From: Escherichia phage Minorna
Direction: 5' to 3' (one strand)
Sequence record: NC_048172.1
Length of the DNA stretch: 43,264 bases
In this document: piece by piece, positions 1 through 43,264 of the stretch
How the letters are laid out: each line of letters begins with the position of its first letter
How positions within the stretch are numbered: the first letter of the stretch is position 1
Position numbers and translations under genes: made by a program
Notes under the pieces: generated by a model
What the model was told of the DNA's origin: nothing
Database searches by the model: none
Seen by the model: only the letters and a program-made list of their open reading frames with translations

Positions 1-159
1 CGTTGAGGGTGAGGGAGGGCCTCGCGTGAGTATAACAAATTTCGAGTTCAGGTATACACCTGCGCAGGGGAGAAGCCCCTGGGATGTTCCAGGAGCTTCT
101 CTTGTACCTACTTGCAGCCACTAGAGAGTATCCGTGCACTCTAGGTGTCAGTAATATAA

Positions 160-1680
160 CTACCGCTGCGCTGATACCGTCCAGCTAAAGTATTGGTCCC
201 CCGATACATTATTACGAACACGTATAATAATATTCTGACCGGATACCTCAAACCAGAACGGGGCGTTGATATCTGTAGTAGGAGTTACCTGAACGTAGCG
301 ACCTTGTAAGGCGCGCGATATACCGGTAGGTACAGTAACCGAGTTGGTCCCTGAAGCTATCTTAGCTGCCCCAGTATTATAAGTAACATACTGCGGGCAG
401 TTCTCGATGGTGACAGCTGCATCGCTAGCATTACTTATTGCACCGTTTACGTTACCTCGGGCATCTACGTTAACGAACTTAACACCACTACCAATACCGT
501 CAGATATAAAGATCCCGTAACCTTGATTGTTAAACTCGAATACAGGAGTTGCACCAGCCTTAACGTTTGTGAAGTTCACATTCTGCACCCCGGCCCCTAA
601 CTCTATTCCGTGCTTCTGTCCGCGGGTTGCCATACTGTTAGCATTACAACTGATGTTACTGAAGTTAATGCCTCCTACATTATAACCTGTGAGCAGTATT
701 CCTGAGCCTTTATTGTTAACACAGGTCAGTCCGTTAAAGTTCAGGTTCTCAAGCCCACCATTCTCAGCATTAAGATGTACTCCAGGATGTAATGCAGTTG
801 TCCCACAAGAACTTCCCCAGCAACCGTTGAAGTTCAGGTCTGAGACACTGGCTCCCCCAGTAGGGGCAAACATTAACCCGCACTCCTTACAGGTATCGCC
901 TAAGATAGCAGTGTAGAAACTGCCTCTACATTTAGTAGCACCAGACGGTAGCCAGGCGTAACCATACTTCATTCCCAAACAGTCGATGTTAGACGCATAG
1001 ACGCCAGAGGCATTGACCTCCTTAACCCCACATCCTTTACCACCCCCTGACAGTACTAGGTTCTGCAGGAACACATCCTGAACTACAGCCGAGGAGGTAT
1101 CGCCTATCACAATAACATCTTCGCTAGTAGTTGCACCGTTAATGGTACAGTTGTTTACGCGGTAGATAAACTGCTGGGGACCGCCGTGCATCTTAAGGAA
1201 GTTATAGAAGGGACCATCTACACGAACATTCTCCAAGCATAAGTTGTATCCGTTAGTCCACGTAATGAAGTCGCCGCTTGTATGTGTCCCATCCACAATA
1301 ATTTGTAGGTCACGGATATGAACATTATTAATATTGGTAGATGCTGTACCGATGGCTGCAAAAGGCACGTTAATTGCAGAGTATAAAAGTACAGTGCTAC
1401 CCTGTCCTGCCCCCACCAAATGCACGTTATTATAGAATGTAAGAGAGCCCTTTAAAGTCCATGTACCAGAGGGTACAGTTACAGCCCCTCCTCCTAGGCT
1501 GTGAGCGTGATTAATCGCGGCTTGGAAGGCAGCACGCGAGTCAGTATTACCTGGAATAGCTCCGAAGTCTGCAACACTAATGTTATCCATTAGTTTAGAC
1601 TCCATGGTACGTTCAACTGCACCTGTTGCGGATGCTTTCCAGTTAACTAACCATGTAGCCACTTTGGTAAGATTTAGCAT
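160..1680 (-). CDS. tailspike / putative polysaccharide depolymerase (pectate-lyase-like beta-helix)
   Basis: 506-aa ORF, last gene in transcription order. N-terminal region (DISVADFGAIPGNTD..AFQAAINHA..GGGAVTVPSGTWTL) resembles the start of pectate-lyase-3 / right-handed beta-helix domains of phage tailspikes; remainder is Gly/Asn/Ser/Thr-rich. Only ~30 aa precede the enzymatic domain. Confidence 0.7.
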   Translation of the reverse strand: MLNLTKVATWLVNWKASATGAVERTMESKLMDNISVADFGAIPGNTDSRAAFQAAINHAHSLGGGAVTVPSGTWTLKGSLTFYNNVHLVGAGQGSTVLLYSAINVPFAAIGTASTNINNVHIRDLQIIVDGTHTSGDFITWTNGYNLCLENVRVDGPFYNFLKMHGGPQQFIYRVNNCTINGATTSEDVIVIGDTSSAVVQDVFLQNLVLSGGGKGCGVKEVNASGVYASNIDCLGMKYGYAWLPSGATKCRGSFYTAILGDTCKECGLMFAPTGGASVSDLNFNGCWGSSCGTTALHPGVHLNAENGGLENLNFNGLTCVNNKGSGILLTGYNVGGINFSNISCNANSMATRGQKHGIELGAGVQNVNFTNVKAGATPVFEFNNQGYGIFISDGIGSGVKFVNVDARGNVNGAISNASDAAVTIENCPQYVTYNTGAAKIASGTNSVTVPTGISRALQGRYVQVTPTTDINAPFWFEVSGQNIIIRVRNNVSGDQYFSWTVSAQR

Positions 1681-1689
1681 TCTGTTCCC

Positions 1690-2289
1690 TTATCTAGGTA
1701 TAGCAGCAACTGCTGCTTGCGTTGATTTGAATTCATTCCCTATAGCCTTAGATTCCCACATACGGCGCTCCCATAGGCCCCAGCATACCTTATTACGCTG
1801 CCCGTTAATATACTGAGAGCAGTCAAAGGTCCAGCGGTTGCCACCCTTGTACACCCAACCGGTGCCTGGGGATTTCTGCTGGTACTTACTAATGTAACGC
1901 CAGTTCAGCACAGCCTTTCCAGCCGCTGCGTAATCTAGGTTTTTGAGGTGCCGTTTCACGGCGCTGCCATTGAAGCCGGCTACGCCTACGTTGTAGATGA
2001 AGTCTACAGACCCTATCAGAGCCACGTCAGAGAGCTGCATAGGAAGCCCGTCAAGAGCCCTAGCATGTCCCCCTGCTGATTCTATCAGTTGCTTCTGACA
2101 GTCGCTCAGAGTGGCTCTCTGGCCCATTTTGACACCTTTTGTCTCCCCGTAGCAGATCGTAGGGATACCGGCACTGTCTTTGTAGGCCGTAAGGCTCAAA
2201 CCTTCATTGTGCTGGACTACCTCCGTAATAGCCCCGCCAAGCATAGTGGCCCCGGCGAGTGCGGCTATAACCCTAGTCCTTAAACTCAT
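1690..2289 (-). CDS. SAR endolysin (T4-lysozyme-like glycoside hydrolase, GH24-type)
   Basis: Catalytic E-x8-D-x5-T pattern (EGLSLTAYKDSAGIPTICYGET); N-terminal Gly/Ala-rich weakly hydrophobic segment (RTRVIAALAGATMLGGAI) typical of a signal-anchor-release domain. Start set at ATG 2289 (AAGGGGG about 9 nt upstream); the track ORF extends to 2313, where the SD would sit too close. Confidence 0.75.
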   Translation of the reverse strand: MSLRTRVIAALAGATMLGGAITEVVQHNEGLSLTAYKDSAGIPTICYGETKGVKMGQRATLSDCQKQLIESAGGHARALDGLPMQLSDVALIGSVDFIYNVGVAGFNGSAVKRHLKNLDYAAAGKAVLNWRYISKYQQKSPGTGWVYKGGNRWTFDCSQYINGQRNKVCWGLWERRMWESKAIGNEFKSTQAAVAAIPR

Positions 2290-2524
2290 ATTTAATAGCC
2301 CCCTTACGTGCATGCTCCTCTAGGAGCTTGTATGTGCGCCATTTATAGTACGCATTCCACGCCAGGGTTAGCACTGCACACACCGTCGCAGTGATGAAGC
2401 TGATAACACTCCAGTCCCAACTCATTAGCTCTGCCAACCAACCTCCTGAGACTGTAGCACCAGTAACAGCTGCTCCTGCCCGGGTAGCGAGGTCTGCCCC
2501 AACTACATCTCCCACTTTAATCAT
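2273..2524 (-). CDS. putative holin (pinholin-like, Gly/Ala-rich first segment plus one strong TMD)
   Basis: 83 aa; Gly/Ala-rich segment (RAGAAVTGATVSGGWLAEL) followed by hydrophobic helix (VISFITATVCAVLTLAW) and charged C-terminus; sits between spanin and SAR endolysin. Confidence 0.5.
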   Translation of the reverse strand: MIKVGDVVGADLATRAGAAVTGATVSGGWLAELMSWDWSVISFITATVCAVLTLAWNAYYKWRTYKLLEEHARKGAIKYEFKD

Positions 2525-2921
2525 CCTGCTGACCCTTCTTCCTAAATAGCTTACGAATCACCAGAATGGCCACTAGGAAGACCAAAGGGATGCTGGCCCC
2601 TGCTAATCCGGCGAGAATAAGACTGTAACTATCGTTGTTAACCACCTGTAGGCGCTCTGCCTGGATTGTGCCTGTACTAATAGTCTGCACTTGCTTCTTG
2701 CTAGAAGTATCCAGTGTACCTACGTTAGAATCCTGTACATCGGTTTTGTTGGTGGTGCTGGAGTCCACCTTATTATTCAGCCCGAGCATCTGTTTAGTAT
2801 TCTCAGCGCCAACCTGAGCAGATACTTCCGGCTTAGAACCAACTAAGCCGGTCAGTGCAGAGGTCGCTGAGCAACCAGTCAGAGTAACCGCGAGCAGTAA
2901 CCCAGCGACCAGTTTGCGCAT
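2517..2921 (-). CDS. unimolecular spanin (u-spanin, T1 gp11-like topology)
   Basis: 134 aa; N-terminal lipoprotein signal with lipobox (LAVTLTGC), Ser/Thr-rich periplasmic region, and C-terminal TMD (ILAGLAGASIPLVFLVAILVI) followed by RKLFRKKG; within the lysis cassette. Confidence 0.6.
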   Translation of the reverse strand: MRKLVAGLLLAVTLTGCSATSALTGLVGSKPEVSAQVGAENTKQMLGLNNKVDSSTTNKTDVQDSNVGTLDTSSKKQVQTISTGTIQAERLQVVNNDSYSLILAGLAGASIPLVFLVAILVIRKLFRKKGQQDD

Positions 2922-3103
2922 TAGCTAGCCGCCTTCACCGCTGCAATAGCAGCTTCCAGTGCGGCAACCTTAGTGTCGAACGCTGCACCAGTCTGGGCTA
3001 CGTTCTGAGGCTGCGTAAGGATTGCATACAGGTCCTTACCCAGAATGTTCAGTTGACGCAGCAGCTCCTGCTGCTGTGCTTGTGTTGCCTTAGCAATTGC
3101 CAT
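2921..3103 (-). CDS. hypothetical protein (60 aa, Ala/Gln-rich, helical)
   Basis: ORF in the gene-dense minus-strand array; stop overlaps the spanin start; no TMD. Confidence 0.4.
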   Translation of the reverse strand: MAIAKATQAQQQELLRQLNILGKDLYAILTQPQNVAQTGAAFDTKVAALEAAIAAVKAAS

Positions 3104-3116
3104 AGTAATTCTCCTA

Positions 3117-3494
3117 TTATGCTGCAGCAGCGTTAGTCGCTGCTACGAAGGCCGACTGTAGGGCCTTGAATGAGTTGTCGAAGTCCGTACCAGAACCCTC
3201 ACCTAGCGGCATACCTGTACCGGTGAGCGCTACGTAGCCGGTCTTGCTAAGCTGGAACAGCATGGAGAACAGTCGCGCCTGCAGGGTGCCATCATCCTTA
3301 AAGGATTCCCCGACAGCTGTAGCCGAGTAGCCTTGGGACTCCATGTAGGCAAAGAACGTGTTGAATTTATCCAGCGCACCCGTACCCACAAAGCCGACAT
3401 TGTAGTCAGGGGCCACCTCTTTCTCAAGGTTCTGGCTCTTGCCTACAATGGCGTACTGTACATCCGCAGATTTAGCCGCGATGATTGATGCCAT
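3117..3494 (-). CDS. hypothetical protein (125 aa)
   Basis: ORF immediately downstream of the large terminase gene; start overlaps the terminase stop; no recognisable motif. Confidence 0.5.
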   Translation of the reverse strand: MASIIAAKSADVQYAIVGKSQNLEKEVAPDYNVGFVGTGALDKFNTFFAYMESQGYSATAVGESFKDDGTLQARLFSMLFQLSKTGYVALTGTGMPLGEGSGTDFDNSFKALQSAFVAATNAAAA

Positions 3495-5350
3495 TATCGT
3501 CTTCCTCTATGTTGTTTGCCTCTACCCCGACCTTGCAGCCGTGCAGCGACTCCCCGCAACTGTTTCTGGACCATACCCTGTGCCCAGTCCAACGGGTTAT
3601 TGATGAATGCTAGTGCCTGCTTCTCAGACTCTCGTGCAGCTACCACTTTCTCATCTTCTACCAGATGCCCGTTCAGTACTGCTACCATCATAGCGATGGC
3701 GTCTGCTCGGTCATCCTTAGCCAAGCTACCCCGGTCATACGTAATACCTGCGAGCTGTGCGAACGCAGAGTACAACCAGCGACGATCTCGGGGGTATAGC
3801 ATACAAGTCCCAATATCATCGTGAATAGCACGCTCATGCACCACTAGGCGGTGTCGTCGAGTTACTGGACTGATTGTGTCTATGATACGACGTTCTTTCT
3901 GCGTGGTGTTGTTAATGTCACGCACACCAATACCAGCAAGGTGACGCTCTCGTAAGCGGTTCAGAATAAGCATAGACACGGTACCGTGCCCCATGTTACT
4001 CTCTACCACCATGTCAGAGATGTCTAACTCTACGCACAGGTCAATGAGCTTGTCGATATTCTCGGTGCTTACACCTCCTTGGAAGCCCCCAACTGAGAAC
4101 AGATGAATGTATGAGTTAGCAGCCCCGCCCGCAGCATAGGAGACTTCATCCCCACCACAACCAGCTGGGTCCACCACCAGCACCTTGTGCTGATACGGCA
4201 AGTGCATATCTCCGTAGAATGCCGGGAAGTACATCTGCTGACCCATAATCCCCTCATGCTCGTGCTGGTATAAGTACCGGCGGTCCGCAATGTAGGAGAA
4301 GGTCTCTGGGGAGGAATCCTGGCTACCAGAGTAAACCAGCATATCCGAAAGCTTGATACGTGTACGCATCTGGTCGGACAGGGTTGTGTCGAGCATGTAC
4401 TGCAACTGGAAGCCTTCTGGGCCGAAGTCCAACTCCTTCTCAATCAGCGCATCCTCATCGTAGCGACCCTTATCGGTGCTCTCCCCTAACGTCCCATCGA
4501 CGCCGAAGCCGGTGCGTTTATAGCCGCGCTCAATAAGCTCCCGGATATAAGGAGCAAGTGTACTTCCATATCGCTCTTCCATTTCAACAGACGGAATGCG
4601 CCCAGGCCACACGCGGACCTCGAAGCCACGTCCCGGCAGTGTTTTATAGATACTGTCCTTGGTCTGTGGTGTACCCAGGTACAGCGTATCCCCGTGCGTA
4701 CAGATGGCCGCGAAGTCTTTAGAAATCGTCAGCAGCTGCTCGCGCTGGGTTTGCGTTAAGCCGTTCTTGGTGGTCTCGATATCGTCCGGAATCAGTAGGT
4801 CCGCACGCTTCCCCTGTAGGGATGCAGTGATACCTACACAGGCTACGCTGGCGGACTTATCTAGAGGTTTCAGGTCACAGTGTACGTCGTAACCTTCAAA
4901 GGAGGTTCGGTCCCCACGTGTAGGGTCAGCCTTCAAGTAGCACAGCAGCGGCCAGGTTTCCAGCATACGAATAATTAAGTTTGCTACGTCGGAAGCCTGC
5001 TTCTCAGCACCCGACACAATCAGGATACGGCAGGATTGGTCCTGGATGAGCCTCCAGACAGCGTATAGCGCAGCTAGTGTAGACTTAGCCTCACCACGCT
5101 GTGCAGCCACCATGCGCTTCCTAGGGCCCTTCTGCATATACTCTGCAATGTCGGCTTGCATGTCCGTGAGCGTAAAGCCTAGGAAGCGCATACCTATATA
5201 TGCGAACTCCCTGAAATTACTGAGGGTAGCCGCCATCATCATGGCGATATCCTCGCGCTCCTCTTTGGGAATACTGCGCGGGTTCGCATTATAACCAGTA
5301 AGTTTCTGGTTGAGCATGCGCAGTCTTCGCGCAGTCTTCACCGATACCAT
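3494..5350 (-). CDS. terminase large subunit (T7 gp19-like DNA maturase B)
   Basis: 618-aa ORF at the position and size of T7-like large terminases, with ATPase-like N-terminal half and nuclease-like C-terminal half; directly follows the putative small subunit. Confidence 0.85.
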   Translation of the reverse strand: MVSVKTARRLRMLNQKLTGYNANPRSIPKEEREDIAMMMAATLSNFREFAYIGMRFLGFTLTDMQADIAEYMQKGPRKRMVAAQRGEAKSTLAALYAVWRLIQDQSCRILIVSGAEKQASDVANLIIRMLETWPLLCYLKADPTRGDRTSFEGYDVHCDLKPLDKSASVACVGITASLQGKRADLLIPDDIETTKNGLTQTQREQLLTISKDFAAICTHGDTLYLGTPQTKDSIYKTLPGRGFEVRVWPGRIPSVEMEERYGSTLAPYIRELIERGYKRTGFGVDGTLGESTDKGRYDEDALIEKELDFGPEGFQLQYMLDTTLSDQMRTRIKLSDMLVYSGSQDSSPETFSYIADRRYLYQHEHEGIMGQQMYFPAFYGDMHLPYQHKVLVVDPAGCGGDEVSYAAGGAANSYIHLFSVGGFQGGVSTENIDKLIDLCVELDISDMVVESNMGHGTVSMLILNRLRERHLAGIGVRDINNTTQKERRIIDTISPVTRRHRLVVHERAIHDDIGTCMLYPRDRRWLYSAFAQLAGITYDRGSLAKDDRADAIAMMVAVLNGHLVEDEKVVAARESEKQALAFINNPLDWAQGMVQKQLRGVAARLQGRGRGKQHRGRR

Positions 5351-5658
5351 TAGACAATTCCTTCTAGTAAGTCCTCAGAGTCTGAACCACTAATCTTGTT
5401 CAAAATCTCTTTCTTACGCGCCTCTCTGCGCGCCGCTAGTTCGTCATCGAATTCATCACGTAGCTCCTGCATCTCCTCGGAATCTGCATCGGCGGTGATG
5501 TCATTGTCTTTCAGGAACTTGGCAATAACAGATTTATCAGCAGCCGGTAAAGGGACCGCATCTTCCCCGGCCTGACGCAGCTCCTCAATAAGTGCCTCCG
5601 TGAACATGCGGTGCAGTTCGCTGAGTCGGCTACGCGTTCCTGCCTTGGATACAGCCAT
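5350..5658 (-). CDS. putative terminase small subunit (DNA maturase A)
   Basis: 102-aa acidic helical protein immediately upstream of, and translationally coupled to, the large terminase; assignment by position and size only. Confidence 0.5.
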   Translation of the reverse strand: MAVSKAGTRSRLSELHRMFTEALIEELRQAGEDAVPLPAADKSVIAKFLKDNDITADADSEEMQELRDEFDDELAARREARKKEILNKISGSDSEDLLEGIV

Positions 5659-5667
5659 AAACCCTCC

Positions 5668-6009
5668 TTACCAGCCCACGGTGTAAATCAGAGCACCCAC
5701 TGGGAGTTCACTGGCGAAAGTTACAGTAGCCCCGCTGAGCGTGTAGCTATAGCCGGGAATCTGAATAACCCCATTGATGTAGATATCTACATCCGTGTAG
5801 GTGTTAGTTAAGGTAAAGGTAGTCCCTGCCTTGGATACAGTCAGGTACGCCGATGTACGGACACCCGGCTTAAGCGGCTTACCCCCAGCAGTGCTGCCAT
5901 CTCCAATGGTCAAAGTGTTGCTAGTGGTCAGAAGAACCAACTCCCCGGCCTTCAACACCTTGGTTGCCACTACGGCATCAGCACCTCGGCGTAGTTGTAA
6001 AGTTGGCAT
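5668..6009 (-). CDS. small tail-fiber-like protein (paralog 2)
   Basis: 113 aa; N-terminus MPTLQLRRG..AGELVL..GDGSTAGGKP parallels the adjacent 149-aa ORF and resembles N-terminal motifs of phage fiber proteins. Confidence 0.5.
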   Translation of the reverse strand: MPTLQLRRGADAVVATKVLKAGELVLLTTSNTLTIGDGSTAGGKPLKPGVRTSAYLTVSKAGTTFTLTNTYTDVDIYINGVIQIPGYSYTLSGATVTFASELPVGALIYTVGW

Positions 6010-6021
6010 TTCTACCCCCTA

Positions 6022-6471
6022 TTAGGTAATGACACCCAGGTCAATATTTTGCAACGTAGTATTGATGGTAACAGCAGCTGAGCCGTCAAAGTTAGCTGTA
6101 CCACTCACGTCACCAGACAATGCAATAGCTCTGGCAGTAGTCAGCTTAGCAGCACTACCCGTGGTGTTGACACTAGCAGTACCGGTTAGCAAGTTTGCTG
6201 GTACATCGGTAACTGCAAACGTAACGTCAGCACTACCGTCGAAACTTTGAGGAGCCGCCGTAATACCGGAGAAGCCAATAGTTCGAGCAGTCTTCAGTTT
6301 ATCGGCGGTGGATGCCGGGGTACCGGCACCTACCGGGAAGCCACCTGCGGTTGTACCATCACCCACGTAGATAATTTTAGCGGTGCTGTCATACACCAGC
6401 TCCCCGGCAAGCGGGATATACTTAGAGACCTGGGCGGTAGTCCCACGTTTAAGTTGTAAAGTTGGCATCAA
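6022..6471 (-). CDS. small tail-fiber-like protein (paralog 1)
   Basis: 149 aa; N-terminus MMPTLQLKRG..AGELVY..GDGTTAGGFP; Thr/Ala/Gly-rich remainder; follows the fiber adaptor gene. Confidence 0.5.
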   Translation of the reverse strand: MMPTLQLKRGTTAQVSKYIPLAGELVYDSTAKIIYVGDGTTAGGFPVGAGTPASTADKLKTARTIGFSGITAAPQSFDGSADVTFAVTDVPANLLTGTASVNTTGSAAKLTTARAIALSGDVSGTANFDGSAAVTINTTLQNIDLGVIT

Positions 6472-7220
6472 AGTTCTCCTAAGTCCATGTTATATACATA
6501 CTCTTTTAAGTCGTCGAACTCAGACCGTGACACTGCATCCAAGTCCGTCGAATCCTGTCCGATACGCACAGACACTACTGTACCAGCCGGAATTGTCTCA
6601 GCCAGGATAATCTGGTTGTTCACAATACTGAACCCGTAACCGATATCCTGGTGCACCCCATCAAGATACAAGGTGGCACGAGTAAATCGGTACGGTGGGC
6701 TGATGATATTAGTCGGGACCGTGGTAACAGTACACCACGGGATAGTCACATCATCTGTGTTTATACCCTGCTCAAGCGCGGTTACACGGGCATCTACTAC
6801 ATCCAGCTGTCCCTTGTTTACAGCGTCTCCGGGATTAACACCATCCCCAAGATTGGTAATCCGGTAGCCGTTCATGCTTATATCCCCGTAGAATCCGGGG
6901 ATGGCCCTACCCTCCACCAGCTCTTGAGCTAAGTGTAAGAACTGTGTGTTTTGAGAGTCTACGTTCACCTCGATGAATGGGGAACCGCTAGCAAACTCAA
7001 TGTACAGATACTCGCGCTCAGTCTTGCGAATGAGCAGTACCGTCGTATCCGCTGTCAAGGCTGTGTTCAGCCTAATATTTGTAGAGCTGGTCCAGGTGTA
7101 CCCAGTGGTTTCAACGCCGTCGAGATATACATGAATATAGGACTTGTCCAAATATTCAATATCACACTGGATATCCTGGGTACCAGCTGGCTTGATTTGC
7201 TCTTGCCAGCTGTATGCCAT
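6468..7220 (-). CDS. tail fiber protein / adaptor (T7 gp17 N-terminal-domain-like, no large distal domain)
   Basis: 250-aa ORF directly after the internal virion protein genes, the canonical gp17 position; too short to carry a full receptor-binding domain. Confidence 0.6.
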   Translation of the reverse strand: MAYSWQEQIKPAGTQDIQCDIEYLDKSYIHVYLDGVETTGYTWTSSTNIRLNTALTADTTVLLIRKTEREYLYIEFASGSPFIEVNVDSQNTQFLHLAQELVEGRAIPGFYGDISMNGYRITNLGDGVNPGDAVNKGQLDVVDARVTALEQGINTDDVTIPWCTVTTVPTNIISPPYRFTRATLYLDGVHQDIGYGFSIVNNQIILAETIPAGTVVSVRIGQDSTDLDAVSRSEFDDLKEYVYNMDLGEL

Positions 7221-7221
7221 A

Positions 7222-10200
7222 TTAATCGTCTCCGAAGTTATTGATGATAGCTCGCGTAGGCGCGAATTCCTGGATTAACGGGACCTGCTTAGTGAAGGTC
7301 TGGATATCCATATCCCCAGTAGCCAGGGCTTGCACCGCACCCAACAGCCCGGTGACGTAGCCCATAGACGCCAGAGAATGACGCGGAGAGTCCCCAGTGA
7401 AGATATCCTGCAGAAGCGAGATACCACCGATGGCACTCATACCCATAACCGATTCAGCGATAAGCTTTTGAGTGTCGACCTCTTTGCCGTCCATACCGTG
7501 CTTCGCCATAGTTGCTAGAAGCATCAATGGGAACTGGTATGCCATGATGTGTGCAACCCCAATCCACCCGGCATCATTCAACTCGCGGCGCAGAATCTTG
7601 TTGGTGGCAGCCAGGGCGAAGCTCTGATAGCCGACAATTACTTTGCCGATAGGGTTGAACTGGGCGAAGTGCGAGGTCTCACCGGTACGTACTTGCTGCA
7701 CCAAATAGTCCATCATACGCGTCCCTACCACCTCAACTTGCATTTGCAGGTCCGGCTGGAACATAGCACCAGGATTAGCTTTGTTAGCAGCAATAGCCCG
7801 GTCAGCGATTTCACGAGTAAGACCGAAACGTTCCAGACGCTTAAACGCCTCAGCGTCGCCCTTGAACATCTGCTGGAGCTCGTCCGCTACAATACCTGAG
7901 TTAAGGTTAACCTGCAGTCGATGTACCATACTCATACCGTTGACGTGACGTGCAGCCTGTCCAACGTTCTGGGTGACGTTAAACCAGGAAGCCTGACGGG
8001 TCAGGTCCAAGTTATCGTCTGCGTAGGTATTCAACCAGCGGAAGCGCATCTCCTTCTGGATACTACCACGTAGGATTGCATCCAGACGACTAGCCATATC
8101 CGGAGTGCGAATAGCTACGGAACCTTCTTTAAACCAAGGCTGCTCACGCATACTGCGAAGTACTCGGGACATACCAAACTCTTTCAGCGCTAGGGCGGTG
8201 TCAGTAAGCTGGTACAACCCAGAGTTCTTAAGCATGGTAGCGTTGGCCATGTTACCGGCTGCACGGAGCAGGTCCGGCATCTGCCCGGCGTCGGCTGGTG
8301 CCCCACCTAAGATAAAGTCGATGGTGTCATTAACGGTCTTCTCCCACTTACCTGAATCGGCCAGGGCGTGTTTGGACTCATTAATCATTGTCTCCAGCAC
8401 CTTGAGGTCAGATATCCCAGCATAAGCCATACCCACACGACCTGACATTCGGTTAGTATAACCATGCATAACCTTGGCTACGTCAGTATCCATCAGATCC
8501 TGCATACGCATAACCTGACCGTCTACGATGTACTCTTTGTCCATGTTGAAGCGGGTACGTTGACGGAGGTTCTTAGCAGGCGAGGTGGCGCCAGATTCTC
8601 GGACATTACCTGCCAAGAAACTCTGGATTGCATCCTCGTCTACACCAGCATTACGCATGGCCATAACTACTTCATCATTACCCATACCATTGATGAGTTG
8701 CTTCCACATAGGACCAGAGGCCGAGGAGCGTCCGTTGTAGATACCGTCAACCATCTCCTTAGCAACACGTTGAACGACCTCAGGCTCCATAGATGGATAC
8801 ACATCACGCAGTGCCTGACGGAACAGATCCCGATAATTATCCAAGGAGCGACCATTTGCAATACCTTGGCGCATCTTATCGTAGCTGTACTGGCGAGGGA
8901 AGTAATAGTCCGATTTAATCAGAGTACCGTCATCCACCAGCCCGGCAGCAGTCATGTGATCGTGCCACTTACTGGCCCAGCCGGAGTTGCGGTATGCCTC
9001 TACTAGCGGAACCAAGTCAGAGTCCGGCAGAGGTACCGGGCGTCCATTAACCTCCGCGCTGTATGCAGAGTCCAGGTAACGGCCCAAGCGGGCTTCTAAG
9101 TCAGCGCGAGCTGCTCGGAAGTTGCTACGGTGGAAGAAGCGGTCTATGAAACCTACACCTTTGGCCTTAAGGGCACCAAGTATAGCGTCCTCAACTACAC
9201 TGGCACTAGCGTCCATCTCCAACGTAAGGTTACGCTTGAAGTCCACCACAGACGGTTTACGACCGCCTACAGCAGTAGCGTCAGATACTAGTAAGCGTGC
9301 CAGGTCCTCGCTACCCTCTGCGATGTTATCATACAGGGAGAACATAGTGGCGAACTTGCGCTTAGCAGTGTCCATCATAGCTTGGGCCTTCAAGGCCTCA
9401 TGCTTAACCGATGTATCCGCCAAGTCCTGGAAGGCCTCACTCCGGAAGCTCTGAGCTTGGTCTGCGTAGTCCTTTGCGGTCCACTTGACAGCATCCTCGT
9501 ACGCGTCCAGAACATCCTCCAGAGCGGACCCCTTGGTGCGAATCCCCAGGGCATTCATGATGTACTCACCAATCTGGCGGAGCATACTCCTACCAGTAGG
9601 AGATTGAGTTCTAGAGAGATACTCCACCCACTCAGGGCTATCACCTAGTCCTGCTAACATCTCGTGCACATCGCTTGCGTAGTACTTAAGCTTATCACTG
9701 AGGGTTGAATCAGCTGCTATTGCAGCGCGCACCTCTTCCAGCTTACTAGCAATTTCAGGATTCTGCTTGATGGCTCTGGTGGTGGCAGCGTGAATCAGCT
9801 CGTGCACTGCTACTCGGCTAGTGTCCGCATCCATAGCACGCAGAGCATCCCCGGCAGTAGTCCAGGTACTTCCGTTCGCTTTCTTAGGGGCACGTAAAGA
9901 TATAAAACCCCTATCAGTTGTTGATGCTGGTGAAAATCCGTAGTGACTACGGTTAGAAGAACCGGCCACCAGTTTAAAGTCGATATCCTGTACTGCGTCA
10001 CCCAGGGTGTCCAGGATAGCCTTCTGACCTTTAGATAAGTGTTCAGAGGTCTTGAGGAAACGGACTACGTCCTGCGCTTTCATGTTAACAGCAGCAGTGT
10101 TATTCCGGCGAACTTGGATAGGTTCATCCAGTACCTTAGTGAGTATTGTGTCCCCTTCTCCTACTCCTGTAACATTAGCATCCCTTGCTGTACGAGTTGT

Positions 10201-10920
10201 GGGCGCGTCCGGGTCAAACATAGGCTCACGCCCAGTGCGTGCCTTTGCTGCTGCTTTAGCAGCCTTAGACATATCCCAGAGCTGGTCTAGTCCAGCTACC
10301 CCTGCTACCAGAGCAGTGACTGCCGCAGACTGTCCCAATTGATCTTGTGCATAGACAGCTGTACCTACATCCGCTGCACGGATAGCAGTACGCACTGCTA
10401 AGCCAGCACGACCAGCGATACCCGCCGCTGACATCGGAGCCAGTATAAATGGAGCATCACCAGCCAGTGCACCGGCGAACCCAGCTACCGTGTTATCAGA
10501 CATCTGACGGTCACGGTCACGCTGTTCTAGCATAGCCTGAATGCGATAATTATAATCATCCAAGGACACCGCCCCGTGCAAGTAATCAATCTCTTCCTGA
10601 TTAGGGGTGTAGAGCTTAGCTCTGGAGTCGGTGCTTAGTTGTTTCTTAGCATCAAACCCCTGCTCTGGGATGAATGTTGGGGAGGAGGCCTTTCTAATGG
10701 CTGCAGCTATAATGCTGTTACCAACCCCAGCAGCAAAGCTTTCCCCTGCTGACGTCGCTGGGGTTTTAGCCTGGGCCAGTATAGATGAACGCTGTAGTGC
10801 ATTCAGCCCATCATCTCCTGCGTCATTCCAATCTACGCTTGCAGGCGCAGGTTTAAGTGTTGCGCCCTTAGCAGAATCCTTTTCCTGTGGATTCGGTTCT
10901 TGGTTCAGAAACTGAGCCAT
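7222..10920 (-). CDS. internal virion protein C (T7 gp16-like)
   Basis: 1232-aa ORF, third and largest of three consecutive large ORFs after tail tubular B, matching the gp14-gp15-gp16 order. Confidence 0.75.
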   Translation of the reverse strand: MAQFLNQEPNPQEKDSAKGATLKPAPASVDWNDAGDDGLNALQRSSILAQAKTPATSAGESFAAGVGNSIIAAAIRKASSPTFIPEQGFDAKKQLSTDSRAKLYTPNQEEIDYLHGAVSLDDYNYRIQAMLEQRDRDRQMSDNTVAGFAGALAGDAPFILAPMSAAGIAGRAGLAVRTAIRAADVGTAVYAQDQLGQSAAVTALVAGVAGLDQLWDMSKAAKAAAKARTGREPMFDPDAPTTRTARDANVTGVGEGDTILTKVLDEPIQVRRNNTAAVNMKAQDVVRFLKTSEHLSKGQKAILDTLGDAVQDIDFKLVAGSSNRSHYGFSPASTTDRGFISLRAPKKANGSTWTTAGDALRAMDADTSRVAVHELIHAATTRAIKQNPEIASKLEEVRAAIAADSTLSDKLKYYASDVHEMLAGLGDSPEWVEYLSRTQSPTGRSMLRQIGEYIMNALGIRTKGSALEDVLDAYEDAVKWTAKDYADQAQSFRSEAFQDLADTSVKHEALKAQAMMDTAKRKFATMFSLYDNIAEGSEDLARLLVSDATAVGGRKPSVVDFKRNLTLEMDASASVVEDAILGALKAKGVGFIDRFFHRSNFRAARADLEARLGRYLDSAYSAEVNGRPVPLPDSDLVPLVEAYRNSGWASKWHDHMTAAGLVDDGTLIKSDYYFPRQYSYDKMRQGIANGRSLDNYRDLFRQALRDVYPSMEPEVVQRVAKEMVDGIYNGRSSASGPMWKQLINGMGNDEVVMAMRNAGVDEDAIQSFLAGNVRESGATSPAKNLRQRTRFNMDKEYIVDGQVMRMQDLMDTDVAKVMHGYTNRMSGRVGMAYAGISDLKVLETMINESKHALADSGKWEKTVNDTIDFILGGAPADAGQMPDLLRAAGNMANATMLKNSGLYQLTDTALALKEFGMSRVLRSMREQPWFKEGSVAIRTPDMASRLDAILRGSIQKEMRFRWLNTYADDNLDLTRQASWFNVTQNVGQAARHVNGMSMVHRLQVNLNSGIVADELQQMFKGDAEAFKRLERFGLTREIADRAIAANKANPGAMFQPDLQMQVEVVGTRMMDYLVQQVRTGETSHFAQFNPIGKVIVGYQSFALAATNKILRRELNDAGWIGVAHIMAYQFPLMLLATMAKHGMDGKEVDTQKLIAESVMGMSAIGGISLLQDIFTGDSPRHSLASMGYVTGLLGAVQALATGDMDIQTFTKQVPLIQEFAPTRAIINNFGDD

Positions 10921-10949
10921 ATTATCTCCTAAAAGAATTTTGATAAGGG

Positions 10950-10967
10950 GAGGCCCCGAAGGGCCTC
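10950..10967 (-). promoter_or_regulatory. intergenic stem-loop with cUUCGg tetraloop (candidate attenuator / RNA processing site)
   Basis: Minus-strand RNA gaggccc-UUCG-gggccuc: 7-bp GC-rich stem closed on a UUCG loop, starting 3 nt after the stop of the gp15-like gene, followed by a moderately U-rich stretch and the GGAGA RBS of the next gene. Confidence 0.4.
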
Positions 10968-10969
10968 TG

Positions 10970-13654
10970 TTAGTGTGTTACCTCAAACATCCAGTTACGC
11001 AGTCCTTGCTCCAGATATTTCTTACGTTTAGGCTGTGCCTGCTTGTAAGCTGGAGTATTGCGCAGTGCTTGCCAAGCCTTACCTTGGGCCTCCGATACAG
11101 GATACTGGTAAGCCCCTACAGGGGTCTTAGATGCCTTACGTACCTGTGCCACGGCCTCTGCTACAGGGCCAGAACTCCCGTTGCCACCATGATAGTTCAA
11201 GTCAACCATAACCTTCAGGGCATCCGCAGAGGCGCTTAGGCCCTGCCCGCGCAGTTGCTTGTTCACGTTCGGGATGTACTGCTGCTCCAGAGAGGATTTC
11301 AGAATGCTGATACCGTCGTCGATAGTAACCTTCTTAGGAACAGGCATACCAGAGTTGTTGTGCAGACCAAAACCTACACTGCCATTACCTTTACCTTCCC
11401 GGAACCCTTCAAACTGCATGATATTGGCGAGAATCTCACTAAATAAAGAAGGTTCTACACCAGCCCCATTACGACCATTGACCTGAACACTTACAGCTCT
11501 GCCGTTGTCATGATCGTAGAAAGTAGCTGGGCGGATACCAACTTGCTCGCTGCCAATCTTCATCTCACCAGCCAGCGCCTTGTTGTAAGCATCCTGCGCA
11601 GTAGATTGAACATCCTGTAGATTCACAGACATAGTCTGAAAGGTACCCTTCTTGTCGAATACGGTGACAGTCATATTCTGTGCTGAGTTGCCTGCTGTAG
11701 CAGCCTGCACTACTACGCGCTCAAGGTTGCTTGGGTCGATTAAGGCGTTGACCTGGTTCTGAATCTGCTGCTGCAGAGACGACTTGAACTGCTCCTGGTC
11801 TCCTCGATAATCCCCCATTAGGGATTGAATAGAAGTCCCAGCTGGCAGGTACACGTGCCGAGGAGCCCCAGAGATATCTAACTCCAGCTTACGGGCTTGG
11901 ATGTTACCTTTGAGCATCGTGTTGATATCATCAGGATCCTTACCAACTAACGCCTCTGGGTTGTGATTGTATACGTACCGATACTCTTCCTCCATAGCGG
12001 CGCGCGCTTCCTGGCGCTGTGCGTCAGCTGTGCCGAAGAAGCTGAACCAATTAGCAGTGTGACTCGGATCCACCATTTTGTCTGTGGGGTTGCTACTGAT
12101 GTTGCTGTAGCGCCCGCTAGCCTTGTTACGGGCCTGGCGACGCAGGTCGTCCAGAATGGTGTTGCTAGCGTTATTGGGGTTCTGTGCAATGGCCTTCTGA
12201 ACCACCCCCTGCCACTCAGATGGGACTTCAGACAGCAGAGCCATCTTACCTAAGTCGGTACTGGTACTATACGCTTGGGCCCACAGGTTGATGCTATTGA
12301 CATTCTCCTTGGACACCTGCCCATCCTCACCTAACTGGTCCAGTGTAGTGAGGGTGCGTGCCATATCCGAGGACATGCGCTTGTGTGCTTCATTGATGGC
12401 CCACGCATCTTTACTATTGCTACCATAAGCCAGTAGCTGCAAGTTCCCCTCTGGAGTGTCTGGGAAGTTTTTGAGTACCTGTGACCGGGCCTTATCCAAA
12501 TCCCCTTTAAACATACCAGCTAAGGTGGATGTAGGAAGGTTTCCTGTGATGGCACTACGTAAAGCCTGTGTATCGGCAGTCTTCTCCCTGATAGTCTGAG
12601 CCTTGTTCCAGAACTCCATACTGGTGCCGGGGCTTAGTACATCCGTAGCAGATAGCTCAATCACGCGGTTGCGGATACGCTGCATCGTCTGCTCCTGCTC
12701 TTCTGGGGACTGCCCCTCCAGAGACTGAATTGCATCTGAGATTTCAAAGCGAGCCCGAGTCTCAATCTGAGCCCCAGCACGCTTAAATTCCTGATACAAG
12801 GCAGCATTAACGTCTACAGAGTTAACACCAAGCTCTTTAGTTGCCATTTCCTGCAACTGGTTGATGATTAGAGGGTCCTGAGTCTGCTGCGCTACACTGA
12901 CCAGATACTGCTTGGCCCGGTCCAATTTCTTGGACTTATCCAGGTGCTCAGCTGCCAGGATACTATCCAATCCTGTCTTAATTGACATCTGTGCAGCAGC
13001 ACCCTGCCCAGCATCCAGGCGCTGATAGAACTCATCAACGGAGGAGCTGAGCCCATGGTCCAGCGCACGGTCTGCTTGTACTACCGCAAACTCTGCGCGA
13101 CCCTTCTGGAAGGCCGTATAGTTCGCTAAGCTGGTTGCACGGAGCTGCTGCAGTATCGCTGTAGCGGACTGTTTGGACATATCCGGAAGATACATACCGA
13201 GCTTGTCAGACATAGCTTGAACATGCTCTTGCTCCTGCTGGTGGAATTCCTCATCAGTCAGTCCAGCCTCAGCTGCCTTCTTAGCGCGAGCAATACTATC
13301 CGTACGCCACTTAGCTAGAGAATCGTAGGCCGCAGCAGATACATAACCATCCTGGTAGGCTTCTCGTACAAATAGATTCTGCTTCTGTACTGCCTCATCT
13401 TTAGAGGCCATTGCATCTACTGCACCCTGGGCATCCATAGCACCTCGCACAGTGGCCGCTGCTGCATTTTCTTTTACTGCTGCATCAAACCCTATACCAA
13501 AGTCCTGGACGAAGCCAGAAAGTGCTGCAAGGCGGTTTGCTTTGGATGGGTCTACTGCTACATCCCCGACGGTAGAGGGTAAGTTAACCTCGTTGGCCTG
13601 CAATTGCACGCCGCCGATACTTAGACCCTGTCGGTTGGGTTGAATTACAGGCAT
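10970..13654 (-). CDS. internal virion protein B (T7 gp15-like)
   Basis: 894-aa ORF between the gp14-like and gp16-like genes; helical, Ala/Gln-rich. Confidence 0.7.
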   Translation of the reverse strand: MPVIQPNRQGLSIGGVQLQANEVNLPSTVGDVAVDPSKANRLAALSGFVQDFGIGFDAAVKENAAAATVRGAMDAQGAVDAMASKDEAVQKQNLFVREAYQDGYVSAAAYDSLAKWRTDSIARAKKAAEAGLTDEEFHQQEQEHVQAMSDKLGMYLPDMSKQSATAILQQLRATSLANYTAFQKGRAEFAVVQADRALDHGLSSSVDEFYQRLDAGQGAAAQMSIKTGLDSILAAEHLDKSKKLDRAKQYLVSVAQQTQDPLIINQLQEMATKELGVNSVDVNAALYQEFKRAGAQIETRARFEISDAIQSLEGQSPEEQEQTMQRIRNRVIELSATDVLSPGTSMEFWNKAQTIREKTADTQALRSAITGNLPTSTLAGMFKGDLDKARSQVLKNFPDTPEGNLQLLAYGSNSKDAWAINEAHKRMSSDMARTLTTLDQLGEDGQVSKENVNSINLWAQAYSTSTDLGKMALLSEVPSEWQGVVQKAIAQNPNNASNTILDDLRRQARNKASGRYSNISSNPTDKMVDPSHTANWFSFFGTADAQRQEARAAMEEEYRYVYNHNPEALVGKDPDDINTMLKGNIQARKLELDISGAPRHVYLPAGTSIQSLMGDYRGDQEQFKSSLQQQIQNQVNALIDPSNLERVVVQAATAGNSAQNMTVTVFDKKGTFQTMSVNLQDVQSTAQDAYNKALAGEMKIGSEQVGIRPATFYDHDNGRAVSVQVNGRNGAGVEPSLFSEILANIMQFEGFREGKGNGSVGFGLHNNSGMPVPKKVTIDDGISILKSSLEQQYIPNVNKQLRGQGLSASADALKVMVDLNYHGGNGSSGPVAEAVAQVRKASKTPVGAYQYPVSEAQGKAWQALRNTPAYKQAQPKRKKYLEQGLRNWMFEVTH

Positions 13655-13669
13655 TTACTTCCCCTTAGT

Positions 13670-14251
13670 TTACCAAGTGTGTACTTTACTGCTGCCTTTA
13701 CTGCCCCACAGGTCATACAAGAATGAATTATCCGCTGTAGGTTCCGAGGAGGTGTCAGTACTATCGGGAGTGCTCTTGGATAGTTCATTCCCTATGTATT
13801 GCCCGAGCAGCTGCCCACCAAAGCCCAAGGCGGCATTAAACATCTTGTCGTATCCGCTCTCCAGGTCCATATTGGCTAATCCGCTATCCACGGCCTTATC
13901 CACCATCATTCGGTAGCCCTCTTCCTGAGTGGCCTGCTGGGACCTGATTCCGGATACCTGACGATCTGCCACTGTATTCACGGTTGCTACGGCATCCTTA
14001 ACAGACGCCCCCATAGTACCGGACGCAGCAGCTTGCAGGCCTACCTGACTCTGCGCTTGCAGCTTCTGCTGTTGAACGTTGAACAGGGCAACCTCAGTCC
14101 GATCCCTGGACTGAGCACGTTGCAGCGCAATATCGTTAAGCTGCTTCGCTGTCTGCTGAATTACTGCTTTGTTACGTGCTTTGGCAACCTCAATCTGCGC
14201 CCCAGCACCAAGCAGTTTAGAGCCTGCTAAGGCGGCGACTGCCCACCACAT
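13670..14251 (-). CDS. internal virion protein A (T7 gp14-like)
   Basis: Position after tail tubular B; start set to ATG 14251 (GGAGG 7 nt upstream, TAATATG junction with the upstream stop); the track ORF is over-extended to 14308. Confidence 0.6.
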   Translation of the reverse strand: MWWAVAALAGSKLLGAGAQIEVAKARNKAVIQQTAKQLNDIALQRAQSRDRTEVALFNVQQQKLQAQSQVGLQAAASGTMGASVKDAVATVNTVADRQVSGIRSQQATQEEGYRMMVDKAVDSGLANMDLESGYDKMFNAALGFGGQLLGQYIGNELSKSTPDSTDTSSEPTADNSFLYDLWGSKGSSKVHTW

Positions 14252-14252
14252 A

Positions 14253-16631
14253 TTAAATCCTCCGTCTGCGTTGGTTGTAGCGCAGGATATAAGAGATATC
14301 CAGCACATTCAGCTCCTGAGAGCCTTTTGTATACAAAGTGATTTCGGTAGTGTCCGCGTTAGTACGGCACGGTACTGTGATGGTAGCCAAGTCCATACGC
14401 AAGGTCTGCCCCAGCGTCAGCTCCTTGGAGTTCATCAAGATACCTGTGAGTTCTCCACTCCAATCAACATCCCGGGGCGTATCCGTTACATGCACATCAA
14501 AGTGCCCAGAGTTACGTACTGCTACATCCAGACGCAGTAAGCGCACGTGCCCACTACCAACTAGCTTATCATTCTGATCCCGAAGTACTGGGGTAGTCAG
14601 AGTGAATGCGCTATTGTACCTGCGACCCAGGATATACTGCCCATCAGGAACACCCCGCACTACACTGAGCTTGTTTGTACCTGCAATATCCTTGAGACCC
14701 ACCTCAGTAGGCCCCATGGGGCTATTGGCTGGATACGTAAGGATTAAGTCCTCCTTGTATGTATCTGCCCAACCAACCGGACGCAGCACTGCTGGCACAT
14801 CTAGCACCCCTCCGCTTACGGTAACTTGCGTCTGCAAGTCCGAGTAGGCGTTCGTGTACTCCATGCCGAGGTTGTATCCCTCGCGTGGGTCCATAGACAG
14901 AATCAGGAGTTTATTGCCAGGGCTTGGCCCTTGTAAGTACAGGAACACCTCATCTTCGAGCGCCTGCACGCTCAGGATATTATACGGGAATGTCCACTGG
15001 TGCCAGGCTGCTTGCACCTTACCACCATCCTGTCCACCCCACATGAACTCATATACCAGCAGACCCTTGCGCTGTCCGGACATACGCACAAACGCCATAT
15101 TAGTGACACTGGAGTTTTGCATCTGCAGCACCCTCCCAGGGATATACCGAGGGAGGTGCACAGTCGCATCCTGCGTAGTATATTGTGAGGCAGTATACGG
15201 GGATGGGATAAGCTCCAGAATACCCGCGTAGCTGTTGTTGCGCTTGTTCGGGTAAATCACAGTCTGCCCAGCCATTACTGGCGTTACTCGGCTGTCACAT
15301 TCGTAGGTGCTAGTGATGCTAATACTGGCGTTGGTTGGAGTAAGCACTACTGACCCAGGCACCACGGCCTGCATACTGTTCGCAAACAGAACCAAGTCTC
15401 GGTTGAATTGTATAGCAGTACGGTACACGGAATCCTGGGCAGATGCCGAGCTAATGCTGATACGGTCCGTATCCAGCAGCGAAGTTACTGTAGAGCGATA
15501 GAATCGCTGATACAGCCCAGAGGCTGACATATCCACTACACTACCACTAAGCAGCACCAGACGGCCCTGGAATGCTGCTATACCTGTAATGTAGCCATTC
15601 TCAATAAACCCAGGATCCTGATTGTTTTCGTCGTTCCCAGCAAGACGCCCCTCCCATTCACGGGCAATGATGTTATCATCTGATGCCAGCTCCCTGGGCA
15701 TGTTAGTAATTTTGGAGATGCTACCATAGGCCCCAACTTCAGACCAGGTGCGGGAATTATAGTCGAACTGATACCACGCTGTCTCAGCTGAAGCTGTACC
15801 CACTTGACACATCGTGCCGTGAGCCTGTGCTGGTAGCTGTGCAGGGAGATCCTGTTCTTGATGAACCCTACTCTGCCCAGATGCCACGGCGTAGGTGTCT
15901 CCAGCAGACGTACTAACTACGAGATTAGGCAGCCCGGATATATACATATATCCCTCGAAACGGCTTATACTTCCACCAGCCGCCGTAATAGCTGAGCCTA
16001 TACCCCGACCATTAGGATCCCCGTCGATTAAGGCCCTAACTACATACGACGCGGAAACCCACTCTGCGGATTCGCTGTGACTTGCGTCAGGGGCATTGTA
16101 ATAACCTGATACGGAACCACCTGTCCAGGATACAGTAACCTCCCAGCGCTTCTGGAAGGCCACTGTCTTGATGTAGAAGAATCCCGTGGTGCTCGGGTCA
16201 ATTCGACCGGTGTTGTCCACGGTCGCATTTGGGGCCATCTCCGTATTCAGGATGTAGGTCAACCCAGCAATACTCGCAGTCTGGATAGAGGTCTGCCCTA
16301 CCGTTGTTACGAAGTACGGGTCGTTCCCGCTGTTTACAATGGATTTGCCATCCTTGGACAATAGCCACCAATTACCGTTACTGGTGTTAATCAGCAGGTG
16401 CCTACCGTCGGAACCACGCTCAACGTATTCTGTATACAGGGAGTCTAGGTCCGGATTGTCGATACTACTCTCCCATACAATCTCTGCTGGGGGTCGTCTA
16501 CGTATTCCGGATACCGGGTCACTGAGCATGTTCAGTTGCGCCCCAAGTTGCCCAGGTTGGCGCTCTCTTGGAATCTGCTGGGACACACCCTGGAGCAAAC
16601 TCTGAATGGTGCCTTCTAATGATTGCGCCAT
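14253..16631 (-). CDS. tail tubular protein B (T7 gp12-like)
   Basis: 792-aa ORF, size and position match T7 gp12 (about 794 aa), directly after tail tubular A. Confidence 0.8.
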   Translation of the reverse strand: MAQSLEGTIQSLLQGVSQQIPRERQPGQLGAQLNMLSDPVSGIRRRPPAEIVWESSIDNPDLDSLYTEYVERGSDGRHLLINTSNGNWWLLSKDGKSIVNSGNDPYFVTTVGQTSIQTASIAGLTYILNTEMAPNATVDNTGRIDPSTTGFFYIKTVAFQKRWEVTVSWTGGSVSGYYNAPDASHSESAEWVSASYVVRALIDGDPNGRGIGSAITAAGGSISRFEGYMYISGLPNLVVSTSAGDTYAVASGQSRVHQEQDLPAQLPAQAHGTMCQVGTASAETAWYQFDYNSRTWSEVGAYGSISKITNMPRELASDDNIIAREWEGRLAGNDENNQDPGFIENGYITGIAAFQGRLVLLSGSVVDMSASGLYQRFYRSTVTSLLDTDRISISSASAQDSVYRTAIQFNRDLVLFANSMQAVVPGSVVLTPTNASISITSTYECDSRVTPVMAGQTVIYPNKRNNSYAGILELIPSPYTASQYTTQDATVHLPRYIPGRVLQMQNSSVTNMAFVRMSGQRKGLLVYEFMWGGQDGGKVQAAWHQWTFPYNILSVQALEDEVFLYLQGPSPGNKLLILSMDPREGYNLGMEYTNAYSDLQTQVTVSGGVLDVPAVLRPVGWADTYKEDLILTYPANSPMGPTEVGLKDIAGTNKLSVVRGVPDGQYILGRRYNSAFTLTTPVLRDQNDKLVGSGHVRLLRLDVAVRNSGHFDVHVTDTPRDVDWSGELTGILMNSKELTLGQTLRMDLATITVPCRTNADTTEITLYTKGSQELNVLDISYILRYNQRRRRI

Positions 16632-16640
16632 AACCTCTCC

Positions 16641-17201
16641 TTAAATCATAAAGCGTGCACGACGAATACGACGTGCGAATCTGGTCTTGCTGGTACTGTA
16701 CTTCTGGTTACGCAGATGCTCTCGCAACACCAAGGACTTGTACCGCTCTGCCTCTGCAGCGTAGTTGGCGTAGTTACCGTCACTTCCGAGGTCATTCAGG
16801 TACACCTGCGCAGCAGTGTAGTTTGCAATCCACATGGCGGCATGCTCCGGAAGATCCTCAAAGTTAAGGTCCAGTACCACCTTAATCTTAACAGGGGAAT
16901 CGAAGTACTCGTCCTGCTCGACCAGGTTGTAAAGGTTTCCATCACGTACACCATACTTATTGTCGGAGCACGCATCATACACTGCTAGCTGGTTCCACGG
17001 AATTTTAATAAAACCATCAGTTGTAGGGGTAACCTCCCGCTCAACCACATTGAACCAGTAACCGGTACTGAGCAATCCTCGGCGATTACGCGCGAGCGCA
17101 GAACGTGCTAATCCCGCACTAAGGTTTGAAGTATTGATATCCATAACGCGAGATTCCCCTAGGGCTTCCAGCGTCAAATTAATGGCGTCTAACTCTCTCA
17201 T
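16641..17201 (-). CDS. tail tubular protein A (T7 gp11-like)
   Basis: Position after capsid and terminator; start set to ATG 17201 (MRELDAINLT..); the track ORF to 17321 would run through the terminator hairpin. Confidence 0.7.
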   Translation of the reverse strand: MRELDAINLTLEALGESRVMDINTSNLSAGLARSALARNRRGLLSTGYWFNVVEREVTPTTDGFIKIPWNQLAVYDACSDNKYGVRDGNLYNLVEQDEYFDSPVKIKVVLDLNFEDLPEHAAMWIANYTAAQVYLNDLGSDGNYANYAAEAERYKSLVLREHLRNQKYSTSKTRFARRIRRARFMI

Positions 17202-17246
17202 ATTTGTTCCTCTATTAAAGACCCCTAGGACCCTTAAGACAGGGAC

Positions 17247-17284
17247 AAAAAAAAAAGCCCCCGGCACCCGAAGGCACCAGGGGC
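17247..17284 (-). terminator. rho-independent terminator downstream of the capsid operon (T-phi-like)
   Basis: Minus-strand RNA gccccuggugcc-UUCG-ggugccgggggc followed by U10 (plus strand shows A10 at 17247-17256 then the hairpin): 12-bp stem including three G-U pairs, UUCG tetraloop, long U-tract. Confidence 0.85.
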
Positions 17285-17289
17285 GCATA

Positions 17290-17487
17290 TTACTCTTTAG
17301 TTTCTGTACCCGTCGCTGCATCAGCTACTGCATCAACAGCTTTGCGGGTACGCTTAGTAGCTTTACGGCCAGATTCTACCGAACCTACTTGAATGTGCTT
17401 CGCTACATCAGAGGCGGCCTTTACCGCCTCACGTTGAGCAGCGTTGGCCTGGAGAGTCTCCAGACCGAACACGGCGATTACTGCCAT
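17290..17487 (-). CDS. hypothetical small protein (65 aa) between capsid gene and terminator
   Basis: Own ATG with strong SD (tgattGGAGGttaaATG); Ala/Lys-rich; a TAA stop sits directly upstream of the ATG in this frame, so it is not a capsid frameshift extension. Confidence 0.5.
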   Translation of the reverse strand: MAVIAVFGLETLQANAAQREAVKAASDVAKHIQVGSVESGRKATKRTRKAVDAVADAATGTETKE

Positions 17488-17498
17488 TTAACCTCCAA

Positions 17499-18518
17499 TC
17501 AGACTTTGGTGGTGAAAGTGAACTTAGTCACTGCCGCTGTATCCGGACGGCGCAGACCGATGTTGTACATCGCGTAGCAGTCCAGAACGTTGTTGAACTC
17601 GCGCTGGTCATCCCAGATACGAGAAGTGAACGGCTTAGCCTCTACCGTCACCAGGGTCTTGGACTTGCTGAAAGTTACCATGCGGCACTTCGCATCATCC
17701 GCGGTAACGGTGTAAGCCGAACCCAGCGGGTGCGTACCAGCTTCGGTCGGGAACTCAGTGCACTCTACTACCGGCACACCGTTCATTTTCACAACTCGGC
17801 GATTCTTATAGCCATCGTCGTTAGTTGCGCCGAACTCGAGATTTAACAGCTTCGGATGCTCCAGCAGTCGGGAGTAGGTATCCACGTCCACCAGAGTAAT
17901 CATATCCATCAGCGGGGTCTTACGCTTGATGAGTTCATCGATACCAGCCTTGTGAGCCAGGTTGATGTTCATGGCGTTGGCTTCCATCTCAGCCTGAGTC
18001 AGCTGCTTATCCGGAGTGTTACCCGCTACGAGGATAGAGGCACCTACTTCGATACCGTCGTTGAACGCAGGCTTCAGGTGCGCTGGTGCAACCCAGGAAC
18101 GGCCCTTGATGAGCTGAATCAGGTGCGCCTGGTCGAAGGTCTCCGCGAATTCGGAACCGTTGTTCTGGCCCATCTCAGAGAGGAAGTCCGGACCAGTCCA
18201 GTCGTCCTGGTAGTCGATTGGGTTACGGATGTACAGCACCGTATCCACTACGATAATCATCTTATCGTTACGGACCGGAGTGCTATCCAGCGCTTCACCA
18301 GAACGACGACCCTTCACCGCAGAGGTATTCAGGCGGTCGATACGGTAGGTGTTAGAGCCGCTGATAGAGCGCTGGCTAGAGAGGCCTAGGAACAGCGCCT
18401 GGTACTGGAAGCGAGTGTCCACTTCGTTCTGGTACACTTCCAGGTGAATATCTACGTCGGACGCCGCGCCGCCCCAATGTGGACGAGTGTCACCAGCTTT
18501 ATAAATAGTATCTGCCAT
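17499..18518 (-). CDS. major capsid protein (T7 gp10-like)
   Basis: 339-aa ORF (T7 gp10A is about 345 aa) directly after the scaffold gene and followed by a strong terminator. Confidence 0.85.
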   Translation of the reverse strand: MADTIYKAGDTRPHWGGAASDVDIHLEVYQNEVDTRFQYQALFLGLSSQRSISGSNTYRIDRLNTSAVKGRRSGEALDSTPVRNDKMIIVVDTVLYIRNPIDYQDDWTGPDFLSEMGQNNGSEFAETFDQAHLIQLIKGRSWVAPAHLKPAFNDGIEVGASILVAGNTPDKQLTQAEMEANAMNINLAHKAGIDELIKRKTPLMDMITLVDVDTYSRLLEHPKLLNLEFGATNDDGYKNRRVVKMNGVPVVECTEFPTEAGTHPLGSAYTVTADDAKCRMVTFSKSKTLVTVEAKPFTSRIWDDQREFNNVLDCYAMYNIGLRRPDTAAVTKFTFTTKV

Positions 18519-18542
18519 GTATTACTTTCCTTTTAAATAATA

Positions 18543-19415
18543 TTAAAGACCTACGCGTTTACCGGCTTCACGGCGTGCGAGTAAATCGTGATAACGTTGA
18601 CTGAACTGCTGGGATTCCAAGCTTCGGTTCCCTGCCTCCTGACGCAGTTTAGCATACTCTACTTTGAAGTCCGCAGCGGACAAGGCATTGTTGCCAGGGA
18701 CACCACGTACCAATGGATTTGAGGTCTTGATAAGACCCATATCACGGCAGTAACCTGCCACCAACTCCGCTGCCTGTTTAAGCTCACCAGAATCAGCCAG
18801 GACACGTGCAGCCTTACGCAGAGGCTCTGGGGCCTTGGAATTAAACAGCTGCGCTGCTACCTCCCAATTCTCCTTCCCGCCTACGAGGTCATACGCTTCC
18901 TGTACAGCCTTAGTGGCTTGTCCCACCTGGTCTTCAAGATACGCCTTAGCCAGCAGCTCTGCATACGCAGCGTGCTCACCGAAGCGCTCTTTGATGAAGG
19001 CCGTATCGATTAGGTTAGGGTCCTGATACTCCAGGGCCTTACTAAGTGCCCGCACCATATCAGAGTCAGTTAACCCAGAGACTTTCTGCAACATAGCTAC
19101 ACCGGCGTCAATCGTCGGGTTGCCTGTTTGAGCCAGCTCCTGGGGCTGCTCTTTGGTGCTTTCACCACCCTTGTCATTAAGGGCCGCTTTTAGGGCTTCG
19201 ATATCCAGAGGAATCTGTGCTGGGGCTACTGCTGGAGCTACAGCAGGTGCAGGGGAATCTTTGCCCTGTTGCTGCTGCATAGAGATCTGCGCATCCTGCA
19301 CACCCTGATTATTTGGGGCGTTAAGAGGAGCGCCCAGGCCCGGAATCTTAGGGCCGCCTTGGTTCTCTACCTGGGTAGTTGTTACGTTAGTTTGAGTGGT
19401 TTCTACGCCGTCCAT
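18543..19415 (-). CDS. capsid assembly / scaffolding protein
   Basis: 290-aa acidic, Ala/Gln-rich helical protein between portal and major capsid genes. Confidence 0.7.
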   Translation of the reverse strand: MDGVETTQTNVTTTQVENQGGPKIPGLGAPLNAPNNQGVQDAQISMQQQQGKDSPAPAVAPAVAPAQIPLDIEALKAALNDKGGESTKEQPQELAQTGNPTIDAGVAMLQKVSGLTDSDMVRALSKALEYQDPNLIDTAFIKERFGEHAAYAELLAKAYLEDQVGQATKAVQEAYDLVGGKENWEVAAQLFNSKAPEPLRKAARVLADSGELKQAAELVAGYCRDMGLIKTSNPLVRGVPGNNALSAADFKVEYAKLRQEAGNRSLESQQFSQRYHDLLARREAGKRVGL

Positions 19416-19429
19416 TTATACCTCTGTTG

Positions 19430-21025
19430 TTAGCCCGGTAACAGGCCTAATTGTTGTCCCGCTACGGTAGGATCCGCTGCCTGGAGATCTTGTACCTGCG
19501 ACTGTGCTTGTGCTGCTGATGCCGCCGCTGCATTATCTTGAACTTGCTGCTTCTCTTGCAGTTGCTCTTCTGTGAGCATGAACGGTCCGCTTACGATACC
19601 GTATGCATCCAAGTACCAATCTACGCATGCATCCTCATTAAAGCGAGGAGTAAGCTGTTTGAGCACAGGAATAGCCAGCTGCATAGCCTGGGTAGCTTCT
19701 AGCAGTTTATCTGCTGCTGCTGCTTTAGCTAGTGCTGCAGTACCTACCATCACGTTGATATCCACTACGCCCTCGGTGAGATACACCTTGAACTTAGGAT
19801 ATGCCACGATAGTATACAGGTACGCGAGCTTACGCAGCCAGGAGTCACTGAGGATGCTGAATCCACCACCCATAGCGTACTCTGCCTCTTTAGCATTCTG
19901 ACGAATCTCATAAGCAGTTACACGCTCACCCTGTCGAGCATTACCAGTGTACATAAACGCACGAGCCAGTTTCTGCTCAAGCATCTGAATGTCGCTAGCA
20001 ATCCACTGAATCTTTTGAGCTGCACCACCCTCGTAAGCTGTTACAGGGGACTTGGTGTTACCATTACTACCACCACCACCAACCTGTACTGCCTCACCGG
20101 TCTCGGCTTGAGAGAACTCATCAACGTCTAAGCCGGAACTAGCATCAACCATAGGAATAAGGCGAGAAGCCTCAATCTCGTAGTTGGTCAACGCTTCGGT
20201 CAGCACAGACAGTCGCGCAAAGTCACCCGCATAGTCTTCCACCAGGCCGCGTCCGTAGTGCTCACCGTTAACCAGGTTCCACACCAATACGTTATACGGA
20301 AGTTCCAGCTCAGGGTAGGTGCTGCTCTCGCCTAGGCGACGGCCATCAACTTCTTGATACACCTCATAGCTTACTGCTTCTTCTCCATTTGGAAGGTGCT
20401 TAATCTTACGACAAGCGGCAGTGTAGATATCAATGTCGCTGTATGGGTCTCGACCATTGTAGTGTGCTTTTTGAATGTCTTCTGGGAGGTCCTGGATGCT
20501 GGCGCGCTCTTTGATAATGAGTCGCAGCACGTTCCCGCTACCATCCCTTCGAACGGTAAAGTTACGGACCGAGTAGATAATGGATTTCCCGGTTCTTTCA
20601 TCGATATACTCCAATGCGTTCCCGGTGATAAGCAGCAACTTCACAGCTTGAAGCTTCGCAGCGTATCCGTCCTTCTCAAATACCTTCTGAGAGGCGGTGT
20701 TCTCTACCTCGGATAAGCGGGATTCCGCAGTGCTAGAACTTCCCAGACTACTAATAAAGTTGTCAAGGGCTGCACTCTTAGAGAACCGAAAGAAGCTAGT
20801 ACCTTGCGGGAATAATGCACCTACAATTTTAGTCGCTGCTGTATTGACCAGCTGAGCACCTGTACTCTGATAGTCTCGACTAAGCTGCATACGCCGCCCA
20901 TCAGTATAGAGCTCTCGGGTAAAGATTGTAGGTAGCGTCCACTCAGCAAACTTCTCTGACGCATCCAGTACGCCAGCATCCTGGTCTCCCAGGAACAGTT
21001 CCGCTAATGTCTTTTTATAGTCCAA
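19430..21025 (-). CDS. portal (head-tail connector) protein, T7 gp8-like
   Basis: 531-aa ORF (T7 gp8 is about 536 aa), first large gene of the structural module, upstream of scaffold and capsid. Confidence 0.8.
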   Translation of the reverse strand: MDYKKTLAELFLGDQDAGVLDASEKFAEWTLPTIFTRELYTDGRRMQLSRDYQSTGAQLVNTAATKIVGALFPQGTSFFRFSKSAALDNFISSLGSSSTAESRLSEVENTASQKVFEKDGYAAKLQAVKLLLITGNALEYIDERTGKSIIYSVRNFTVRRDGSGNVLRLIIKERASIQDLPEDIQKAHYNGRDPYSDIDIYTAACRKIKHLPNGEEAVSYEVYQEVDGRRLGESSTYPELELPYNVLVWNLVNGEHYGRGLVEDYAGDFARLSVLTEALTNYEIEASRLIPMVDASSGLDVDEFSQAETGEAVQVGGGGSNGNTKSPVTAYEGGAAQKIQWIASDIQMLEQKLARAFMYTGNARQGERVTAYEIRQNAKEAEYAMGGGFSILSDSWLRKLAYLYTIVAYPKFKVYLTEGVVDINVMVGTAALAKAAAADKLLEATQAMQLAIPVLKQLTPRFNEDACVDWYLDAYGIVSGPFMLTEEQLQEKQQVQDNAAAASAAQAQSQVQDLQAADPTVAGQQLGLLPG

Positions 21026-21034
21026 GCTTCCTCC

Positions 21035-21298
21035 TTACAGGCCCAGGGGGTTGCTCTGCCCTGCCTGTCGCCGTTTCTTCTGCTCAGACGTAATTGCATC
21101 TGCAGATGCAGAGGCCGCCCCGGAGGGGTTGATCTCAGCAATATTGTCAGCTGCACTGTTCGCCTCTAAGGCTGCCTGCTGTTTTGCTGCCTCGGCCTGC
21201 TGCTCAGCCATGCGCTGCTGTTGTTCTAATCCTTCGTTATCAGTAAGGCCAAGCATATCCGTGGCCTTACCTAACAGTTTACCTAATCCACCGCTCAT
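21035..21298 (-). CDS. hypothetical protein (87 aa; possible small virion protein by position before the portal gene)
   Basis: Gln/Ala-rich helical ORF; contains the 16-bp palindrome TGCATCTGCAGATGCA in its coding sequence. Confidence 0.4.
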   Translation of the reverse strand: MSGGLGKLLGKATDMLGLTDNEGLEQQQRMAEQQAEAAKQQAALEANSAADNIAEINPSGAASASADAITSEQKKRRQAGQSNPLGL

Positions 21299-21735
21299 GC
21301 TGACCTCACTAAATGGTAAGTTGTTTTGTAAGTATTATCCGATGTATTGCGACTAATAGCGATGCGCCCAGCTCGCATACACTTAGCGATTGCTTGCAGA
21401 CCCTTCATAACTACAAGCATTGCCTCACTATTTCCTGGTTTCAATACGAAGAAGTCTGTGTACAACACAGGCTCTACGTAATGGCAGTCCTCTACAGCTT
21501 CTGGGTAGTAACTGACAGCACCTACTAAGTCGCCCCGGGAGTCATAGACTCCTAGTATATACTGTTTACCTAGTATACTTTTTAGTACTCTCCAATAGTG
21601 TTGCTCTGGAGCCAGGCCCCGACTAATGCCGTGGCCCAGTTCATGCAGTCGCTTCACTGCGTCTGTAATGTCGTCAGACTTATACAGAACCCTGAGAGTG
21701 TAGTCGGAAGTTTTACTAGTGTGTTTTAACTTCAT
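21295..21735 (-). CDS. hypothetical protein (146 aa)
   Basis: Start set to ATG 21735 (AGGAG 5 nt upstream); the track ORF to 21798 would overlap the upstream gene by about 40 nt. Confidence 0.45.
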   Translation of the reverse strand: MKLKHTSKTSDYTLRVLYKSDDITDAVKRLHELGHGISRGLAPEQHYWRVLKSILGKQYILGVYDSRGDLVGAVSYYPEAVEDCHYVEPVLYTDFFVLKPGNSEAMLVVMKGLQAIAKCMRAGRIAISRNTSDNTYKTTYHLVRSA

Positions 21736-21758
21736 TCCTACTCCTGTAACATTAAATT

Positions 21759-22097
21759 TTAGTAGGGTTCCCAAACCGGTATACCTGCCTTTCTGCACAG
21801 TTCAACCATACCAGCGGTCCCCCTTCCTCCAGGAAAGGCAACACAGTATTCAGGAAAGGCCAGGGATATCATGGCTGCGTTCCTACGTATACCCGCAGAT
21901 TTACCTTGTGCATCCCACAGTGCGGGCATACGCAGAACAAATACACCAGATTCCAGGGCCCACCTATCTGCCAGTGCATCCGCCCCTCTGGCATTTCCAT
22001 GTATCACTACAGATGGCTTGTTTGGCAGCATATCCATTGCGGTTTTTAGTGCTAGGTAGTCTGAGTAATCACGCCCACCAGTTACCAGTACTCTCAT
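21759..22097 (-). CDS. SLOG / YpsA-like (DUF2493-type) small protein
   Basis: 112 aa with pattern VLVTGGRDY..VVIHGNARGADALADRWA..FPGGRGT, which I recognise as the DUF2493/SLOG-family signature; immediately downstream of the RNAP gene. Confidence 0.55.
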   Translation of the reverse strand: MRVLVTGGRDYSDYLALKTAMDMLPNKPSVVIHGNARGADALADRWALESGVFVLRMPALWDAQGKSAGIRRNAAMISLAFPEYCVAFPGGRGTAGMVELCRKAGIPVWEPY

Positions 22098-22106
22098 ACG
22101 ATTCCC

Positions 22107-24575
22107 TCAACAAAAGAAGAATGGAGATTCCAGCACTTGTCGGATGTCCAAAGTACCGATTGCAGGCATCTCTAAATCTGTGAGGTCTGCCCCTGCTTCG
22201 GCAGCTGCCCGGGTAATATCTCCAAGCAGATCGTGCTCCTCGTACAACTTCACAAACTGTTCACGGATATGTCGGTGCAGGGCATCTACATCAGCCGCAT
22301 GAGTAGCCATTGAGTCGTGAATCGGGACAATATCCAGACCCTCTGCAGCACAGAGCACCATCATGAGGTGTGTGCTATCTAGGCTATGCACAAAGTTCGG
22401 AGCAATACCGGAGGCAGCCTTGCGCTTATTACAGGTCTTAAAGTCACGGTTGTGCACCAGCACGGCAGACAAGTTCATGCAGTCAATACGTACACGCACC
22501 TCCTCTCGTTGAGAGTACCGGTTCATCACTAGCCCACCTAGCGGGGTCTTCCACTGCAGATGCTGACTAGCAGGTACACGCCTAGCGAGGTTCTGCAGAT
22601 ACCCCATAGCTGCTGCTGCTGCCGGGTTAGCTTCCTCAATAGCGCTACGCATTCTAGGGGCAAGGTAGCAGGATAAGTTCCAGAGACTGTGCGTGTCTGT
22701 TCCTTCATACCCCTCTTCACAAGCACCTGCAAAGATGTAGTCGCTGCAGCTGCGCACCGTGGCGCTGTAGAAGTAGGTCATGCTAGGACGCTTGGTCATG
22801 CTTCGAGTGATTTTGTTCTCTCTCCAGTACGTGCTCTGGATAACGAAATCCTCTTTGTCCAGGTCCAGTATCACCTTCTCGTCCGTACGGCGCTTCACGT
22901 CCATATACAGGTCCGCTTTCTTGTCGTTACCCTCCCAGTACAAGTTAGTCAGGCGCCCGCCTACAGGGTCTCTCAGGAGCGCTGAGAGGTGCTGCCCACC
23001 TGAGTTTGTAGCATCCATAGCAACTGGGATTCGGCTAATATACTCTTCTGGGCATCCAGAACGTACAGCATTAACCAAGTCGATAGCGGCTGCCAGGAAG
23101 CACCAAGGGCTGTCGGCGGAGGTAAAAGCAGGGCAATCAAAAGGAGAATCCGCGAGCTGCTCAATCTCTGCAAAGTTTGCATCAACCCAAGCTGCACGGT
23201 CTTCGAATAGGGTTTTGTCATAACCAAAGCAGGTAGCGACGTGCACTTTAAGCCAGAATAACCCTCTCTCTCCCAGAGGTTTACCTCGTCCGAATTCAAG
23301 AAGTGCCTTCTGCAGATCAGAACCTTGGGGGTGCAGTGAGGACTTGAAGTACAGCCGGTATCGCCAATCCACACAGGTTGGGAAGTACAGGGCTTTCTCA
23401 TCTTTGAATTCCTCTGCCATCTCTAGCGTGGTCAATAGGCTACGTAGTTGCGACACACGCTTACGGTCAGCGCTGTACCAAAGAGACATACGCGTCTTCC
23501 ACTCTCCGAAGCGGTCGAGTTCCTCCTCGGTGTAATTCTCTTTTGGTACACCATCTAAGTACCACTCAGGTTTCGGCTCTGGCACTGAGCGCGGCATACC
23601 TACACCAATACCTAAGGCCCGTGCTTCTTGTACCAGTTCCAGTATTCGCTTATTAATGCGATAAGGAGTTTCCTGCGCCTTATTCAGTGCCTTCTTGATA
23701 CCGTCCGCAGACTTAAATGCTTCCGCTACTTCACGCAGTCTGGCGCGGTCAATGTGTGAGTTGTGGTACGTCCCACGGTTATCGATTGGGGTGAGGTATC
23801 CACCATCCCACAGTGTAGTATGTTGCACCGGCGGCACCAGCATCGGAGGCTTCATAGTTACAGTGTCAGCAGATTCCACTAACTGCTGAAATGCTTCCAT
23901 AACATTATCTGCGGGATAGAGCATACTCAAGTTCCCGCTACCAGTCTTCCATTGGAACAGCCCTGTCTCAAACACTGCGGAACACAGCAGACGTCCCACA
24001 GAAATATTCTGAGCGTTGGTCCAAGGCTCATGCCCATAGTGCACGTTCTCAGCACTGGCGCGGAGCGTACGCAGAATGTGCGTAGGCGACTTAGTACGGC
24101 GCTCAGTGAGGTATTCATATACCCGGTCCATATACGCTGGGGCAACATTACGCAGTTGTAGGGCCAGCAGCTCTGACTGTACATTCCTACCCAGAGCGGA
24201 CATCACTGCCTGTGCTGTCTGGCGGCGACTGGCGGACTCACCAGGGGCAACACTGAACGCCTCAAACATTGTGCACAGGCTCAGAGTAGTTAGGACATCC
24301 AAGGGGACTAAGCGTAGGAATCGGCGGTACTTTCCACCGATACCCGGGGCTTTGACATTACGCATTTCCTCAATGGCTGCAGAGGCCACGTCGTACGCAG
24401 AGGTTAGCATGCGCTGAGCCATAGGCAGGTTCATAATCCCGCCGTTTTGCAGAGCATCGGTAATCAATTTGCGAGCACGTTCAATGCCGCGAATCTTGTA
24501 GGTCTCTTCAAGCTCCAACTGACGTTCCACCAGCGCTTCATCTGGTACTACAACCGTATTCAGGGCGCTAATCAT
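22107..24575 (-). CDS. single-subunit DNA-directed RNA polymerase (T7-like)
   Basis: 822-aa ORF, the size of phiKMV-type single-subunit RNAPs, at the junction of replication and structural modules; AAGGAG SD upstream of the ATG. Confidence 0.85.
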   Translation of the reverse strand: MISALNTVVVPDEALVERQLELEETYKIRGIERARKLITDALQNGGIMNLPMAQRMLTSAYDVASAAIEEMRNVKAPGIGGKYRRFLRLVPLDVLTTLSLCTMFEAFSVAPGESASRRQTAQAVMSALGRNVQSELLALQLRNVAPAYMDRVYEYLTERRTKSPTHILRTLRASAENVHYGHEPWTNAQNISVGRLLCSAVFETGLFQWKTGSGNLSMLYPADNVMEAFQQLVESADTVTMKPPMLVPPVQHTTLWDGGYLTPIDNRGTYHNSHIDRARLREVAEAFKSADGIKKALNKAQETPYRINKRILELVQEARALGIGVGMPRSVPEPKPEWYLDGVPKENYTEEELDRFGEWKTRMSLWYSADRKRVSQLRSLLTTLEMAEEFKDEKALYFPTCVDWRYRLYFKSSLHPQGSDLQKALLEFGRGKPLGERGLFWLKVHVATCFGYDKTLFEDRAAWVDANFAEIEQLADSPFDCPAFTSADSPWCFLAAAIDLVNAVRSGCPEEYISRIPVAMDATNSGGQHLSALLRDPVGGRLTNLYWEGNDKKADLYMDVKRRTDEKVILDLDKEDFVIQSTYWRENKITRSMTKRPSMTYFYSATVRSCSDYIFAGACEEGYEGTDTHSLWNLSCYLAPRMRSAIEEANPAAAAAMGYLQNLARRVPASQHLQWKTPLGGLVMNRYSQREEVRVRIDCMNLSAVLVHNRDFKTCNKRKAASGIAPNFVHSLDSTHLMMVLCAAEGLDIVPIHDSMATHAADVDALHRHIREQFVKLYEEHDLLGDITRAAAEAGADLTDLEMPAIGTLDIRQVLESPFFFC

Positions 24576-24716
24576 AGGCGCTTAATCTCCTTGGTTATGT
24601 CCGGTATTTCTAATTACTGGTTTCGACTTAACCAGAGATTGTACATCTCCAGGTAGTCATTAGCGGAGCTTTCATCACCCCGCTCTATTGCTGCTTGCCA
24701 CATCCGGTGGCACCAC

Positions 24717-25031
24717 TCACTTGGAAGCATCTTCTCGCTGCTCTAATTCCAGAATAAACAAGGCGCAACACGCGGCGTGCGCTAGATGCGGAAGCCCGCT
24801 CTCGGTATCCGTTAACTCCCCATTAGCATGCGCCGTTAGGTGGCGCAGAAGCGCGGCTTTGTACCGAGACCGCCCCTCCTCAACAGTGTGCCAGCTATGT
24901 GCTGCATACTTCTGAGCTCCGAATGTAAGTACATCACTAATGCGGAGCAACGCATTAGGGCACCCATCCAGTAGCAGATCCATACGAGGTTTGCCTGCGT
25001 CATACTTCATACCAGTACCTACTGCGCTCAT
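24717..25031 (-). CDS. putative nucleotide pyrophosphohydrolase-like protein (MazG-like / dATP-dGTP diphosphohydrolase N-domain-like)
   Basis: 104 aa; MKYDAGKPRMDLL..FGAQKYAAHSW resembles the N-terminal signature of phage dNTP pyrophosphohydrolase-like proteins as I recall it; assignment tentative. Confidence 0.4.
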   Translation of the reverse strand: MSAVGTGMKYDAGKPRMDLLLDGCPNALLRISDVLTFGAQKYAAHSWHTVEEGRSRYKAALLRHLTAHANGELTDTESGLPHLAHAACCALFILELEQREDASK

Positions 25032-25522
25032 ACTAACTCCTCCACCCCATGAGATTTTAAATCGGTCCGATGTTCCGCCACGCCGTAGTCACATACAGCG
25101 TAAGTAGTGATACCCAGTCGGCGGAAATGCTCAATCACTGCAGGACTATCGTCCCAAGCTGCTACGATATTCTCTAACCCTACCTGGTTGCGCAGGAACT
25201 CCTCTTTGATAATGATGTCCTTTCGGTTGTCGCTGTGTGACCGCATAACCAGCTTGTGGTACATAACGAAGTTCCGCTCCAGCCAGGCCTCTGTTTCGGC
25301 TCTTACTATATCCGAGCGCCCCGTCAAGATAATAACTCGCAATCCTGCTCGCACCATGCTGTTACACACGTCGATAGTGTCCTGGAATGGAGGGTCATCC
25401 TTAGAGGCTCGGTTGAACTCGTTCCAACTATCGGTCAGATGCAAATCCACAGTGGGTAGCAAGTGCAAGCGATGCTTACCATCAGCTAGTGTGCCATCCA
25501 AATCAAAGATTGCTGTCTTCAC
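25028..25522 (-). CDS. HAD-family phosphatase (polynucleotide 3'-phosphatase-like)
   Basis: 164 aa beginning MKTAIFDLDGTLADG, the HAD motif I (DxDGT) at the extreme N-terminus. Confidence 0.6.
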   Translation of the reverse strand: MKTAIFDLDGTLADGKHRLHLLPTVDLHLTDSWNEFNRASKDDPPFQDTIDVCNSMVRAGLRVIILTGRSDIVRAETEAWLERNFVMYHKLVMRSHSDNRKDIIIKEEFLRNQVGLENIVAAWDDSPAVIEHFRRLGITTYAVCDYGVAEHRTDLKSHGVEELV

Positions 25523-25941
25523 TTAATAGTCTCCCGAGCTTTGCGTCGTGCTCTAGCCTTACGGGCCTTGAGCTTCTGTGCCTGTGCCAGTTCTTCCGGC
25601 GTCTTGTGCGTATAGTATAGCATATCCGTAGGTTCGCGGTCTAGGTAATCGGCGACCCTACGTAGAGATTCAGCAATAGCCCTAGAAGATTGCATGCTAC
25701 CAACAATCCAGCGCCCAGCGGCAGATGCCACTTTGCCTTCCCCTCCATTGCACGAGCGATGAAGAGCACCCCGAATACGCCCAGTAATATGATCGTGGTC
25801 AACGACAACAGAATCACCAGTTACCCCCTTGATTGTGAAGTCCAAAGGTTTTCCACAAAGGAGGCATATGCCCCCCTGGTCTTGGGCAAGCTTAATAGCC
25901 ACGGAGCGAATTTGTGCCCGTGTAATCTTTCTTAGGGCCAT
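25519..25941 (-). CDS. recombination endonuclease VII (Holliday junction resolvase-like)
   Basis: 140 aa with Cys cluster and His/Asp motif (CLLCGKPL..VVDHDHITGRIRGALHRSCN) as in endonuclease VII-type proteins; basic C-terminus. Confidence 0.7.
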   Translation of the reverse strand: MALRKITRAQIRSVAIKLAQDQGGICLLCGKPLDFTIKGVTGDSVVVDHDHITGRIRGALHRSCNGGEGKVASAAGRWIVGSMQSSRAIAESLRRVADYLDREPTDMLYYTHKTPEELAQAQKLKARKARARRKARETIK

Positions 25942-26135
25942 ACTTCAATCTCCCCCACTACATCCAGCATAGCATTGTCGTGAATGAGAGAATCCAAATG
26001 CTCAACTGTTCTTCGATGTGTTTTGGGTGCTCGTTCACGCAACGCGTCCAGAATAGTTTCCAGTTCATCATGTTTCCCCTCATAGTATAACTCAATCGCC
26101 CGCAGGCTCATTTCCTTCGCAGACATCTTCGCCAT
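25932..26135 (-). CDS. hypothetical protein (about 67 aa)
   Basis: Start set to ATG 26135 (AGGAG about 10 nt upstream); the track ORF to 26204 overlaps the exonuclease gene extensively. Confidence 0.4.
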   Translation of the reverse strand: MAKMSAKEMSLRAIELYYEGKHDELETILDALRERAPKTHRRTVEHLDSLIHDNAMLDVVGEIEVWP

Positions 26136-27060
26136 TGTCTGGGTGCTCCTGTATCCACTGTATGTGCTGTTTATGGTACTCGTGCAGCGACTGCACCCAG
26201 TCACGTAGACTGGGAGTAGTCAACAGTGACATCAGATACTGATAGGCAGAATCTGATTGGGAGCGTCGCAGGAACAGGCATTCAGCCTCTGCGAGTACAT
26301 CTTGGTTGTTTCTAGCATAAGCCGCTACAACGAACTCTGCGGCGTCTTGCTCTGAGGTAATAGGGTAGATAGCATCAAAGGCCGTTCGCTTGCCACAGGG
26401 CTTCCCATCAAGCAACGTGATGCCTTTGACGTTATCTGCGTCGTCTCCTGCTAGCATCTGCCACCAGAAGAACTTCAAGCCGTGTGCTCGTACAGGCATA
26501 GCCTGGGTGTCATCCCACTTAATCCATCCGAAGGGATCCTCCAGTGCAGGCCACACTGTACCGGTTGGGATATCAAACCGGGCCATAGGACTGAGCCAGG
26601 AATCTTTATCCTGTGACATCAGGATACCGCGCTCACCGAAGGCGTATGAATCCATTACGAACAGGTCATCCGCCTCGAAGAAGTCACTGCTAACCACCTG
26701 GATACCTTGCTCAGAATACTGGTCCGGGTTATCAATCAGGTGCCGCTTCAAAGGGGCCTTCAGTGGTAGCTCCTGCCGGTTAGCTCGCTGCCCCTGGTAG
26801 GGCTTAGCCGTAGGCAGGTGCCAGCGCAAGCACTTAGCACAGCCCGTAGGCGTTAGATACGCCACTGCTTCTGAGCAACCGACCAGGAACATATCCTCAA
26901 GCAGCAGCTGATAGAAGCGGCGTATCGCGGTATCTAGCCGTTTCACTGTAGCAGCGGCTTTGTACACGCAAAAGTCCGCATCATACAGCAGAATCTTCCC
27001 AGAGTTCTGCGGAGCTAACTGCTCTGGGAGCTGGGATAAGTCAACCCCGTTGATAATCAT
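26092..27060 (-). CDS. 5'-3' exonuclease (FEN/T7 gp6-like)
   Basis: 322 aa with ILLYDADF near the N-terminus, FEADDL, and a GDDADNVKGI helix-hairpin-helix-like motif, as in flap endonuclease/5'-3' exonuclease proteins. Confidence 0.75.
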   Translation of the reverse strand: MIINGVDLSQLPEQLAPQNSGKILLYDADFCVYKAAATVKRLDTAIRRFYQLLLEDMFLVGCSEAVAYLTPTGCAKCLRWHLPTAKPYQGQRANRQELPLKAPLKRHLIDNPDQYSEQGIQVVSSDFFEADDLFVMDSYAFGERGILMSQDKDSWLSPMARFDIPTGTVWPALEDPFGWIKWDDTQAMPVRAHGLKFFWWQMLAGDDADNVKGITLLDGKPCGKRTAFDAIYPITSEQDAAEFVVAAYARNNQDVLAEAECLFLRRSQSDSAYQYLMSLLTTPSLRDWVQSLHEYHKQHIQWIQEHPDNGEDVCEGNEPAGD

Positions 27061-27218
27061 TAGCGCCCCGTAATATCGCGGGCCTTCTTATCGGCCCAGT
27101 TAACCCAACGTTCAGCCCACTTCGCCTTTGTGAGTTTATCACACAGATAGCAGAGCCCCGCCAAGGGGATTAGTGGGAGAATCAAAACTACGTAAATCGC
27201 ACGCTGTAAGTATAGCAT
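27060..27218 (-). CDS. small membrane protein (52 aa), absent from the ORF track (below 60 aa)
   Basis: ATG at 27218-27216 shares its A with the upstream TGA stop; its TAA stop overlaps the exonuclease ATG (TAATG); translation MLYLQRAIYVVLILPLIPLAGLCYLCDKLTKAKWAERWVNWADKKARDITGR has one hydrophobic helix. Confidence 0.35.
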   Translation of the reverse strand: MLYLQRAIYVVLILPLIPLAGLCYLCDKLTKAKWAERWVNWADKKARDITGR

Positions 27219-27598
27219 CAGCACGACTCCAACTCAGACAGCACCAGCACGGTACCAAGCATGTCCCCGATTACTTCCGGCGTACGCAGGCTCTGGTCTA
27301 CATCGTAGATACAGGAACCAATCTCCGCCAACCCGATACTGAGAGTACCTACGATGCGGATAACTGCCAGATCGTCCCCCTTCAACTTATCGGCATGTGC
27401 CGCCAGGTCGTTGTGTTCCTTGAAGGCGGTAGCGGCCAGCTCCAGATCCATACCGTATAGGGCAGCCAGTTTATCCAGCGCATCATAGAGTGTGCCCAAC
27501 TCATCACCATCTACAACATAATCATGCGCCGAGTCGTATACCACTGAAGCTACAGCTTTAGCCAGATTCTTGTATGCATCTAATACTTTATCCATCAA
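27218..27598 (-). CDS. hypothetical protein (126 aa, acidic)
   Basis: ORF in the coupled gene array; no recognisable motif. Confidence 0.5.
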   Translation of the reverse strand: MMDKVLDAYKNLAKAVASVVYDSAHDYVVDGDELGTLYDALDKLAALYGMDLELAATAFKEHNDLAAHADKLKGDDLAVIRIVGTLSIGLAEIGSCIYDVDQSLRTPEVIGDMLGTVLVLSELESC

Positions 27599-27853
27599 TC
27601 ATACCCCCAGAAAGTTTACTACTTCATCACGCTTAGCGCGCAGTTTATCAGCCTGTTCAGCGCACTTAGCCGCTTCAGCTTTGCTGCGTTTGGAGTCTTC
27701 TACTCGTGCCTCGGATTGTGCCGCCAGGCGCACCGCATCATCTGCAAACTTAATCGACAACTGCTCATTCAGTTGTGCCTTAGCGTCAGCACGTTTAGCT
27801 TCTGCTGTATAAGCTACACTTAGGAGTTTGGTGAGAATCTTGATGATATTCAT
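27599..27853 (-). CDS. hypothetical coiled-coil protein (84 aa)
   Basis: Lys/Ala/Glu-rich helical ORF. Confidence 0.45.
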   Translation of the reverse strand: MNIIKILTKLLSVAYTAEAKRADAKAQLNEQLSIKFADDAVRLAAQSEARVEDSKRSKAEAAKCAEQADKLRAKRDEVVNFLGV

Positions 27854-27866
27854 AGGCTTCCTCTAA

Positions 27867-27882
27867 GGCCCCAGGCGGGGCC
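27867..27882 (-). promoter_or_regulatory. intergenic GC hairpin (6-bp stem, 4-nt loop) just upstream of an RBS
   Basis: Plus strand ggcccc-aggc-ggggcc at 27867-27882, between the stop of the 280-aa gene and the SD of the next gene; no U-tract. Confidence 0.3.
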
Positions 27883-27905
27883 GTATTAGTTAGTAATAGG
27901 GTTGC

Positions 27906-28748
27906 TTAGGCTTGCGGTGCAGCAGGCGCTACAGGAGCCGCTGGAGCCACTGGCGCTGCCGGTGCTACAGGGGCGCTTGGTGCTGTTGGTGCTACTGGAG
28001 CACTCGGTGCCGCTGGCGCAGTGGGCGCAGCCGGGGCCTGCATAGACTGAGGGCTCGGAACCGAACCAGCGTTCAGCATAATATCCAGGGCACTGCCCGG
28101 GAAGTCTACAGCCTTGTACATATCCTCCTGAATCCAGTTCTTGCTCTTACCGTCGTCCTTGGTCCCCTCAATATATAAGCTATCCCAGGTTTCCTTGGTC
28201 GGGTTGTTCCACAAGAACAGCTTAATCTCGGAAGCATCCAGCTCAGGCATTTTAATCGGCTCACCGGTATTCGGGTCGAACTTCGGAATCGGACGGATTG
28301 CCGCGAGGTCTACAATGTTAGACTTCTTACCTGCTGCGCTGGTGTGCTCATCCAGCGGGAACACAAACGCCTGTCCCAGTCGCTGCGCAGCGTGCTTAAT
28401 GCTGCCATCGTAGTTGAGCTTGTCGAAGAACTTCTTGAAGCCCGCGCGCTCAAAGTTGCTGATGGTCATCGGATATGGACGAATACGCTTAACCTCACCG
28501 TTCGGGCCGTACACCACAATCCCGATGCGAACGTTCGGCGCGGCAGGCTTACCGGTAGGCTTACCACCTTTAGTCGGCAGGCGCTTACCAATTTCCACGT
28601 ACTCAGTAAAGTAACCGTAGTACTCACCCTTCGGCAGAAGCACATCCTCATACGCACCACCCTGGGCGGTCTCAGTCATATCAACTTCTTGAGTTTCAAT
28701 CGCAGCAGCAACCAGGGAGTTCAGAGTGTCCAGTGCATTCATAGTCAT
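27906..28748 (-). CDS. hypothetical protein with C-terminal Pro/Ala-rich repeat tail (possible DNA-binding protein)
   Basis: 280 aa; globular N-terminal part followed by about 43 aa of (A/V/T/S)PAAP-type repeats. Confidence 0.55.
   Translation of the reverse strand: MTMNALDTLNSLVAAAIETQEVDMTETAQGGAYEDVLLPKGEYYGYFTEYVEIGKRLPTKGGKPTGKPAAPNVRIGIVVYGPNGEVKRIRPYPMTISNFERAGFKKFFDKLNYDGSIKHAAQRLGQAFVFPLDEHTSAAGKKSNIVDLAAIRPIPKFDPNTGEPIKMPELDASEIKLFLWNNPTKETWDSLYIEGTKDDGKSKNWIQEDMYKAVDFPGSALDIMLNAGSVPSPQSMQAPAAPTAPAAPSAPVAPTAPSAPVAPAAPVAPAAPVAPAAPQA
27909..28037 (-). repeat. imperfect in-frame tandem DNA repeat encoding the Pro/Ala-rich tail
   Basis: Plus-strand series of gcNggNgc(c/t)ac(t/a)gg-like units (gctacaggagccgctggagccactggcgctgccggtgctacagg...). 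Confidence 0.7.
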
Positions 28749-28799
28749 ATAATTACGTCCTCGTTTAGTTCAAGTAATATTTACGTGCAGATGCAGGGC

Positions 28800-28964
28800 T
28801 TAGAGTTTTGAAGCGACGGCGGCGGCAACGAACACCAGGATTATAGCCAGCGCAGCAGGGCCCCAGAACGGGAGCAGCACCCACAGCCAAGACCAGGTGA
28901 TAACTCCGGTCAGTTTCAAGGTTACAAAGATAAGGCCCAGTACAGAACAGATTCCCATTTTCAT
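28800..28964 (-). CDS. small hydrophobic membrane protein (2 predicted TM helices)
   Basis: Translation MKMGICSVLGLIFVTLKLTGVITWSWLWVLLPFWGPAALAIILVFVAAAVASKL; start set to ATG 28964 (GAGGTG upstream; alternative ATG 28958); track ORF extends to 29006. Confidence 0.45.
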   Translation of the reverse strand: MKMGICSVLGLIFVTLKLTGVITWSWLWVLLPFWGPAALAIILVFVAAAVASKL

Positions 28965-28977
28965 AATCACCTCTACG

Positions 28978-29958
28978 TTATTTAGAACGGCCAACCCAAC
29001 GACCATCGTCGTCGAGCAGCATCGGAATTAGCTGCGGACAACCCTCTGTGATTACCAGTACGCCTAGGATTGGTTTCTTACGGGCTAACCTACCGTATGC
29101 AAAGGCCAGACTCTTACGGTCAATCAAGCAGCCTGCATACGCGCCAAAATATAGTGCCGTCGAAGACGCTGCATACTGAACTTCGAACCGCCCATGCTCG
29201 TGACCGAGAACCAGTGAAGTGCGCTCATGGGACGCATTAAGCATGAAGTCACCTGATACTTGATGCTGGAAGCGGACAGGTCCCAGCGGTGTATTAAGTA
29301 CCCAAGCATCGGCCCACGACCATGCCGGAGCACCGTGCTCAGGGAACAAGATATCGCGGTACTTCTTAATAAATTGCACCGGCAAACCGTGAGCCTTGGC
29401 GCGACGATACACCAGACTCCCGTGATTGGAATCGCATACGAGAAGATTCGGGAAGAGTTCATGCAGCTGCTCCAGTACTAACTTAGCCTTCTCCAGTTCC
29501 ACCCCGGCGCTATCCAGGTTCGGGTTGCTTTCGTGGAATGAAATAGCGTGGCCGTCAGTCTCATCCCCAACTTGTACAACCATATCCGGGCAGTAAGTGT
29601 CTCGGACAGACTCTAAGAAGTCCATAGCGTCTACGTGGGTGTAAGGGGCATGCAGATCCCCTACCACTAAGATGCGGTGACACACCTCCGGGACGAAGGT
29701 TTTACCTAGGTCATCAGTCGGACTTGGCTGTATAAGCTTTAATGCCTCCTTCATATGTGACACAGCCTTGCCCTTGCTACCACCGTGATCTAGGAATATG
29801 CTGCGCCAATACTTAACCATCTGACGATATACTACTGGCTCACTTAACCCAGCCAGCTTATTATAGGCAGCTGCAGCATCCACGTTAGAGCTATACTTGC
29901 TCAGGATGTCTACATGTTGTTCTTTGGTGAACAGCTTTATTGTGTTTAACTTAGGCAT
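28978..29958 (-). CDS. calcineurin-like metallophosphoesterase
   Basis: 326 aa with ordered metallophosphatase motifs: VVGDLHAP (GDxH), VQVGDETDGH (GDxxD), DSNHG (GNH), GHEHG. Confidence 0.7.
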   Translation of the reverse strand: MPKLNTIKLFTKEQHVDILSKYSSNVDAAAAYNKLAGLSEPVVYRQMVKYWRSIFLDHGGSKGKAVSHMKEALKLIQPSPTDDLGKTFVPEVCHRILVVGDLHAPYTHVDAMDFLESVRDTYCPDMVVQVGDETDGHAISFHESNPNLDSAGVELEKAKLVLEQLHELFPNLLVCDSNHGSLVYRRAKAHGLPVQFIKKYRDILFPEHGAPAWSWADAWVLNTPLGPVRFQHQVSGDFMLNASHERTSLVLGHEHGRFEVQYAASSTALYFGAYAGCLIDRKSLAFAYGRLARKKPILGVLVITEGCPQLIPMLLDDDGRWVGRSK

Positions 29959-30385
29959 TCCAGCTCCTGTTACTTATTACGTCACTGATTACGTGTACAC
30001 CTACACCATACTTATTGGCGAAGTATTGTCGCACACCTTTCTTGTAAGGGATATAGTTATTTCTAATATCCTGCACAGCATCCCAAGATAGCTTCGCTTT
30101 TGGGTTTCTCTCTCCACGCACATCCGGGTTCCTTCCACGTTCCGCACGGTCTCTCATATTATCTAAATGTGTCCCCAGCACGAGGTGTTCTGGATTAATA
30201 CATCTAGGATTATCACAGGTATGCCTAACAGATAAGCCAGCTATAACATCTAAGCTTAGCCCGTTATGTTCTGCATACACCACCCTGTGTAGCAGTTCTA
30301 AGCGCTTGGTTGGTTTGTACCAAGCCCTACGATAGCCATTCTTATTAAGGCATTTAGTATACCCGTGGTCAATACACATCGACAT
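29951..30385 (-). CDS. HNH homing endonuclease
   Basis: 144 aa with HRVVYAEHNG..VRHTCDNPRCINPEHLVLGTHLDNM, a typical phage HNH nuclease motif; preceded by a 160-nt AT-rich non-coding segment. Confidence 0.8.
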   Translation of the reverse strand: MSMCIDHGYTKCLNKNGYRRAWYKPTKRLELLHRVVYAEHNGLSLDVIAGLSVRHTCDNPRCINPEHLVLGTHLDNMRDRAERGRNPDVRGERNPKAKLSWDAVQDIRNNYIPYKKGVRQYFANKYGVGVHVISDVISNRSWNA

Positions 30386-30546
30386 TTGGTATCCTCTTAT
30401 GTTGTTCCTACTCGTATCACATTAATTCTCGGTAAATCACAGAATCAAGCCAGAGTCAACAAATAATTTTATTTAATTATCTGCTTGACCCCAGCTAATT
30501 CTCGTGTTACCCTAACCCCCTACACCGCCCAAGGGTCCACCTATCA

Positions 30547-30768
30547 TCACTCCGCGATGAGCTTGTACTCTCCAGCGAAGAAGGTGATGCCGTCCCCAGG
30601 CTTCTCTGAATTATTGTCTGGATTCATTAACTCCACCTCCCAGAATTCGGGGTCATAAGATATCACACGATGCTGAGTGCCTGGTGCAAAGTAATCACGA
30701 TGTCTAGGTTCTAAGGGTTCCGGCCCAAGTCCCAGTATCTCCACAATACTACCCGGTTTAATAGTCAT
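30547..30768 (-). CDS. hypothetical protein (73 aa)
   Basis: Small ORF directly after the DNA polymerase gene; start overlaps the polymerase stop. Confidence 0.45.
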   Translation of the reverse strand: MTIKPGSIVEILGLGPEPLEPRHRDYFAPGTQHRVISYDPEFWEVELMNPDNNSEKPGDGITFFAGEYKLIAE

Positions 30769-33131
30769 TCTACTTTCTCCTTACTGTACATGCTTGTACC
30801 CATTTCAGCTTCCGCTGGGAACGGGACTTCGCCAATGATGCCGTAGTTAGGCCAGAGCTGGTGAATACGCTTAGGTGCATCCTCCATACACTGCTTAACT
30901 AACAGGCTCGCTTCTCTGCCTACTTCCGGATTAGCACTATCCAGATACAATGCATCGTGCACGTTCGTAATCAAGCACACCTGATTATTGAACCAATCCC
31001 GTGCCAGCATTGCACGCAGAACCATACCAGCTGCTACCGCCATCAGGAAGAATGCCTCACCCTGACACCAGTAGTTAGCCATCTCAGTTTCTTTGTAGTC
31101 CATCACCTTTTGTTTGCGCTGGCCAGGGACTACTTCCTTCCACTGCTCCTTCTGGCGGAAACTGTACCGTGCACCAGCTGGGCTGGTCCAGGTGCCAATG
31201 CGGTAGATGCGGTAGCTGCCATCATCCGCTTGCTCCCGGTAAATGCGCCCAGCCGCCCCGGTGCGCTCTACCTCCTCCTTTACTACCGCCCGGAATCCGA
31301 TGGTGTCTGGGAACAGCTTCGCCTCGTTATCCAGGAACGACTGCGCATACTCCACTGTACAGCCTGTAGCAAACGCAATCCCTTTAGCCGTAGCCCCGTA
31401 CTGTGCAGCAAAGCTCGGAGGCTTAATGTCCGTACGCTGCTGCTTCCAGTATTTGTAGTCCGGCCCATCTGCGTTGTGGCAGAGGTCGTACATCTCTTCG
31501 TAGGTTTTGCCCTCCTTGAACGCTAGGCGGTAGCAGTGCATATCCGTGCCGTTCTGCAGCAAACCCAACAGCTTCCTGTCTCCGGTGTGAACACAAGACA
31601 TAACCACTTCCAGGGCAGAGTAGTCAACCTCAGTGATACGACCGGATTCACCGAAACGGGAAGTGAACATCTGTTTTACTTTACTAGTTCCATCTCGCGG
31701 GAGATTCTGGAGGTTTGGGTTAGAGCCAGATAGTCTCCCGGTAACAGTAGCACAGGTGTTGAGGCGGTGGTGGATAACACCCGAACCATCAAGGTTCTGA
31801 GGTATAACATATTGGAGCATGCCTGAGGTCTTTTTAATTGACCCATCTTCGTTATACTCCGTTCGTAGATAGTAAGTTCCTGTATCCTTTTCCAGAGCGC
31901 CGAGTTCGTTCACCAATCGACAGAACTCAAATCCATGACGTGCTAGGGCTTCCATTGCATCTGTGCTGGTGCTGTAGATTGGTGTCCCATCCTGCAAGCA
32001 CCGAGCTTGCCTGAACTCCCCACGCTCAGCGTATTTCTCTCGGAGCACCTCTGGGAGTTCTTGGATGTTAACTAGGCCTGGACAGAAGTAGAGGTCGTCC
32101 TCCCACTTGAGTTTCTCCTCTTCAGTGTCCACTCGGAACACTTTTGGTAGGCCCTTGTTCTTCCCTGCTTTGTAGGTTACATAATTGTGTGGTCCAGATA
32201 CGTCGGTGCTATCACAAGGTACGAATGTTCCGTCAGTGCCCTGCACCAGGTACGCATCACACTTAACGTACTGTGGAGGGTCGTATGGTACTTTCTTGCG
32301 ATACTTGATAGGGCCACCGTATACCAGTGCAGACATATGGAAGTCCGAGCCGAAGTTGAAATCCAGTGTCTCCGGCAAGTCCTTCGGGATGTATTGTTGC
32401 AGCTCCTTCTTAATCTCCAGGATACGCTGCTCCTGCTCCTCTTGGTTCTTGCGAGCAATGGGCATATTCACGAACAGACCGAACCATTCGCAGTAGGCCC
32501 AGGCCAGTAAGGCATCCATGCGCTCCCACACATACTGCATCTGATTACGCTGGGCGAACGTAGCGCACTGGCCGTAGAAGCACAGGGCCGTGTTCGGTAT
32601 ATCCCCATTCACTAGGTAGTCATGCAATAGCATAGGATCAATCTGGGAGGTTAATACACCTTGATCCCAGAGAATCTTAACCCCATCTACTTTGTGCGTA
32701 CCGCCGTACTTAGGAGCCGTCTCGTCCAGTGACGGATACATGCTCTGAAAGTCCGAGGCGATGTATTCTCCGTGCATCGTGCAGAACACCCTGCCGCCGC
32801 GCTTGAGGAAGGCCTCAAACTGCTGCCGCTGGTACGTGAGAAACCAAGAAATCTCATAGGCTGCGTTGTGCGCAACAATAAGCCAGCAATCTTCTGGGAT
32901 ATGAAACCACCGGCAGCCTTCTGCTGCACTGTTTCCCGCCAAGAAATCAGCTCTTGAATTGAAGCGCACCGATTGAGTCGCACCAACAGTGGTAGTACCG
33001 TCAGCCTGTGTCGTGTCGATACGCCATGCTGACTCAACAACATAGTTGTCAGGGCAGTATGGGCTTGCTTTAGAGCCATAATATTCATGGTTCTCTGTCT
33101 CCAAGTCGATGTGCATTATGCTGGTTGTCAT
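30765..33131 (-). CDS. DNA polymerase (family A, with 3'-5' exonuclease domain)
   Basis: 788 aa; N-terminal Exo I-like HIDLETE; Pol A fingers motif VTGRLSGSNPNLQNLP; position after the helicase gene. Confidence 0.85.
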   Translation of the reverse strand: MTTSIMHIDLETENHEYYGSKASPYCPDNYVVESAWRIDTTQADGTTTVGATQSVRFNSRADFLAGNSAAEGCRWFHIPEDCWLIVAHNAAYEISWFLTYQRQQFEAFLKRGGRVFCTMHGEYIASDFQSMYPSLDETAPKYGGTHKVDGVKILWDQGVLTSQIDPMLLHDYLVNGDIPNTALCFYGQCATFAQRNQMQYVWERMDALLAWAYCEWFGLFVNMPIARKNQEEQEQRILEIKKELQQYIPKDLPETLDFNFGSDFHMSALVYGGPIKYRKKVPYDPPQYVKCDAYLVQGTDGTFVPCDSTDVSGPHNYVTYKAGKNKGLPKVFRVDTEEEKLKWEDDLYFCPGLVNIQELPEVLREKYAERGEFRQARCLQDGTPIYSTSTDAMEALARHGFEFCRLVNELGALEKDTGTYYLRTEYNEDGSIKKTSGMLQYVIPQNLDGSGVIHHRLNTCATVTGRLSGSNPNLQNLPRDGTSKVKQMFTSRFGESGRITEVDYSALEVVMSCVHTGDRKLLGLLQNGTDMHCYRLAFKEGKTYEEMYDLCHNADGPDYKYWKQQRTDIKPPSFAAQYGATAKGIAFATGCTVEYAQSFLDNEAKLFPDTIGFRAVVKEEVERTGAAGRIYREQADDGSYRIYRIGTWTSPAGARYSFRQKEQWKEVVPGQRKQKVMDYKETEMANYWCQGEAFFLMAVAAGMVLRAMLARDWFNNQVCLITNVHDALYLDSANPEVGREASLLVKQCMEDAPKRIHQLWPNYGIIGEVPFPAEAEMGTSMYSKEKVE

Positions 33132-33316
33132 ACTACACGCATCTCCCCTACGTAAAAGTCTTCGTGCGGAACGTTGTAGTGTTTGCGGCTATCATTCAAC
33201 CAATACGCAGCAAGCTCCGCGTGGTATCGGTCTTTGAAACACCCCAACACCTCCTCGCCGTAATCCTCATAGTCCCAGCTATAGCTATACATCAGCATGT
33301 ATATCTTCATTTCCAT
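33128..33316 (-). CDS. hypothetical protein (62 aa)
   Basis: Small ORF translationally coupled to the DNA polymerase gene. Confidence 0.45.
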   Translation of the reverse strand: MEMKIYMLMYSYSWDYEDYGEEVLGCFKDRYHAELAAYWLNDSRKHYNVPHEDFYVGEMRVV

Positions 33317-33462
33317 TTAGCCCTCCGAGCCTTGTTAATTGCCAAGTGCACAATCAGCTGGCTGCTATCCAGTGCGAACCGTTTACGGAAAGTACCTGCA
33401 GATGCAGCGTACGCCTTGATTACCTCATCGTCGAGATAGTTAATGTCTAGTGGTTTAAGCAT
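33307..33462 (-). CDS. small ORF (51 aa), absent from the ORF track
   Basis: ATG at 33462 with AGGAGG 6 nt upstream; stop overlaps the next gene start; contains the CTGCATCTGCA motif in its coding sequence. Confidence 0.35.
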   Translation of the reverse strand: MLKPLDINYLDDEVIKAYAASAGTFRKRFALDSSQLIVHLAINKARRAKWK

Positions 33463-33480
33463 GGTAGCCTCCTATGTACC

Positions 33481-33510
33481 TACATAGCGCCCTCTAGGAA
33501 GGCGCTAGGG
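33481..33510 (-). promoter_or_regulatory. conserved dyad element, copy 3 (tagcgcc-N9-ggcgcta)
   Basis: Plus strand tacatagcgccctctaggaaggcgctaggg; shares ACATAGCGCCC and the GCTA arm with the elements at 40691 and 41467; 19 nt upstream of the ATG at 33462, just after the helicase stop. Confidence 0.45.
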
Positions 33511-33513
33511 AAG

Positions 33514-34794
33514 TCACCTGTTAATCTGCCCTTCGTTAAAGCGGCACCTACCTGGGTCGAATGCCACCTCGAATTGCAGGAGCGATTCTTTACCAGATAG
33601 TGCCATCTTATTCTTCGGCGTACTGATACCACGAATGTTTTGCATATGCGGCTGCTCATTCCTGTCCAAGCACCCCATCATAATCGCCAAATCCAAAGCA
33701 CCTTGTACACCAATCTTACTCTGTTTCATTGCCGTGAGCGGAGGGAACAGTAGGTTGTAACCTTCGAGTGAAAGCTGCATAGTACCGATAACGGCACAGT
33801 CATTCTCACACCCCAAGATACGCAGCTCCTGCCACTTCGCTTCTAGATTCTGGTGCTCACTCTCCATAGTACCACCACGGATGTTCGCCACCATATCAAT
33901 GATGATTACCGCTGGGCGCATCTCCTCCATGAGCGTAGAGATTTGAGCCATCGTAAGGGAGTGCGCTGCCTTGATACGGATGCGGTCTGCCCTACCTACT
34001 TTCTCCAGATAGGCTGGCACAAACTCTTGCTTACTGTGCCTGTCCTTAATCTCAGCCAGAGTCCAATGCAGCGCCGCTTGGTATACCCTCGGCACAGTAC
34101 GCGTCGCCGGGCCTTCATTAACCAGCCATAGAATCGGACGATCCCCGTACACTTCCGGTTGCTGCTGCATCTGCTTAGCGAAGTCCACAGCAATAGCAGC
34201 GAGTAGGCTAGTTTTACCAGAATCAACAGGGGCAGCCACAGCAATACAATCACCACCACGAAGCCCACGGATGCTATTAGAGAGTTGCTCAAACACACCC
34301 AGCTTAAGACCGCCACTTTCATCAGTCGCGGCAAGTATCTCATCAACACTTCCGCTCTCCCATTCCAGTAGCGAATCATGAACAGCAGCACCATCACCGT
34401 ACTTGCGCTGGAGGTGCTTCATCTCCAGCAGGTAATCAACTTCCTCCCCGTCTTGGTAGCGCTGCGTGAGCGCTGCGACCTCTCCACTGTACGCCAGCTC
34501 GTTCAGGGTCTGGACAATCCCCACCACAGAATCCTGCGGCACGGCTTGTACTCCCCGCATAAGCTCGTCCATGATTACCCTCTCTTCCCGGGATAAGTGT
34601 CCGGCCCGGAGATTGAGCATGCTCTGCATTGCATCCCACTGCACCTCCTGGTGCTCTGGGTACGTGTTCCAGTACAGCCCTACCCAGTCAAGTAGGTTCG
34701 AGGTATCAGGGGCGAGCATGCTCTTGGGTATCTGCTCTCGCAGTCGGTTCCAGACCTTCTGCGTGCACATTGCCTTGACTACTATTAGGTCCAA
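33514..34794 (-). CDS. replicative DNA helicase (DnaB-like)
   Basis: 426 aa with Walker A-like AAPVDSGKTSLLAAIAV and DnaB-like C-terminal architecture; adjacent to the primase region. Confidence 0.8.
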   Translation of the reverse strand: MDLIVVKAMCTQKVWNRLREQIPKSMLAPDTSNLLDWVGLYWNTYPEHQEVQWDAMQSMLNLRAGHLSREERVIMDELMRGVQAVPQDSVVGIVQTLNELAYSGEVAALTQRYQDGEEVDYLLEMKHLQRKYGDGAAVHDSLLEWESGSVDEILAATDESGGLKLGVFEQLSNSIRGLRGGDCIAVAAPVDSGKTSLLAAIAVDFAKQMQQQPEVYGDRPILWLVNEGPATRTVPRVYQAALHWTLAEIKDRHSKQEFVPAYLEKVGRADRIRIKAAHSLTMAQISTLMEEMRPAVIIIDMVANIRGGTMESEHQNLEAKWQELRILGCENDCAVIGTMQLSLEGYNLLFPPLTAMKQSKIGVQGALDLAIMMGCLDRNEQPHMQNIRGISTPKNKMALSGKESLLQFEVAFDPGRCRFNEGQINR

Positions 34795-35019
34795 TTATAC
34801 AATCTCCACTCTGATAGTTCTGTTTGGGCCACCAACTTCATGAACATAGTGACGGAAGTATTCTAACTGCAGTCGCCGCTTTGCATCTTCCAGTGCTTGG
34901 TGGTACTGTACCAGCTTACGCTCCTCCTGCTTGCTACGGCAGTATCCACACTTAAGGTCGTGCCAGGAGCGATAACCTTTTCCACAGTCACAAACATGGC
35001 TAATTAATTGTACGCCCAT
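34795..35019 (-). CDS. hypothetical zinc-ribbon protein (74 aa)
   Basis: Two Cys pairs (CDCGKGY..CGYCRSK) suggest a zinc ribbon. Confidence 0.45.
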   Translation of the reverse strand: MGVQLISHVCDCGKGYRSWHDLKCGYCRSKQEERKLVQYHQALEDAKRRLQLEYFRHYVHEVGGPNRTIRVEIV

Positions 35020-35225
35020 TAAACCTCCACTTTGTAGATGGCACTCTTTCTAGCATGCGCTCGACACAGGCTCTCTGCCTCATGAAGGTTGGGGTACGTG
35101 TTAATACCTACCCCACGCCCGGATCTGCACAGTTGCCACCAGCGCACCGGAAACCACCAGAACTTAACCTGCGCCTCAAATCCTGCGTAGTTGTCCTGCA
35201 CTACTCTGTACTTATTCTTAAACAT
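35019..35225 (-). CDS. hypothetical protein (68 aa)
   Basis: Small basic ORF coupled to neighbours. Confidence 0.4.
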   Translation of the reverse strand: MFKNKYRVVQDNYAGFEAQVKFWWFPVRWWQLCRSGRGVGINTYPNLHEAESLCRAHARKSAIYKVEV

Positions 35226-36006
35226 TCAAAGCCTCTAGTATCTCTTTGATTTCTGCGTCCTTCGGGTCCGCAGCGAAGTAGTGTTCTCGGCATTGCATGA
35301 ACGGGCGCAGCGCTTTGCGTGCCGCTGCTACCCCAGCATGCCCTGCCAGGTCATTGTCCAGCATTAGAATCACTTCCGGGCGATTCTGAATCAGCCAGGC
35401 CCTTAGCTGCGTGGGCAAGCGTGTACCCAGCATAGCTATAGCCTGCACGTTCAACGCACTGTAGCTCGTAACTGCGTGCTGTATCTTCCGGGCTGAGAGT
35501 AAGTCCTCGGTGAGCACGACCTTTAGAGGTGCGGCCGCAGCTACAGCCGGTGCTACGGCAGGTGCCGCGACAGCGAAAGCTATTGGCTGGCCGTACATTA
35601 CCCACTTCGGTTGCTGCCGGGCATGAACAGCACGGCCCAGTACAGCACCCCCGACACAGAATAGTATCCGCTGTTTCTCGTTGCTCCACTCTGCATCCTC
35701 CACCATTTCAGGCATGATTCCTTTTGAAGCAAGGAATCCGTAAATAAAACTCTGCGTTTCCGCAGGCGCTTGGCTAATGCAAATTGCATCTGCAGGTGCA
35801 GAGGGCTGCACCCTCGGCTCTTCCTGTAACTGTATGCGCTGGTACTGCTTGCGCTCCTTGCCTACCTGTTTGCAGCGGTGGCAATAGTATTCCCAGGCAT
35901 CCGGGTTATTGTAGAGCACCCCGGCGGCGTCCCTGCCGCAGCACCGAAAGCGTGCCCTCTGCCCCACGGCCAGGCGCTTGCACGCTCTAAGCCAGGGTTG
36001 GTCCAT
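35218..36006 (-). CDS. DNA primase (zinc-binding N-terminus plus TOPRIM domain)
   Basis: 262 aa; N-terminal Cys pairs (RCCGRD..CHRCKQ) and TOPRIM-like acidic motifs (VVLTEDLLSARK..ILMLDNDLAGHAG). Confidence 0.75.
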   Translation of the reverse strand: MDQPWLRACKRLAVGQRARFRCCGRDAAGVLYNNPDAWEYYCHRCKQVGKERKQYQRIQLQEEPRVQPSAPADAICISQAPAETQSFIYGFLASKGIMPEMVEDAEWSNEKQRILFCVGGAVLGRAVHARQQPKWVMYGQPIAFAVAAPAVAPAVAAAAPLKVVLTEDLLSARKIQHAVTSYSALNVQAIAMLGTRLPTQLRAWLIQNRPEVILMLDNDLAGHAGVAAARKALRPFMQCREHYFAADPKDAEIKEILEALNV

Positions 36007-36212
36007 TACTTTAATCTCATAGTTGTGGCATATGCGAAGTTAGGTTGCCGGAGAATCATGGGCTCACTCAACAGCACCGGGGCCCCGTCGTGTAGGTAAA
36101 ATATATCCCCGCTAGGAGATTTTATGGCCCAGTAACTTGTTGTGCCCCAGGTAAATGGGACAGCCGTCCTGATAGTGTTGGGTACGGTGTTGTAATTTAT
36201 AGTACTAGACAT
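36006..36212 (-). CDS. hypothetical protein (68 aa)
   Basis: Small ORF in the coupled array. Confidence 0.4.
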   Translation of the reverse strand: MSSTINYNTVPNTIRTAVPFTWGTTSYWAIKSPSGDIFYLHDGAPVLLSEPMILRQPNFAYATTMRLK

Positions 36213-36678
36213 GTGCTTTCCCCTTGCGTTTGATATCCATAGCCATGCGACGAAGGTCGTGTGCTAATTGCAGGGCTGCGTCGGGACTCATATTAATACC
36301 GATCTCCCGCTCCGCCCGGGTGCTGTTCTTTCTAGGAACTACTCCGATGTAGAGTAGGTTCTCATCAGTCCAACTGCATCTTTCTAGGACTAGCCGCTGA
36401 TCGTTGCCGTGGTCGCGCTTGGAGTTCATGTAAGCCACACTAGCTGGAACCGGTGGCAGCTCGTCGTCAGGCTCTTGGTACAGTTTGAAGTTAGGTGCAT
36501 ACCACGGGCAACAGTCATAGTCGATAGTAAAGTTATCCAACTGCAGCCAGTGGCCGCTTGAGGTCATAGCTGTAACTGTGTAGTAATCAAAATCCCCTTG
36601 GTGCTTCTTAAACGGCGAGCGGTCGTCGGGTGATTTGCGTACTACTTTATCACCAATTTTAAACTTAGACATAATCAA
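36205..36678 (-). CDS. hypothetical protein (157 aa)
   Basis: ATGA-type overlap with the upstream peptidase-like gene; no recognisable motif. Confidence 0.5.
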   Translation of the reverse strand: MIMSKFKIGDKVVRKSPDDRSPFKKHQGDFDYYTVTAMTSSGHWLQLDNFTIDYDCCPWYAPNFKLYQEPDDELPPVPASVAYMNSKRDHGNDQRLVLERCSWTDENLLYIGVVPRKNSTRAEREIGINMSPDAALQLAHDLRRMAMDIKRKGKAHV

Positions 36679-37709
36679 CCCTCCACAATATTATCGTATC
36701 CACCCCAGTCCTCTACAACTCGGGTGCCTAGTTCAATCAGTTCTTCTTTGAAGCCATAATCAGAATACACCATGATGTATTCCGCCGCCCTTGCTGGGTT
36801 ATCTAGCACCCAGCTAATCAGTTGCTGCTTAGAAAGTTGTGACACCTCCTTAAACGCTGCTAGTAAATGCGGATCTTCCGCAGGGGGAACATCCAGGGGC
36901 ATCGTTAGGGGATGCGTATAGGCAGATAACCACGTATCCGGTTCCACTACTTTAGGATCACGCTCAATCGGCAGGTGCTTGAATGTACCTGGACTGAGTA
37001 CGTGCTCCAGTACGCTGCCAAGAATGCTAAGGTCCAGCACCTCATCCGGAGTATGCTCGTGCATGTACCCTACACCTACGTTAGTGCATTCCGGGATAAT
37101 CTGCATGAACTCAGCGGAGTCCGTGTATACCCCTTTCTGTAAGTGCGCATCCGTTCGTCCTAATCGGGCCGCCAGCTCCTTTGCAAACGTATCAGAACAG
37201 CAACGTTGGTATCGTTGATGCGTAATGATCCCATCCCCACGGCGGTCAAAGCTAATCATTGCCTTGACCCCAGTCCAGAAGCCAGTATCATCTTTTGCGG
37301 ATGCACTGCTACCCTCACAGCCTACTTCTTCATCCACGAAGAAGCAGTAGCGTCCATGTACTCCCTGCCTAATCATCTCCAGCATCAAGTAGATACCAGC
37401 ACCACAGTCTGCACCTAGACAGTCCGCCACCTGTGGATTCCGCAGGAACATTACACCCTTGTTAGTGATTGCAATGTCTGGCGCAGCGCTACCAGGCCGG
37501 GCCACTGTATCCAGATGTGAAGTAAACGCTACATCACTCTGTTCAGAGCCGCCAATAAGCACAAAGTAGTTACCATGAGCGTCTCTTACATAGTGCTCTG
37601 CACCAGCAAGAGCGCTACTAAGTAGCGGCTCAAACCATTTGGTACTACCCCAGCTAGGTCGGTGCGTTGTTAGTATCTTTGTTAGTAGTTTAAGGTCAAC
37701 ACCATACAT
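36675..37709 (-). CDS. putative zinc metallopeptidase-like protein (M20/M28/M42 aminopeptidase-like fold)
   Basis: 344 aa with metal-ligand-like motifs in the order expected for co-catalytic aminopeptidases: TSHLDTV (HxD), GADCGAG, FFVDEEVGCEGS (EE pair), GYMHEHTPDE (distal His/Glu). By-eye motif match only. Confidence 0.5.
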   Translation of the reverse strand: MYGVDLKLLTKILTTHRPSWGSTKWFEPLLSSALAGAEHYVRDAHGNYFVLIGGSEQSDVAFTSHLDTVARPGSAAPDIAITNKGVMFLRNPQVADCLGADCGAGIYLMLEMIRQGVHGRYCFFVDEEVGCEGSSASAKDDTGFWTGVKAMISFDRRGDGIITHQRYQRCCSDTFAKELAARLGRTDAHLQKGVYTDSAEFMQIIPECTNVGVGYMHEHTPDEVLDLSILGSVLEHVLSPGTFKHLPIERDPKVVEPDTWLSAYTHPLTMPLDVPPAEDPHLLAAFKEVSQLSKQQLISWVLDNPARAAEYIMVYSDYGFKEELIELGTRVVEDWGGYDNIVEG

Positions 37710-39409
37710 TAAGCTGCCTCCTGTTCTGCTTTAGCTTCTTTGTCTTCTTCGGCTTCTTCATTACCGAGGTAGGGCTCATCCAATACGGACGCAGCATACT
37801 CCGTGAGAATCATACCGTGCACGGGGTGCTCTTCGGCATGCACACTCAGAACATTGTACCCTTGTACGCACACCATTGGCTCTTCATCATGCACTGTACC
37901 CTCTACAGCACAATGTTCTACGTCCCGGTCAAGTACCCAAGAGTCGTGGTAGTCAGACCATGAGCAATCCCATGATGGGTACACTACGCTGCGGCCCACT
38001 ACCTGTACGTAAGTATCACCGATGCAGTGCGGGCATACATAACCACCGTCACAAGCTACGTACATGTCATCCTCGTCGAAGCGTCCCCCGCACTCTACAC
38101 AAGCGCTGCGACCATCATCAATCCAAATGTACCCATCAGCGTCCTGCGCTTCGTAGTCGTAACAGTCGCAGATACAGAATGCATCCCCGCCCAATTCATC
38201 CACCCCGTCTTGGTTCCCATCCAAGTACGGCATAAGCACGGCACCGTCATGCTCTGGGTGCGGGATACGCGCCAGCGTTGCACCATCTAAGCAGTCTGTA
38301 TCTAGCTCATACCCATTAGCACGTAGAATGGCGTCCGCAGCATCCCCGTATGCACGGACGTATTCATTGGTTTCGATGTTAACGATAGCGCGGGCGTGCA
38401 CTTTAAAATCATCGCCAAAAAGTTCACCAGTATACTGGATGAACAAGCGCAGCCCATTATCCGGCAAGCCGTGACTAGTCGTGGCATATACACGCACCGG
38501 GCTAGCCTCGAAGTCGTATCCGGTCATGCAGCTACGAGGACCATTCTCGTATGCGTAGTACCACTCCCGTTCGGTCTTACAAAGATATGTAGTAGGCTCC
38601 ACGTTCATAGCTTTGAGGTCTTCAATACATTCCCGGAAGTCTACACCGCCTCCGTAATAATTAGCGAGCAACTTGCCTGCCCGCATCTCTACACAGCGAT
38701 ACTCAGTAACAGCGGCGTAGTCTTTGTGTAATCGCGGCTGCCCCAGCATTACTACAGGCTCACCGTTGCGGAAGCCAAAACCTAGAGGGATTGCAAATCT
38801 AGACACTACAAATCCGTGCAACTGCATAAGCAAGGTTGCTGCCCAAGAGTCCCCATCATACACACTGTACCCACGAAGGTATTTGGCCCGGAGGGAGTGA
38901 GTAGGTGCTAGCATAATCTCTTCGAACAACTCTATAGCCTGTTTGTGCACCTTGTATCCGGTAAAGTATTGGACCGCTTCTACTACACGCTCTGTAACTA
39001 CATCAGGGCCATCATAGAAGGTTCTGCTAGATAAACCGAATGCTTGGTCGCAGGTACCTGCACAGTCAAAGAGCTTATACAGGAGAGTGTCACTAATATC
39101 AACCGTGCCCAGCGGCCCAACATACCCACCCAAATCCTCTCCTGCAGCTGTAAAGTTGCCGAGTGCTACAATATACCCCGGCAGCACCCTTGAAAACATA
39201 TAAAAGCCATTCAAAAGCGCACGGGTTTTGTTACTTTGCACGCGCGCACGGCCTTGAGTTGATAGGCAGGGAAGTTGGCACCAGTAATCCCCGGAAGAGT
39301 ACATACTATCCTTCAGTGGGAGAGCATTGGCCCCTTCTGGAAATTTGATGGTCCAACTCTCATAGGCAGGTACTTTTACGTCTACGGTTACTTTGTTAGT
39401 CTCTTGCAT
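37709..39409 (-). CDS. large early hypothetical protein, acidic with Cys-rich C-terminal region (566 aa)
   Basis: Largest early ORF; start set to ATG 39409 (GGAGA about 8 nt upstream) because the track ORF to 39703 overlaps the upstream gene by about 250 nt; C-terminal region has CxC and CxxC clusters (CICDC..CVECGG..CPHC) in a strongly acidic context; Glu/Ala-rich tail. Confidence 0.55.
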   Translation of the reverse strand: MQETNKVTVDVKVPAYESWTIKFPEGANALPLKDSMYSSGDYWCQLPCLSTQGRARVQSNKTRALLNGFYMFSRVLPGYIVALGNFTAAGEDLGGYVGPLGTVDISDTLLYKLFDCAGTCDQAFGLSSRTFYDGPDVVTERVVEAVQYFTGYKVHKQAIELFEEIMLAPTHSLRAKYLRGYSVYDGDSWAATLLMQLHGFVVSRFAIPLGFGFRNGEPVVMLGQPRLHKDYAAVTEYRCVEMRAGKLLANYYGGGVDFRECIEDLKAMNVEPTTYLCKTEREWYYAYENGPRSCMTGYDFEASPVRVYATTSHGLPDNGLRLFIQYTGELFGDDFKVHARAIVNIETNEYVRAYGDAADAILRANGYELDTDCLDGATLARIPHPEHDGAVLMPYLDGNQDGVDELGGDAFCICDCYDYEAQDADGYIWIDDGRSACVECGGRFDEDDMYVACDGGYVCPHCIGDTYVQVVGRSVVYPSWDCSWSDYHDSWVLDRDVEHCAVEGTVHDEEPMVCVQGYNVLSVHAEEHPVHGMILTEYAASVLDEPYLGNEEAEEDKEAKAEQEAA

Positions 39410-39455
39410 TTTCTTTGTCTCCGGTGTTAATAGTATCTCATCATGTATTAAAAGT

Positions 39456-39800
39456 TCAGCGCGCATACCACGCAGAGAGCTGTCGCTGCTTATAGTATGA
39501 GCGCACAGCCGCCCTAAATCTTGTATACGCTCCACGATACCCATACCGTAGCAGTGCTGCGACCACATCGAACGCAATGTGCTCTTGCAATCTGCGCGCG
39601 GCAGACTCTGTATACTCTCGATAGGTTGTGAGAACAGTGCCAGTACCCTCTTTTCTAACGCGGAGTAATCGACGCTCAACTGGTACGATTTGCTTGAGTT
39701 CATTAGGAACCTCTTTGAATGTTTCCCAAGTGCAGCCGCACTTGCCTTGTGTTTCCAGCAAGCGCCAACACAGTAGCGCTGTTTCGTCTACTGTGAGCAT
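39456..39800 (-). CDS. hypothetical early protein (114 aa)
   Basis: Arg-rich small ORF in the early array. Confidence 0.5.
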   Translation of the reverse strand: MLTVDETALLCWRLLETQGKCGCTWETFKEVPNELKQIVPVERRLLRVRKEGTGTVLTTYREYTESAARRLQEHIAFDVVAALLRYGYRGAYTRFRAAVRSYYKQRQLSAWYAR

Positions 39801-39802
39801 AT

Positions 39803-40006
39803 TTAATCCTTGAATACTACGTTGCGGGCCACGAGGGTAATCCCACTACCAGCTACTACATCGCCAACTGTGGCATGTGCCTGCATCCACCCACCATACA
39901 CTTTGAGGTATAACTCGGCGGGTTTGTGCAGCGCGTTATGCAGTTGCACTCGGTACAGTACCCCGTACTGACTCTTGTACAAGTCATACTTAACTAGTTC
40001 ATTCAT
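39803..40006 (-). CDS. hypothetical early protein (67 aa)
   Basis: ATG overlaps the upstream stop in an ATGA arrangement. Confidence 0.45.
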   Translation of the reverse strand: MNELVKYDLYKSQYGVLYRVQLHNALHKPAELYLKVYGGWMQAHATVGDVVAGSGITLVARNVVFKD

Positions 40007-40182
40007 ATTACACCTCGCACATTAAAACGTTGACAGTAACCGCGCAGGGTCATACCCAGCCGCTTTGCTTGTTTCTCATAGTGCTGGCGCAGCGCTGCTT
40101 TTGCGGTGTACTCCCGCGCCAGTCCGTCGATTGTTGGTTGCTGCTTACGCATCAGCAGCACCTCAGGATTCTTTCCGTACAT
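40003..40182 (-). CDS. small early ORF (59 aa), absent from the ORF track
   Basis: ATG 40182 with GAGGT 6 nt upstream; stop overlaps the next start; fills an otherwise unexplained 180-nt gap in a tightly packed array. Confidence 0.3.
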   Translation of the reverse strand: MYGKNPEVLLMRKQQPTIDGLAREYTAKAALRQHYEKQAKRLGMTLRGYCQRFNVRGVI

Positions 40183-40189
40183 CTTTACC

Positions 40190-40453
40190 TCAAATATCGT
40201 TGTTGCTTACACCGTCCACGGTCAGAGTTACAGCGATGTTGGGTTCTTGCTCTCGCACCGCCTTAAGTAGGCGAATACCTAACGCCTTGCAACCTCCCTC
40301 TGGATTCTCAAAGAGGTCATACTCAGGGCGCGGTTGCTGCTCTTGATGCTGCCCTTGTTGAACGTGTACAGTGCAATAGGGCACTGGGTTATTCACGTCG
40401 TTGCCTAGCACCAGCATGGCGCTGGTAACAATGATGTTGACAATACTAGTCAT
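40190..40453 (-). CDS. hypothetical early protein (about 87 aa)
   Basis: Start set to ATG 40453 (GGAGA 7 nt upstream); track ORF extends to 40483 and would overlap the upstream gene. Confidence 0.45.
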   Translation of the reverse strand: MTSIVNIIVTSAMLVLGNDVNNPVPYCTVHVQQGQHQEQQPRPEYDLFENPEGGCKALGIRLLKAVREQEPNIAVTLTVDGVSNNDI

Positions 40454-40667
40454 AAAGTTGTCTCCAGTCGGTAACAATACCAAGATTCACGGCGTCCAGC
40501 AAAGTACGCGCCGCCATTTCGGTGCAAGTATCTACGAGATCTAAAGGGGATTCCTGATTGGTGTCGCGGTCAGAGAATATCATTACAGTGTAGTTGTACT
40601 CTGTATGCACTTGATTGCACCATATGGGCCAGAGTACATGCCCCGGATAGATTAGCTTTGCTTTCAT
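40446..40667 (-). CDS. hypothetical early protein (73 aa)
   Basis: ATG preceded by GAGGT and by the conserved dyad element 24 nt upstream. Confidence 0.5.
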   Translation of the reverse strand: MKAKLIYPGHVLWPIWCNQVHTEYNYTVMIFSDRDTNQESPLDLVDTCTEMAARTLLDAVNLGIVTDWRQLYD

Positions 40668-40690
40668 TTGAAACCTCGTTGTTAACGGTA

Positions 40691-40720
40691 TTCACATAGC
40701 GCCCCGCAGGACGCTATAGG
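40691..40720 (-). promoter_or_regulatory. conserved dyad element, copy 1 (atagcg-N10-cgctat)
   Basis: Plus strand ttcacatagcgccccgcaggacgctatagg; 26 of 30 nt identical to copy 2, with a compensatory pair change in the stem; lies in a 188-nt intergenic gap; a perfect TATAAT (minus strand, 40732-40727) sits just upstream. Confidence 0.5.
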
Positions 40721-40855
40721 CTTACCATTATACGTATTCTCCCAATCCCTCATAGTGCCACCTGTTATGGCGGCCTCGGGTTGGCACATCAAAGGCGTCA
40801 GAGTCGTTAGCTGCCGGAATCAGTGCTCACCACTTGATAGCTTGAATCTTATAAA

Positions 40856-41431
40856 TCATGCCGCTACCTTCAAAGTTGCATCCAGCACAGCGCGTACATC
40901 CACGCCCTGACTGATAAGCATAGATACCAAATCAGAGTCGCTCACCCCAGTTTCTTTAGCCTTCTTGATAGCGTTTTTAACGCGCCCCAGAGCTTGCAGA
41001 CGCACTGCATCGGCATCAAGGGCATCATTCTTCACCTGCTCTGCTTCGGCGTTGTACAGGGCCATACAAGCGCTATAGAAGCTGGCCACAATCACTTCAC
41101 GGCCTTGCTTGTCAGCTTGTTTATAGTCCAAACGCATAGTGTCCAGTTCAATGCCCAGCTTTTCAGCCGACGCATAGCACTTTTTAGCGTGGAATTCGTA
41201 CTTGCCCGATTCCTTGTTGAACTTGATAGGCAGCAGTGTACGCAGCACCATATCGAAATCGGCGGCATCACTGCGCTGCATATCCGTCGCCCAAGAAACG
41301 TTGCTACTAATCAGGCCGTGGAACAGAGCGCTGATAGTAATATTGCGTTTTGCTTCCACTACATCGCCCAGCGCCTTGCGAATGCTGCCAGCAGCGGTTA
41401 ATTTGAATACTCTACCAGTTGAATGAGTCAT
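40856..41431 (-). CDS. hypothetical early protein (191 aa)
   Basis: Second gene of the early region; GAGGT 5 nt upstream of the ATG; no recognisable motif. Confidence 0.55.
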   Translation of the reverse strand: MTHSTGRVFKLTAAGSIRKALGDVVEAKRNITISALFHGLISSNVSWATDMQRSDAADFDMVLRTLLPIKFNKESGKYEFHAKKCYASAEKLGIELDTMRLDYKQADKQGREVIVASFYSACMALYNAEAEQVKNDALDADAVRLQALGRVKNAIKKAKETGVSDSDLVSMLISQGVDVRAVLDATLKVAA

Positions 41432-41466
41432 GATGCACCTCTTTGATTGGTTGTTTAGGTAATTAC

Positions 41467-41496
41467 TTCACATAGCACCCCATAGGATGCTATAGG
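41467..41496 (-). promoter_or_regulatory. conserved dyad element, copy 2 (atagca-N10-tgctat)
   Basis: Plus strand ttcacatagcaccccataggatgctatagg; relative to copy 1 the stem changes G/C to A/T at paired positions; 36 nt upstream of the ATG at 41431. Confidence 0.5.
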
Positions 41497-41502
41497 CTGT
41501 AA

Positions 41503-41718
41503 TTAGCGTCCGAACTGCCCAGCAGTATACCAGCCTTGTGGCACCTTGCTACTTCCCCTTGTTTTGGTCTTACCGCGTACATTCGTACTAAACGTCGCAG
41601 ATTGCTTCATCCGCATATACCCAGCACGATTCAGCGCATCCCGGCGTTTTCTCAATTCAGGACCGGATAACTTCTCGAGTCCAGCGAACTGTTGTGCTAA
41701 CTTCTCACGATATTTCAT
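41503..41718 (-). CDS. first early gene, small basic protein (71 aa)
   Basis: ATG 41718 preceded by GAGGAGG; the track ORF (41733) begins at an in-frame TTG lying inside the SD, so it is over-extended. Confidence 0.5.
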   Translation of the reverse strand: MKYREKLAQQFAGLEKLSGPELRKRRDALNRAGYMRMKQSATFSTNVRGKTKTRGSSKVPQGWYTAGQFGR

Positions 41719-42266
41719 TGTGTACCTCCTCAAAGTTAATGATTAACGCCCTAGCAGTATTTAGCAGGACGCTAATTCTTAACCTTGTTGCCCACTGCAC
41801 TACCGTGGAACCTGTGGTTCAGGTCTCGGCGCTATTCTTTTAAGGGGCAGCGCCTCAGCGCCCCAGCCGTTTGTCATCTCGGCCCTTGATGTTACTTCTG
41901 AACTGCACTGATTATCTAGGATTGGTCGTCATCGTACCAGTCAAGGTACTGGGCCTCCCCGCAAATCAGCTTACTACGCCTTGCTTGCTTACTAAGTTAC
42001 TGCTTATCGCTCAGCTTGTCAATCACTTTCTTTCGTTCGGTCATCCGGTGCTTCATACGCCACCGGCAGCTACTGCGTGGGCTTTCCCTCCCTCCCGAAC
42101 TACTTTGATTTGTTTACCGTGTCCGCATACTCCGGTAAACGGTGCTTTCCCTAGCGGGTATCCGGCAGGCTTCGCGGTTCCTATCCGTTCCCCCTTTGGC
42201 GCGTCCTTGTATCACTCCCCGCCGTGTCGCGCCTTCCGTTGCGCCTCCTCCGTATTGCTTGGATTC

Positions 42267-42295
42267 AATCTAGCCTATGTTCTTCGCGGTGTCAA
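42267..42295 (-). promoter_or_regulatory. candidate sigma70-type early promoter (TTGACA-N17-TAGATT on the minus strand)
   Basis: Plus-strand tgtcaa at 42290-42295 and aatcta at 42267-42272; correctly oriented and spaced for minus-strand transcription toward the early genes. By-eye hexamer match only. Confidence 0.25.
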
Positions 42296-42499
42296 CCCTT
42301 TTTGTTGAGTATATAACCCTTCACACTATCTAGCCTTAATCCGGCGGAGTCTCCCGACTCTGCCCCGTTCAGCGCCTCAGCGCCTCCCGGTGATTGAACT
42401 ATAGCGCCAATAAACCAAAGGAAGCAAGCACTTTTTTAAACTTTTTATCACTAGGAGCAAAAAGGGTAAGCAGGGCAATGATTTAGCCAATGCCTCCAT

Positions 42500-42549
42500 T
42501 CTAGGGATAGCTCTAGGGATAGCCCAATACTAGCCAATACTAACTAATA
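42500..42549. repeat. tandem 12-mer tctagggatagc x2 followed by ccaatacta(g/a)-type tandem units
   Basis: Plus strand tctagggatagctctagggatagc then ccaatactagccaatactaactaatac. Confidence 0.85.
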
Positions 42550-42771
42550 CCATTTAACGCTACACAAAGCAGAGCGCAGTGACGTAACGGGAGTGGAGTC
42601 ACGGAGCGATGCGGTGACTGTGTAGGTAATGCTTACTCCCTACGGTCGTAATATAGGGCATTACTAGGGGATACTAGTGAATAGTAGTAAGTAGTATGTA
42701 TCTAGTGCCCTAAAACCCTCCTACTCGTGTAACATCATTTCTAAATAGCTTTCGAATGAAAGTAAGGGGAA

Positions 42772-42792
42772 AGGGATAGCTCTAGGGATAGC
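42772..42792. repeat. second copy of the gggatagc-tctagggatagc repeat
   Basis: Plus strand agggatagctctagggatagc, about 270 nt from the first copy. Confidence 0.85.
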
Positions 42793-42879
42793 AAAGGATA
42801 ACGCTAGGTGGCGGATAGTGGAAGTGCGCCCTAGTGGGGAGCGCGCAGCGTAGCATATAATCGGCACAATGTAAAGCAC

Positions 42880-42913
42880 TAGAGATAACCCTAGAGATAG
42901 CTCTAGAGATAGC
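42880..42913. repeat. variant repeat ctagagataaccctagagatagctctagagatagc
   Basis: Same CTAG-(G/A)GATA(G/A)C unit family with G to A variants; agagataaccctag recurs at 43051-43064. Confidence 0.85.
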
Positions 42914-43050
42914 ATATAGACGCACTAGCAGCGCACTGGGCGGCCCACTCGGCACATACTATGGCCCACTACTGGCCCACTGGGCGGCCCGCTAGAGGTC
43001 CGCAAAATAAGCAAGGCAGAGCGCACCTCTACGCCCCACAGAGAGCACGC

Positions 43051-43091
43051 AGAGATAACCCTAGTGCCCCTCAGTGCCTCCCTAGTGCCTC
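43051..43091. repeat. tandem ccctagtgcc-like units
   Basis: Plus strand agagataaccctagtgcccctcagtgcctccctagtgcctc. Confidence 0.8.
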
Positions 43092-43187
43092 TACGAGAGG
43101 CGCATAGTGATAGGCATAGGGTTACCCTAGTGATAGCCATTAAGGCGCGCAGGGAGCTTCTGCGGCCCTCCTAGAGCGCCCTCAGCT

Positions 43188-43211
43188 GGCCATCTAGACG
43201 TCTAGACGGCC
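43188..43211. repeat. 24-bp near-perfect palindrome (ggccatctagacgtctagacggcc) at the extreme end
   Basis: Perfect 12-bp core ctagacgtctag at 43194-43205; one mismatch in the outer arms; immediately followed by a C13 homopolymer (43210-43222) and a ccccc-tat-gggggg inverted repeat (43241-43254). Confidence 0.85.
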
Positions 43212-43264
43212 CCCCCCCCCCCTCCTTTATACGCTAGGCACCCCCTATGGGGGGCAATTGGGCG

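Follow-up and report, generated by a model that had tools for sequence, protein, structure and literature searches.

Why two unrelated genes of one phage share an almost identical stretch of 23 nucleotides is the question raised by this locus. The window, i.e., the whole stretch of 43,264 nt analysed here, is the complete genome of a Drulisvirus (KP34-like) phage, in which the minus strand carries every gene. On the coding strand the motif reads CCTCTGCAYCTGCAGATGCAATT, and its two copies, together with a palindrome contained in one of them, are located as follows:

21092–21114, minus strand: copy 1 of the 23-mer (CCTCTGCATCTGCAGATGCAATT), exact, in the gene of an 87-aa virion protein
35782–35804, minus strand: copy 2 of the 23-mer (coding strand CCTCTGCACCTGCAGATGCAATT), one mismatch, in the primase gene
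21095–21110, no strand assigned: perfect 16-bp palindrome TGCATCTGCAGATGCA within copy 1, not conserved in the family

The copies agree at 22 of 23 bases in a shared frame on the same (minus) strand and encode SASADAI (copy 1) and SAPADAI (copy 2), which confirms the near-identical pair in unrelated genes described by the initial annotation; its position for copy 2 was exact, while that for copy 1 (21093–21115) was one base off. Their sole difference is base 9 (C/T on the coding strand, A/G on the plus strand), which adjoins the cut position discussed below. Copy 1 is located 66 nt before the portal start, the 87-aa gene immediately preceding the portal gene, and copy 2 falls in the primase linker, with the zinc finger on one side and the Toprim domain on the other. 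No similarity was found between the two loci when the flanks beyond the 23-mer were compared, and 5,426 E. coli genomes, compared with a host origin in mind, yielded no match to the motif.

The pair is the longest repeat of the window at no more than one mismatch (23 nt, the runner-up being 21 nt). That such a match is improbable by chance, as first proposed, was borne out by shuffled-sequence nulls, since a repeat of at least 23 nt appeared in 5 of 3000 codon-permutation shuffles (P = 0.002) and in 46 of 3000 synonymous-codon shuffles, and no shuffle produced it from the copy 1/copy 2 pair. The same two nulls rule out both codon usage and an Ala/Ser peptide of low complexity as the cause. The perfect palindrome does exist in copy 1 as announced; however, palindromes of at least 16 bp are not unusual in the window (2 observed vs 0.67 expected, P = 0.16), and this one is perfect in copy 1 only, broken in copy 2 of every relative and lost in P64441, a phage outside the genus. 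The palindrome was thus discarded as the key feature, being of chance-expected size and not conserved.

Among the relatives compared (~55 from IMG/VR and ~245 from GenBank), both copies are almost invariant and occupy the same gene positions. When 30,000 windows were ranked by diversity (entropy), copy 1 fell at quantile 0.0082 and copy 2 at quantile 0.0023, the probability of finding both in such low-diversity windows by random placement being ~2e-5. Moreover, polymorphism is absent from all eight third-codon positions of each copy, against a background of 70% (P = 6e-5 for each). The comparison of synonymous sites in homologous genes, which had been put forward as a check, therefore shows both copies frozen across the genus, and the idea of a nucleotide-level signal superimposed on coding sequence is well supported. 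The low diversity extends past the motif in both genes:

35763–35851, minus strand: 89-nt low-diversity block around copy 2, with no common polymorphism
21067–21115, minus strand: 49-nt low-diversity block including copy 1, at whose 5′ edge it starts, and extending downstream

The primase block is the longest of its kind in 34 kb (0 of 30 third-codon positions polymorphic) and shows 99% identity or more in 165 of the 245 GenBank records, in which identity elsewhere is 80–90%. It begins 47 nt upstream of the motif, where a mosaic junction, linked to a homing-endonuclease gene, separates it from divergent alleles of the primase N-terminus. In the block around copy 1, 0 of 16 third-codon positions are polymorphic. 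Because these blocks are far longer than 23 nt and one junction is linked to a homing endonuclease, part of the conservation may have another cause than the motif. Outside the genus, P64441 carries 21 of the 23 motif bases in the homologous gene, its sister phages being without the motif; of the codons for the same residue, 7 of 7 are identical inside the motif, whereas the flanks reach 2 of 9 (Fisher P = 0.003). The limits of the motif are near-identical to those in Drulisvirus. Gene conversion from the virion-protein gene to the primase was considered, but the primase of a Vibrio phage already has x-D-A-L-C-I-S-Q, which leaves either direction conceivable.

An 11-nt core of the motif, CTGCAYCTGCA, occurs four times in the window, and is confined to the coding strand. 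Two of its occurrences belong to the following elements:

28781–28803, minus strand: intergenic element GCCCTGCATCTGCACGTAAATAT, holding the core at 28786–28796
33397–33407, minus strand: core copy in a 51-aa ORF, with a GCA/GCG polymorphism in ~30% of relatives

Both short cores had been reported by the initial annotation; their existence stands, and the bounds given there (28785–28796 and 33395–33407) are replaced by those above. The accompanying caveat, that the cores could partly reflect Ala-Ser-Ala codon usage, is rejected, since codon-aware nulls give an expectation of ~0.05 genic copies and reached the observed count in 0 of 1500 shuffles. The intergenic core has the next ATG 38 nt further on, and its element lies directly upstream of a 280-aa gene (27906–28748) whose counterpart in Cronobacter phage Peggy is annotated as a DNA-binding protein. 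This element is kept in Drulisvirus, Shigella phage Buco and Peggy, and the latter two have the primase core as well as the intergenic one. Given its polymorphism, the core at 33397–33407 is probably under no constraint. Across several related genera the core is found 2–6 times per genome, with coding/other strand counts of 4/0 in the window, 6/0 in Klebsiella phage fHe-Kpn01, 3/0 in Peggy, 3/0 in Buco (21 kb) and 2/1 in P64441, for an expectation of 0.05–0.09 per strand; summed over five compared genomes, 12 of 13 core copies are on the coding strand. Such one-strand placement is typical of phage nick sites. As in those systems, the sites have a common consensus, lie in one strand and keep their positions among relatives.

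A nick has been mapped in a member of the same genus. In fHe-Kpn01, a single extra PhageTerm peak was reported on the positive (coding) strand at nt 7873, together with an S1-nuclease band slightly under 8 kb (Viruses 2020, 12:544). In the record of this phage, a 23-mer identical to copy 2 is present at 7866–7888 in the same gene, so that nt 7873 is base 8 of the motif; the chance of a coordinate landing inside either copy is ~1e-3. In addition, the 36,181-bp GenBank record of Klebsiella phage ZH4, another Drulisvirus, terminates at motif base 9 on the coding strand, one base apart from the fHe-Kpn01 peak coordinate, although this record end could alternatively be an assembly break. Carried over from these relatives by sequence, the nick in the present phage would be placed as follows:

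35796–35798, minus strand: predicted single-strand interruption in the first TGCA of copy 2 (CCTCTGC^A^CCTG, plus or minus one base)

The text and supplement of the fHe-Kpn01 paper give the coordinate only, with no recognition sequence, second copy, core family or conservation. In the searched literature, the motif string was absent from papers, and no Drulisvirus transcript maps or nick reports beyond fHe-Kpn01 were found. Neither a read-start peak nor a record end has been reported for the fHe-Kpn01 equivalent of copy 1 (22714–22736). The single extra peak in fHe-Kpn01 indicates that major nicks occur neither at copy 1 nor at the shorter cores, among them a C-version core in its terminal repeat, and therefore that what the two copies have in common is insufficient for efficient nicking. 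Copy 1 is thus a candidate minor or uncut site.

Since the primase copy of a conserved motif coincides with the nick mapped in fHe-Kpn01, the 23-mer is probably the recognition site of a nicking enzyme and not a promoter. We put at about 0.65 the probability that it is recognized by a DNA nicking activity specific for both site and strand, and by analogy it probably corresponds, in Drulisvirus, to the 'localized single-strand interruptions' of T5, phiKMV-like phages and phage tf. The enzyme would read the 23-mer itself and not its flanks, and the single C/T change beside the cut, at base 9, would lead to a major signal from the primase copy only, copy 1 being cut weakly or left uncut. More speculatively, the nick may set off repair or recombination that overwrites the downstream flank; this could account for the low-diversity tails of ~100 nt and explain why the motif turns up as a short patch in a gene of another kind and in a different phage lineage. 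No nickase gene was identified, the HNH genes varying in presence and position. Endonuclease VII is a core gene, and nothing ties it to the motif.

A wider proposal, tentative and on balance doubtful, combines these elements: CTGCAYCTGCA would mark a strand-specific nicking system of several KP34-related genera, in which the nick acts as a local initiator of recombination and the site propagates itself. Repair from a co-infecting genome would then overwrite ~100 nt downstream, leaving the diversity troughs, and the site would occasionally be copied to new places such as the Drulisvirus primase and the virion-protein gene of P64441, while the two copies differing only at the base adjacent to the cut, one a major nick and the other not, would define the specificity determinant.

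A phage RNA polymerase promoter and the binding site of a dimeric protein were the examples offered by the initial annotation, and neither is favoured here. The experimentally defined strong promoter of KP34 RNA polymerase is T(A/G)ATGTTACAGGAGTA (= TAATGTTACAGGAGTA) and the weak one is ACTTTGGACATCCGTCAAGT, with four promoters per genome according to the literature. The window has its own sites of this family:

10162–10177, 21739–21754, 30409–30424 and 42722–42737, minus strand: phage RNA polymerase strong-promoter sites, matching T(A/G)ATGTTACAGGAGTA

These four fill the literature count, and the 23-mer is absent from the matches to the strong or weak promoter, with as many as 5 or 6 mismatches allowed and both strands searched, which argues against a promoter of this kind. 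It is true that KP34 RNA polymerase reportedly accepts two unrelated promoter sequences, that T7-type promoters are also 23 bp long and that copy 1 holds a perfect 16-bp palindrome; against an operator, the palindrome is shared by neither copy 2 nor P64441 and is expected by chance, and a DNA-binding domain was found in none of ten early and middle proteins, so that a regulator among the early proteins was dropped. An operator or phage promoter is therefore extremely improbable. A transcription or RNA signal on the coding strand (a third-class internal promoter, a polymerase pause or mRNA processing), with the nick at copy 2 incidental or secondary, is unlikely, though several observations fit it: the cores are all on the transcribed sense strand, and an intergenic one, conserved across genera, lies directly upstream of a major middle gene; the conserved stretch continues downstream of each copy, a pattern shared with the known late promoter; an AGGAA-type ribosome site and start codon follow 66 nt downstream of each copy; and a conserved promoter-like 16-mer (12 of 16 matches, entropy quantile 0.003) stands 14 nt upstream of copy 2. 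However, the motif is unlike both KP34 promoters, no sigma-70-like promoter was found around the three sites, and the only terminator-like hairpin of the intrinsic terminator scan there (35752–35765) is weak and within chance expectation. The 66-nt coincidence is also weak (P = 0.04, post hoc), the spacing being 60 nt in P64441, and such a signal would give no reason for a physical break in the strand at base 8. A structured RNA element was ruled out, as folding z-scores are ordinary (+0.32 and −0.85) and neither an Rfam match nor a tRNA was found; the invariance of the motif leaves nothing for covariation. As for an overlapping gene, the 63-aa ORF starting from an ATG inside copy 2 is prematurely stopped in 50 of 54 relatives.

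Two further explanations, both very unlikely in our view, concern how the motif is maintained. It could be the target of a mobile HNH homing endonuclease, conserved and spread through homing and co-conversion and not through a maintained nick. In the 20 kb examined, Drulisvirus genomes have 2–5 HNH endonuclease genes in variable places (the window has one, at 29951–30385); such a gene is found directly upstream of the primase only with the divergent N-terminal allele, the boundary of which is the edge of the conserved block; linkage decays very fast, being among the lowest 1.5% across copy 2; and the site is 23 bp long, asymmetric and within essential genes. Nevertheless, the motif is intact with and without neighbouring HNH genes, which argues against a homing target. 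No HNH gene is common to all motif-bearing genomes, fHe-Kpn01 having just one, which is placed elsewhere, and for copy 1 the linkage across the site is unremarkable (quantile 0.42). Alternatively, the copies might share no function at all, the 22/23 match arising by chance or from one short-patch gene conversion and the break being set by the flanks. Such a match length is seen in 0.2–1.5% of shuffled genomes, x-D-A-[IL] is already common to both peptides in distant relatives, the break is reported for one copy only, the conserved blocks exceed the motif and the flanks lack similarity. This has to be set against the low diversity at both copies (lowest 0.8% for copy 1 and 0.2% for copy 2; the ~2e-5 given above), a reported break falling within the shared motif, the strong one-strand enrichment of the core family in several genera and the near-identical motif limits in P64441.

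For Drulisvirus, a large genus relevant to therapy, a single nick coordinate in one phage was already known. What is new is that this coordinate is tied to a conserved 23-bp candidate recognition site, with a near-identical second copy, apparently not a major nick, and a one-strand core family in several genera. The two copies, which differ by one base beside the cut, constitute a natural specificity experiment and offer a simple route to a nickase search. Moreover, the nick-site reading accounts for frozen synonymous sites in two unrelated genes and is thus relevant to the recoding or engineering of these phages. Read pile-ups or contig breaks at the motif can be wrongly taken for genome ends, a risk hinted at by the truncated ZH4 record.

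Site-specific DNA nicks have been known in phage T5 since the 1960s and later in phiKMV-like phages. In tf they follow 5'-TACT/RTGMC-3' at 14 sites, and the major and minor nicks of T5 follow 5'-R/GCGCRGG-3'. The likeness to our motif lies in the strict one-strand placement, the short consensus and the coexistence of major and minor sites; certain base substitutions are tolerated in these systems whereas others abolish nicking. Both belong to other phage groups, however, with a shorter consensus and, for tf, many more sites. Closer in genome plan are the phiKMV-like Pseudomonas phages (phiKMV, LUZ19, LKD16 and phikF77), podoviruses like Drulisvirus, with the nick consensus 5'-CGACNNNNNCCTA/CTCCGG-3'. 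Here too a few consensus sites are found on one strand, at conserved positions in or between genes and with varying frequency. In contrast, the consensus is unrelated (the 23-mer has no resemblance to CGACNNNNNCCTACTCCGG, and the only occurrences of CCTACTCC in the window are the four promoter sites read in reverse complement, with no CGAC upstream), the nicks are on the non-coding instead of the coding strand, and four are seen there against one major signal reported in Drulisvirus. HNH intron endonucleases of the I-HmuI type nick in a strand-specific manner and exclude flanking markers; they resemble the present case in their asymmetric site of ~25 bp, its location in an essential replication gene, the one-strand cut and the local gene conversion that is expected, and differ in that no endonuclease gene consistently adjoins copy 1 or copy 2. 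The KP34 strong promoter is likewise a short asymmetric motif with few copies per genome, frozen in the genus and partly inside genes, although it has another sequence, its own four sites and an experimentally proven promoter function. A further close parallel is the nick of fHe-Kpn01, which is found in the same genus, in the same gene and within an identical 23-mer.

The window is the entire phage genome (43,264 bp), with every gene on the minus strand and ordered, in coding direction, as early genes, primase, helicase, DNA polymerase, RNA polymerase, virion protein, portal, and structural and lysis genes. IMG/VR contig UViG_2974544971_000001 has the identical sequence, and Escherichia phage AV102 (Drulisvirus, KP34-like, Autographiviridae) shows 97.5% identity to it over the 5.6-kb stretch compared. 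The 23-mer reads CCTCTGCA[T/C]CTGCAGATGCAATT on the coding strand, and its two copies match at 22 of 23 bases, in the identical frame of both genes. The features concerned are as follows.

35218-36006, minus strand, primase gene
35782-35804, minus strand, 23-mer copy 2 (in the primase gene), peptide SAPADAI
33397-33407, minus strand, short core
29951-30385, minus strand, HNH homing-type endonuclease gene (Pfam HNH_3 and a zinc-binding loop)
28786-28796, minus strand, short core
22107-24575, minus strand, RNA polymerase gene
21035-21298, minus strand, 87-aa virion protein gene (PHROG 3112)
21092-21114, minus strand, 23-mer copy 1 (in the virion protein gene), peptide SASADAI
21095-21110, 16-bp palindrome within copy 1
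19430-21025, minus strand, portal gene

The repeat claimed in the initial annotation is real and far beyond chance. Indeed, the pair is the longest repeat of the window at ≤1 mismatch, and the shuffled-sequence nulls proposed there yielded a repeat of equal length in 5 of 3000 genomes with codons permuted within genes and in 46 of 3000 with synonymous codons reshuffled and proteins kept, never from the copy 1/copy 2 pair itself; outside the 23 bases, the two loci share no similarity. The coordinates first given were correct for copy 2 and one base too high for copy 1, and the shorter cores do exist at the two positions listed. The palindrome is also present, but unremarkable by itself (2 in the window versus 0.67 expected, P=0.16).

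The longest perfect palindrome of the genome measures 18 bp (GATGTAGATATCTACATC, 5776-5793) and lies in a 113-aa tail-fibre-like gene. On the plus strand, TTGCATCTGCAG at 15117-15128 repeats the 12 initial bases of the motif in its plus-strand form, counted from the third base; this is the non-coding strand of the tail tubular protein B gene, and it is locally conserved (entropy 0.016). Note that exactly 66 nt 3′ of both copies (21026-21091 and 35716-35781, minus strand) there is a ribosome site of the AGGAA type with a start codon, which is the portal TTG for copy 1 and the in-frame Met98 of the primase for copy 2; in-register similarity is weak (P=0.04, post hoc), and the ribosome site at Met98 is able to pair in a local 7-bp hairpin.

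In 20-kb loci of relatives (~57 around the exonuclease gene, 59 around an internal virion protein gene), we found both copies nearly invariant, in genomes that differ by ~15% overall from the window. Among 30,000 overlapping 23-nt windows (2-36.4 kb) ranked by per-site entropy, copy 1 falls at quantile 0.0082 and copy 2 falls at 0.0023. The 34 kb examined contain no low-diversity block longer than the 89-nt stretch around copy 2 (35763-35851), the remaining long blocks being known signals (capsid terminator, translation start regions, the late promoter and a middle promoter variant). Common polymorphism affects 70% of the 9,315 third-codon positions and none of the eight in either copy (0/8 each, P=6e-5 each), nor any in the two low-diversity blocks (0/16 for copy 1, 0/30 for copy 2). 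Homologues lacking the motif at synonymous sites, which the initial annotation had named as evidence against a DNA-level signal, were thus not encountered within the genus. Of 245 GenBank records, 165 match the 89-nt block with an identity of 99% or more, and 242 of 246 match a 54-nt block around copy 1 at 95-100%, compared with an identity of 80-90% for the surrounding 5.6 kb in 235 of 254. Variants inside the motif are few, mostly rare and non-synonymous, a pattern that fits nucleotide-level rather than peptide-level constraint. Across IMG/VR, a 19-base core of the motif occurred in Drulisvirus contigs only, two per contig, plus one chance match in a giant-virus bin.

The shorter shared core of 11 bases, CTGCAYCTGCA, extends beyond the genus. 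It occurs four times in the window, on the coding strand only (~0.05 genic copies expected under codon-aware nulls), and the counts on the coding and other strand are 3/0 in Cronobacter phage Peggy, 3/0 in Shigella phage Buco (21 kb) and 2/1 in Escherichia phage P64441, with 0.05-0.09 copies expected; a Vibrio relative has zero. The positions of the primase core and of the intergenic element 5′ of a 280-aa middle gene are shared by Drulisvirus, Buco and Peggy. Neither the primase nor the virion-protein gene contains the full 23-mer in Buco, Peggy, phiKDA1, PAS7, ECO104 4-5-2 and the Vibrio phage. In the P64441 virion-protein gene, 21 of the 23 motif bases are present within almost unchanged limits, and codons for the same residue are identical in 7/7 cases inside the motif versus 2/9 in the flanks (Fisher P=0.003), while the closest relatives of this phage are without the motif. 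The P64441 version retains the three TGCA units at 6-base spacing and has lost the palindrome.

A physical counterpart comes from Klebsiella phage fHe-Kpn01, also a Drulisvirus, whose positive strand carries all genes. Beyond the two genome-end peaks, a third PhageTerm peak was reported on the positive strand at nt 7873, S1 nuclease released fragments including one just under 8 kb, and a nick at nt 7873 was concluded (Viruses 2020, 12:544); a recognition sequence is not described in that paper, and the 23-mer string was found in no paper of the literature searched. In the GenBank record of this phage (MN380459), the primase spans 7664-8455 and a 23-mer identical to copy 2 lies at 7866-7888; nt 7873 therefore falls on motif base 8, the A in the first TGCA. 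The chance that an unrelated coordinate would land in either copy is ~1 in 1000. Copy 1 lies at 22714-22736 of the same record, with six core copies, positive strand only. In fHe-Kpn01, a C-version core, CTGCACCTGCA, also lies within the direct terminal repeat of 222 bp (at 96-106 and 43203-43213), and the ends of the window have no core nearby.

Independently of fHe-Kpn01, the record of Klebsiella phage ZH4 (PV872879.1), deposited as complete, measures only 36,181 bp, about what separates the motif from the right genome end. Its coding strand opens with CCTGCAGATGCAATT, i.e., at motif base 9. The record breaks off at the motif, within the primase, and the left 7-8 kb therefore seem to be missing; the primase is annotated from an internal Met.

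The initial annotation was right in proposing a DNA-level signal superimposed on coding sequence, and its examples, a phage RNA polymerase promoter or a dimeric protein binding site, were not supported. The RNA polymerase of the genus has experimentally defined strong, T(A/G)ATGTTACAGGAGTA, and weak, ACTTTGGACATCCGTCAAGT, promoters, with four promoters per genome in the literature. The 23-mer matches neither, and the four promoter sites lie elsewhere, a repeat family found by the repeat search at 10159, 21736, 30406 and 42719 being the strong promoter (two copies exact, the others with 3 and 2 mismatches):

10162-10177, 21739-21754, 30409-30424 and 42722-42737, minus strand, strong-promoter copies, exact or near match

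Both the late promoter and the variant at 30409 lie in deep conservation troughs. For the late promoter, the start is predicted at a G (21738) that precedes the ATG of the next gene (21735) by only 3 nt, and the transcript would therefore be almost leaderless. An RNA or transcription signal of another kind would agree with the presence of every core on the sense strand, with the intergenic core just 5′ of a major gene, and with a promoter-like 16-mer (TACAGTTACAGGAAGA, 35819-35834, minus) 14 nt 5′ of copy 2, which matches the strong promoter at 12/16 positions (the 9-mer GTTACAGGA exactly, then G) and is conserved like true promoters (entropy quantile 0.003), unlike other matches with 4-5 mismatches in the genome. 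Such a signal nevertheless leaves the strand break inside the motif without explanation, and we consider it improbable. The scan around the sites found no sigma-70-like promoter, and at the motif there was no significant RNA fold, no Rfam family or tRNA and no conserved alternative reading frame; the 5,426 E. coli genomes searched have no similar sequence.

Several other elements were noted. In the KP-Rio/2015 record, an antisense sigma-70-like promoter is predicted just 3′ of copy 1 (1116-1143, ~21056-21083 of the window), a prediction only, with 3 mismatches to consensus, which our scan did not reproduce. On the plus strand of the four promoter sites (e.g., 21736-21746), promoter plus start in reverse complement give TCCTACTCCTG, which has CCTACTCC in common with the nick consensus of phiKMV-like Pseudomonas phages (CCTA/CTCCGG, on their non-coding strand), here without the upstream CGAC. 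A 32-nt repeat (40691-40722 and 41467-41498, 88% identical) matches in reverse complement AGCCTATAGCGTCCTACGGGGCGCTATGTGAA, a formerly predicted phage promoter that was inactive in vitro with KP34 RNA polymerase. The AT-rich conserved intergenic element ATAATTAAATAAAATTATTTGTTGACTC (30453-30480, minus), which might serve as a host promoter or be origin-like, lies 25 nt 5′ of the middle promoter variant. Between the capsid and tail-tube genes, the invariant hairpin GCCCCTGGTGCCTTCGGGTGCCGGGGGC (17257-17289, minus) is the rho-independent terminator already described in the genus, and the left-end non-coding region holds four copies of a 21-nt direct repeat, AGGGATAGCTCTAGGGATAGC (81-100% identical; 42503-42523, 42772-42792, 42881-42913).

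Both low-diversity blocks exceed the motif, with a sharp upstream edge and a ~100-nt downstream tail, and recombination is intense in these genomes (linkage, as r2, down to 0.14 within 100-200 nt). Mobile HNH endonuclease genes are many (2-5 per relative, in varying places). Where one lies directly 5′ of the primase, the primase N-terminal allele is always a divergent one, which ends at ~35851-35855, the edge of the 89-nt block. Since the motif is identical whether or not HNH genes lie next to it, the comparison does not support a classical homing target. The downstream tails and the patch-like spread of the motif could stem from repair that starts at the nick and draws on co-infecting genomes.

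Localized one-strand nicks at a short consensus, with positions conserved among relatives, are established in several phages. The 23-mer has the sequence-level properties of this class, and copy 2 also has the physical one, by proxy; we therefore read the 23-mer as a strand-specific nick site, the recognition site of a Drulisvirus nickase, which is the best-supported explanation (probability of roughly 0.65). On this nick-site reading, we predict a break in the window phage at 35796-35798 of the minus strand. The two copies differ solely at base 9, directly beside the cut, and copy 1 is probably a minor or uncut site, since a single extra peak was reported in fHe-Kpn01 (Viruses 2020, 12:544). 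Major and minor nick sites coexist in T5 (consensus R/GCGCRGG), and single substitutions can abolish nicking in phage tf (TACT/RTGMC, 14 nicks). The phiKMV-like phages carry four nicks at CGACNNNNNCCTA/CTCCGG on the non-coding strand, whereas the 23-mer has another sequence and lies on the other strand, and would therefore be a new member of the class rather than a copy of the phiKMV system.

Follow-up and report, generated by a model that had tools for sequence, protein, structure and literature searches.

Three short, consecutive genes lie between the exonuclease and RNA polymerase genes of Escherichia phage Minorna (NC_048172.1), whose sequence of 43,264 nucleotides was analysed as a whole and is referred to here as the window. 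A first-pass annotation had read them as a nucleotide and DNA-end processing trio, consisting of a candidate MazG-like pyrophosphohydrolase, a HAD phosphatase and an endonuclease VII-like resolvase. This raises the question of whether the three products act as one functional unit, and on which substrates. We favour, with a probability of roughly 0.6, a reading in which a core endonuclease VII gene is followed by a swappable nucleotide cassette encoding the HAD phosphatase and a DUF5664 protein.

Gene order and coding evidence

The locus is part of a DNA-metabolism operon in the complete genome of a KP34-like (Drulisvirus) podophage. A 3.1 kb region around the three genes shares 95.5% DNA identity with Klebsiella phage Hope (PQ374180), its closest relative in GenBank, and approximately 88% identity with many KP34-like Klebsiella phages of the genus Drulisvirus. 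All long ORFs of the window are located on the minus strand, and the order along the direction of transcription is 5'-3' exonuclease, a 67-aa ORF, endonuclease VII, HAD phosphatase, DUF5664 protein, a 29-aa ORF and RNA polymerase (RNAP). The features in window coordinates are:

22107..24575, minus strand: single-subunit phage RNA polymerase, 822 aa (PF00940, E 3.7e-90; phrog_414, E 8e-277)
24614..24703, minus strand: conserved 29-aa ORF MWQAAIERGDESSANDYLEMYNLWLSRNQ, which separates the RNAP gene from the cassette and forms the right border of the swap slot
24717..25031, minus strand: DUF5664/PF18909 (dGTP_diPhyd_N) protein, 104 aa, a bare catalytic core (ORF1); predicted dNTP pyrophosphohydrolase, second gene of the accessory pair
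25028..25522, minus strand: stand-alone PNKP-type HAD phosphatase, 164 aa, GTG start (ORF2; PF25109, phrog_415); first gene of the accessory pair
25519..25941, minus strand: endonuclease VII-type junction-resolving nuclease, 140 aa (ORF3; PF02945, phrog_423); core gene of the replication/recombination module
25932..26135, minus strand: 67-aa gene (phrog_6923), the stop of which overlaps the endonuclease VII start by 10 nt

In agreement with the first-pass annotation, the three ORFs at 24717-25941 are consecutive and coupled. The endonuclease VII, HAD and DUF5664 genes are joined by 4-nt stop/start overlaps (GTGA and ATGA), and each of the three starts is preceded by a purine-rich, Shine-Dalgarno-like run. 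All three products match Pfam profiles (endonuclease VII, PF02945, E 3.9e-12; HAD, PF25109, E 3.3e-21; DUF5664, PF18909, E 4e-34) and, more strongly, PHROG families (E from approximately 1e-45 to 1e-67), and the profile searches assigned none of them to a family unrelated to the proposed functions. Pairwise dN/dS ratios against 12 relatives range from 0.02 to 0.09 for endonuclease VII, from 0.06 to 0.11 for HAD and from 0.04 to 0.06 for DUF5664, and all three genes are therefore under purifying selection.

The proposed location upstream of the RNAP gene is correct as to order, but the trio does not adjoin that gene, as a 141-nt gap holding the conserved 29-aa ORF separates it from the DUF5664 gene. 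This ORF matches phrog_1312 (E 1.2e-12), is an annotated CDS in phage Hope and is found in almost all relatives with 72-93% amino acid identity and dN/dS ratios of 0.13-0.31. The copy of Pfam searched returned no match to it, and a Pfam DUF8272 match is on record for its homologue in one related locus (L087).

Plus-strand ORFs of 139, 81 and 75 aa, which run antisense to the trio, were considered as genes and rejected, since their lengths do not exceed what the codon usage of the minus-strand genes predicts (synonymous-codon shuffling leaves them open in 36%, 5% and 7% of cases, respectively); one of the three also gains stops in relatives. Scans of the trio for sigma-70 promoters and terminators did not yield more sites than shuffled sequence, and in part fewer, and thus gave no evidence of a regulatory element inside it.

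A core endonuclease VII gene and an exchangeable cassette

The first of the three genes in the direction of transcription encodes a protein that scores 46.4 bits against the PF02945 profile (cutoff 23.6) and matches phrog_423 with an E-value of 9e-45. In an alignment to the T4 endonuclease VII structure (1e7d), the counterparts of the T4 zinc ligands C23, C26, C58 and C61 are C26, C29, H61 and C64, and those of T4 D40, H41, H43, N62 and E65 are D48, H49, H51, N65 and E68. With the family match and both the catalytic and the zinc residues in place, the earlier identification of an endonuclease VII-like resolvase is well founded. By homology with T4 endonuclease VII, the enzyme is predicted to form a zinc-stabilised beta-beta-alpha-metal site and to cut Holliday junctions or branches in replicating or recombining phage DNA, and such branch resolution would render concatemers packageable. 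The protein is at least 90% identical in 199 phage records and is therefore regarded as the product of a core gene.

The two genes that follow have a different distribution. A search with endonuclease VII retrieved 78 viral loci, approximately 64 of which are Drulisvirus-like. Whether relatives carry the same trio had been posed as a check on the first-pass annotation; HAD and DUF5664 are present in 14 of these ~64 loci, always both, whereas about three quarters of the loci (~48) instead encode a DUF3310 protein, a member of the T7 gp1.7 nucleotide kinase family; some of these proteins have a variable N-terminal domain, and in some loci an HNH endonuclease is present as well. The variants cease to be homologous precisely at the stop codon of endonuclease VII and, on the other side, 7 nt ahead of that of the DUF5664 gene (ORF1), and dS amounts to 0.5-2.3 in the cassette versus mostly 0.14-0.26 in endonuclease VII. 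These breakpoints, the alternative gene contents and the high dS identify 24717..25522 as an exchangeable cassette in a conserved backbone, and the slot that it occupies extends from the endonuclease VII stop codon to the small ORF before the RNAP gene.

HAD and DUF5664 thus constitute an accessory two-gene cassette, which is inherited as a unit, and endonuclease VII is a core gene. The trio is real and consecutive, as originally described, but it is not one unit, since the pair is separate from the nuclease gene that precedes it. Because the slot holds a T7 gp1.7-like kinase in most relatives, it can be regarded as a nucleotide-metabolism locus with alternative contents. The alternatives are not strictly exclusive, as one GenBank phage encodes the kinase together with HAD and DUF5664; in this phage, 30 nt from the 3' end of endonuclease VII are duplicated in front of HAD. 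One further contig carries a gene for a long DUF5664 protein, followed by one for a DUF7768 protein (phrog_355, NDT-like). DUF5664 and DUF3310 occupy the same slot, share N-terminal domains and have a similar start, (K/H)Y, which suggested homology; hhalign with shallow alignments gave a probability of 0.2%, and the relationship is therefore not claimed.

Predicted activities and substrates of the accessory pair

The DUF5664 protein scores 117 bits against PF18909 (cutoff 27), with residues 6-100 aligned to profile positions 3-93 of 99. The family is large, with 19,382 clusters at 50% identity matching DUF5664 at E <=0.001. Across 69 diverse aligned members, the query among them, K9, D11, K14, Y42, W47, R56, H64, D75, H82 and H85 show no variation, and E72 and E77 hardly any. 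The AlphaFold model is all-helical (pLDDT 93), and E72, D75, E77, H82 and H85 cluster around the loop before the last helix.

Several lines of evidence bear on the relation to MazG. Structurally, the model is most similar to AF0060, which is grouped with MazG in the all-alpha NTP pyrophosphohydrolase superfamily of SCOP; Foldseek against the PDB returned no match at E <1. Searches of PDB sequences with phmmer and profiles gave chance matches only, a search of BFVD returned members of the same family only, and NCBIfam contains no family for the protein. No Pfam family besides PF18909 was matched at E-values up to 10, the MazG family PF03819 being absent. The canonical metal-binding helix motif of MazG reads EExxE...ExxD. 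In DUF5664 no ExxE is conserved, and the conserved acidic residues are D11, E72, D75 and E77.

Functional information comes from Arthrobacter phage Wayne, the stand-alone DUF5664 protein of which (ALY10775.1) hydrolyses dATP, dUTP and dGTP to dNMPs (2026; PMC12884076). The same study describes the dATP/dGTP pyrophosphohydrolase of Acinetobacter phage SH-Ab 15497, for which conversion of dNTP to dNMP has likewise been shown, as a fusion of DUF5664 with DUF550. Given the activity of the Wayne homologue, the MazG-like call of the first-pass annotation was right in function at the family level, but the protein does not belong to the MazG family proper. It is predicted to act like MazG and is probably related to it distantly in fold. 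By homology, the protein encoded in the window is predicted to be a small, all-helical, metal-dependent enzyme that converts selected dNTPs to dNMP and pyrophosphate.

The HAD phosphatase begins with MKTAIFDLDGT, which places the DxDGT motif at residues 7-11 as previously noted, and its identification as a HAD phosphatase is borne out by a score of 76.4 bits against PF25109 (HAD_PNKP; cutoff 27.6), compared with approximately 30 bits for other HAD families. It also matches phrog_415 (E 2e-66) and, among PDB sequences, Pnkp1 (4xrp; 2.6e-8) and T4 Pnkp (1ltq/5uj0). An alignment (A2) with T4-like Pnkp recovers the four HAD motifs (DxDGT at 7-11, T67-G68-R69, D98/K101 and D124-D125), with D7, D9, T11, G68, R69, D98, R100, K101, D102 and D125 shared with the phosphatase half. 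In this alignment the kinase half of approximately 155 residues has no counterpart, and the 164-aa protein contains no P-loop 5'-kinase domain; the label 'polynucleotide kinase' under which it appears in phage records is therefore a misnomer. Directly after motif I, it carries a 13-aa insert (DGKHRLHLLPTVD) that is common to a stand-alone subfamily found in T1-like phages, Bucovirus and Krischvirus. The position that we take to be equivalent to T4 R176 is not conserved in alignment A2. HAD is predicted to be a phosphomonoesterase acting via a phospho-Asp7 intermediate.

A second set of 80 loci, retrieved from viral contigs with the DUF5664 core alignment, provides the context of the pair beyond Drulisvirus-like phages. 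HAD lies directly upstream of DUF5664 in 18 of the 80, which represent several genera including Bucovirus, with HAD identities of 42-100%. In most of these 18 loci the DUF5664 start is at most 4 nt from the HAD stop, and one locus has a gap of 266 nt; longer apparent overlaps are an artefact of mechanically extended ORF starts. Pectobacterium phage CX5 has the order exonuclease, HAD, DUF5664 and RNAP, so that the pair is kept while endonuclease VII is not adjacent. A 160-aa gene upstream of DUF5664 in CX5 was considered as a candidate endonuclease VII and proved to be HAD (58% identity). Other genes abutting DUF5664 encode DUF7768/NDT-like proteins (two loci) and, with an overlapping start, an NT5C 5'(3')-deoxyribonucleotidase (one locus); further neighbours are a dUTPase gene just downstream in one lineage and a metallophosphoesterase gene. 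The NT5C, NDT-like and dUTPase neighbours suggest that HAD may act on nucleotides rather than on DNA ends. Hundreds of T1-like phages encode a HAD homologue, with approximately 65% identity, but no DUF5664, so that HAD does not depend on DUF5664. A stand-alone homologue with 39% identity adjoins nrdB in a T4-like Krischvirus, which we count as a nucleotide context.

The substrate of HAD is the point on which the possible readings of the pair diverge. The genomic context points to a nucleotide as a substrate at least as likely as the DNA ends assumed in the original 'DNA end processing' proposal. We give about an even chance to the view that HAD acts on nucleotides and forms a two-step nucleotide-pool module with DUF5664, in which its substrates might be the dNMP products of DUF5664 or 3'-nucleotides. 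Three observations favour this view: in the Drulisvirus-like loci, HAD and DUF5664 are always present or absent together; in other phages, the partner of DUF5664 is a nucleotidase or an NDT-like enzyme; and a nucleotide kinase is the alternative occupant of the slot. Against the module, the conserved gene order of collinear phiKMV-like genomes is in part a matter of phylogenetic inertia, and the closest profiles and solved structures of HAD are polynucleotide 3'-phosphatase domains. To our knowledge, no PNKP-type domain acts on 5'-dNMPs, the products of DUF5664.

HAD could alternatively be a polynucleotide 3'-phosphatase that clears 3'-phosphates at nicked or broken phage DNA (or RNA) for a polymerase or ligase, in which case DUF5664 would separately sanitise the dNTP pool and the adjacency of the two genes would reflect operon packing. 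We place this somewhat short of an even chance and consider it a serious rival because the sequence relatives of HAD are end-healing enzymes: HAD_PNKP is its best Pfam family by a wide difference in score (76 versus ~30 bits), Pnkp1 and the T4 Pnkp phosphatase domain are its best solved relatives, and the catalytic residues are conserved. The location of the gene in a replication/recombination module, near an exonuclease and a resolvase, and the solitary homologues of T1-like phages fit the same function. However, end healing leaves the strict linkage with DUF5664 in Drulisvirus-like loci and the retention of the pair across genera to be accounted for, along with the alternation with a nucleotide kinase and the mononucleotide enzymes that partner DUF5664 elsewhere. 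HAD also lacks a kinase domain, no ligase is annotated in the Hope record, and both the insert after motif I and the non-conserved position presumed equivalent to T4 R176 set it apart from T4 Pnkp. Homology to the Pnkp phosphatase domains of RNA-repair systems would likewise be compatible with a role in which HAD heals tRNAs that host anticodon nucleases have cleaved, acting on their 2',3'-cyclic or 3'-phosphate ends like the phosphatase half of T4 Pnkp. Repair of the T4 type (Pnkp/Rnl1) needs both a 5'-kinase and an RNA ligase, and as neither a polynucleotide 5'-kinase domain nor an RNA ligase is annotated anywhere in the Hope genome, this role is highly improbable.

In genomes that are otherwise 95% identical, the slot stands out as a hot spot for the exchange of cassettes and domains, a pattern that is typical of arms-race selection and might indicate an anti-defence function. 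The cassette would then destroy nucleotide-derived immune products (chain-terminating or signalling), or replace a gp1.7-like kinase recognised by some Avs5 sensors. T7 gp1.7, which has been linked to DUF3310 (PMC10700055), activates EfAvs5, and its homologues in Klebsiella phages were noted by the same authors (PMC11897194). We regard this function as unlikely, given that one phage encodes both the kinase and the pair and that the known activity of the DUF5664 family is on canonical dNTPs (PMC12884076). A more specific form of the two-step module can be put forward with considerable doubt, as one that we would hesitate to endorse: HAD and DUF5664 might constitute a dedicated, undescribed pathway in canonical-genome podophages (dNTP to dNMP to deoxynucleoside), which disposes of particular canonical or non-canonical nucleotides, has an NT5C- or NDT-like second step in other lineages and is swapped against a gp1.7-like kinase, an exchange that may be driven by sensors such as Avs5.

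Relation to known systems

As such, the trio is already known, since relatives in GenBank carry the same three annotations and the families are established or published. Phage Hope (PQ374180) has endonuclease VII, 'polynucleotide kinase' and dATP/dGTP pyrophosphohydrolase annotated at the same place; its DUF5664 protein is 100% and its HAD protein 98.8% identical to those of the window, and nothing of substance differs. The Drulisvirus phages vB_KpnP_SU552A, KpV48 and phiKpS2 also share the gene order from exonuclease to RNAP. The value of the present analysis is modest and consists of refinements, namely the wrong 'polynucleotide kinase' label, the spread of DUF5664 and the pattern of cassette and pair; only the last of these might be worth following up by experiment. 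Characterisation of DUF5664 has so far been confined to Z-genome phages, but the family is widespread, and podophages with ordinary A genomes encode it too. The constant association of DUF5664 with a partner enzyme (phosphatase, nucleotidase or NDT-like), together with the alternation with a gp1.7-like kinase, provides a testable hypothesis on the shaping of dNTP pools.

The nuclease shares its Pfam family, the H-N-H-type catalytic residues and the zinc site with T4 endonuclease VII (gp49). It differs in length (140 aa versus 157 aa in T4), in one zinc ligand, which is His here and Cys in T4, and in a Lys/Arg-rich C-terminal tail, and pairwise similarity between the two is weak (phmmer E 0.07). 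HAD has the DxDGT, (S/T)GR, DxRKD and DD motifs of the phosphatase domain of T4 Pnkp and Capnocytophaga Pnkp1; in contrast to these enzymes, it lacks the N-terminal P-loop kinase domain and contains the 13-aa insert after motif I.

In comparison with the MazG/all-alpha NTP pyrophosphohydrolase superfamily (MazG, dimeric dUTPase, HisE and AF0060), DUF5664 gives no profile match to MazG PF03819 and no Foldseek or PDB-sequence match, and it does not have the canonical EExxE...ExxD helix motif. T7 gp1.7 (DUF3310) occupies the same slot in about three quarters of the relatives, starting from the same endonuclease VII stop codon, and DUF3310 proteins have interchangeable N-terminal domains in common with long DUF5664 proteins. 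However, gp1.7 belongs to a different Pfam family and catalyses the opposite chemistry, phosphorylating dNMPs. The DUF5664 protein of phage Wayne is, like the protein of the window, stand-alone and a member of PF18909, whereas the enzyme of SH-Ab 15497 is fused to DUF550 and the 104-aa protein of the window consists of PF18909 only. Both characterised enzymes serve the biosynthesis of 2-aminoadenine (Z) genomes together with PurZ/PurZ0, in contrast to Hope, in which no PurZ is annotated, and the partner gene of DUF5664 is DutZ/DmtZ in the Z-genome systems and a HAD phosphatase here.

Exchange in the slot between the endonuclease VII and RNAP genes

The slot between the endonuclease VII stop and the 29-aa ORF (window 24717..25522), which in Minorna holds the genes for a kinase-less HAD phosphatase and a DUF5664 protein, is a swap site across the compared Drulisvirus-like loci (L006-L070). 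In about 48 of about 64 of these relatives, both genes are replaced by a T7 gp1.7-like DUF3310 'nucleotide kinase', with one breakpoint coinciding exactly with the endonuclease VII stop and the other lying 7 nt before the DUF5664 stop. One phage (L003) encodes the DUF3310 kinase, HAD and DUF5664 proteins together and carries a 30-nt duplication of the endonuclease VII 3' end. Furthermore, some relatives carry insertions of additional ORFs around the slot, and a remnant of the HNH endonuclease ORF listed here for L016 is still present in L057.

Features flanking or inserted around the slot
window 24614..24703, minus strand: 29-aa ORF, MWQAAIERGDESSANDYLEMYNLWLSRNQ; phrog_1312, with DUF8272 recorded for a homologue
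L016:4619-5101: HNH-type endonuclease, 160 aa, following a bare 72-aa DUF3310 core
L036:5361-5882 and L069:4923-5507: ORFs of 173-194 aa, separating the small ORF from the RNAP gene

Nearly all relatives keep the 29-aa ORF directly 5' of the RNAP gene, and its dN/dS values are 0.13-0.31. The RNAP match itself is divided into two parts in L024 (5200-6990 and 7694-8419) and L037 (5032-6834 and 7607-8281), separated by approximately 700-770 bp of unrelated sequence, which suggests an insertion within the gene, potentially an intron, intein or homing endonuclease. On the other side of the slot, L054-L070 contain strongly divergent endonuclease VII alleles (4001-4420; 53-68% amino acid identity to that of the window) between exonuclease and RNAP genes that are 90-96% identical. 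This arrangement indicates that endonuclease VII, a core gene, is also subject to mosaic exchange.

Domain composition and database labels of the slot proteins

The N-terminal domains of the slot proteins are hypervariable: some start with a K-x-G-D-x-V-x-R pattern, some are rich in cysteine, and some of the proteins lack such a domain altogether. One such domain of approximately 80 aa, without a match to any Pfam family, is 88% identical between two phages, being fused to a DUF3310 core in one (L032:4420-4881) and to a DUF5664 core in the other (P0005 / L087:3001-3534), with the peptide PKAPDAV as the fusion junction.

DUF5664 homologues are labelled 'endolysin; inhibits RNA polymerase' in phrog_5033 and phrog_2252, and the 'endolysin' label is repeated in several GenBank records; phrog_415 labels the kinase-less HAD protein (25028..25522) 'polynucleotide kinase'. 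The PHROG labels for this protein and for the DUF5664 protein (24717..25031) are misleading.

Homologues and gene partners in other phages

A standalone HAD homologue (158 aa, 39% identity, motif DLDFT) is encoded by the Krischvirus Shigella phage SSG23 (L088:686-1162), immediately 3' of the ribonucleotide reductase small-subunit gene. A second, distinct match to the query elsewhere in this genome is probably the bifunctional Pnkp of that phage.

More distantly related phiKMV-like contigs include a group with the gene order endonuclease VII, metallophosphoesterase, DUF5664. The metallophosphoesterase, encoded directly 5' of DUF5664 (L111:1853-2815), is a homologue of a further Minorna protein.

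window 28978..29958, minus strand: metallophosphoesterase, 326 aa, phrog_221

Elsewhere, DUF5664 is adjacent to genes encoding a DUF7768 protein (phrog_355, nucleoside 2-deoxyribosyltransferase-like), an NT5C deoxyribonucleotidase or a dUTPase (L087:3527-3871; L096:2657-2986; L105; L146:2429-3007; L128:3550-4053), which resembles the association of DUF5664 with NDT-like proteins described for Z-genome phages.

Follow-up and report, generated by a model that had tools for sequence, protein, structure and literature searches.

Two small conserved membrane-protein genes in the DNA-metabolism block of a KP34-like phage and their putative role at the host inner membrane

Introduction

Several small phage proteins made ahead of the late genes are known to act at the host membrane. 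T4 Imm and HK97 gp15 are small inner-membrane exclusion proteins, which are produced before late gene expression, are neither lytic nor essential and are often encoded by accessory genes. The proteins p16.7 and p1 of phi29 organise phage DNA replication at the membrane, while the single-pass early protein gp56 of SPO1 blocks host cell division; these proteins carry an N-terminal transmembrane (TM) segment, are expressed together with early or replication genes and act on the membrane without lysis. T7 gp5.9, a soluble acidic RecBCD inhibitor of 52 aa, is encoded just upstream of exonuclease gene 6. Among cellular proteins, the Pfam family PF10269 (Tmemb_185A, Transmembrane Fragile-X-F protein) includes human TMEM185A/B and has related small Trp-rich proteins (TIGR04438/PF27910). 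To our knowledge, the function of human TMEM185A itself is not known.

Here, we analysed two small open reading frames in the complete genome of the Drulisvirus (KP34-like) Escherichia phage Minorna (NC_048172.1), a Klebsiella/E. coli podophage with its genes on the minus strand; the 43,264-nt stretch is referred to as the window. Since Drulisvirus phages are widely used as Klebsiella therapy candidates, each conserved gene without an assigned function matters for safety and engineering. A first-pass annotation, made from the sequence alone, had proposed that both ORFs encode small membrane proteins, candidates for superinfection exclusion, host-membrane interference or lysis timing. Our analysis supports two real membrane-protein genes of the middle class that stand outside the lysis machinery, for which a non-lethal, protective role in the inner membrane is, on balance, the most probable function. 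As a kind of gene, both are ordinary; their details are new.

Results and discussion

Both ORFs lie in the middle DNA-metabolism block, together with genes for an exonuclease, an SSB-like protein, a phosphoesterase and an endonuclease VII, in agreement with their earlier placement within a DNA-metabolism module. All coordinates given for this block refer to the minus strand. ORF1 (27060..27218) is located between the gene of a 5'-3' exonuclease (26092..27060; phrog_107, E 4e-69) and an upstream gene of 125/126 aa (27218..27598; phrog_6607). ORF2 (28800..28964) is directly followed by the gene of an SSB-like/p21 protein (27906..28748; phrog_862), whose counterpart in AttikonH1 is annotated as single-strand DNA-binding protein, and directly preceded by a metallo-phosphoesterase gene (28978..29958; phrog_221, E 9e-106). 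Neither a sigma-70 promoter nor a convincing minus-strand terminator was found between positions 26000 and 30500, and both ORFs are probably co-transcribed with the replication and recombination genes. The description of the two as unannotated holds for ORF1 in some records, e.g. RefSeq KP-Rio/2015, but most GenBank relatives annotate both as hypothetical proteins. Both also match catalogued PHROGs families labelled 'unknown function': ORF1 phrog_7652 (E 8.2e-32; residues 1-52 on profile positions 2-53 of 53) and ORF2 phrog_1374 (E 4.5e-19; residues 1-51 on profile positions 14-64 of 89).

Missing conservation of the reading frames in related genomes had been named as the observation that would speak against the two genes. 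Conservation turned out to be clear: the frame of ORF1 is intact in 40/40 relatives and ORF2 is found in 26/38. Together with frame-specific purifying selection, Shine-Dalgarno sequences and the family matches, this establishes both as conserved genes for small membrane proteins. The first-pass annotation handled the two as alike, but they differ strongly: ORF1 is a lineage-specific, dimorphic core gene, while ORF2 is accessory and comes from a family spread over many phages.

ORF1 encodes 52 aa and is embedded between its neighbours exactly as first described. Its start codon (ATG, 27218-27216) shares one base with the TGA of the upstream gene (TGATG), and its stop codon (TAA, 27062-27060) shares one base with the ATG of the exonuclease gene (TAATG); the latter overlap is retained in nearly every Drulisvirus locus without an HNH insertion. 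Within the 3' end of the upstream gene, a GGAG Shine-Dalgarno sequence (27227..27230) precedes ORF1, and a comparison of the 20-mers upstream of ORF1 showed a purine-rich sequence, GGAG or GGGG, at this position in 40/40 loci. The dN/dS ratio of the ORF1 frame was 0.12, while the two alternative frames gave 1.5 and 2.3. ORF1 is a genuine coding gene, the conservation of which far exceeds chance. Its distribution is restricted to Drulisvirus; in more distant relatives, whose exonuclease is 38% identical, such a gene is missing.

The ORF1 protein has a single hydrophobic segment, in which the 15-residue Kyte-Doolittle mean reaches 2.5. By hydropathy, the TM segment comprises approximately residues 7-26 (27141..27200) and contains the invariant P15 and P18 of a PLxP motif. 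Residues 27-52 (27063..27140) form a putative basic, Trp-striped C-terminal helix with a net charge of +4, as judged from charge and hydrophobic moment. AlphaFold2 predicted one long helix (pLDDT 85.8) with a kink at P15 (residues 14-15). For both ORFs, hydropathy, the AlphaFold2 models and the annotation of transmembrane segments in AttikonH1 indicate a small membrane protein; in that of ORF1, the membrane helix is predicted to be kinked at a proline and to continue into a basic helix striped with tryptophans. Charge bias did not resolve the topology in type B (see below) or in the protein of Shigella phage Buco.

In layout and genomic position, ORF1 resembles phi29 p16.7/p1 and SPO1 gp56, which brings up a membrane tether: ORF1 would hold the exonuclease or replicating DNA at the membrane in the way p16.7 and p1 do. 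Such a function fits the tight translational coupling of ORF1 to both the exonuclease and the gene upstream, seen in nearly every Drulisvirus locus. The basic C-terminal helix could offer a contact site for an acidic partner or for nucleic acid, and the ORF1 slot of Buco still holds a small single-pass protein, albeit of unrelated sequence. Other properties speak against it. The soluble part of ORF1 comprises only 26 residues in a single helix, and while the N-terminal TM segment typical of p16.7 is present, neither a C-terminal DNA-binding domain or other recognisable domain nor any sequence similarity to the phi29 and SPO1 proteins was detected. Several relatives tolerate HNH genes that separate ORF1 from the exonuclease gene, the distant relatives mentioned above manage without such a gene, and the type of ORF1 switches without a change in the exonuclease or any other phage protein, which would not be expected for a specific protein-protein anchor. 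We consider a tether unlikely.

The two allelic types of ORF1, A and B, are only 28-39% (~35%) identical to each other, while the identity of the flanking exonuclease stays at 90-98% regardless of the ORF1 type. Among the loci, 45 carried type A, to which the allele of the window belongs, and 18 carried type B, in addition to Buco with its unrelated protein; across the ORF1 interval, nucleotide identity drops from ~0.9 to ~0.53. In GenBank, type A was found in 163 records and type B in 83, compared to 253 that match the surrounding 4-kb region, so that nearly all Drulisvirus-like records have ORF1 in one form or the other. In a comparison of 46 genes from 13 genomes, ORF1 was the only dimorphic gene (identity 0.76 within and 0.33 between types, all other genes within +/-0.06), and no other phage gene co-varied with its type, the internal virion (ejection) proteins included. 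Following this argumentation, ORF1 would face a host component or the membrane rather than a variable phage partner. As a genus-restricted core gene coupled on both sides, it appears to be kept as two deeply diverged, freely reassorting alleles, and two such sharply distinct alleles usually mark a gene involved in host-phage or phage-phage conflict.

Could ORF1 simply be a spacer that couples translation and carries the ribosome-binding site of the exonuclease, with ORF2 as a passenger of homing endonucleases and little or no function of either protein? The ribosome-binding site of the exonuclease indeed lies in the last ORF1 codons, and the T50-G51 codons (ACGGGG) just 5' of the exonuclease ATG, common to both types, coincide with it. 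ORF2 is dispensable, sits in a hot spot of HNH homing endonuclease insertions and is only weakly constrained in its C-terminal half. Against this stands strong frame-specific purifying selection over all of ORF1 and codons 1-35 of ORF2. In addition, the ORF1 columns invariant across both types are L12, P15, P18, W38, W41 and A42, of which P15, P18, W38 and W41 are far from the ribosome-binding site, and the motif of ORF2 is conserved in thousands of clusters from unrelated phages without an HNH context. Hence, we regard the absence of a protein-level function as very improbable.

ORF2 starts with the ATG at 28964 and stops at 28800-28802, yielding a protein of 54 aa. A strong Shine-Dalgarno sequence (GAGGTG, 28968..28973) is located 4 nt upstream of the ATG, and relatives have the same or a similar one at this position regardless of the upstream gene. 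A longer reading of 68 aa (start at 29006) overlaps the phosphoesterase gene and is unsupported, since relatives with differing upstream genes retain the same Shine-Dalgarno sequence and ATG. The description as a small protein with two TM segments was borne out by two hydrophobic segments and by the AlphaFold2 model, a predicted hairpin of helices 5-18 and 26-53 (pLDDT 92.6). The N-terminal 35 codons (28860..28964), which extend from TM1 through the LKLTGxIxWSWxWV loop into TM2, are near-invariant, with ~92% nucleotide identity among relatives and a dN/dS of 0.01-0.08. In the comparison of reading frames, these codons had a dN/dS of 0.11, while the other frames gave 2.2 and 0.9. The C-terminal half of TM2 (28803..28859) is hypervariable (30-72% nucleotide identity, dN/dS 0.5-0.65), and the proteins of relatives vary in length between 54 and 65 aa. 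In this hairpin, TM1 and the Trp-rich loop (LKLTGxIxWSWxWV..P.W) hardly vary, and the rest of TM2 would be a free-varying hydrophobic anchor. ORF2 is a genuine coding gene for a small membrane protein, again far beyond chance, but since it is present in 26 of the 38 loci only, it is an accessory gene; it is even missing from a contig with flanks nearly identical to those of the window.

At a threshold of E <= 1e-3, the Trp-rich family of ORF2 comprises 12,474 clusters, and some of its proteins contain 2-12 repeats. L9, F13, L16, W24, W26, V29 and P32 of ORF2 are invariant throughout the family. Its hosts are Gram-negative, Gram-positive and actinobacterial; among 72,556 plasmids, no member was found. 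In unrelated phages, its members adjoin genes for DNA polymerase, ligase, endonuclease and exonuclease, that is, replication modules. Compared directly to PF10269, ORF2 reached 16.9 bits (E 0.005), which is below the gathering cut-off of 23.1 bits, but single-hairpin relatives (P0127, P0140 and P0169) exceed this cut-off. In turn, the phage-hairpin profile A1 matched PF10269-positive proteins (P0121, E 8e-36; P0122, E 2e-35), among them a repeat protein of 1,289 aa at E 8e-36, and hhalign against a PF10269-positive repeat protein gave a probability of 91%. By way of these intermediate sequences and profiles, the ORF2 family is homologous to the repeat unit of Tmemb_185A. Both share a hairpin motif composed of a hydrophobic helix, LKL, four variable positions, WSWxWV, xxP, W and a second helix; ORF2 is one such hairpin of 54 aa, whereas PF10269 proteins are polytopic with several repeats. 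As the function of TMEM185A is not known, this relationship yields no mechanism. Since ORF2 corresponds to one copy of a repeat that is fused 2-12 times in cellular Tmemb_185A-like proteins, it would presumably act as a homo-oligomer.

An oligomeric assembly might also form a viroporin-like channel, by which ORF2 would alter the flux of ions or small molecules during replication instead of excluding other phages. Single hairpins coexist with fused homologues of 2-12 repeats, as would be expected if such units assemble into oligomers in the membrane. Invariance extends over one face of TM1 (L9, F13, L16) and the Trp-rich loop, and the family is independent of host type. However, K17 is the only polar or charged residue of ORF2 that could line a pore, no solved structure resembles the ORF2 model, and the ORF2 counterpart Gp25 of phage fHe-Kpn01 was not clearly toxic (see below). 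All in all, we think a channel unlikely.

The proposed contribution to lysis timing was disfavoured by our results. In this case, ORF2 would belong to the class II holins, pinholins or antiholins, and ORF1, as a single-pass holin or antiholin, would tune holin triggering. Size and architecture are indeed holin-like: ORF2 shares with class II holins and pinholins such as S21 of phage 21 a length of ~50-70 aa, two TM segments and two probably cytoplasmic ends, while ORF1 combines one TM segment with a basic C-terminal tail. In contrast to S21-type holins, ORF2 lacks a charged C-terminal tail and a dual-start motif and is not part of a lysis cassette. A complete holin/endolysin/u-spanin cassette is located at 1690-2921, ~24 kb away from the two ORFs at 27-29 kb. 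The actual holin of the window matches phrog_20, while no holin family in Pfam or PHROGs was matched by ORF1 or ORF2 at E <= 1. Both ORFs are positioned for expression among the middle and not the late genes, and one third of the relatives lack ORF2 yet retain the lysis cassette. In none of the contexts examined did a lysis gene adjoin a member of the ORF2 family; the nearest was ~3 kb off, across an opposite-strand block in one contig.

Toxicity data are available for the counterparts encoded by fHe-Kpn01, which covers ORF2 and type B of ORF1 rather than the alleles of the window itself. In this published E. coli screen, Gp30, which corresponds to ORF1, was non-toxic with a transformation ratio of 1.03 +/- 0.21 (PMC7291057). 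Growth arrest or killing as by type I toxin-like peptides of the Hok/TisB type was thus not observed for type B. Gp25 gave a noisy ratio of 0.49 +/- 0.31 and was not called toxic (PMC7291057); its replicates were 0.80 and 0.18, the low value of one of the two being in line with a holin, and mild toxicity is possible in view of this noise. Taken together, we consider a role of either protein in lysis timing highly unlikely.

We therefore return to the non-lethal protective role as the favoured reading. Each ORF product would be a small protein of the cytoplasmic membrane and would enter the inner membrane of the host during replication of the phage DNA. Without killing the cell, the modified membrane may protect it: either the DNA of a second phage would be kept out, or the proteins would disturb a membrane protein of the host or a membrane-acting defence. 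T4 Imm and HK97 gp15 are comparable in the two-TM layout and dispensability of ORF2 and in the small single-pass layout of ORF1. Superinfection exclusion or host-membrane interference is thus a reasonable guess, though exclusion is something we purely infer. No known exclusion protein comes close to the host spread of the ORF2 family, and as the phages of these hosts have quite different DNA-delivery machines, a specific entry-blocking contact appears less plausible. Likewise, the lack of co-variation between ORF1 types and ejection proteins argues against type-specific exclusion. No superinfection-immunity, defence or exclusion family was matched by either ORF in Pfam, PHROGs, NCBIfam or PADLOC, the only Pfam matches being Tmemb_185A and PetG. 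In LC-MS/MS of fHe-Kpn01 particles, both proteins went undetected, which says little as they yield few usable tryptic peptides, and our literature search found no transcriptome or ribosome-profiling study of a Drulisvirus.

A more far-reaching interpretation, which as a whole we regard as speculative and unlikely, combines two proposals. ORF1 would be a conflict locus kept dimorphic by balancing selection, in which at least two ancient alleles and the non-homologous replacement in Buco each target or evade a variable inner-membrane factor of the host. ORF2 would be a free-standing unit of the TMEM185 fold, deployed as a replication-phase oligomer by thousands of unrelated phage lineages. If true, solving what ORF2 does in a phage would offer a first entry point to the function of human TMEM185A/B, a family that is itself uncharacterised. 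The ORF2 family, with more than 12,000 sequence clusters seemingly unstudied, in any case ties phage mini-proteins to a human membrane protein. Both genes are small and could be deleted or exchanged at little cost, and relatives already supply natural variants in presence/absence and in allele type, so that their function should be directly testable.

With T7 gp5.9, from a related virus family, ORF1 shares its length and the position before an exonuclease gene. However, ORF1 is hydrophobic and basic, and we rejected homology of the two proteins in favour of a positional coincidence.

Results and discussion

ORF1 (27060-27218, minus strand; 52 aa, one membrane pass) and ORF2 (28800-28964, minus strand; 54 aa, a two-helix hairpin) belong to a sequence that is also listed in IMG/VR as the 43,264-bp genome UViG_2974544971, with its genes on the minus strand. 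A 4-kb stretch around the two ORFs is matched at 80-95% identity by 253 phage records, nearly all from Drulisvirus phages (Autographiviridae, Slopekvirinae) of Klebsiella and Escherichia; 5,426 E. coli genomes contained no DNA match to 27060-28964. In an annotated relative, early genes are followed by primase, helicase, DNA polymerase, phosphoesterase, SSB-like protein, exonuclease, endonuclease VII, RNA polymerase, structural genes and a terminal spanin/holin/endolysin cassette. Both ORFs are located within the middle DNA-metabolism block, as the first-pass annotation had claimed and as PHROG matches of neighbouring window genes agree, and outside the lysis cassette (1690-2921). A promoter and terminator scan gave no sign of stand-alone (moron-like) expression of either ORF.

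The ATG of ORF1 has one base in common with the TGA of the upstream gene, and its TAA one base in common with the ATG of the exonuclease gene. Coding tests were performed with 40 related loci from IMG/VR, all of which carry ORF1 intact at 52 aa (dN/dS 0.12 vs 1.5 and 2.3 in the alternative frames) with a GGAG or GGGG motif 8 nt before its start (40/40). ORF2 has a GAGGTG motif 4 nt before its ATG, with the phosphoesterase stop codon just 13 nt away, and its first 35 codons yield a dN/dS of 0.11 vs 2.2 and 0.9 in the other frames. A 68-aa reading of ORF2 from 29006 was rejected as relatives with different upstream genes keep the ribosome-binding site and start. Both ORFs are thus conserved in relatives, the lack of which had been named as the finding that would speak against them, and are real small membrane-protein genes; the number of membrane segments suggested at first sight was confirmed by hydropathy, with one in ORF1 and two in ORF2. 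Their description as unannotated applies to ORF1 in some records, whereas most GenBank relatives have both ORFs annotated as hypothetical. The ORF1 homologue lacks annotation, with the frame intact, at 16799-16957 of NC_047779 (KP-Rio/2015, RefSeq) and also in NTUH-K2044-K1-1, HenuGS, henu-LMZ and KMI3.

ORF1 belongs to phrog_7652, a family of unknown function, and its AlphaFold2 model is a long helix with a kink (pLDDT 85.8). Only 13 related clusters were found in a database of 5.8 billion proteins, all on contigs of Drulisvirus size. The slot upstream of the exonuclease was examined in 73 loci anchored on the exonuclease gene. In every Drulisvirus locus without insertion of an HNH homing endonuclease gene, it is filled by a single-pass protein of 52-55 aa; in one locus, the first ATG yields a 40-aa reading in the same frame. 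The slot proteins fall into two allelic types, type A (45 loci; the type of the window) and type B (18 loci), which are only 28-39% identical to each other, while the exonuclease remains 90-98% and the upstream gene about 80% identical whichever type is present. Compared with two type B genomes, the window has a nucleotide identity of about 0.9, which falls to about 0.53 over the ORF1 interval. In GenBank, type A was found in 163 and type B in 83 records, compared to 253 records matching the surrounding region. Conserved in both types are three residues of the membrane helix (L12, P15, P18), three of the tail (W38, W41, A42), and T50-G51. Conservation of the latter pair may reflect a constraint at the nucleotide rather than the protein level, since its codons ACGGGG coincide with the expected site of the exonuclease ribosome-binding site. 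Charge bias suggests an N-out/C-in topology for type A and is ambiguous for type B and for the slot protein of phage Buco.

This protein, encoded at 15887-16081 of Shigella phage Buco (L113, NC_048174), is a 65-aa single-pass membrane protein at the ORF1 slot, which overlaps the start of a 67% identical exonuclease by 4 nt. Homology to ORF1 was rejected (hhalign 0.1%); position and architecture are kept, the sequence is not. Such a slot gene is missing from relatives whose exonuclease is 38% identical.

A genome-wide comparison of 46 genes in six type A and seven type B genomes revealed ORF1 as the only dimorphic gene (identity 0.76 within and 0.33 between types), the within-/between-type difference of all other compared genes staying inside ±0.06. 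The search for a partner, i.e. a phage gene co-varying with the A/B type, was therefore negative for these 46 genes in 13 genomes, and no phage protein among them co-evolves with the ORF1 type. That ORF1 serves as a membrane tether for the exonuclease or for replication would fit its position directly before the exonuclease gene; given that the exonuclease is indifferent to the allele, we regard such a tether as quite unlikely. Independence of the allele type from every other phage gene rather points towards a target on the host or membrane side, and the dimorphism together with the unrelated replacement in Buco is the pattern to be expected of a conflict gene.

ORF2 is an accessory, dispensable gene: of the 38 loci covering its position, 26 carry it and 12 do not. 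The metagenomic contig UViG_3300045988_000227, where ORF1 is identical and ORF2 is missing, offers a natural comparison for ORF2. In relatives lacking ORF2, the gap between the phosphoesterase and SSB-like genes either measures about 55 bp or is occupied by an HNH-AP2 homing endonuclease gene; in other relatives, HNH genes flank ORF2 on either side. Relatives share about 92% identity over the first 105 nt (dN/dS 0.01-0.08), whereas at least the last 57 nt show 30-72% identity (dN/dS 0.5-0.65), and the proteins are 54-65 aa long. The variable half probably results from weak constraint, in that any hydrophobic helix suffices, and from recombination near homing-endonuclease sites. Such a loosely kept half is what little protein-level function might look like; beside the strong frame-specific constraint on ORF1 and on the first half of ORF2, that reading is most improbable for the two genes.

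The region around the ORF2 slot is a recombination hot spot. HNH(-AP2) genes have been inserted repeatedly there and, in some relatives, also between ORF1 and the exonuclease gene (insertions in loci L011, L016, L018, L020, L025, L039, L043 and L045-L047). The window's own HNH gene (29951-30385, minus strand) overlaps the phosphoesterase start.

The AlphaFold2 model of ORF2, a member of phrog_1374 (unknown function), is a helical hairpin (pLDDT 92.6) without structural match in the PDB; among viral models, it matched only uncharacterised members of its own family. This family is very large. A tblastn search with the conserved half retrieved 524 phage records, with hosts including Rheinheimera, Mycobacterium, Bacillus, Gordonia, Proteus and Vibrio, and a family profile matched 12,474 clusters (E <= 1e-3) among 1.84 billion representative proteins. 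Of the best 150 of these clusters, the majority are single hairpins of 55-110 aa; some family proteins contain 2-5 tandem hairpins and one contains 12. Several members score above the Pfam cut-off for PF10269 (Tmemb_185A, 'Transmembrane Fragile-X-F protein'), ORF2 itself staying below it (16.9 vs 23.1 bits), and hhalign of the phage alignment against a PF10269-positive repeat protein gave 91% probability. Invariant residues across the family are L9, F13 and L16, on one face of TM1, and W24, W26, V29 and P32; K17, L18, I22, S25, W28 and W34 are nearly so. The names 'regulation of membrane protease activity' and 'ClpP family protease', given by JGI to two relatives, are probable artefacts of hydrophobic similarity. 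Oligomeric function is usual in families whose members occur singly as well as in fused repeats. Since the ORF2 family occurs in both forms, we infer by analogy that the hairpin oligomerises.

In a T4-like Proteus phage, the family gene adjoins RNA ligase 2; in a mycobacteriophage, endonuclease VII and primase are close by; Rheinheimera and Alteromonas phages carry it between DNA polymerase and exonuclease. Other members immediately follow a DNA ligase gene, are located downstream of RusA or, on a contig with T7-like gene order, separate DNA polymerase A from endonuclease I. A five-repeat member is chromosomal and adjoins a ribosomal protein operon, and 72,556 plasmids gave no match. As in the window, a metallophosphoesterase gene is found near the hairpin gene in unrelated phage DNA, on metagenomic phage contigs carrying family protein P0127 (L048/L049) and in the mycobacteriophage right arm, which may be mere replication-module content.

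No adjacent holin or endolysin gene was present in any context examined; on the ligase contig, holin and endolysin are about 3 kb away across an opposite-strand block. Neither ORF matched a holin, exclusion or defence family in Pfam, PHROGs, NCBIfam or PADLOC. Both genes are conserved, encode small hydrophobic proteins and lie outside the lysis cassette, and lysis timing, which had been raised for membrane proteins at this position, is very unlikely as their role. In a toxicity screen in E. coli, Spruit et al. (2020) tested the hypothetical proteins of fHe-Kpn01, a Drulisvirus (PMC7291057), among them Gp25, the ORF2 orthologue, and Gp30, the type B counterpart of ORF1. Compared to a non-toxic control, transformation ratios were 0.49 ± 0.31 for Gp25 (replicates 0.80 and 0.18) and 1.03 ± 0.21 for Gp30, and neither was called toxic (PMC7291057). 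Both were undetected by LC-MS/MS of particle preparations, to which we give little weight as the proteins are small and hydrophobic (PMC7291057). ORF2 offers hardly any usable tryptic peptides, and ORF1 is predicted to yield WVNWADK. A viroporin-like channel formed by ORF2 would suit an oligomeric hairpin; with Gp25 not called toxic, we consider it unlikely. Our literature search turned up neither transcriptome, ribosome-profiling or knockout work on any Drulisvirus nor a study of what the phage Tmemb_185A-like family does; it also yielded nothing on function for TMEM185A, TIGR04438 or phrog_1374.

We suggest that both proteins would insert into the host inner membrane during phage DNA replication and act without killing the cell, serving to condition or protect the membrane of the infected cell in a non-lytic way. 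Protection could mean that a second phage is excluded, or that a host membrane protein or membrane-acting defence is interfered with. We lean towards the full statement, i.e. real small membrane proteins that are not lysis genes and have such a role, and this confidence rests almost wholly on its first part; the specific protective mechanism taken alone is tentative and rather less likely than not. For ORF2, dispensability, spread over phages of unrelated hosts and the invariant periplasm-side loop point to a generic accessory function of a presumably oligomeric hairpin.

Both ORFs were already catalogued as hypothetical proteins and PHROG members, and small membrane proteins among early and middle phage genes are of a known kind. 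According to the literature searched, three aspects appear new: the sharply bounded two-allele structure of ORF1, unique within the genome; the identity of ORF2 as a single Tmemb_185A repeat unit from a very large uncharacterised phage family recurrent in replication modules; and its near-invariant and hypervariable halves beside a homing-endonuclease hot spot. The two genes are good and cheap experimental targets, and no expectation is overturned.

Several further features of the window were observed. A perfect GC-rich hairpin (GGCCCC-AGGC-GGGGCC) at 27867-27882, within the 52-nt gap between the SSB-like gene and an 84-aa gene, could be an RNA processing site or terminator of the middle operon. 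The SSB-like protein (phrog_862) ends in a long Pro/Ala-rich low-complexity tail (APAAPTAPAAPSAPVAP...; 27906-28040, minus strand) and is variously labelled 'p21', 'large tegument protein', Fe-S oxidoreductase or SSB among relatives. A small phrog_6923 gene (25932-26204, minus strand), mislabelled 'beta-galactosidase' in several relatives, overlaps the 3' end of the exonuclease gene by about 44 nt as annotated in relatives, or by 113 nt from the window's first start codon. The early gene at 39803-40006 (minus strand) is hypervariable, its mean pairwise identity of 0.43-0.45 in 11 Drulisvirus genomes being far below that of every other shared gene except ORF1 type A vs B. Finally, a strongly hydrophobic 64-aa ORF in the early region (42721-42915, minus strand) is shared by 8 of 13 genomes with about 61% identity. 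It may be the small early ORF noted with two transmembrane domains in AttikonH1 and would bring the small membrane proteins encoded outside the lysis cassette to three.

Follow-up and report, generated by a model that had tools for sequence, protein, structure and literature searches.

An uncharged Ala-Pro-X repeat of variable length as the tail of a probable single-stranded-DNA-binding protein in KP34-like phages

[quoted passage not shown] In that protein an OB-like core is followed by a low-complexity C-terminal tail, irregular in sequence and rich in Gly, Gln and Pro. Its linker also carries PxxP motifs, for which partner binding is disputed (PMC7145534, PMC10164576). Phage T7 gp2.5 has a strongly acidic tail that ends in Phe and is described as essential for partner contacts (PMC10359462). 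Diverged, virus-specific OB-like SSBs are represented by N4 gp45 and HK620 HkaK (DUF669, PHROG 743). The HK620 DUF669 protein is an SSB in vitro (PMC5928155), and DUF669 was linked to N4 SSB by indirect evidence similar to that used here (PMC4889955). N4 SSB has a non-acidic C-terminus, and residues there are essential for activating host RNA polymerase, a protein-protein function (PMC4496689). Outside the SSBs, linkers composed of Ala and Pro with few charges are found in E. coli pyruvate dehydrogenase E2 (E2p). These are irregular, 20–30 residues long and placed between domains, and NMR points to trans geometry at all Pro and to an extended, partly rigid chain separating the domains (PMC6270654).

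The window, by which we mean the whole stretch of 43,264 nucleotides analyzed here (Escherichia phage Minorna, NC_048172.1), is a complete genome (~43 kb) of the KP34-like type (Drulisvirus, Autographiviridae), and its genes lie on the - strand. A megablast search with the region returned 247 phage records, mostly Klebsiella phages, at 83–93% identity. The gene of interest is placed between DNA polymerase A and a 5'-3' exonuclease and corresponds to gp26 in the KP34 annotation. The exonuclease occupies 26092–27060, the helicase 33514–34794 and the primase 35218–36006. Its features, and one in the adjacent spacer, are the following.

27906..28748, - strand: whole coding sequence, 280 aa plus stop (ORF list; orthologue of KP34 gp26 and fHe-Kpn01 g26; PHROG 862)
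28311..28628, - strand: predicted OB-like beta core, residues 41–146
28071..28223, - strand: C-terminal subdomain, the most conserved part, residues 176–226, with LFLWNNPTKETWDSL ... SKNWIQE ... GSxLxxML (alignment, translation)
28038..28070, - strand: non-repetitive junction AGSVPSPQSMQ, residues 227–237 (codon listing; pLDDT below 50 at residues 236–244)
27912..28037, - strand: uncharged (Ala-Pro-X)x14 repeat, residues 238–279 (translation, codon table, autocorrelation)
27909..27923, - strand: AAPQA-COOH tip, residues 276–280, overlapping the last repeat unit (conserved in Drulisvirus loci)
27867..27882, no strand assigned: GC-rich hairpin GGCCCC-nnnn-GGGGCC in the 52-nt intergenic spacer (terminator-like scan)

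The first-pass annotation had placed a Pro/Ala-rich C-terminal tail of ~43 residues at 27906–28037, and these coordinates proved exact: the stop codon occupies 27906–27908 and, by translation, residues 238–280 are encoded by 27909–28037 on the - strand. The repeat unit had to be redrawn. It had been given as (A/V/T/S)PAAP-like, and the true unit is not a pentapeptide but the tripeptide Ala-Pro-X, encoded by 9 nt. The tail peptide reads APA APT APA APS APV APT APS APV APA APV APA APV APA APQ + A, that is, 14 consecutive units with no break in register. Residues 238–279 split equally into Pro, Ala and X, 14 of each, and the X positions hold Ala, Thr, Ser, Val or Gln. With a Pro frequency of roughly 5%, such a run would lie far beyond chance. 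Asp and Glu are absent from the tail, which has AAPQA at its C-terminus. A collagen-like triple helix was considered and rejected, given that the 42-residue repeat contains no Gly.

The protein matches PHROG 862 ("unknown function") over its full length (E 2.3e-83, residues 3–272), and distant members of the family do so at E ~1e-68 to 1e-77. Homologues are present in 883 phage records, all from phiKMV-supergroup podoviruses of ~40–46 kb, and the family forms 574 clusters at 50% identity. Our literature search found no paper characterizing the PHROG 862 protein or its tail. The fHe-Kpn01 orthologue g26 (277 aa) gave no HHpred matches at the time of its description (PMC7291057). It is a real, abundant protein, and LC-MS/MS of particle preparations picked it up (PMC7291057 supplement).

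To place the protein among known folds, we relied on an AlphaFold2 model run on a 62-sequence alignment (mean pLDDT 83). The model has an N-terminal helix, a beta core (41–146), a C-terminal subdomain (176–226) and then a tail to which no structure is assigned; residues 227–280 have no DSSP structure at pLDDT 49–70, values that say little on tail conformation. Invariant alignment columns are F178, P183, W188, L191, N204, Q207, S219 and L221. The best Foldseek matches were PriB, SsbB, bacterial SSBs and a mitochondrial SSB, all weak (E 5e-3 to 3e-2). Against viral models (BFVD), outside its own family, the protein matched Xp10 37L and a DUF669 protein (E 1.4e-5). A study of Aeromonas Autographiviridae termed the gene in the syntenic position "DUF669-containing" (PMC9145550). 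At the level of sequence, the window protein has no Pfam match, and neither it nor 149 further family members match DUF669 or any SSB family in Pfam; PDB sequences searched with the family profile returned noise only. The hhalign probability was below 1% against T7 gp2.5 (0.06%), N4 SSB (0.3%) and HK620 SSB (0.3%), and profile-sequence comparison was negative too. T7 gp2.5 matches PF21265 at 1e-89, a family to which the window protein has no match. Neither the replication genes of the window nor a fully annotated relative yielded another recognisable SSB family; in that relative the orthologous gene is labelled "single strand DNA binding protein". With its predicted fold, the gene most likely encodes a replication-module OB-fold protein that would bind single-stranded DNA and serve as the SSB of the phage.

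In sequence comparison, the tails of relatives are the most telling pointer to this identity. Some distant family members end in acidic tails with DDDIPF, DDDIPY, DDDIPW or DEVPF. A DDDIPF-like tip is found in at least 8 of them, and two DDDIPF members directly follow DNA polymerase A in phiKMV-type modules. Other members end in DFGLPSL or LAALGL (endings in DDDIPF/Y/W, DFGLPSL or LAALGL were noted in P0153, P0170, P0194, P0206, P0148 and P0186 and in loci L074 and L075, with DDDIPF in P0194). At least five Pro in period-3 register occur in 93/220 family tails, across divergent clades. One conserved core therefore bears at least four classes of tail or tip: (Ala-Pro-X)n, DDDIPF-type, DFGLPSL and LAALGL. 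Some P/V/A-rich tails contain an internal D-x-P-P-F motif, for example that of Aeromonas phage Lolek (L078:3995-5089).

Comparison with the described systems shows partial likeness in each case. The window protein resembles E. coli SSB in that a predicted OB-like core precedes a C-terminal tail of ~40–60 residues, Pro-rich and of low complexity, and its distant homologues end in DDDIPF/Y/W, but sequence homology is undetectable, and the window tail is neutral, strictly of period 3 and devoid of an acidic tip. The analogy to the well-studied SSB tail mechanism is therefore indirect. As the SSB of T7, the type member of this virus family, gp2.5 has the same expected role in an Autographiviridae replisome, whereas its tail is acidic and ends in Phe and the window tail is neutral and ends in AAPQA. 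The N4 and HK620 proteins are similarly recognised by fold, tail and the absence of another SSB, and the C-terminus of N4 SSB is likewise not acidic; on the other hand, they belong to PHROG 743 and not 862, and the Ala-Pro-X repeat is absent from both. Finally, the E2p linkers resemble the window tail in their Ala and Pro composition and paucity of charge, but the latter stands at the C-terminus, keeps a strict tripeptide period, varies in copy number and is closed by a conserved tip.

What might such a tail do? From its regular Pro spacing (one in three residues) and its lack of Gly and of charge, we expect an extended, polyproline-II-like, semi-rigid chain. By analogy with the E2p linkers, the tail is probably a polyproline-II-like rod, and "flexible", the word chosen in the first-pass annotation, is probably wrong for an Ala-Pro-X tail of this kind. 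Its length would be ~13 nm at 14 units and ~6 to 28 nm over the observed range of units. As polyproline II has three residues per turn, all Pro would lie on one edge. Since the tail occupies the position of the acidic partner-binding tails of other SSBs and of distant family members, we read it as the equivalent module. A neutral tail cannot mimic DNA as acidic SSB tails do. N4 SSB offers a precedent for protein binding through a non-acidic C-terminus. On the best reading, the usual acidic SSB tail has probably been replaced by an uncharged spacer or interaction module. The tail would bind a partner, spacing and presenting the conserved AAPQA terminus to a component of the phage replisome or to neighbouring SSB molecules, and/or would offer them repeated PxxP contacts. 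Its unit number drifts from 6 to 30 through gain and loss of whole 9-nt units. The linker or interaction-motif role suggested earlier is plausible, and can be sharpened here to that of the tail, unusual and uncharged, of a probable phage SSB. To the full reading, in which the protein is the phage SSB and (APX)n its tail module, we give an even chance. A bolder version is decidedly improbable. In it, Drulisvirus would have exchanged the DNA-mimicking acidic tail for a length-tunable polyproline-II rod that acts as a multivalent PxxP ligand for an OB- or SH3-like surface on the phage polymerase, the helicase or neighbouring SSBs and organises the replisome or a replication condensate; turnover of units would be selected, for example for escape from SSB-sensing host defences, and would not be neutral drift.

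The first-pass annotation had also anticipated that copy number may vary between isolates, and this was borne out. A scan of IMG/VR returned 68 loci, of which the 60 of Drulisvirus type were used for tail counts; one of them, L005 (IMGVR_UViG_2974544971_000001), is the window itself. Unit numbers of 6, 8–16 and 30 were seen, with a mode of 13–14. The tail after "MQ" has a length of 3n+1 in 60/60 loci, all in frame, and the rule is kept in 30/34 further proteins from two 90%-identity clusters, where P0005 and P0273 are the only genuine register breaks. Inside such clusters protein lengths range from 259 to 289 aa. AAPQA is terminal in 56/60 Drulisvirus loci, the remainder ending in AAPKA, AAHQA or ATPQA. 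The pooled X residues of the 60 loci are A (487), V (177), Q (74), T (30) and S (20); charged residues hardly ever occur there. Of the pairs whose globular parts are at least 97% identical, ~60% have different unit numbers, and in no pair are the two tails identical. The 30 units belong to L039 (IMGVR_UViG_3300045988_002328; 328-aa protein, gene start at locus position 1201), in which a stretch of at least 120 nt repeats exactly at an offset of 45 nt, indicating recent tandem expansion of a five-unit block. Two frameshifts were observed among database relatives, one within the repeat of P0091 (Klebsiella virus 2019KP1 KP1_19), giving an Arg/Leu/His-rich end, and one in the globular part of P0014; either sequencing error or genuine slippage could account for them. 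The fivefold range in repeat number within Drulisvirus, together with the alternative tails, constitutes a natural series for what an SSB tail must do, and the same series could address the importance of PxxP motifs in linkers. As Drulisvirus phages find wide use as candidates for Klebsiella therapy, both the SSB identity and a hypervariable marker locus are useful.

Variation of this kind might also be expected if the tail were a tolerated, low-complexity bristle with no specific partner, required only to be soluble, uncharged and unstructured, and with a length that drifts neutrally. Nearly identical phages do differ in length, no optimum is obvious beyond the mode, the X positions vary freely among small residues, and the AlphaFold2 model gives the tail no secondary structure. 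Against neutral drift alone stand the strict period-3 register and the conserved AAPQA terminus, the absence of charged residues, and the recurrence of period-3 Pro tails in divergent clades. Moreover, no relative has lost the tail, the smallest having 6 units. In equal-length pairs the NG86 omega is ~0.13 in the tail vs 0.05 in the globular part, which indicates purifying selection, the tail value being biased low because misaligned units inflate dS and Ala/Pro codons always match. We consider a bristle without partners somewhat unlikely.

A second alternative concerns the protein as a whole, which may not be an SSB but another replisome or particle factor, such as a replication initiator, an organiser or a genome-packaged DNA-bound protein, with the tail as its tether. 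The sole NCBIfam match, NF046043 ("phage replication initiation protein, NGO0469 family"), comes from distant family members, with E ~1e-10 and below cut-off. That name was not adopted, however, as it traces to 26–32% BLAST matches over ~100 residues (PMC1931599). Similarly, the presence of g26 in purified fHe-Kpn01 particle preparations and the "structural protein" label of an Acinetobacter phage homologue would suit a particle component, but the exonuclease and RNA polymerase were found in the same preparations, so detection of g26 there shows no structural role. The lack of any sequence similarity to proven SSBs also speaks for this alternative; the DDDIPF tips, the OB-like fold and the absence of another SSB point back to an SSB, and we regard a different function as unlikely.

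The assignment as a probable SSB bears on existing annotation. Orthologues are labelled in GenBank as "large tegument protein", "Fe-S oxidoreductase", "oxidoreductase", "DNA polymerase", "structural protein" or "single strand DNA binding protein". The tegument, Fe-S oxidoreductase, oxidoreductase and DNA polymerase labels are unsupported by any Pfam, PHROG or NCBIfam match and are corrected here; "large tegument protein" plausibly came from low-complexity matches of the Pro/Ala tail. SSB is possibly the sole label with support from family searches.

We then considered the repeat at the level of DNA, which the first-pass annotation had described as an imperfect tandem repeat prone to slippage. 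The 9-nt periodicity is present, with peaks of ~0.6 in the autocorrelation of the coding DNA at lags 9, 18, 27 and further multiples. It arises because GCN-CCN-NNN codons force it, and the wobble positions are scrambled. DNA identity beyond this codon constraint was not found in the window allele: lag-9 identity was 0.607, vs 0.605 +/- 0.024 for a null in which the same peptide was re-encoded with codons drawn from the window's own usage, and identity from unit to unit is no higher than the encoded peptide requires. No exact direct repeat is longer than 8 nt, a value towards the bottom of the null distribution, and TRF reported only 2.2 copies of a 9-nt unit (27934–27953, score 33). In the window allele, the repeat exists mainly as peptide and is weak as a DNA repeat. 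Some relatives (L039, L027 and L036) do exceed the unit-to-unit identity that their peptides require. Selection against DNA repetition was also tried as an explanation and rejected; the longest exact repeats of relatives have a median of 11 nt and reach at least 120 nt, so no systematic avoidance was found. The proposal of slippage-prone DNA is therefore only partly borne out: units of the window allele are no more alike than codons force, but indels among relatives are nearly all of whole 9-nt units, which fits misalignment between units, and the idea therefore works at the population level.

Could the repeat matter as DNA, for instance as a slippage-prone on/off contingency locus or another cis-acting element? 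Its GC content (72% vs 51.5% for the window), its hypervariable unit number and the frameshifted tail of 2019KP1 KP1_19 would be in keeping with such a role. On the other hand, every Drulisvirus locus is in frame with indels in 9-nt steps, identity between units in the window allele is only that required by codons, and no sigma-70-like promoter site was found in the repeat region. Variation also falls mostly on the third codon positions when read in the - strand frame: in the Ala and Pro codons positions 1–2 hardly change, against differences at position 3 in ~52% of comparisons. The repeat is upheld by selection on the amino-acid pattern, not on DNA identity, and we find a role as DNA very improbable. 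The same codon-position pattern fits only the - strand frame and rules out as real genes the two + strand ORFs that traverse the repeat (27902–28045 and 27912–28178), which exist because GC-rich periodic sequence lacks stop codons; with the same architecture in 60 independently assembled relatives, the tail in many GenBank isolates and the orthologous protein detected by mass spectrometry, the suggestion that the repeat is an assembly artefact or non-coding, with the real gene on the other strand, is effectively refuted.

Several further observations were made around the gene. The hairpin at 27867–27882 has a perfect stem and lies between the stop codon of the repeat gene and the ATG of the next gene at 27853. 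Lacking a U-run on the coding (-) strand, it does not qualify as a classical intrinsic terminator; RNA processing or pausing of the phage RNA polymerase could take place there, and the hairpin may not be part of the repeat-tail feature. Small conserved ORFs flank the gene, all on the - strand (28800–29006, 27599–27853 and 27218–27598), from families PHROG 1374, PHROG 5965 and PHROG 6607. PHROG 1374 is a predicted membrane protein, called "small Trp-rich" in some records, and the fHe-Kpn01 orthologues g27 and g28 of the flanking small ORFs were detected by mass spectrometry in particle preparations. An ORF for an HNH-type endonuclease (144 aa, 29951–30385, - strand) is found between a metallophosphoesterase (28978–29958) and the DNA polymerase (30765–33131). 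KP34 and AttikonH2 do not have the same HNH/endonuclease genes at this place, which hints at mobile homing endonucleases. Finally, dense short tandem repeats with periods of 8–12 nt occupy 42369–43208 (TCTAGGGATAGC x2, AGCACTAGAGAT x3.3 and CCCTAGTGC(CT) x3), at the end of the window that matches the early (left) end of the phage, and may be tied to the terminal repeat or to the early promoter region.

Follow-up and report, generated by a model that had tools for sequence, protein, structure and literature searches.

The stretch of DNA that we analyzed, hereafter the window, comprises 43,264 nucleotides of Escherichia phage Minorna (NC_048172.1). It is the genome of a KP34-like phage (Drulisvirus, Autographiviridae), and approximately 246 phage records match the region considered here. 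The nearest genome is that of Escherichia phage AV102, with 94% identity over 23 kb. Our analysis centers on a small nuclease gene in the replication module and on the features that surround it, given here in the order in which they are read on the minus strand:

30765-33131, minus strand: family-A DNA polymerase gene, on the upstream side of the 73-aa gene
30547-30768, minus strand: 73-aa gene of unknown function, KP34 gp21-like, the upstream neighbor of the nuclease gene (PHROG 6862, E = 8e-43)
30386-30546, minus strand: intergenic gap of 161 nt, a conserved region assigned to the backbone and placed outside the mobile unit
29951-30385, minus strand: HNH (His-Me finger) endonuclease gene of 144 aa, here called HNH-A
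29951-29958, minus strand: 8-nt overlap of the HNH stop and the metallophosphoesterase start, ATGCCTAA, from the ORF coordinates
28978-29958, minus strand: metallophosphoesterase (MPE) gene of 326 aa (PHROG 221, E = 9e-106; weak Pfam Metallophos match)

Open reading frames, Pfam, and PHROG all confirm the initial sequence-only reading of this region, which had placed an HNH gene between the DNA polymerase region and a metallophosphoesterase. The 73-aa gene on its upstream side is conserved and annotated in every relative examined. On its downstream side, the 8-nt overlap physically joins HNH to MPE and probably couples their translation, and the same overlap is found in Klebsiella phage 6995, in Escherichia phage IK_ECO1, and in three more distant contigs (L012, L013, and L016). 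The gene does not have the setting of the terminase-associated (packaging) HNH proteins of cos phages: its neighbors are the DNA polymerase, the 73-aa gene, and the metallophosphoesterase rather than terminase or portal genes, neither of which is adjacent. A scan for terminators returned a sole match, which lies on the opposite strand, inside the MPE start and just downstream of the HNH stop, and which we accordingly set aside.

The 144-aa ORF is readily assigned to a nuclease family. It matches Pfam HNH_3 (PF13392; E = 3.2e-11, 43.1 bits against a cut-off of 24.8), Pfam zf-His_Me_endon (27.6 against a cut-off of 27), and PHROG 6254, "HNH endonuclease" (E = 1.7e-27). In an alignment of 63 homologous sequences, residues H55, C57, D58, C62, H67, N76, and D79 are invariant, and the catalytic His, the metal-binding Asn, and the Cys/His zinc ligands are intact in the window's copy. 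A sequence search of the PDB with the protein returned nothing beyond I-PpoI, a weak match (E = 0.6) in which the HNH motif aligns with the H98...N119 region. The AlphaFold model (pLDDT 91.4) consists of a beta-beta-alpha nuclease core, which has the beta-beta-alpha-metal fold, and a C-terminal three-helix bundle; the zinc site is carried by the N-terminal nuclease domain. The closest structural matches of this model are the homing endonucleases I-HmuI and I-PpoI. Furthermore, the three-helix bundle (residues 101-137) resembles the helix-turn-helix domains of homeodomain proteins, Tc3, and Hin, as well as the layout of I-HmuI, and the model thus predicts a helix-turn-helix-like, DNA-binding C-terminal domain.

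Both the nuclease gene and the gap upstream of it are unusual in composition, which bears out the contrast with GC-richer surroundings that the sequence-only reading had reported. At 43.9% GC, compared with 51.5% for the whole window, the HNH ORF falls in the lowest 1% of 435-nt windows, and its GC3 is 42.8% versus 59.4% for the polymerase. The contrast is modest in relatives, where GC of the gene is 46.9% (6995) and 49.4% (IK_ECO1). The gap, with 41.0% GC, is in the lowest 0.9% of 161-nt windows. It had been described as an AT-rich stretch of 160 nt; the low-GC gap is real, but its AT-richness is limited to the promoter-proximal ~110 nt (28-42% GC), and the 50 nt adjoining the 73-aa gene are G-rich (53-60% GC).

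The position between the gap and MPE, hereafter the slot, is variable. Among the approximately 243 Drulisvirus records that match the gap, its occupancy is as follows:

HNH-A: 15 records, 82-89% nucleotide identity to the window's gene
HNH-B, a second HNH: 15 records (for example, phiHAO78-1), 47% protein identity to HNH-A, with copies 97-100% identical to one another, suggestive of a recent sweep
gp22, "Gp5.5-like" (92 aa, host HNS inhibition): 34 records (for example, KP34, FBKp18, and KpV475)
None of these three cassettes: the remaining records, with an empty slot in every such genome examined (for example, ZH5 and AV102)

In all 15 records with HNH-A, its position is identical. AV102 and ZH5 lack HNH and have clean junctions, and AV102 retains no remnant of the gene. 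HNH-A is therefore polymorphic for presence and absence at one locus among close relatives. Between the copies of the window, 6995, and IK_ECO1, dN/dS is 0.05-0.07 and dS is 0.56-1.09. Judged by these ratios, the gene is under strong purifying selection (dN/dS about 0.05) and is therefore functional and old, not a decaying recent invader. HNH-A copies have diverged from each other to the same extent as backbone genes.

An argument can be made from these data that HNH is a core gene inherited from an ancestor and lost on repeated occasions, with the AT-rich stretch as its native upstream region. The alleles are old (dS 0.56-1.09), the protein is well conserved, and the position is constant in 15 records. 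Yet these are just 15 of approximately 243 records, and the nearest relative, AV102, is without the gene or any remnant. In addition, as described below, the stretch upstream is equally conserved in phages that lack HNH, and the ancestry of the patch that contains the gene differs from that of its flanks. We therefore regard an ancestral core gene as very improbable and this interpretation as largely refuted; neither the universal presence nor the uniform composition that the sequence-only reading had associated with it was found.

The gap itself has a different history from the gene that follows it. It matches 243 records with 86-97% identity (coverage of at least 80% in 231) and is nearly unchanged whether the slot is empty or occupied by gp22, HNH-A, or HNH-B. 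Similarity shared among these slot states extends to ...AACATAAGAG and then stops. Even the neighboring 73-aa gene is clearly less conserved than the gap. Because the gap is near-invariant with or without HNH, the comparison assigns it to the backbone, as neither a part nor a hallmark of the HNH insertion. On this point the sequence-only reading, for which the AT-rich stretch was the hallmark of an invading nuclease gene, was mistaken: the stretch is not an insertion mark, and no other non-coding element of the region is as well conserved.

The conservation of the gap also bears on how HNH is expressed. It had been suggested that the AT-rich segment supplies a promoter, and one could take this stretch to be a sigma-70 promoter that belongs to HNH and was imported with the insertion. 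The hexamers TTGACT (30459-30454) and TTGATT (30448-30443) are indeed present on the minus strand, which is the coding strand, with an A/T-rich tract before them. However, a lenient consensus scan of positions 29700-30900 (-35/-10 pairs, spacing of 16-18 nt) found no sites, compared with 2.3 expected in shuffled sequences, and neither hexamer pairs with an acceptable -10 element. TTGACT instead falls within a conserved hairpin, in its 3' arm, with TTGATT just beyond on the 3' side. Furthermore, the entire stretch is near-invariant in genomes without HNH, which refutes its imported origin. That HNH came with a sigma-70 promoter of its own is accordingly a suggestion to which we give hardly any credence.

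Two other elements in the gap are better candidates for regulatory signals:

30449-30495, minus strand: conserved stem-loop core of ~20 bp with an AAAUAA loop; the window's own fold reaches 30432-30511
30424-30409, minus strand: promoter-like TAATGTGATACGAGTA, followed by GG, a 13/16 match to the strong promoter of the KP34 RNA polymerase

The window's own stem-loop has a minimum free energy of -51 kcal/mol (z = -4.4). Its consensus across nine phages contains one compensatory pair along with several one-sided G-U/A-U changes, which are compatible with the sense RNA strand only. When positions 29700-30900 were searched against Rfam, the sole match was a chance-level miRNA (E = 0.57; 20.8 bits against a gathering score of 80). 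Downstream of the hairpin, the promoter-like motif falls within a 17-nt degenerate pattern that occurs four times, always on one strand, compared with 0.05 copies expected. Each of the other three is either identical to the KP34 promoter T(A/G)ATGTTACAGGAGTA or agrees with it at 15/16 positions. Lu et al. (2019, PMC6834552) used 5'-RACE and transcription in vitro to define that strong promoter. The gap motif shares with the three canonical copies its strand, the 5' TAAT, and the 3' GAGTA followed by GG, but it has three internal substitutions (positions 7, 9, and 11) and is absent among the promoters reported for KP34. A literature search for the sequence of the variant motif found no match. 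Another element, the palindrome that Eriksson et al. described as a "putative phage promoter," is inactive in vitro according to Lu et al. (PMC6834552); we ruled it out as the gap element, as it is a different sequence located in the early region.

The motif is almost unchanged in nine phages, with a single C-to-T change in phiHAO78-1. Transcription from it is predicted to start at G30408, giving a leader of 23 nt to the ATG at 30385 that would contain a strong Shine-Dalgarno sequence (AAGAGGA, 30398-30392). From the sequence, it is plausible that the motif is a backbone promoter of the phage RNA polymerase type and not one that belongs to HNH. In intergenic regions of T7, an RNase III hairpin precedes a phage promoter. 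By analogy, the gap may most simply be viewed as a hairpin for processing or termination with a promoter downstream. Phages JKT5 and NTUH-K2044-K1-1 carry a third, unrelated HNH of the DHINGN type within the gap itself; there it takes the place of the hairpin's 5' arm and loop, and the promoter-like motif is retained.

Comparison of the window with its closest relatives revealed that HNH is embedded in a larger tract of foreign ancestry:

29507-30385, minus strand: mosaic patch relative to AV102, covering HNH and MPE codons 1 to about 150, delimited by sliding identity and a base-level breakpoint
30431-30592, minus strand: raised divergence from AV102, with 13 differences versus 3 in the next 190 nt

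Identity between the window and AV102 is 95-100% at 30600-31899 and mostly 84-100% at 28000-29499 (81% at 28900-28999). Between these flanks it drops to 77-39% at 29500-29999, and AV102 has no counterpart over HNH. Phages 6995 and IK_ECO1, which carry HNH-A, display the opposite pattern: they are 85-93% identical to the window at 29500-29999 and 71-93% identical over HNH, but their polymerases are just 63-85% identical to the window's (31200-31899). The patch as a whole is 83-93% identical to that of the best HNH carrier, 6995. Its downstream crossover is sharp, falling within 29507-29525 in the invariant AACCTGGATAGCGC stretch. The upstream side is less clearly bounded. Alleles of the window at 30431-30592 are no closer to the sampled HNH-A phages than to AV102, and the imported tract may extend about 200 nt upstream, to include gap sequence and the last part of the 73-aa gene. 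Low GC across the whole patch was considered and ruled out; the MPE 5' part linked to HNH has 48.5% GC and normal GC3, and the contrast is essentially limited to the HNH ORF.

The MPE gene of the window is consequently a mosaic, with an HNH-linked allele over its 5' ~450 nt and AV102-like sequence over the rest. At the protein level, it is 83% identical to the MPE of AV102, with a divergent N-terminus, identity from about residue 150, and an 18-aa segment of the AV102 protein missing. Alleles of the MPE 5' part are hypervariable (56-68% identity between alleles), and the exchanged first ~150 codons include the metal-binding motifs. The window's 5' allele (29480-29950) was found at 82% identity or more in the 15 records that carry HNH-A; outside them, the best match is 74%. 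Given that this allele is confined to HNH-A records, the exchanged unit is HNH together with the first ~150 MPE codons. These comparisons support the view that HNH-A moves horizontally as a cassette and is not a core gene. The sequence-only reading of an invasive insertion therefore holds insofar as a mobile cassette is concerned (15 of approximately 243 records, an empty slot in AV102, and a mosaic patch), but not as a simple insertion, since the unit includes ~450 nt of MPE. Transfer with flanking sequence is the footprint that co-conversion would leave, and the same footprint would fit plain recombination. No copy of HNH-A in the databases exceeds 89% nucleotide identity to the window's, and thus the donor is unsampled. 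That the window gained the unit, as opposed to AV102 having lost it, is judged by parsimony among the relatives that infect E. coli.

Linkage between HNH and MPE extends beyond the genus. On other phage contigs of ~44 kb, relatives of HNH with 69% and 60% identity lie directly upstream of an MPE homolog (72% and 45% identical, respectively) with the 8-nt overlap preserved, and their upstream neighbor is an endonuclease VII gene. A Logan contig carries a 90%-identical copy of HNH in the Drulisvirus arrangement. More distant homologs (30-56% identity) occupy many different positions in Autographiviridae, for example between primase and helicase. The protein at the T7 7.7 locus belongs to the same family and has the same length (34.5% identity over 97% of the HNH query), and HNH proteins of the T7 7.7/5.3 type share PHROG 6254 with the window's HNH. 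On the T7 map, gene 5.3 is located just after the DNA polymerase gene. The window's gene differs from 7.7 and 5.3 in genus and in flanking genes, and unlike them it overlaps the start of MPE and follows a conserved regulatory gap. Its orthologs at the same position are annotated in Klebsiella phages 6995, KpV71, RMN1, and ZX22 and in Escherichia phage IK_ECO1; most are 82-89% identical in nucleotides and 90-94% in protein and share the 8-nt overlap with MPE. In contrast to these phages, the window carries HNH in an AV102-like E. coli phage backbone that is otherwise without it.

Homing endonucleases of phages include I-HmuI of SPO1 and SegF, SegG, and MobE of T4, and intronless homing is the mode of those that are free-standing. 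The window's gene resembles free-standing phage HNH homing endonucleases in several ways. It encodes a small HNH nuclease with a predicted domain of the helix-turn-helix type, it lies between conserved genes of the replication module and is sporadic among close relatives, and it was transferred with flanking sequence of a neighboring gene. It departs from typical intronless homing in that HNH-A alleles are old and strongly constrained, and in that the flank moved along with the gene is an entire divergent allele of ~450 nt instead of a short marker gradient. A literature search for HNH homing in Drulisvirus found nothing.

Our results are best explained, and with reasonable confidence, by a free-standing HNH endonuclease of the homing type that was swapped in together with the 5' end of MPE and is expressed from signals of the backbone. 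This explanation builds on the nuclease family, the intact motif, the sporadic distribution, the mosaic patch, the linkage, the purifying selection, and the backbone gap, from which we infer cleavage activity, its target, and use of the promoter. Specifically, a member of the T7 gp5.3/gp7.7-like HNH_3 family would occupy a variable, promoter-proximal slot of the replication module. A module of ~0.9-1.1 kb, comprising HNH and the first ~450 nt of MPE, would have recombined from an unsampled HNH-carrying phage into an AV102-like backbone, with one crossover in or near the invariant gap and the other at the first well-conserved stretch of MPE (29507-29525). Expression of HNH could occur by read-through, from the KP34-RNA-polymerase-type promoter 23 nt upstream, or both, aided by the strong Shine-Dalgarno sequence. 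During mixed infection, the nuclease would cut or nick genomes that lack HNH near the slot, the likeliest site being the 5' part of MPE. Repair from an HNH-carrying genome would then copy HNH along with the linked, presumably resistant 5' allele of MPE. Such a process would amount to intronless homing with co-conversion.

Some features of the locus can be accounted for without homing. HNH may be an accessory or domesticated nuclease, and the promoter-proximal position a "moron" slot for several accessory genes that can replace one another. It would then be moved by ordinary homologous recombination only and be of benefit to the phage, for example by excluding competitors, degrading host DNA, or processing DNA. 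The slot also holds nothing or, in 34 records, the non-nuclease "Gp5.5-like" gp22, and Drulisvirus genomes are mosaic in general. The invariant gap and the conserved core of MPE provide ready homology arms, and divergence of the MPE 5' part leaves hardly any other places for a crossover. Transfer of this part along with HNH may thus reflect a lack of homology for crossing over in the hypervariable segment as opposed to co-conversion. Furthermore, dN/dS of 0.05 over dS of up to 1.1 reflects strong purifying selection, and an old, constrained HNH-A is no less compatible with the long-term upkeep of a useful gene than with a purely selfish element. Nevertheless, the architecture of the protein and its nearest structural analogs are those of site-specific homing endonucleases, and this one locus is a point of convergence for at least three distinct HNH lineages. 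In addition, adjacency of HNH and MPE is kept across genera despite differing upstream context, which is the expected product of a nuclease with a target in the MPE gene. For these reasons we consider an accessory nuclease spread by recombination alone to be rather unlikely, and we favor the homing-type interpretation.

A more ambitious version of the homing interpretation is that HNH-A targets MPE genes and forms, with a resistant MPE 5' allele, a mobile unit that is distributed across podophage genera, for which the gap, with its hairpin and an unreported fourth, variant promoter, serves as a landing pad used by at least three unrelated HNH lineages. We offer this proposal tentatively and would sooner doubt it than rely on it. 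The kind of gene is well known, its orthologs being already annotated as HNH endonucleases in several deposited phages. What our analysis adds is modestly new: a mosaic patch defined at the level of single bases, an exclusive linkage of HNH and MPE alleles that spans genera, a conserved regulatory gap on which three HNH lineages have converged, and a candidate variant promoter. The locus is an ordinary phage feature that leaves the current understanding of homing endonucleases unchanged. It does, at base-pair resolution, document how a nuclease gene and part of its neighbor move between phages as one unit, and it suggests an RNA hairpin and a candidate fourth promoter for KP34-like phages. The main relevance is to those who annotate or engineer Klebsiella and E. 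coli phages for therapy. Between the gap and MPE, directly behind a likely phage promoter, lies a natural and tolerated position for a cassette, at which gp22, either of two HNH types, or no gene at all may be present.

Within the window, a tblastn search for further HNH genes found none. A 26-nt repeat shared between the 3' end of HNH (29998-30023) and positions 16943-16968 was considered as a trace of a second copy and rejected as a chance match; the partner at 16943-16968 lies in a 226-aa ORF that adjoins large virion-type genes.

The conserved intergenic gap (30386-30546), together with the cassette position between it and the metallophosphoesterase gene, forms a hotspot where HNH genes of at least three lineages occur. 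One of these, HNH-B, is the second HNH type found at the variable cassette position; it encodes 130 aa (for example, in phiHAO78-1, L003 1416-1808), and its copies are 97-100% identical among 15 phages that have diverged in other respects. Such near-identity looks like a recent sweep. In contrast, the alleles of HNH-A, the 144-aa gene found in Minorna, are old and diverged. A further, distinct type, of 104-119 aa and marked by DHINGN, sits within the conserved intergenic region itself in two phages:

L006 892-1386, DHINGN-type HNH gene of JKT5
L007 1201-1622, DHINGN-type HNH gene of NTUH-K2044-K1-1

With this insertion, the 5' arm and loop of a hairpin are replaced, while the promoter-like motif (30409-30424, minus strand) is kept. 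The conserved hairpin in this gap is the following:

30449-30495 (core) and 30432-30511 (extended), minus strand, RNA-type stem-loop

The stem-loop lies immediately upstream of the promoter-like motif, and its variation among the nine phages consists of G-U/A-U switches along with one compensatory pair. The stem-loop may be a processing site or a terminator, or serve some other role.

HNH genes also occur on other contigs. On L012 (25-3438), a phage contig of ~44 kb, the 3.5 kb upstream of its own metallophosphoesterase gene contain a gene for endonuclease VII and three of the HNH_3 type. On contig L016 (126-1150), an additional HNH_3 ORF adjoins a 182-aa ORF shortly before the start of the 73-aa gene. 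The annotation of some relatives (records phi1_146045 and phi1_146001) lists "DNA polymerase (x2)". The L016 arrangement and this annotation possibly reflect DNA polymerase genes that were split by HNH insertion.

The N-terminal ~150 residues of the metallophosphoesterase exist as several strongly divergent alleles (window 29659-29958 versus L009 3517-4022), whereas the remainder of the protein is almost identical between them. The alleles differ by an indel of 18 aa, and the proteins are 326, 325, or 344 aa long.

Elsewhere in the window, the experimentally defined strong promoter of the KP34 RNA polymerase has three minus-strand copies, each an exact or 15/16 match, which agree with the three sites reported for KP34 (PMC6834552):

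10159-10175, minus strand, within a 1232-aa ORF (7222-10920)
21736-21752, minus strand, shortly downstream of the RNA polymerase ORF (22107-24575)
42719-42735, minus strand, close to the genome's early end

Two kinds of repeat were also recorded:

40691-40722 and 41467-41498, 32-nt palindromic repeat
42503-42523, 42772-42792, 42881-42901, and 42893-42913, four copies of the 21-nt repeat AGGGATAGCTCTAGGGATAGC

The palindrome is of the same type as the consensus that Eriksson et al. 2015 called a "putative phage promoter"; in vitro, KP34 RNA polymerase showed no activity on that element (Lu et al. 2019, PMC6834552). The 21-nt repeat lies near the window end that holds the early region, in GC-poor sequence (42.8% over 42401-42800).

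Finally, one ORF has a repetitive C terminus:

27906-28748, minus strand, 280-aa ORF with a long Pro/Ala-rich repeat tail (APAAPTAPAAPSAPVAPTAP...)

Its annotation varies among relatives, being either "protein p21" or "Fe-S oxidoreductase."

Follow-up and report, generated by a model that had tools for sequence, protein, structure and literature searches.

Two genes for proteins of fewer than 60 residues in Escherichia phage Minorna, a Drulisvirus-like phage, belong to already described families

Do the spaces that remain in an otherwise tightly packed phage gene array hold real genes that are merely too short to be displayed? The window analysed here, that is the whole stretch of 43,264 nucleotides of Escherichia phage Minorna (NC_048172.1), is the genome of a Drulisvirus-like (KP34-like, Autographiviridae) phage, and for it the initial annotation had proposed two short genes, here termed ORF A and ORF B, that would fill gaps in the array and be missed by a size filter. 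Based on our observations, these ORFs are very probably real genes that encode small proteins of a Drulisvirus-like phage, in described families of unknown function. The coordinates proposed for both hold exactly (Table 1), and the ORF listing adds the strand, which had been left unstated: both genes lie on the minus strand. Without them the one-directional array would show gaps of ~197 nt and ~183 nt, and these are the spaces that ORF A and ORF B close.

Table 1. Features at the two loci, with positions counted from the first nucleotide of the window.
Feature	Position	Strand	Basis
Gene for a family A DNA polymerase, downstream of the ORF A module	30765..33131	-	ORF listing and relatives' annotations
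Small gene coupled downstream of ORF A, phrog_35137	33128..33316	-	ORF listing, PHROG
ORF A, gene for a 51-aa protein MLKPLDINYLDDEVIKAYAASAGTFRKRFALDSSQLIVHLAINKARRAKWK	33307..33462	-	ORF listing, phrog_4548, dN/dS
Shine-Dalgarno AGGAGG of ORF A	33468..33473	-	Read directly from the sequence
Conserved palindromic intergenic motif, third and diverged copy, CCCTAGCGCCTTCCTAGAGGGCGCTATGTAGG	33482..33513	-	Regex search
DnaB-like replicative helicase gene, upstream of ORF A	33514..34794	-	ORF listing and relatives' annotations
67-aa gene downstream of ORF B and coupled to it, phrog_7916	39803..40006	-	ORF listing, PHROG
ORF B, gene for a 59-aa protein MYGKNPEVLLMRKQQPTIDGLAREYTAKAALRQHYEKQAKRLGMTLRGYCQRFNVRGVI	40003..40182	-	ORF listing, phrog_5136, PF23929, dN/dS
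Shine-Dalgarno GAGGT of ORF B	40187..40191	-	Read from the sequence
Upstream 87-aa gene, phrog_7036	40190..40453	-	ORF listing, PHROG

The lengths, ATG starts, Shine-Dalgarno sequences and stop/start overlaps that had been claimed for the two genes were all confirmed in the sequence. ORF A begins at the ATG of 33462-33460, separated by a 5-nt spacer (CTACC) from an AGGAGG that is kept in AV102, RothG, K1PH164C1, PSK2 and KP-Rio, and its TGA (33309-33307) overlaps the following gene's start, either as ATGA at 33310 or by 10 nt with ATG 33316. The next gene accordingly encodes 60 aa or 62 aa, its PHROG alignment begins at residue 3, and its stop and the DNA polymerase start share 4 nt. ORF B begins at the ATG of 40182-40180, with a 4-nt spacer to a GAGGT that overlaps the TGA (40192-40190) of the upstream gene; the combined TGAGGT is conserved in relatives, and the ORF B stop and the ATG that follows form an ATGA overlap (40006-40003). 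The upstream gene, whose stop lies 7 nt ahead of ORF B, likely starts at ATG 40453, since its PHROG match covers residues 11-97 of a 97-aa TTG ORF, and its KPV811 homologue is also 264 nt long. It is to this gene, and not to ORF B, that the label 'putative DNA-binding protein' in NNA-G4 belongs, and we rejected that label for ORF B. The placement of both genes in the minus-strand early/DNA-metabolism array suggests that they are translated by coupling.

The observation that had been named as fatal to the two genes, frames broken in relatives, was looked for and the opposite was found: the reading frames are intact and of equal length in the fetched relatives that carry the gene (11 for ORF A and 12 for ORF B), and the claimed frame is the sole stop-free frame of the six across all fetched relatives for both ORFs. 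The proposed comparison of synonymous and non-synonymous change likewise favoured coding, with dN/dS against the window well below 1 (0.03-0.37 for ORF A and 0.12-0.31 for ORF B), variable third positions in 42 of the 51 codons of ORF A and 58 of the 59 of ORF B, and synonymous changes far exceeding non-synonymous ones (Fisher p 1e-4 to 4e-10). Because each claimed frame is the only one free of stops and because of the synonymous excess, both ORFs go beyond chance, and we conclude from these comparative sequence data that both are coding and under purifying selection. Intact frames and low dN/dS thus support the proposal of two real, coupled small genes. An explanation in which the frames are untranslated, being chance intergenic ORFs kept by regulatory DNA or RNA elements or by an opposite-strand gene, could appeal to the plus-strand ORFs that overlap both regions (e.g., 33125-33439, 104 aa, and 40030-40266, 78 aa) and to the conserved palindromic motif that adjoins ORF A. 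However, the substitutions cluster at the third codon positions of the claimed frame, each of the five alternative frames has stops in at least some relatives, the protein identity of ORF A (~96%) exceeds its DNA identity (~86%) in Klebsiella phages, ORF B is recognisable at 45% identity in another subfamily, and Rfam gave no match within 33000-43264. The third-position, dN/dS and six-frame stop results effectively refute this explanation, which we regard as extremely improbable.

Both genes are real, yet they were previously known, as their families are in PHROGs and that of ORF B is also in Pfam. ORF A is a full-length member of phrog_4548 (E 1.7e-28, 99.2 bits, residues 1-51 on profile positions 1-53 of 53) and ORF B a member of phrog_5136 (E 5.4e-32, 110.7 bits, residues 1-58 on profile positions 2-57 of 58). 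ORF B also belongs to DUF7267 (PF23929), which it matches with 89.3 bits against a gathering cut-off of 27 bits (E 2.2e-25, residues 2-59 on profile positions 4-64 of 64), as do all 21 of the 21 sampled ORF B relatives; no paper mentioning DUF7267 was found in the literature. NCBIfam gave no match for ORF A, ORF B or their neighbours. The records of relatives already carry both genes as hypothetical proteins, and that of phage K1PH164C1 lists all four gene callers for its ORF A homologue. The suggestion that size filters hide such genes therefore holds only in part: some deposited annotations, such as those of Kp2 and NTUH-K2044-K1-1, do omit ORF A, but unfiltered callers already detect both genes. 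The window holds at least five intact genes of fewer than 60 aa, plus one that is disrupted. Sites resembling sigma-70 promoters and terminators were no more frequent than in shuffled sequence.

The two genes differ in their reach. The equivalents of ORF B are KP34 gp07 and fHe-Kpn01 Gp9, with which it shares its early-region position and its coupling to the next gene, although some relatives start 2-3 codons further upstream (61-62 aa) and RothG uses GTG. It was found by tblastn in 311 phage records, among them Pectobacterium phages from another subfamily, with 305 of the 311 matches covering at least 80% of the protein, and in 120 protein clusters in a metagenome-scale search. Nearly all KP34-like phages have ORF B among their early genes, and its conservation extends to Pectobacterium phages. 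The counterparts of ORF A are KP34 gp18 (YP_003347669.1) and fHe-Kpn01 Gp19, with which it shares the length of 51 aa, the position between an upstream helicase gene and a downstream DNA polymerase gene, the MLK start and the ...ARRxxWK-TGA end that overlaps the next start codon; identity among close relatives is 78-100%, reaching 100% with AV102 WPK33008.1 from an E. coli phage. There is no substantive difference from these counterparts in ORF A itself, but the gene that follows varies among phages: in relatives the slot holds an HNH endonuclease, 'protein DA1' or other small ORFs, or leads directly into the DNA polymerase gene. ORF A was found in 232 phage records (in 229 of them the tblastn match spans 80% or more of the protein) and in 58 protein clusters on the metagenome scale, while its family has only 6 representatives among 1.84 billion proteins.

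A minority of relatives have lost ORF A or carry a shortened form of it. It is cleanly deleted from ZH5, where only its final ~24 nt are left; it is missing from KPV811, where the palindromic motif runs directly into the DNA polymerase gene; and truncated variants occur (P0057, P0300 and P0301). A further weak match to the ORF A profile, P0302 (412 aa), was set aside as a repeat protein with only the short word 'VLDSS' in common. These losses and truncations show ORF A to be dispensable, an accessory gene of narrow distribution that lies between those for helicase and DNA polymerase. Its position resembles that of T7 genes 4.1-4.7, which lie in the helicase-polymerase interval, but the likeness is one of position only. 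ORF A, T7 genes 4.1-4.7 and M1-23 of Pectobacterium phage PhiM1 all encode small, non-essential proteins of host-directed or unassigned function in the DNA-metabolism module of the T7 supergroup, whereas neither the T7 genes nor M1-23 has any sequence relationship to ORF A. M1-23, which lies between exonuclease and endonuclease genes, is toxic, whereas the ORF A homologue is non-toxic, and M1-23 was rejected as a counterpart of ORF A or ORF B as it is located elsewhere in the genome. M1-23 is a small non-essential protein that triggers a host defence, and it shows that proteins of this kind can be decisive in how such a defence turns out (PMC5377504).

What might the two proteins do? Both are of ~6-7 kDa, basic (pI 9.99 for ORF A and 10.28 for ORF B) and all-helical in their AlphaFold models, and from these properties they are most likely modulators that would bind nucleic acid or protein in the infected cell, and neither enzymes nor structural parts. 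For ORF A the best match in a PDB profile search was ParD (2an7; E 0.31, residues 6-32 against ParD 7-33). Pfam ParD (PF09386) was matched in the same register, below threshold, by five of the 22 ORF A family members, of which the best, P0047, reached 20.4 bits (E 6.8e-4) against a gathering cut-off of 27.3 bits; the window's own ORF A gave no match to PF09386 at E up to 10 and is not a member of that family. Aligned with hhalign, the ORF A profile and the ribbon-helix-helix region of ParD gave a probability of 56-57% and a pairwise E-value of 1e-4, for a similarity that was chosen post hoc as the best among many database matches. The score of 25.5 was reached by none of 200 column shuffles (mean 9.8, maximum 19.7), and two controls, the ORF B profile against ParD and the reversed ORF A profile, gave probabilities of 0.1-0.3%. 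In this alignment residues 6-33 of RK2 ParD pair with residues 5-32 of ORF A at ~32% identity, covering the end of the strand, helix 1 and the start of helix 2, and the register is shared by three independent searches.

The differences from ParD are also clear. ParD has 83 aa and ORF A 51; the alignment ends at ParD residue 33, leaving the C-terminal toxin-binding region without a counterpart, and ORF A has no partner toxin gene, as no toxin family of Pfam, PHROGs or NCBIfam was matched among its neighbour genes and no ParE-like gene is nearby. Conversely, conservation in ORF A is strongest at residues 31-50, beyond the ParD-like stretch, and this segment has no equivalent in ParD. The AlphaFold monomer of ORF A, a low-confidence model (pLDDT 62.9), has helices at residues 9-22, 26-29 and 34-50 and no N-terminal strand. 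With neither model did Foldseek find a PDB match of E below 7; its top two for ORF B, the ribbon-helix-helix proteins NikA and Arc, were discounted (probability 0.3, 24-27 columns), and a PDB sequence profile search with ORF B gave no match. We propose that ORF A would form a ribbon-helix-helix-type dimer like the N-terminal DNA-binding region of ParD, which would carry, beyond the ParD-like region, an extra, highly conserved basic C-terminal helix. Judged from the alignments, this is the likeliest mechanism for ORF A, with a chance that comes close to even.

A bolder use of the same similarity would make ORF A a shortened ParD that, as an antitoxin mimic or anti-defence decoy, disturbs a host ParDE-type toxin-antitoxin defence. 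The agreement of several searches on one register across the 28 N-terminal residues is consistent with such a role, as are the patchy loss of the dispensable gene, which would be expected of a host-specific accessory gene, its location in a variable slot that also acquires HNH endonucleases, and its placement between helicase and polymerase, where T7 has its gene 4.x accessory genes; one T7 product from the interval of genes 4 and 5, gp4.5, counteracts a toxin-antitoxin defence. However, the likeness is confined to the part of ParD that serves in DNA binding and dimerisation, whereas the toxin-binding half is missing from the 51-aa protein, the family scores under the Pfam cut-off, and there is neither a ParE-like gene nearby nor, by tblastn against plasmids, any match or ORF A homologue there. 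We therefore consider a ParD mimic very unlikely.

Returning to the ribbon-helix-helix dimer, a more specific version, which we regard as unlikely, is that ORF A is a minimal protein of this type, derived from or convergent with the ParD DNA-binding domain, and acts as a dispensable regulator or anti-defence factor in a lytic Drulisvirus. If so, its target might be the palindrome conserved between genes, TAGCGYC-N-GRCGCTA. A regex search found three copies of this motif, at 40694-40722, 41470-41498 and 33482-33513, the last being the diverged third one, which sits between the helicase stop and ORF A. The hairpin fold of the motif upstream of ORF A has a z of -2.1. The basic pI of ORF A and the motif just upstream of it hint at DNA binding only indirectly, and the motif persists in ZH5 and KPV811, the phages without ORF A. 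The KP-Rio/2015 record labels it as a MEME 'promoter' and it has been termed a 'putative phage promoter' (PMC4411677). It is distinct from the promoter of the KP34 RNA polymerase that has been defined by experiment.

Experimental data on close homologues come from phage fHe-Kpn01, whose Gp19 is 78% identical to ORF A and whose Gp9 is 88% identical to ORF B. In a toxicity screen of cloned genes in E. coli, Gp19 and Gp9 gave relative colony counts of 1.16 and 0.60, respectively, both above the toxicity cut-off of 0.4 and thus non-toxic; neither was among the proteins detected in virions by mass spectrometry, which covered virions only, and HHpred gave no match for either (PMC7291057). Gp10, in contrast to Gp9, was toxic in E. 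coli (PMC7291057). The 67-aa gene downstream of ORF B is 44% identical to fHe-Kpn01 gp10 (E 1e-19), and by this homology we infer that the window's own Gp10-like protein would be toxic as well.

Could ORF B, then, be a neutralising or regulatory partner of this toxic protein, in a cassette of the early region with the antitoxin first and the toxin second? A small upstream gene is indeed joined to a downstream gene for a putatively toxic product by the ATGA stop-start overlap, the homologues behave accordingly, with Gp10 toxic and Gp9 not, and Pectobacterium phage Peat1 retains the order of ORF B homologue, small gene and 114-aa gene. However, the small gene of Peat1 shares only the C-terminal motif TLVA(R/K)NVVFK with the Gp10-like gene, so that the pairing is loose, and the gene after the ORF B homologue is another one in Salmonella phage KKP 3828 and in E. 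coli phage PAS7, so that the pairing is not obligatory. Moreover, close coupling is typical of every gene in the array, and toxic early phage proteins are usually aimed at the host, which makes an antidote unnecessary. A dedicated partnership of this kind is distinctly unlikely. Instead, we tentatively favour, as the likeliest of the possible roles, a three-helix basic protein that would act together with the adjacent conserved early module, which comprises the putatively toxic Gp10-like protein, the 114-aa protein, a large protein found in virions and a peptidase.

The identification of ORF A and ORF B leaves current understanding unchanged. Its practical point is a modest one, namely that a 60-aa display or annotation cut-off conceals real genes in Escherichia phage Minorna, and deposited annotations of its relatives disagree over genes below that length. 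Factors for host takeover and anti-defence are known to occur among the small early proteins of phages, and the ranking of these two genes for functional work is aided by the findings that both are real and conserved, that their homologues are non-toxic and that ORF A is also dispensable.

ORF A and ORF B are real genes, as judged by their families, distribution, intact frames and the selection acting on them. The initial annotation, which had read these two short ORFs as small genes lost to a 60-aa cut-off, was correct in this; they are not new, however, and belong as ordinary members to families of small proteins that are known but uncharacterised. Both ATG-initiated ORFs, with the Shine-Dalgarno sequences and stop/start overlaps proposed for them, were found on the minus strand, which carries all other genes in that part of the window, and without them the array has gaps of ~197 and ~183 nt. 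The TGA of ORF A falls within the beginning of the small gene that follows, the overlap being ATGA at 33310 or, with the ATG at 33316, 10 nt; since the PHROG alignment of that gene runs from residue 3, the start at 33310 is favoured. For ORF B, the GAGGT overlaps the TGA of an 87-aa gene upstream, and its own stop shares an ATGA with the start codon that follows.

Features of the window that bear on ORF A and ORF B
Feature	Coordinates	Strand	Remarks
ORF A	33307-33462	-	51 aa, ATG start, TGA stop
ORF A Shine-Dalgarno AGGAGG	33473-33468	-	5 nt before ATG
ORF B	40003-40182	-	59 aa, ATG start
ORF B Shine-Dalgarno GAGGT	40191-40187	-	4 nt before ATG
DnaB-like helicase gene	33514-34794	-	one flank of ORF A
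DNA polymerase gene	30765-33131	-	other flank of ORF A
67-aa gene coupled to ORF B	39803-40006	-	44% identity to fHe-Kpn01 Gp10
Equivalent of fHe-Kpn01 virion-protein region	36205-39703	-	fHe-Kpn01 (L017) 2813-5999; annotation notes
KP34 RNA polymerase promoter match	42737-42722	-	one mismatch
KP34 RNA polymerase promoter matches	21754-21739; 10177-10162	-	both exact
Sigma-70-like site	42295-42267	-	putative
Palindromic motif AGCCTATAGCGTCCTNNGGGGCGCTATGTGAA	41470-41498; 40694-40722; 33482-33513	-	three copies
Homologue of KP34 gp03/AV102 WPK33022/fHe-Kpn01 gp04	40728-40859	-	43 aa
Conserved small ORF	24617-24730	-	38 aa, matches annotated AV102 protein
Conserved small ORF	27063-27218	-	52 aa, matches annotated AV102 protein
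Conserved small ORF	28806-28964	-	~53 aa, matches annotated AV102 protein

In DNA searches the window groups with the Drulisvirus (KP34-like) phages of the Autographiviridae, the nearest records being the E. coli-infecting AV102, ZH5, PSK2, EC22.5-2 and phiHAO78-1 together with Klebsiella phage KPV811, at ~86-93% DNA identity over a 13 kb span. ORF A matches phrog_4548 (E 1.7e-28) and ORF B matches phrog_5136 (E 5.4e-32) as well as Pfam DUF7267 (89.3 bits; cut-off 27). By tblastn, ORF A occurs in 232 phage records, with at least 80% of the protein covered in 229, and ORF B in 311, likewise covered in 305 and including ~50 Pectobacterium and Dickeya phages at ~45% identity; the ORF A family is very narrow, with only six representatives in 1.84 billion proteins. 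When the region was taken from 13 relatives, both frames were unbroken wherever the genes are present, with a start codon, a stop in the same place and lengths of 50-51 aa (ORF A) and 58-62 aa (ORF B), and for each ORF the claimed frame was the only one of six that is stop-free in every relative. Nei-Gojobori dN/dS against the window was 0.03-0.37 for ORF A and 0.12-0.31 for ORF B, third positions vary in 42 of 51 and 58 of 59 codons, respectively, and the synonymous excess is significant (Fisher p 1e-4 to 4e-10). Thus, the two tests named in the initial annotation, disruption of the frames in relatives as refutation and synonymous versus non-synonymous change as support, both favour coding.

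The claim that annotation misses such genes holds for ORF A in some relatives, such as Kp2, where another frame is annotated at its position, and NTUH-K2044-K1-1, where the DNA polymerase gene alone is listed under the match. The counterparts are KP34 gp18 (ORF A) and gp07 (ORF B), both products being hypothetical proteins in relatives, and an ORF A homologue was called by all four gene callers used in the K1PH164C1 record. In phage fHe-Kpn01 the homologues are Gp19 (78% identity to ORF A) and Gp9 (88% to ORF B). In a toxicity screen, E. coli transformed with each cloned gene gave relative colony counts of 1.16 +/- 0.58 and 0.60 +/- 0.005, above the toxicity threshold of 0.4; neither is listed as detected in virions, and HHpred gave no match for either (PMC7291057).

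Both proteins are ~6-7 kDa, basic (pI 9.99 and 10.28) and predicted to be helical, and fold searches with the two models (pLDDT 62.9 for ORF A) gave no significant match. ParD, the antitoxin of plasmid RK2, has an N-terminal ribbon-helix-helix DNA-binding domain. It was the top match for ORF A in a PDB-sequence profile search (E 0.31), and Pfam ParD was matched, with the register unchanged, by five of 22 ORF A family members, of which the best gave E 6.8e-4 and 20.4 bits (cut-off 27.3). Aligned by hhalign, the ORF A family and ParD gave 56-57% probability over 28 columns, a score reached by none of 200 column-shuffled controls, and control comparisons gave 0.1-0.3%. This resemblance is the one reproducible signal for ORF A, and it is weak. 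Given that the window's own ORF A does not match Pfam ParD, that its monomer model contains no strand, that it lacks the toxin-binding half of ParD, that no toxin gene lies near it, and that its best-conserved segment (residues 31-50, LDSSQLIVHLAINKARRxxW) falls outside the ParD-like stretch, we have set aside membership of the ParD family. That ORF A acts as a small ribbon-helix-helix DNA binder is a close call, falling if anything slightly short of even.

ORF A is dispensable. ZH5 carries a clean deletion that begins just past the palindromic motif upstream and spares the final ~24 nt of ORF A; these leftover nucleotides still give the next gene its ribosome-binding site and ATGA. In KPV811 neither ORF A nor the small gene after it is present, and the DNA polymerase gene comes straight after the motif; a few metagenomic variants of ORF A are truncated or frameshifted. 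Between ORF A and the polymerase gene lies a hot spot for replacement: the contents of this slot (window 33128-33316, minus strand; equivalent slot in the relatives' loci L005-L017) include an unrelated 60-aa ORF in AV102, a gene annotated 'protein DA1' in RothG and HNH endonucleases in KP34 (gp19) and VLC4, and in Kp2 the polymerase gene follows directly. The AAATGA stop-start junction after ORF A is kept whatever gene comes next. In AltoGao and PAS7, HNH endonuclease genes occur on the other side of ORF A, between it and the helicase gene.

The strong promoter of the KP34 RNA polymerase has been defined experimentally as T(A/G)ATGTTACAGGAGTA (PMC6834552); with weaker sites counted, the window holds six matches with at most three mismatches, where chance would give 0.5. 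The left-end promoters are upstream of both ORFs, and from the ORFs as far as 21754 the window has no strong phage promoter; ORF A and ORF B probably belong to an early to middle transcription unit. Each copy of the palindromic motif can fold into a stem-loop (stem ~8-10 bp, z -2.1 to -4.1); the diverged third copy, directly upstream of ORF A, is retained in phages without ORF A. Two copies were termed 'putative phage promoters' (PMC4411677); the promoter used by the KP34 RNA polymerase was later shown to be unrelated (PMC6834552). The motif is a candidate RNA processing site, nick site or protein operator.

Other genes of this size are present. The 43-aa gene has ATGA coupling to the 191-aa gene upstream, and its window copy has a nonsense change at codon 11 (TGG to TGA, base 40827) within a KWWAL found in all relatives; this third sub-60-aa gene is therefore truncated or a pseudogene here, or the change is a sequencing error. 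The 38-, 52- and ~53-aa ORFs, at 90-98% identity to their AV102 counterparts, would also be concealed by a 60-aa cut-off; the latter two encode products of hydrophobic, membrane-like appearance.

Nearly all KP34-like phages carry ORF B. In the model of its product (pLDDT 77.2), a short helix lies on either side of a long central one. The gene is located in the early region, ahead of the genes for a 664-aa protein and a peptidase, and the order ORF B, small gene, 114-aa gene, large gene, peptidase gene is kept in Pectobacterium phage Peat1, of another subfamily. Gp10, homologous to the coupled 67-aa protein, is one of three fHe-Kpn01 proteins toxic to E. coli (PMC7291057), and the C-terminal motif TLVA(R/K)NVVFK of the 67-aa protein recurs in Peat1 gp06. 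The tight coupling to this homologue of a toxic protein and the conserved surrounding module are the sole functional lead for ORF B. According to annotation notes, the large protein, the peptidase and the 155-aa protein after it, all three from the 'early' region, were found in fHe-Kpn01 virions by mass spectrometry; the conserved module that follows ORF B may thus specify proteins that are packaged and possibly ejected.
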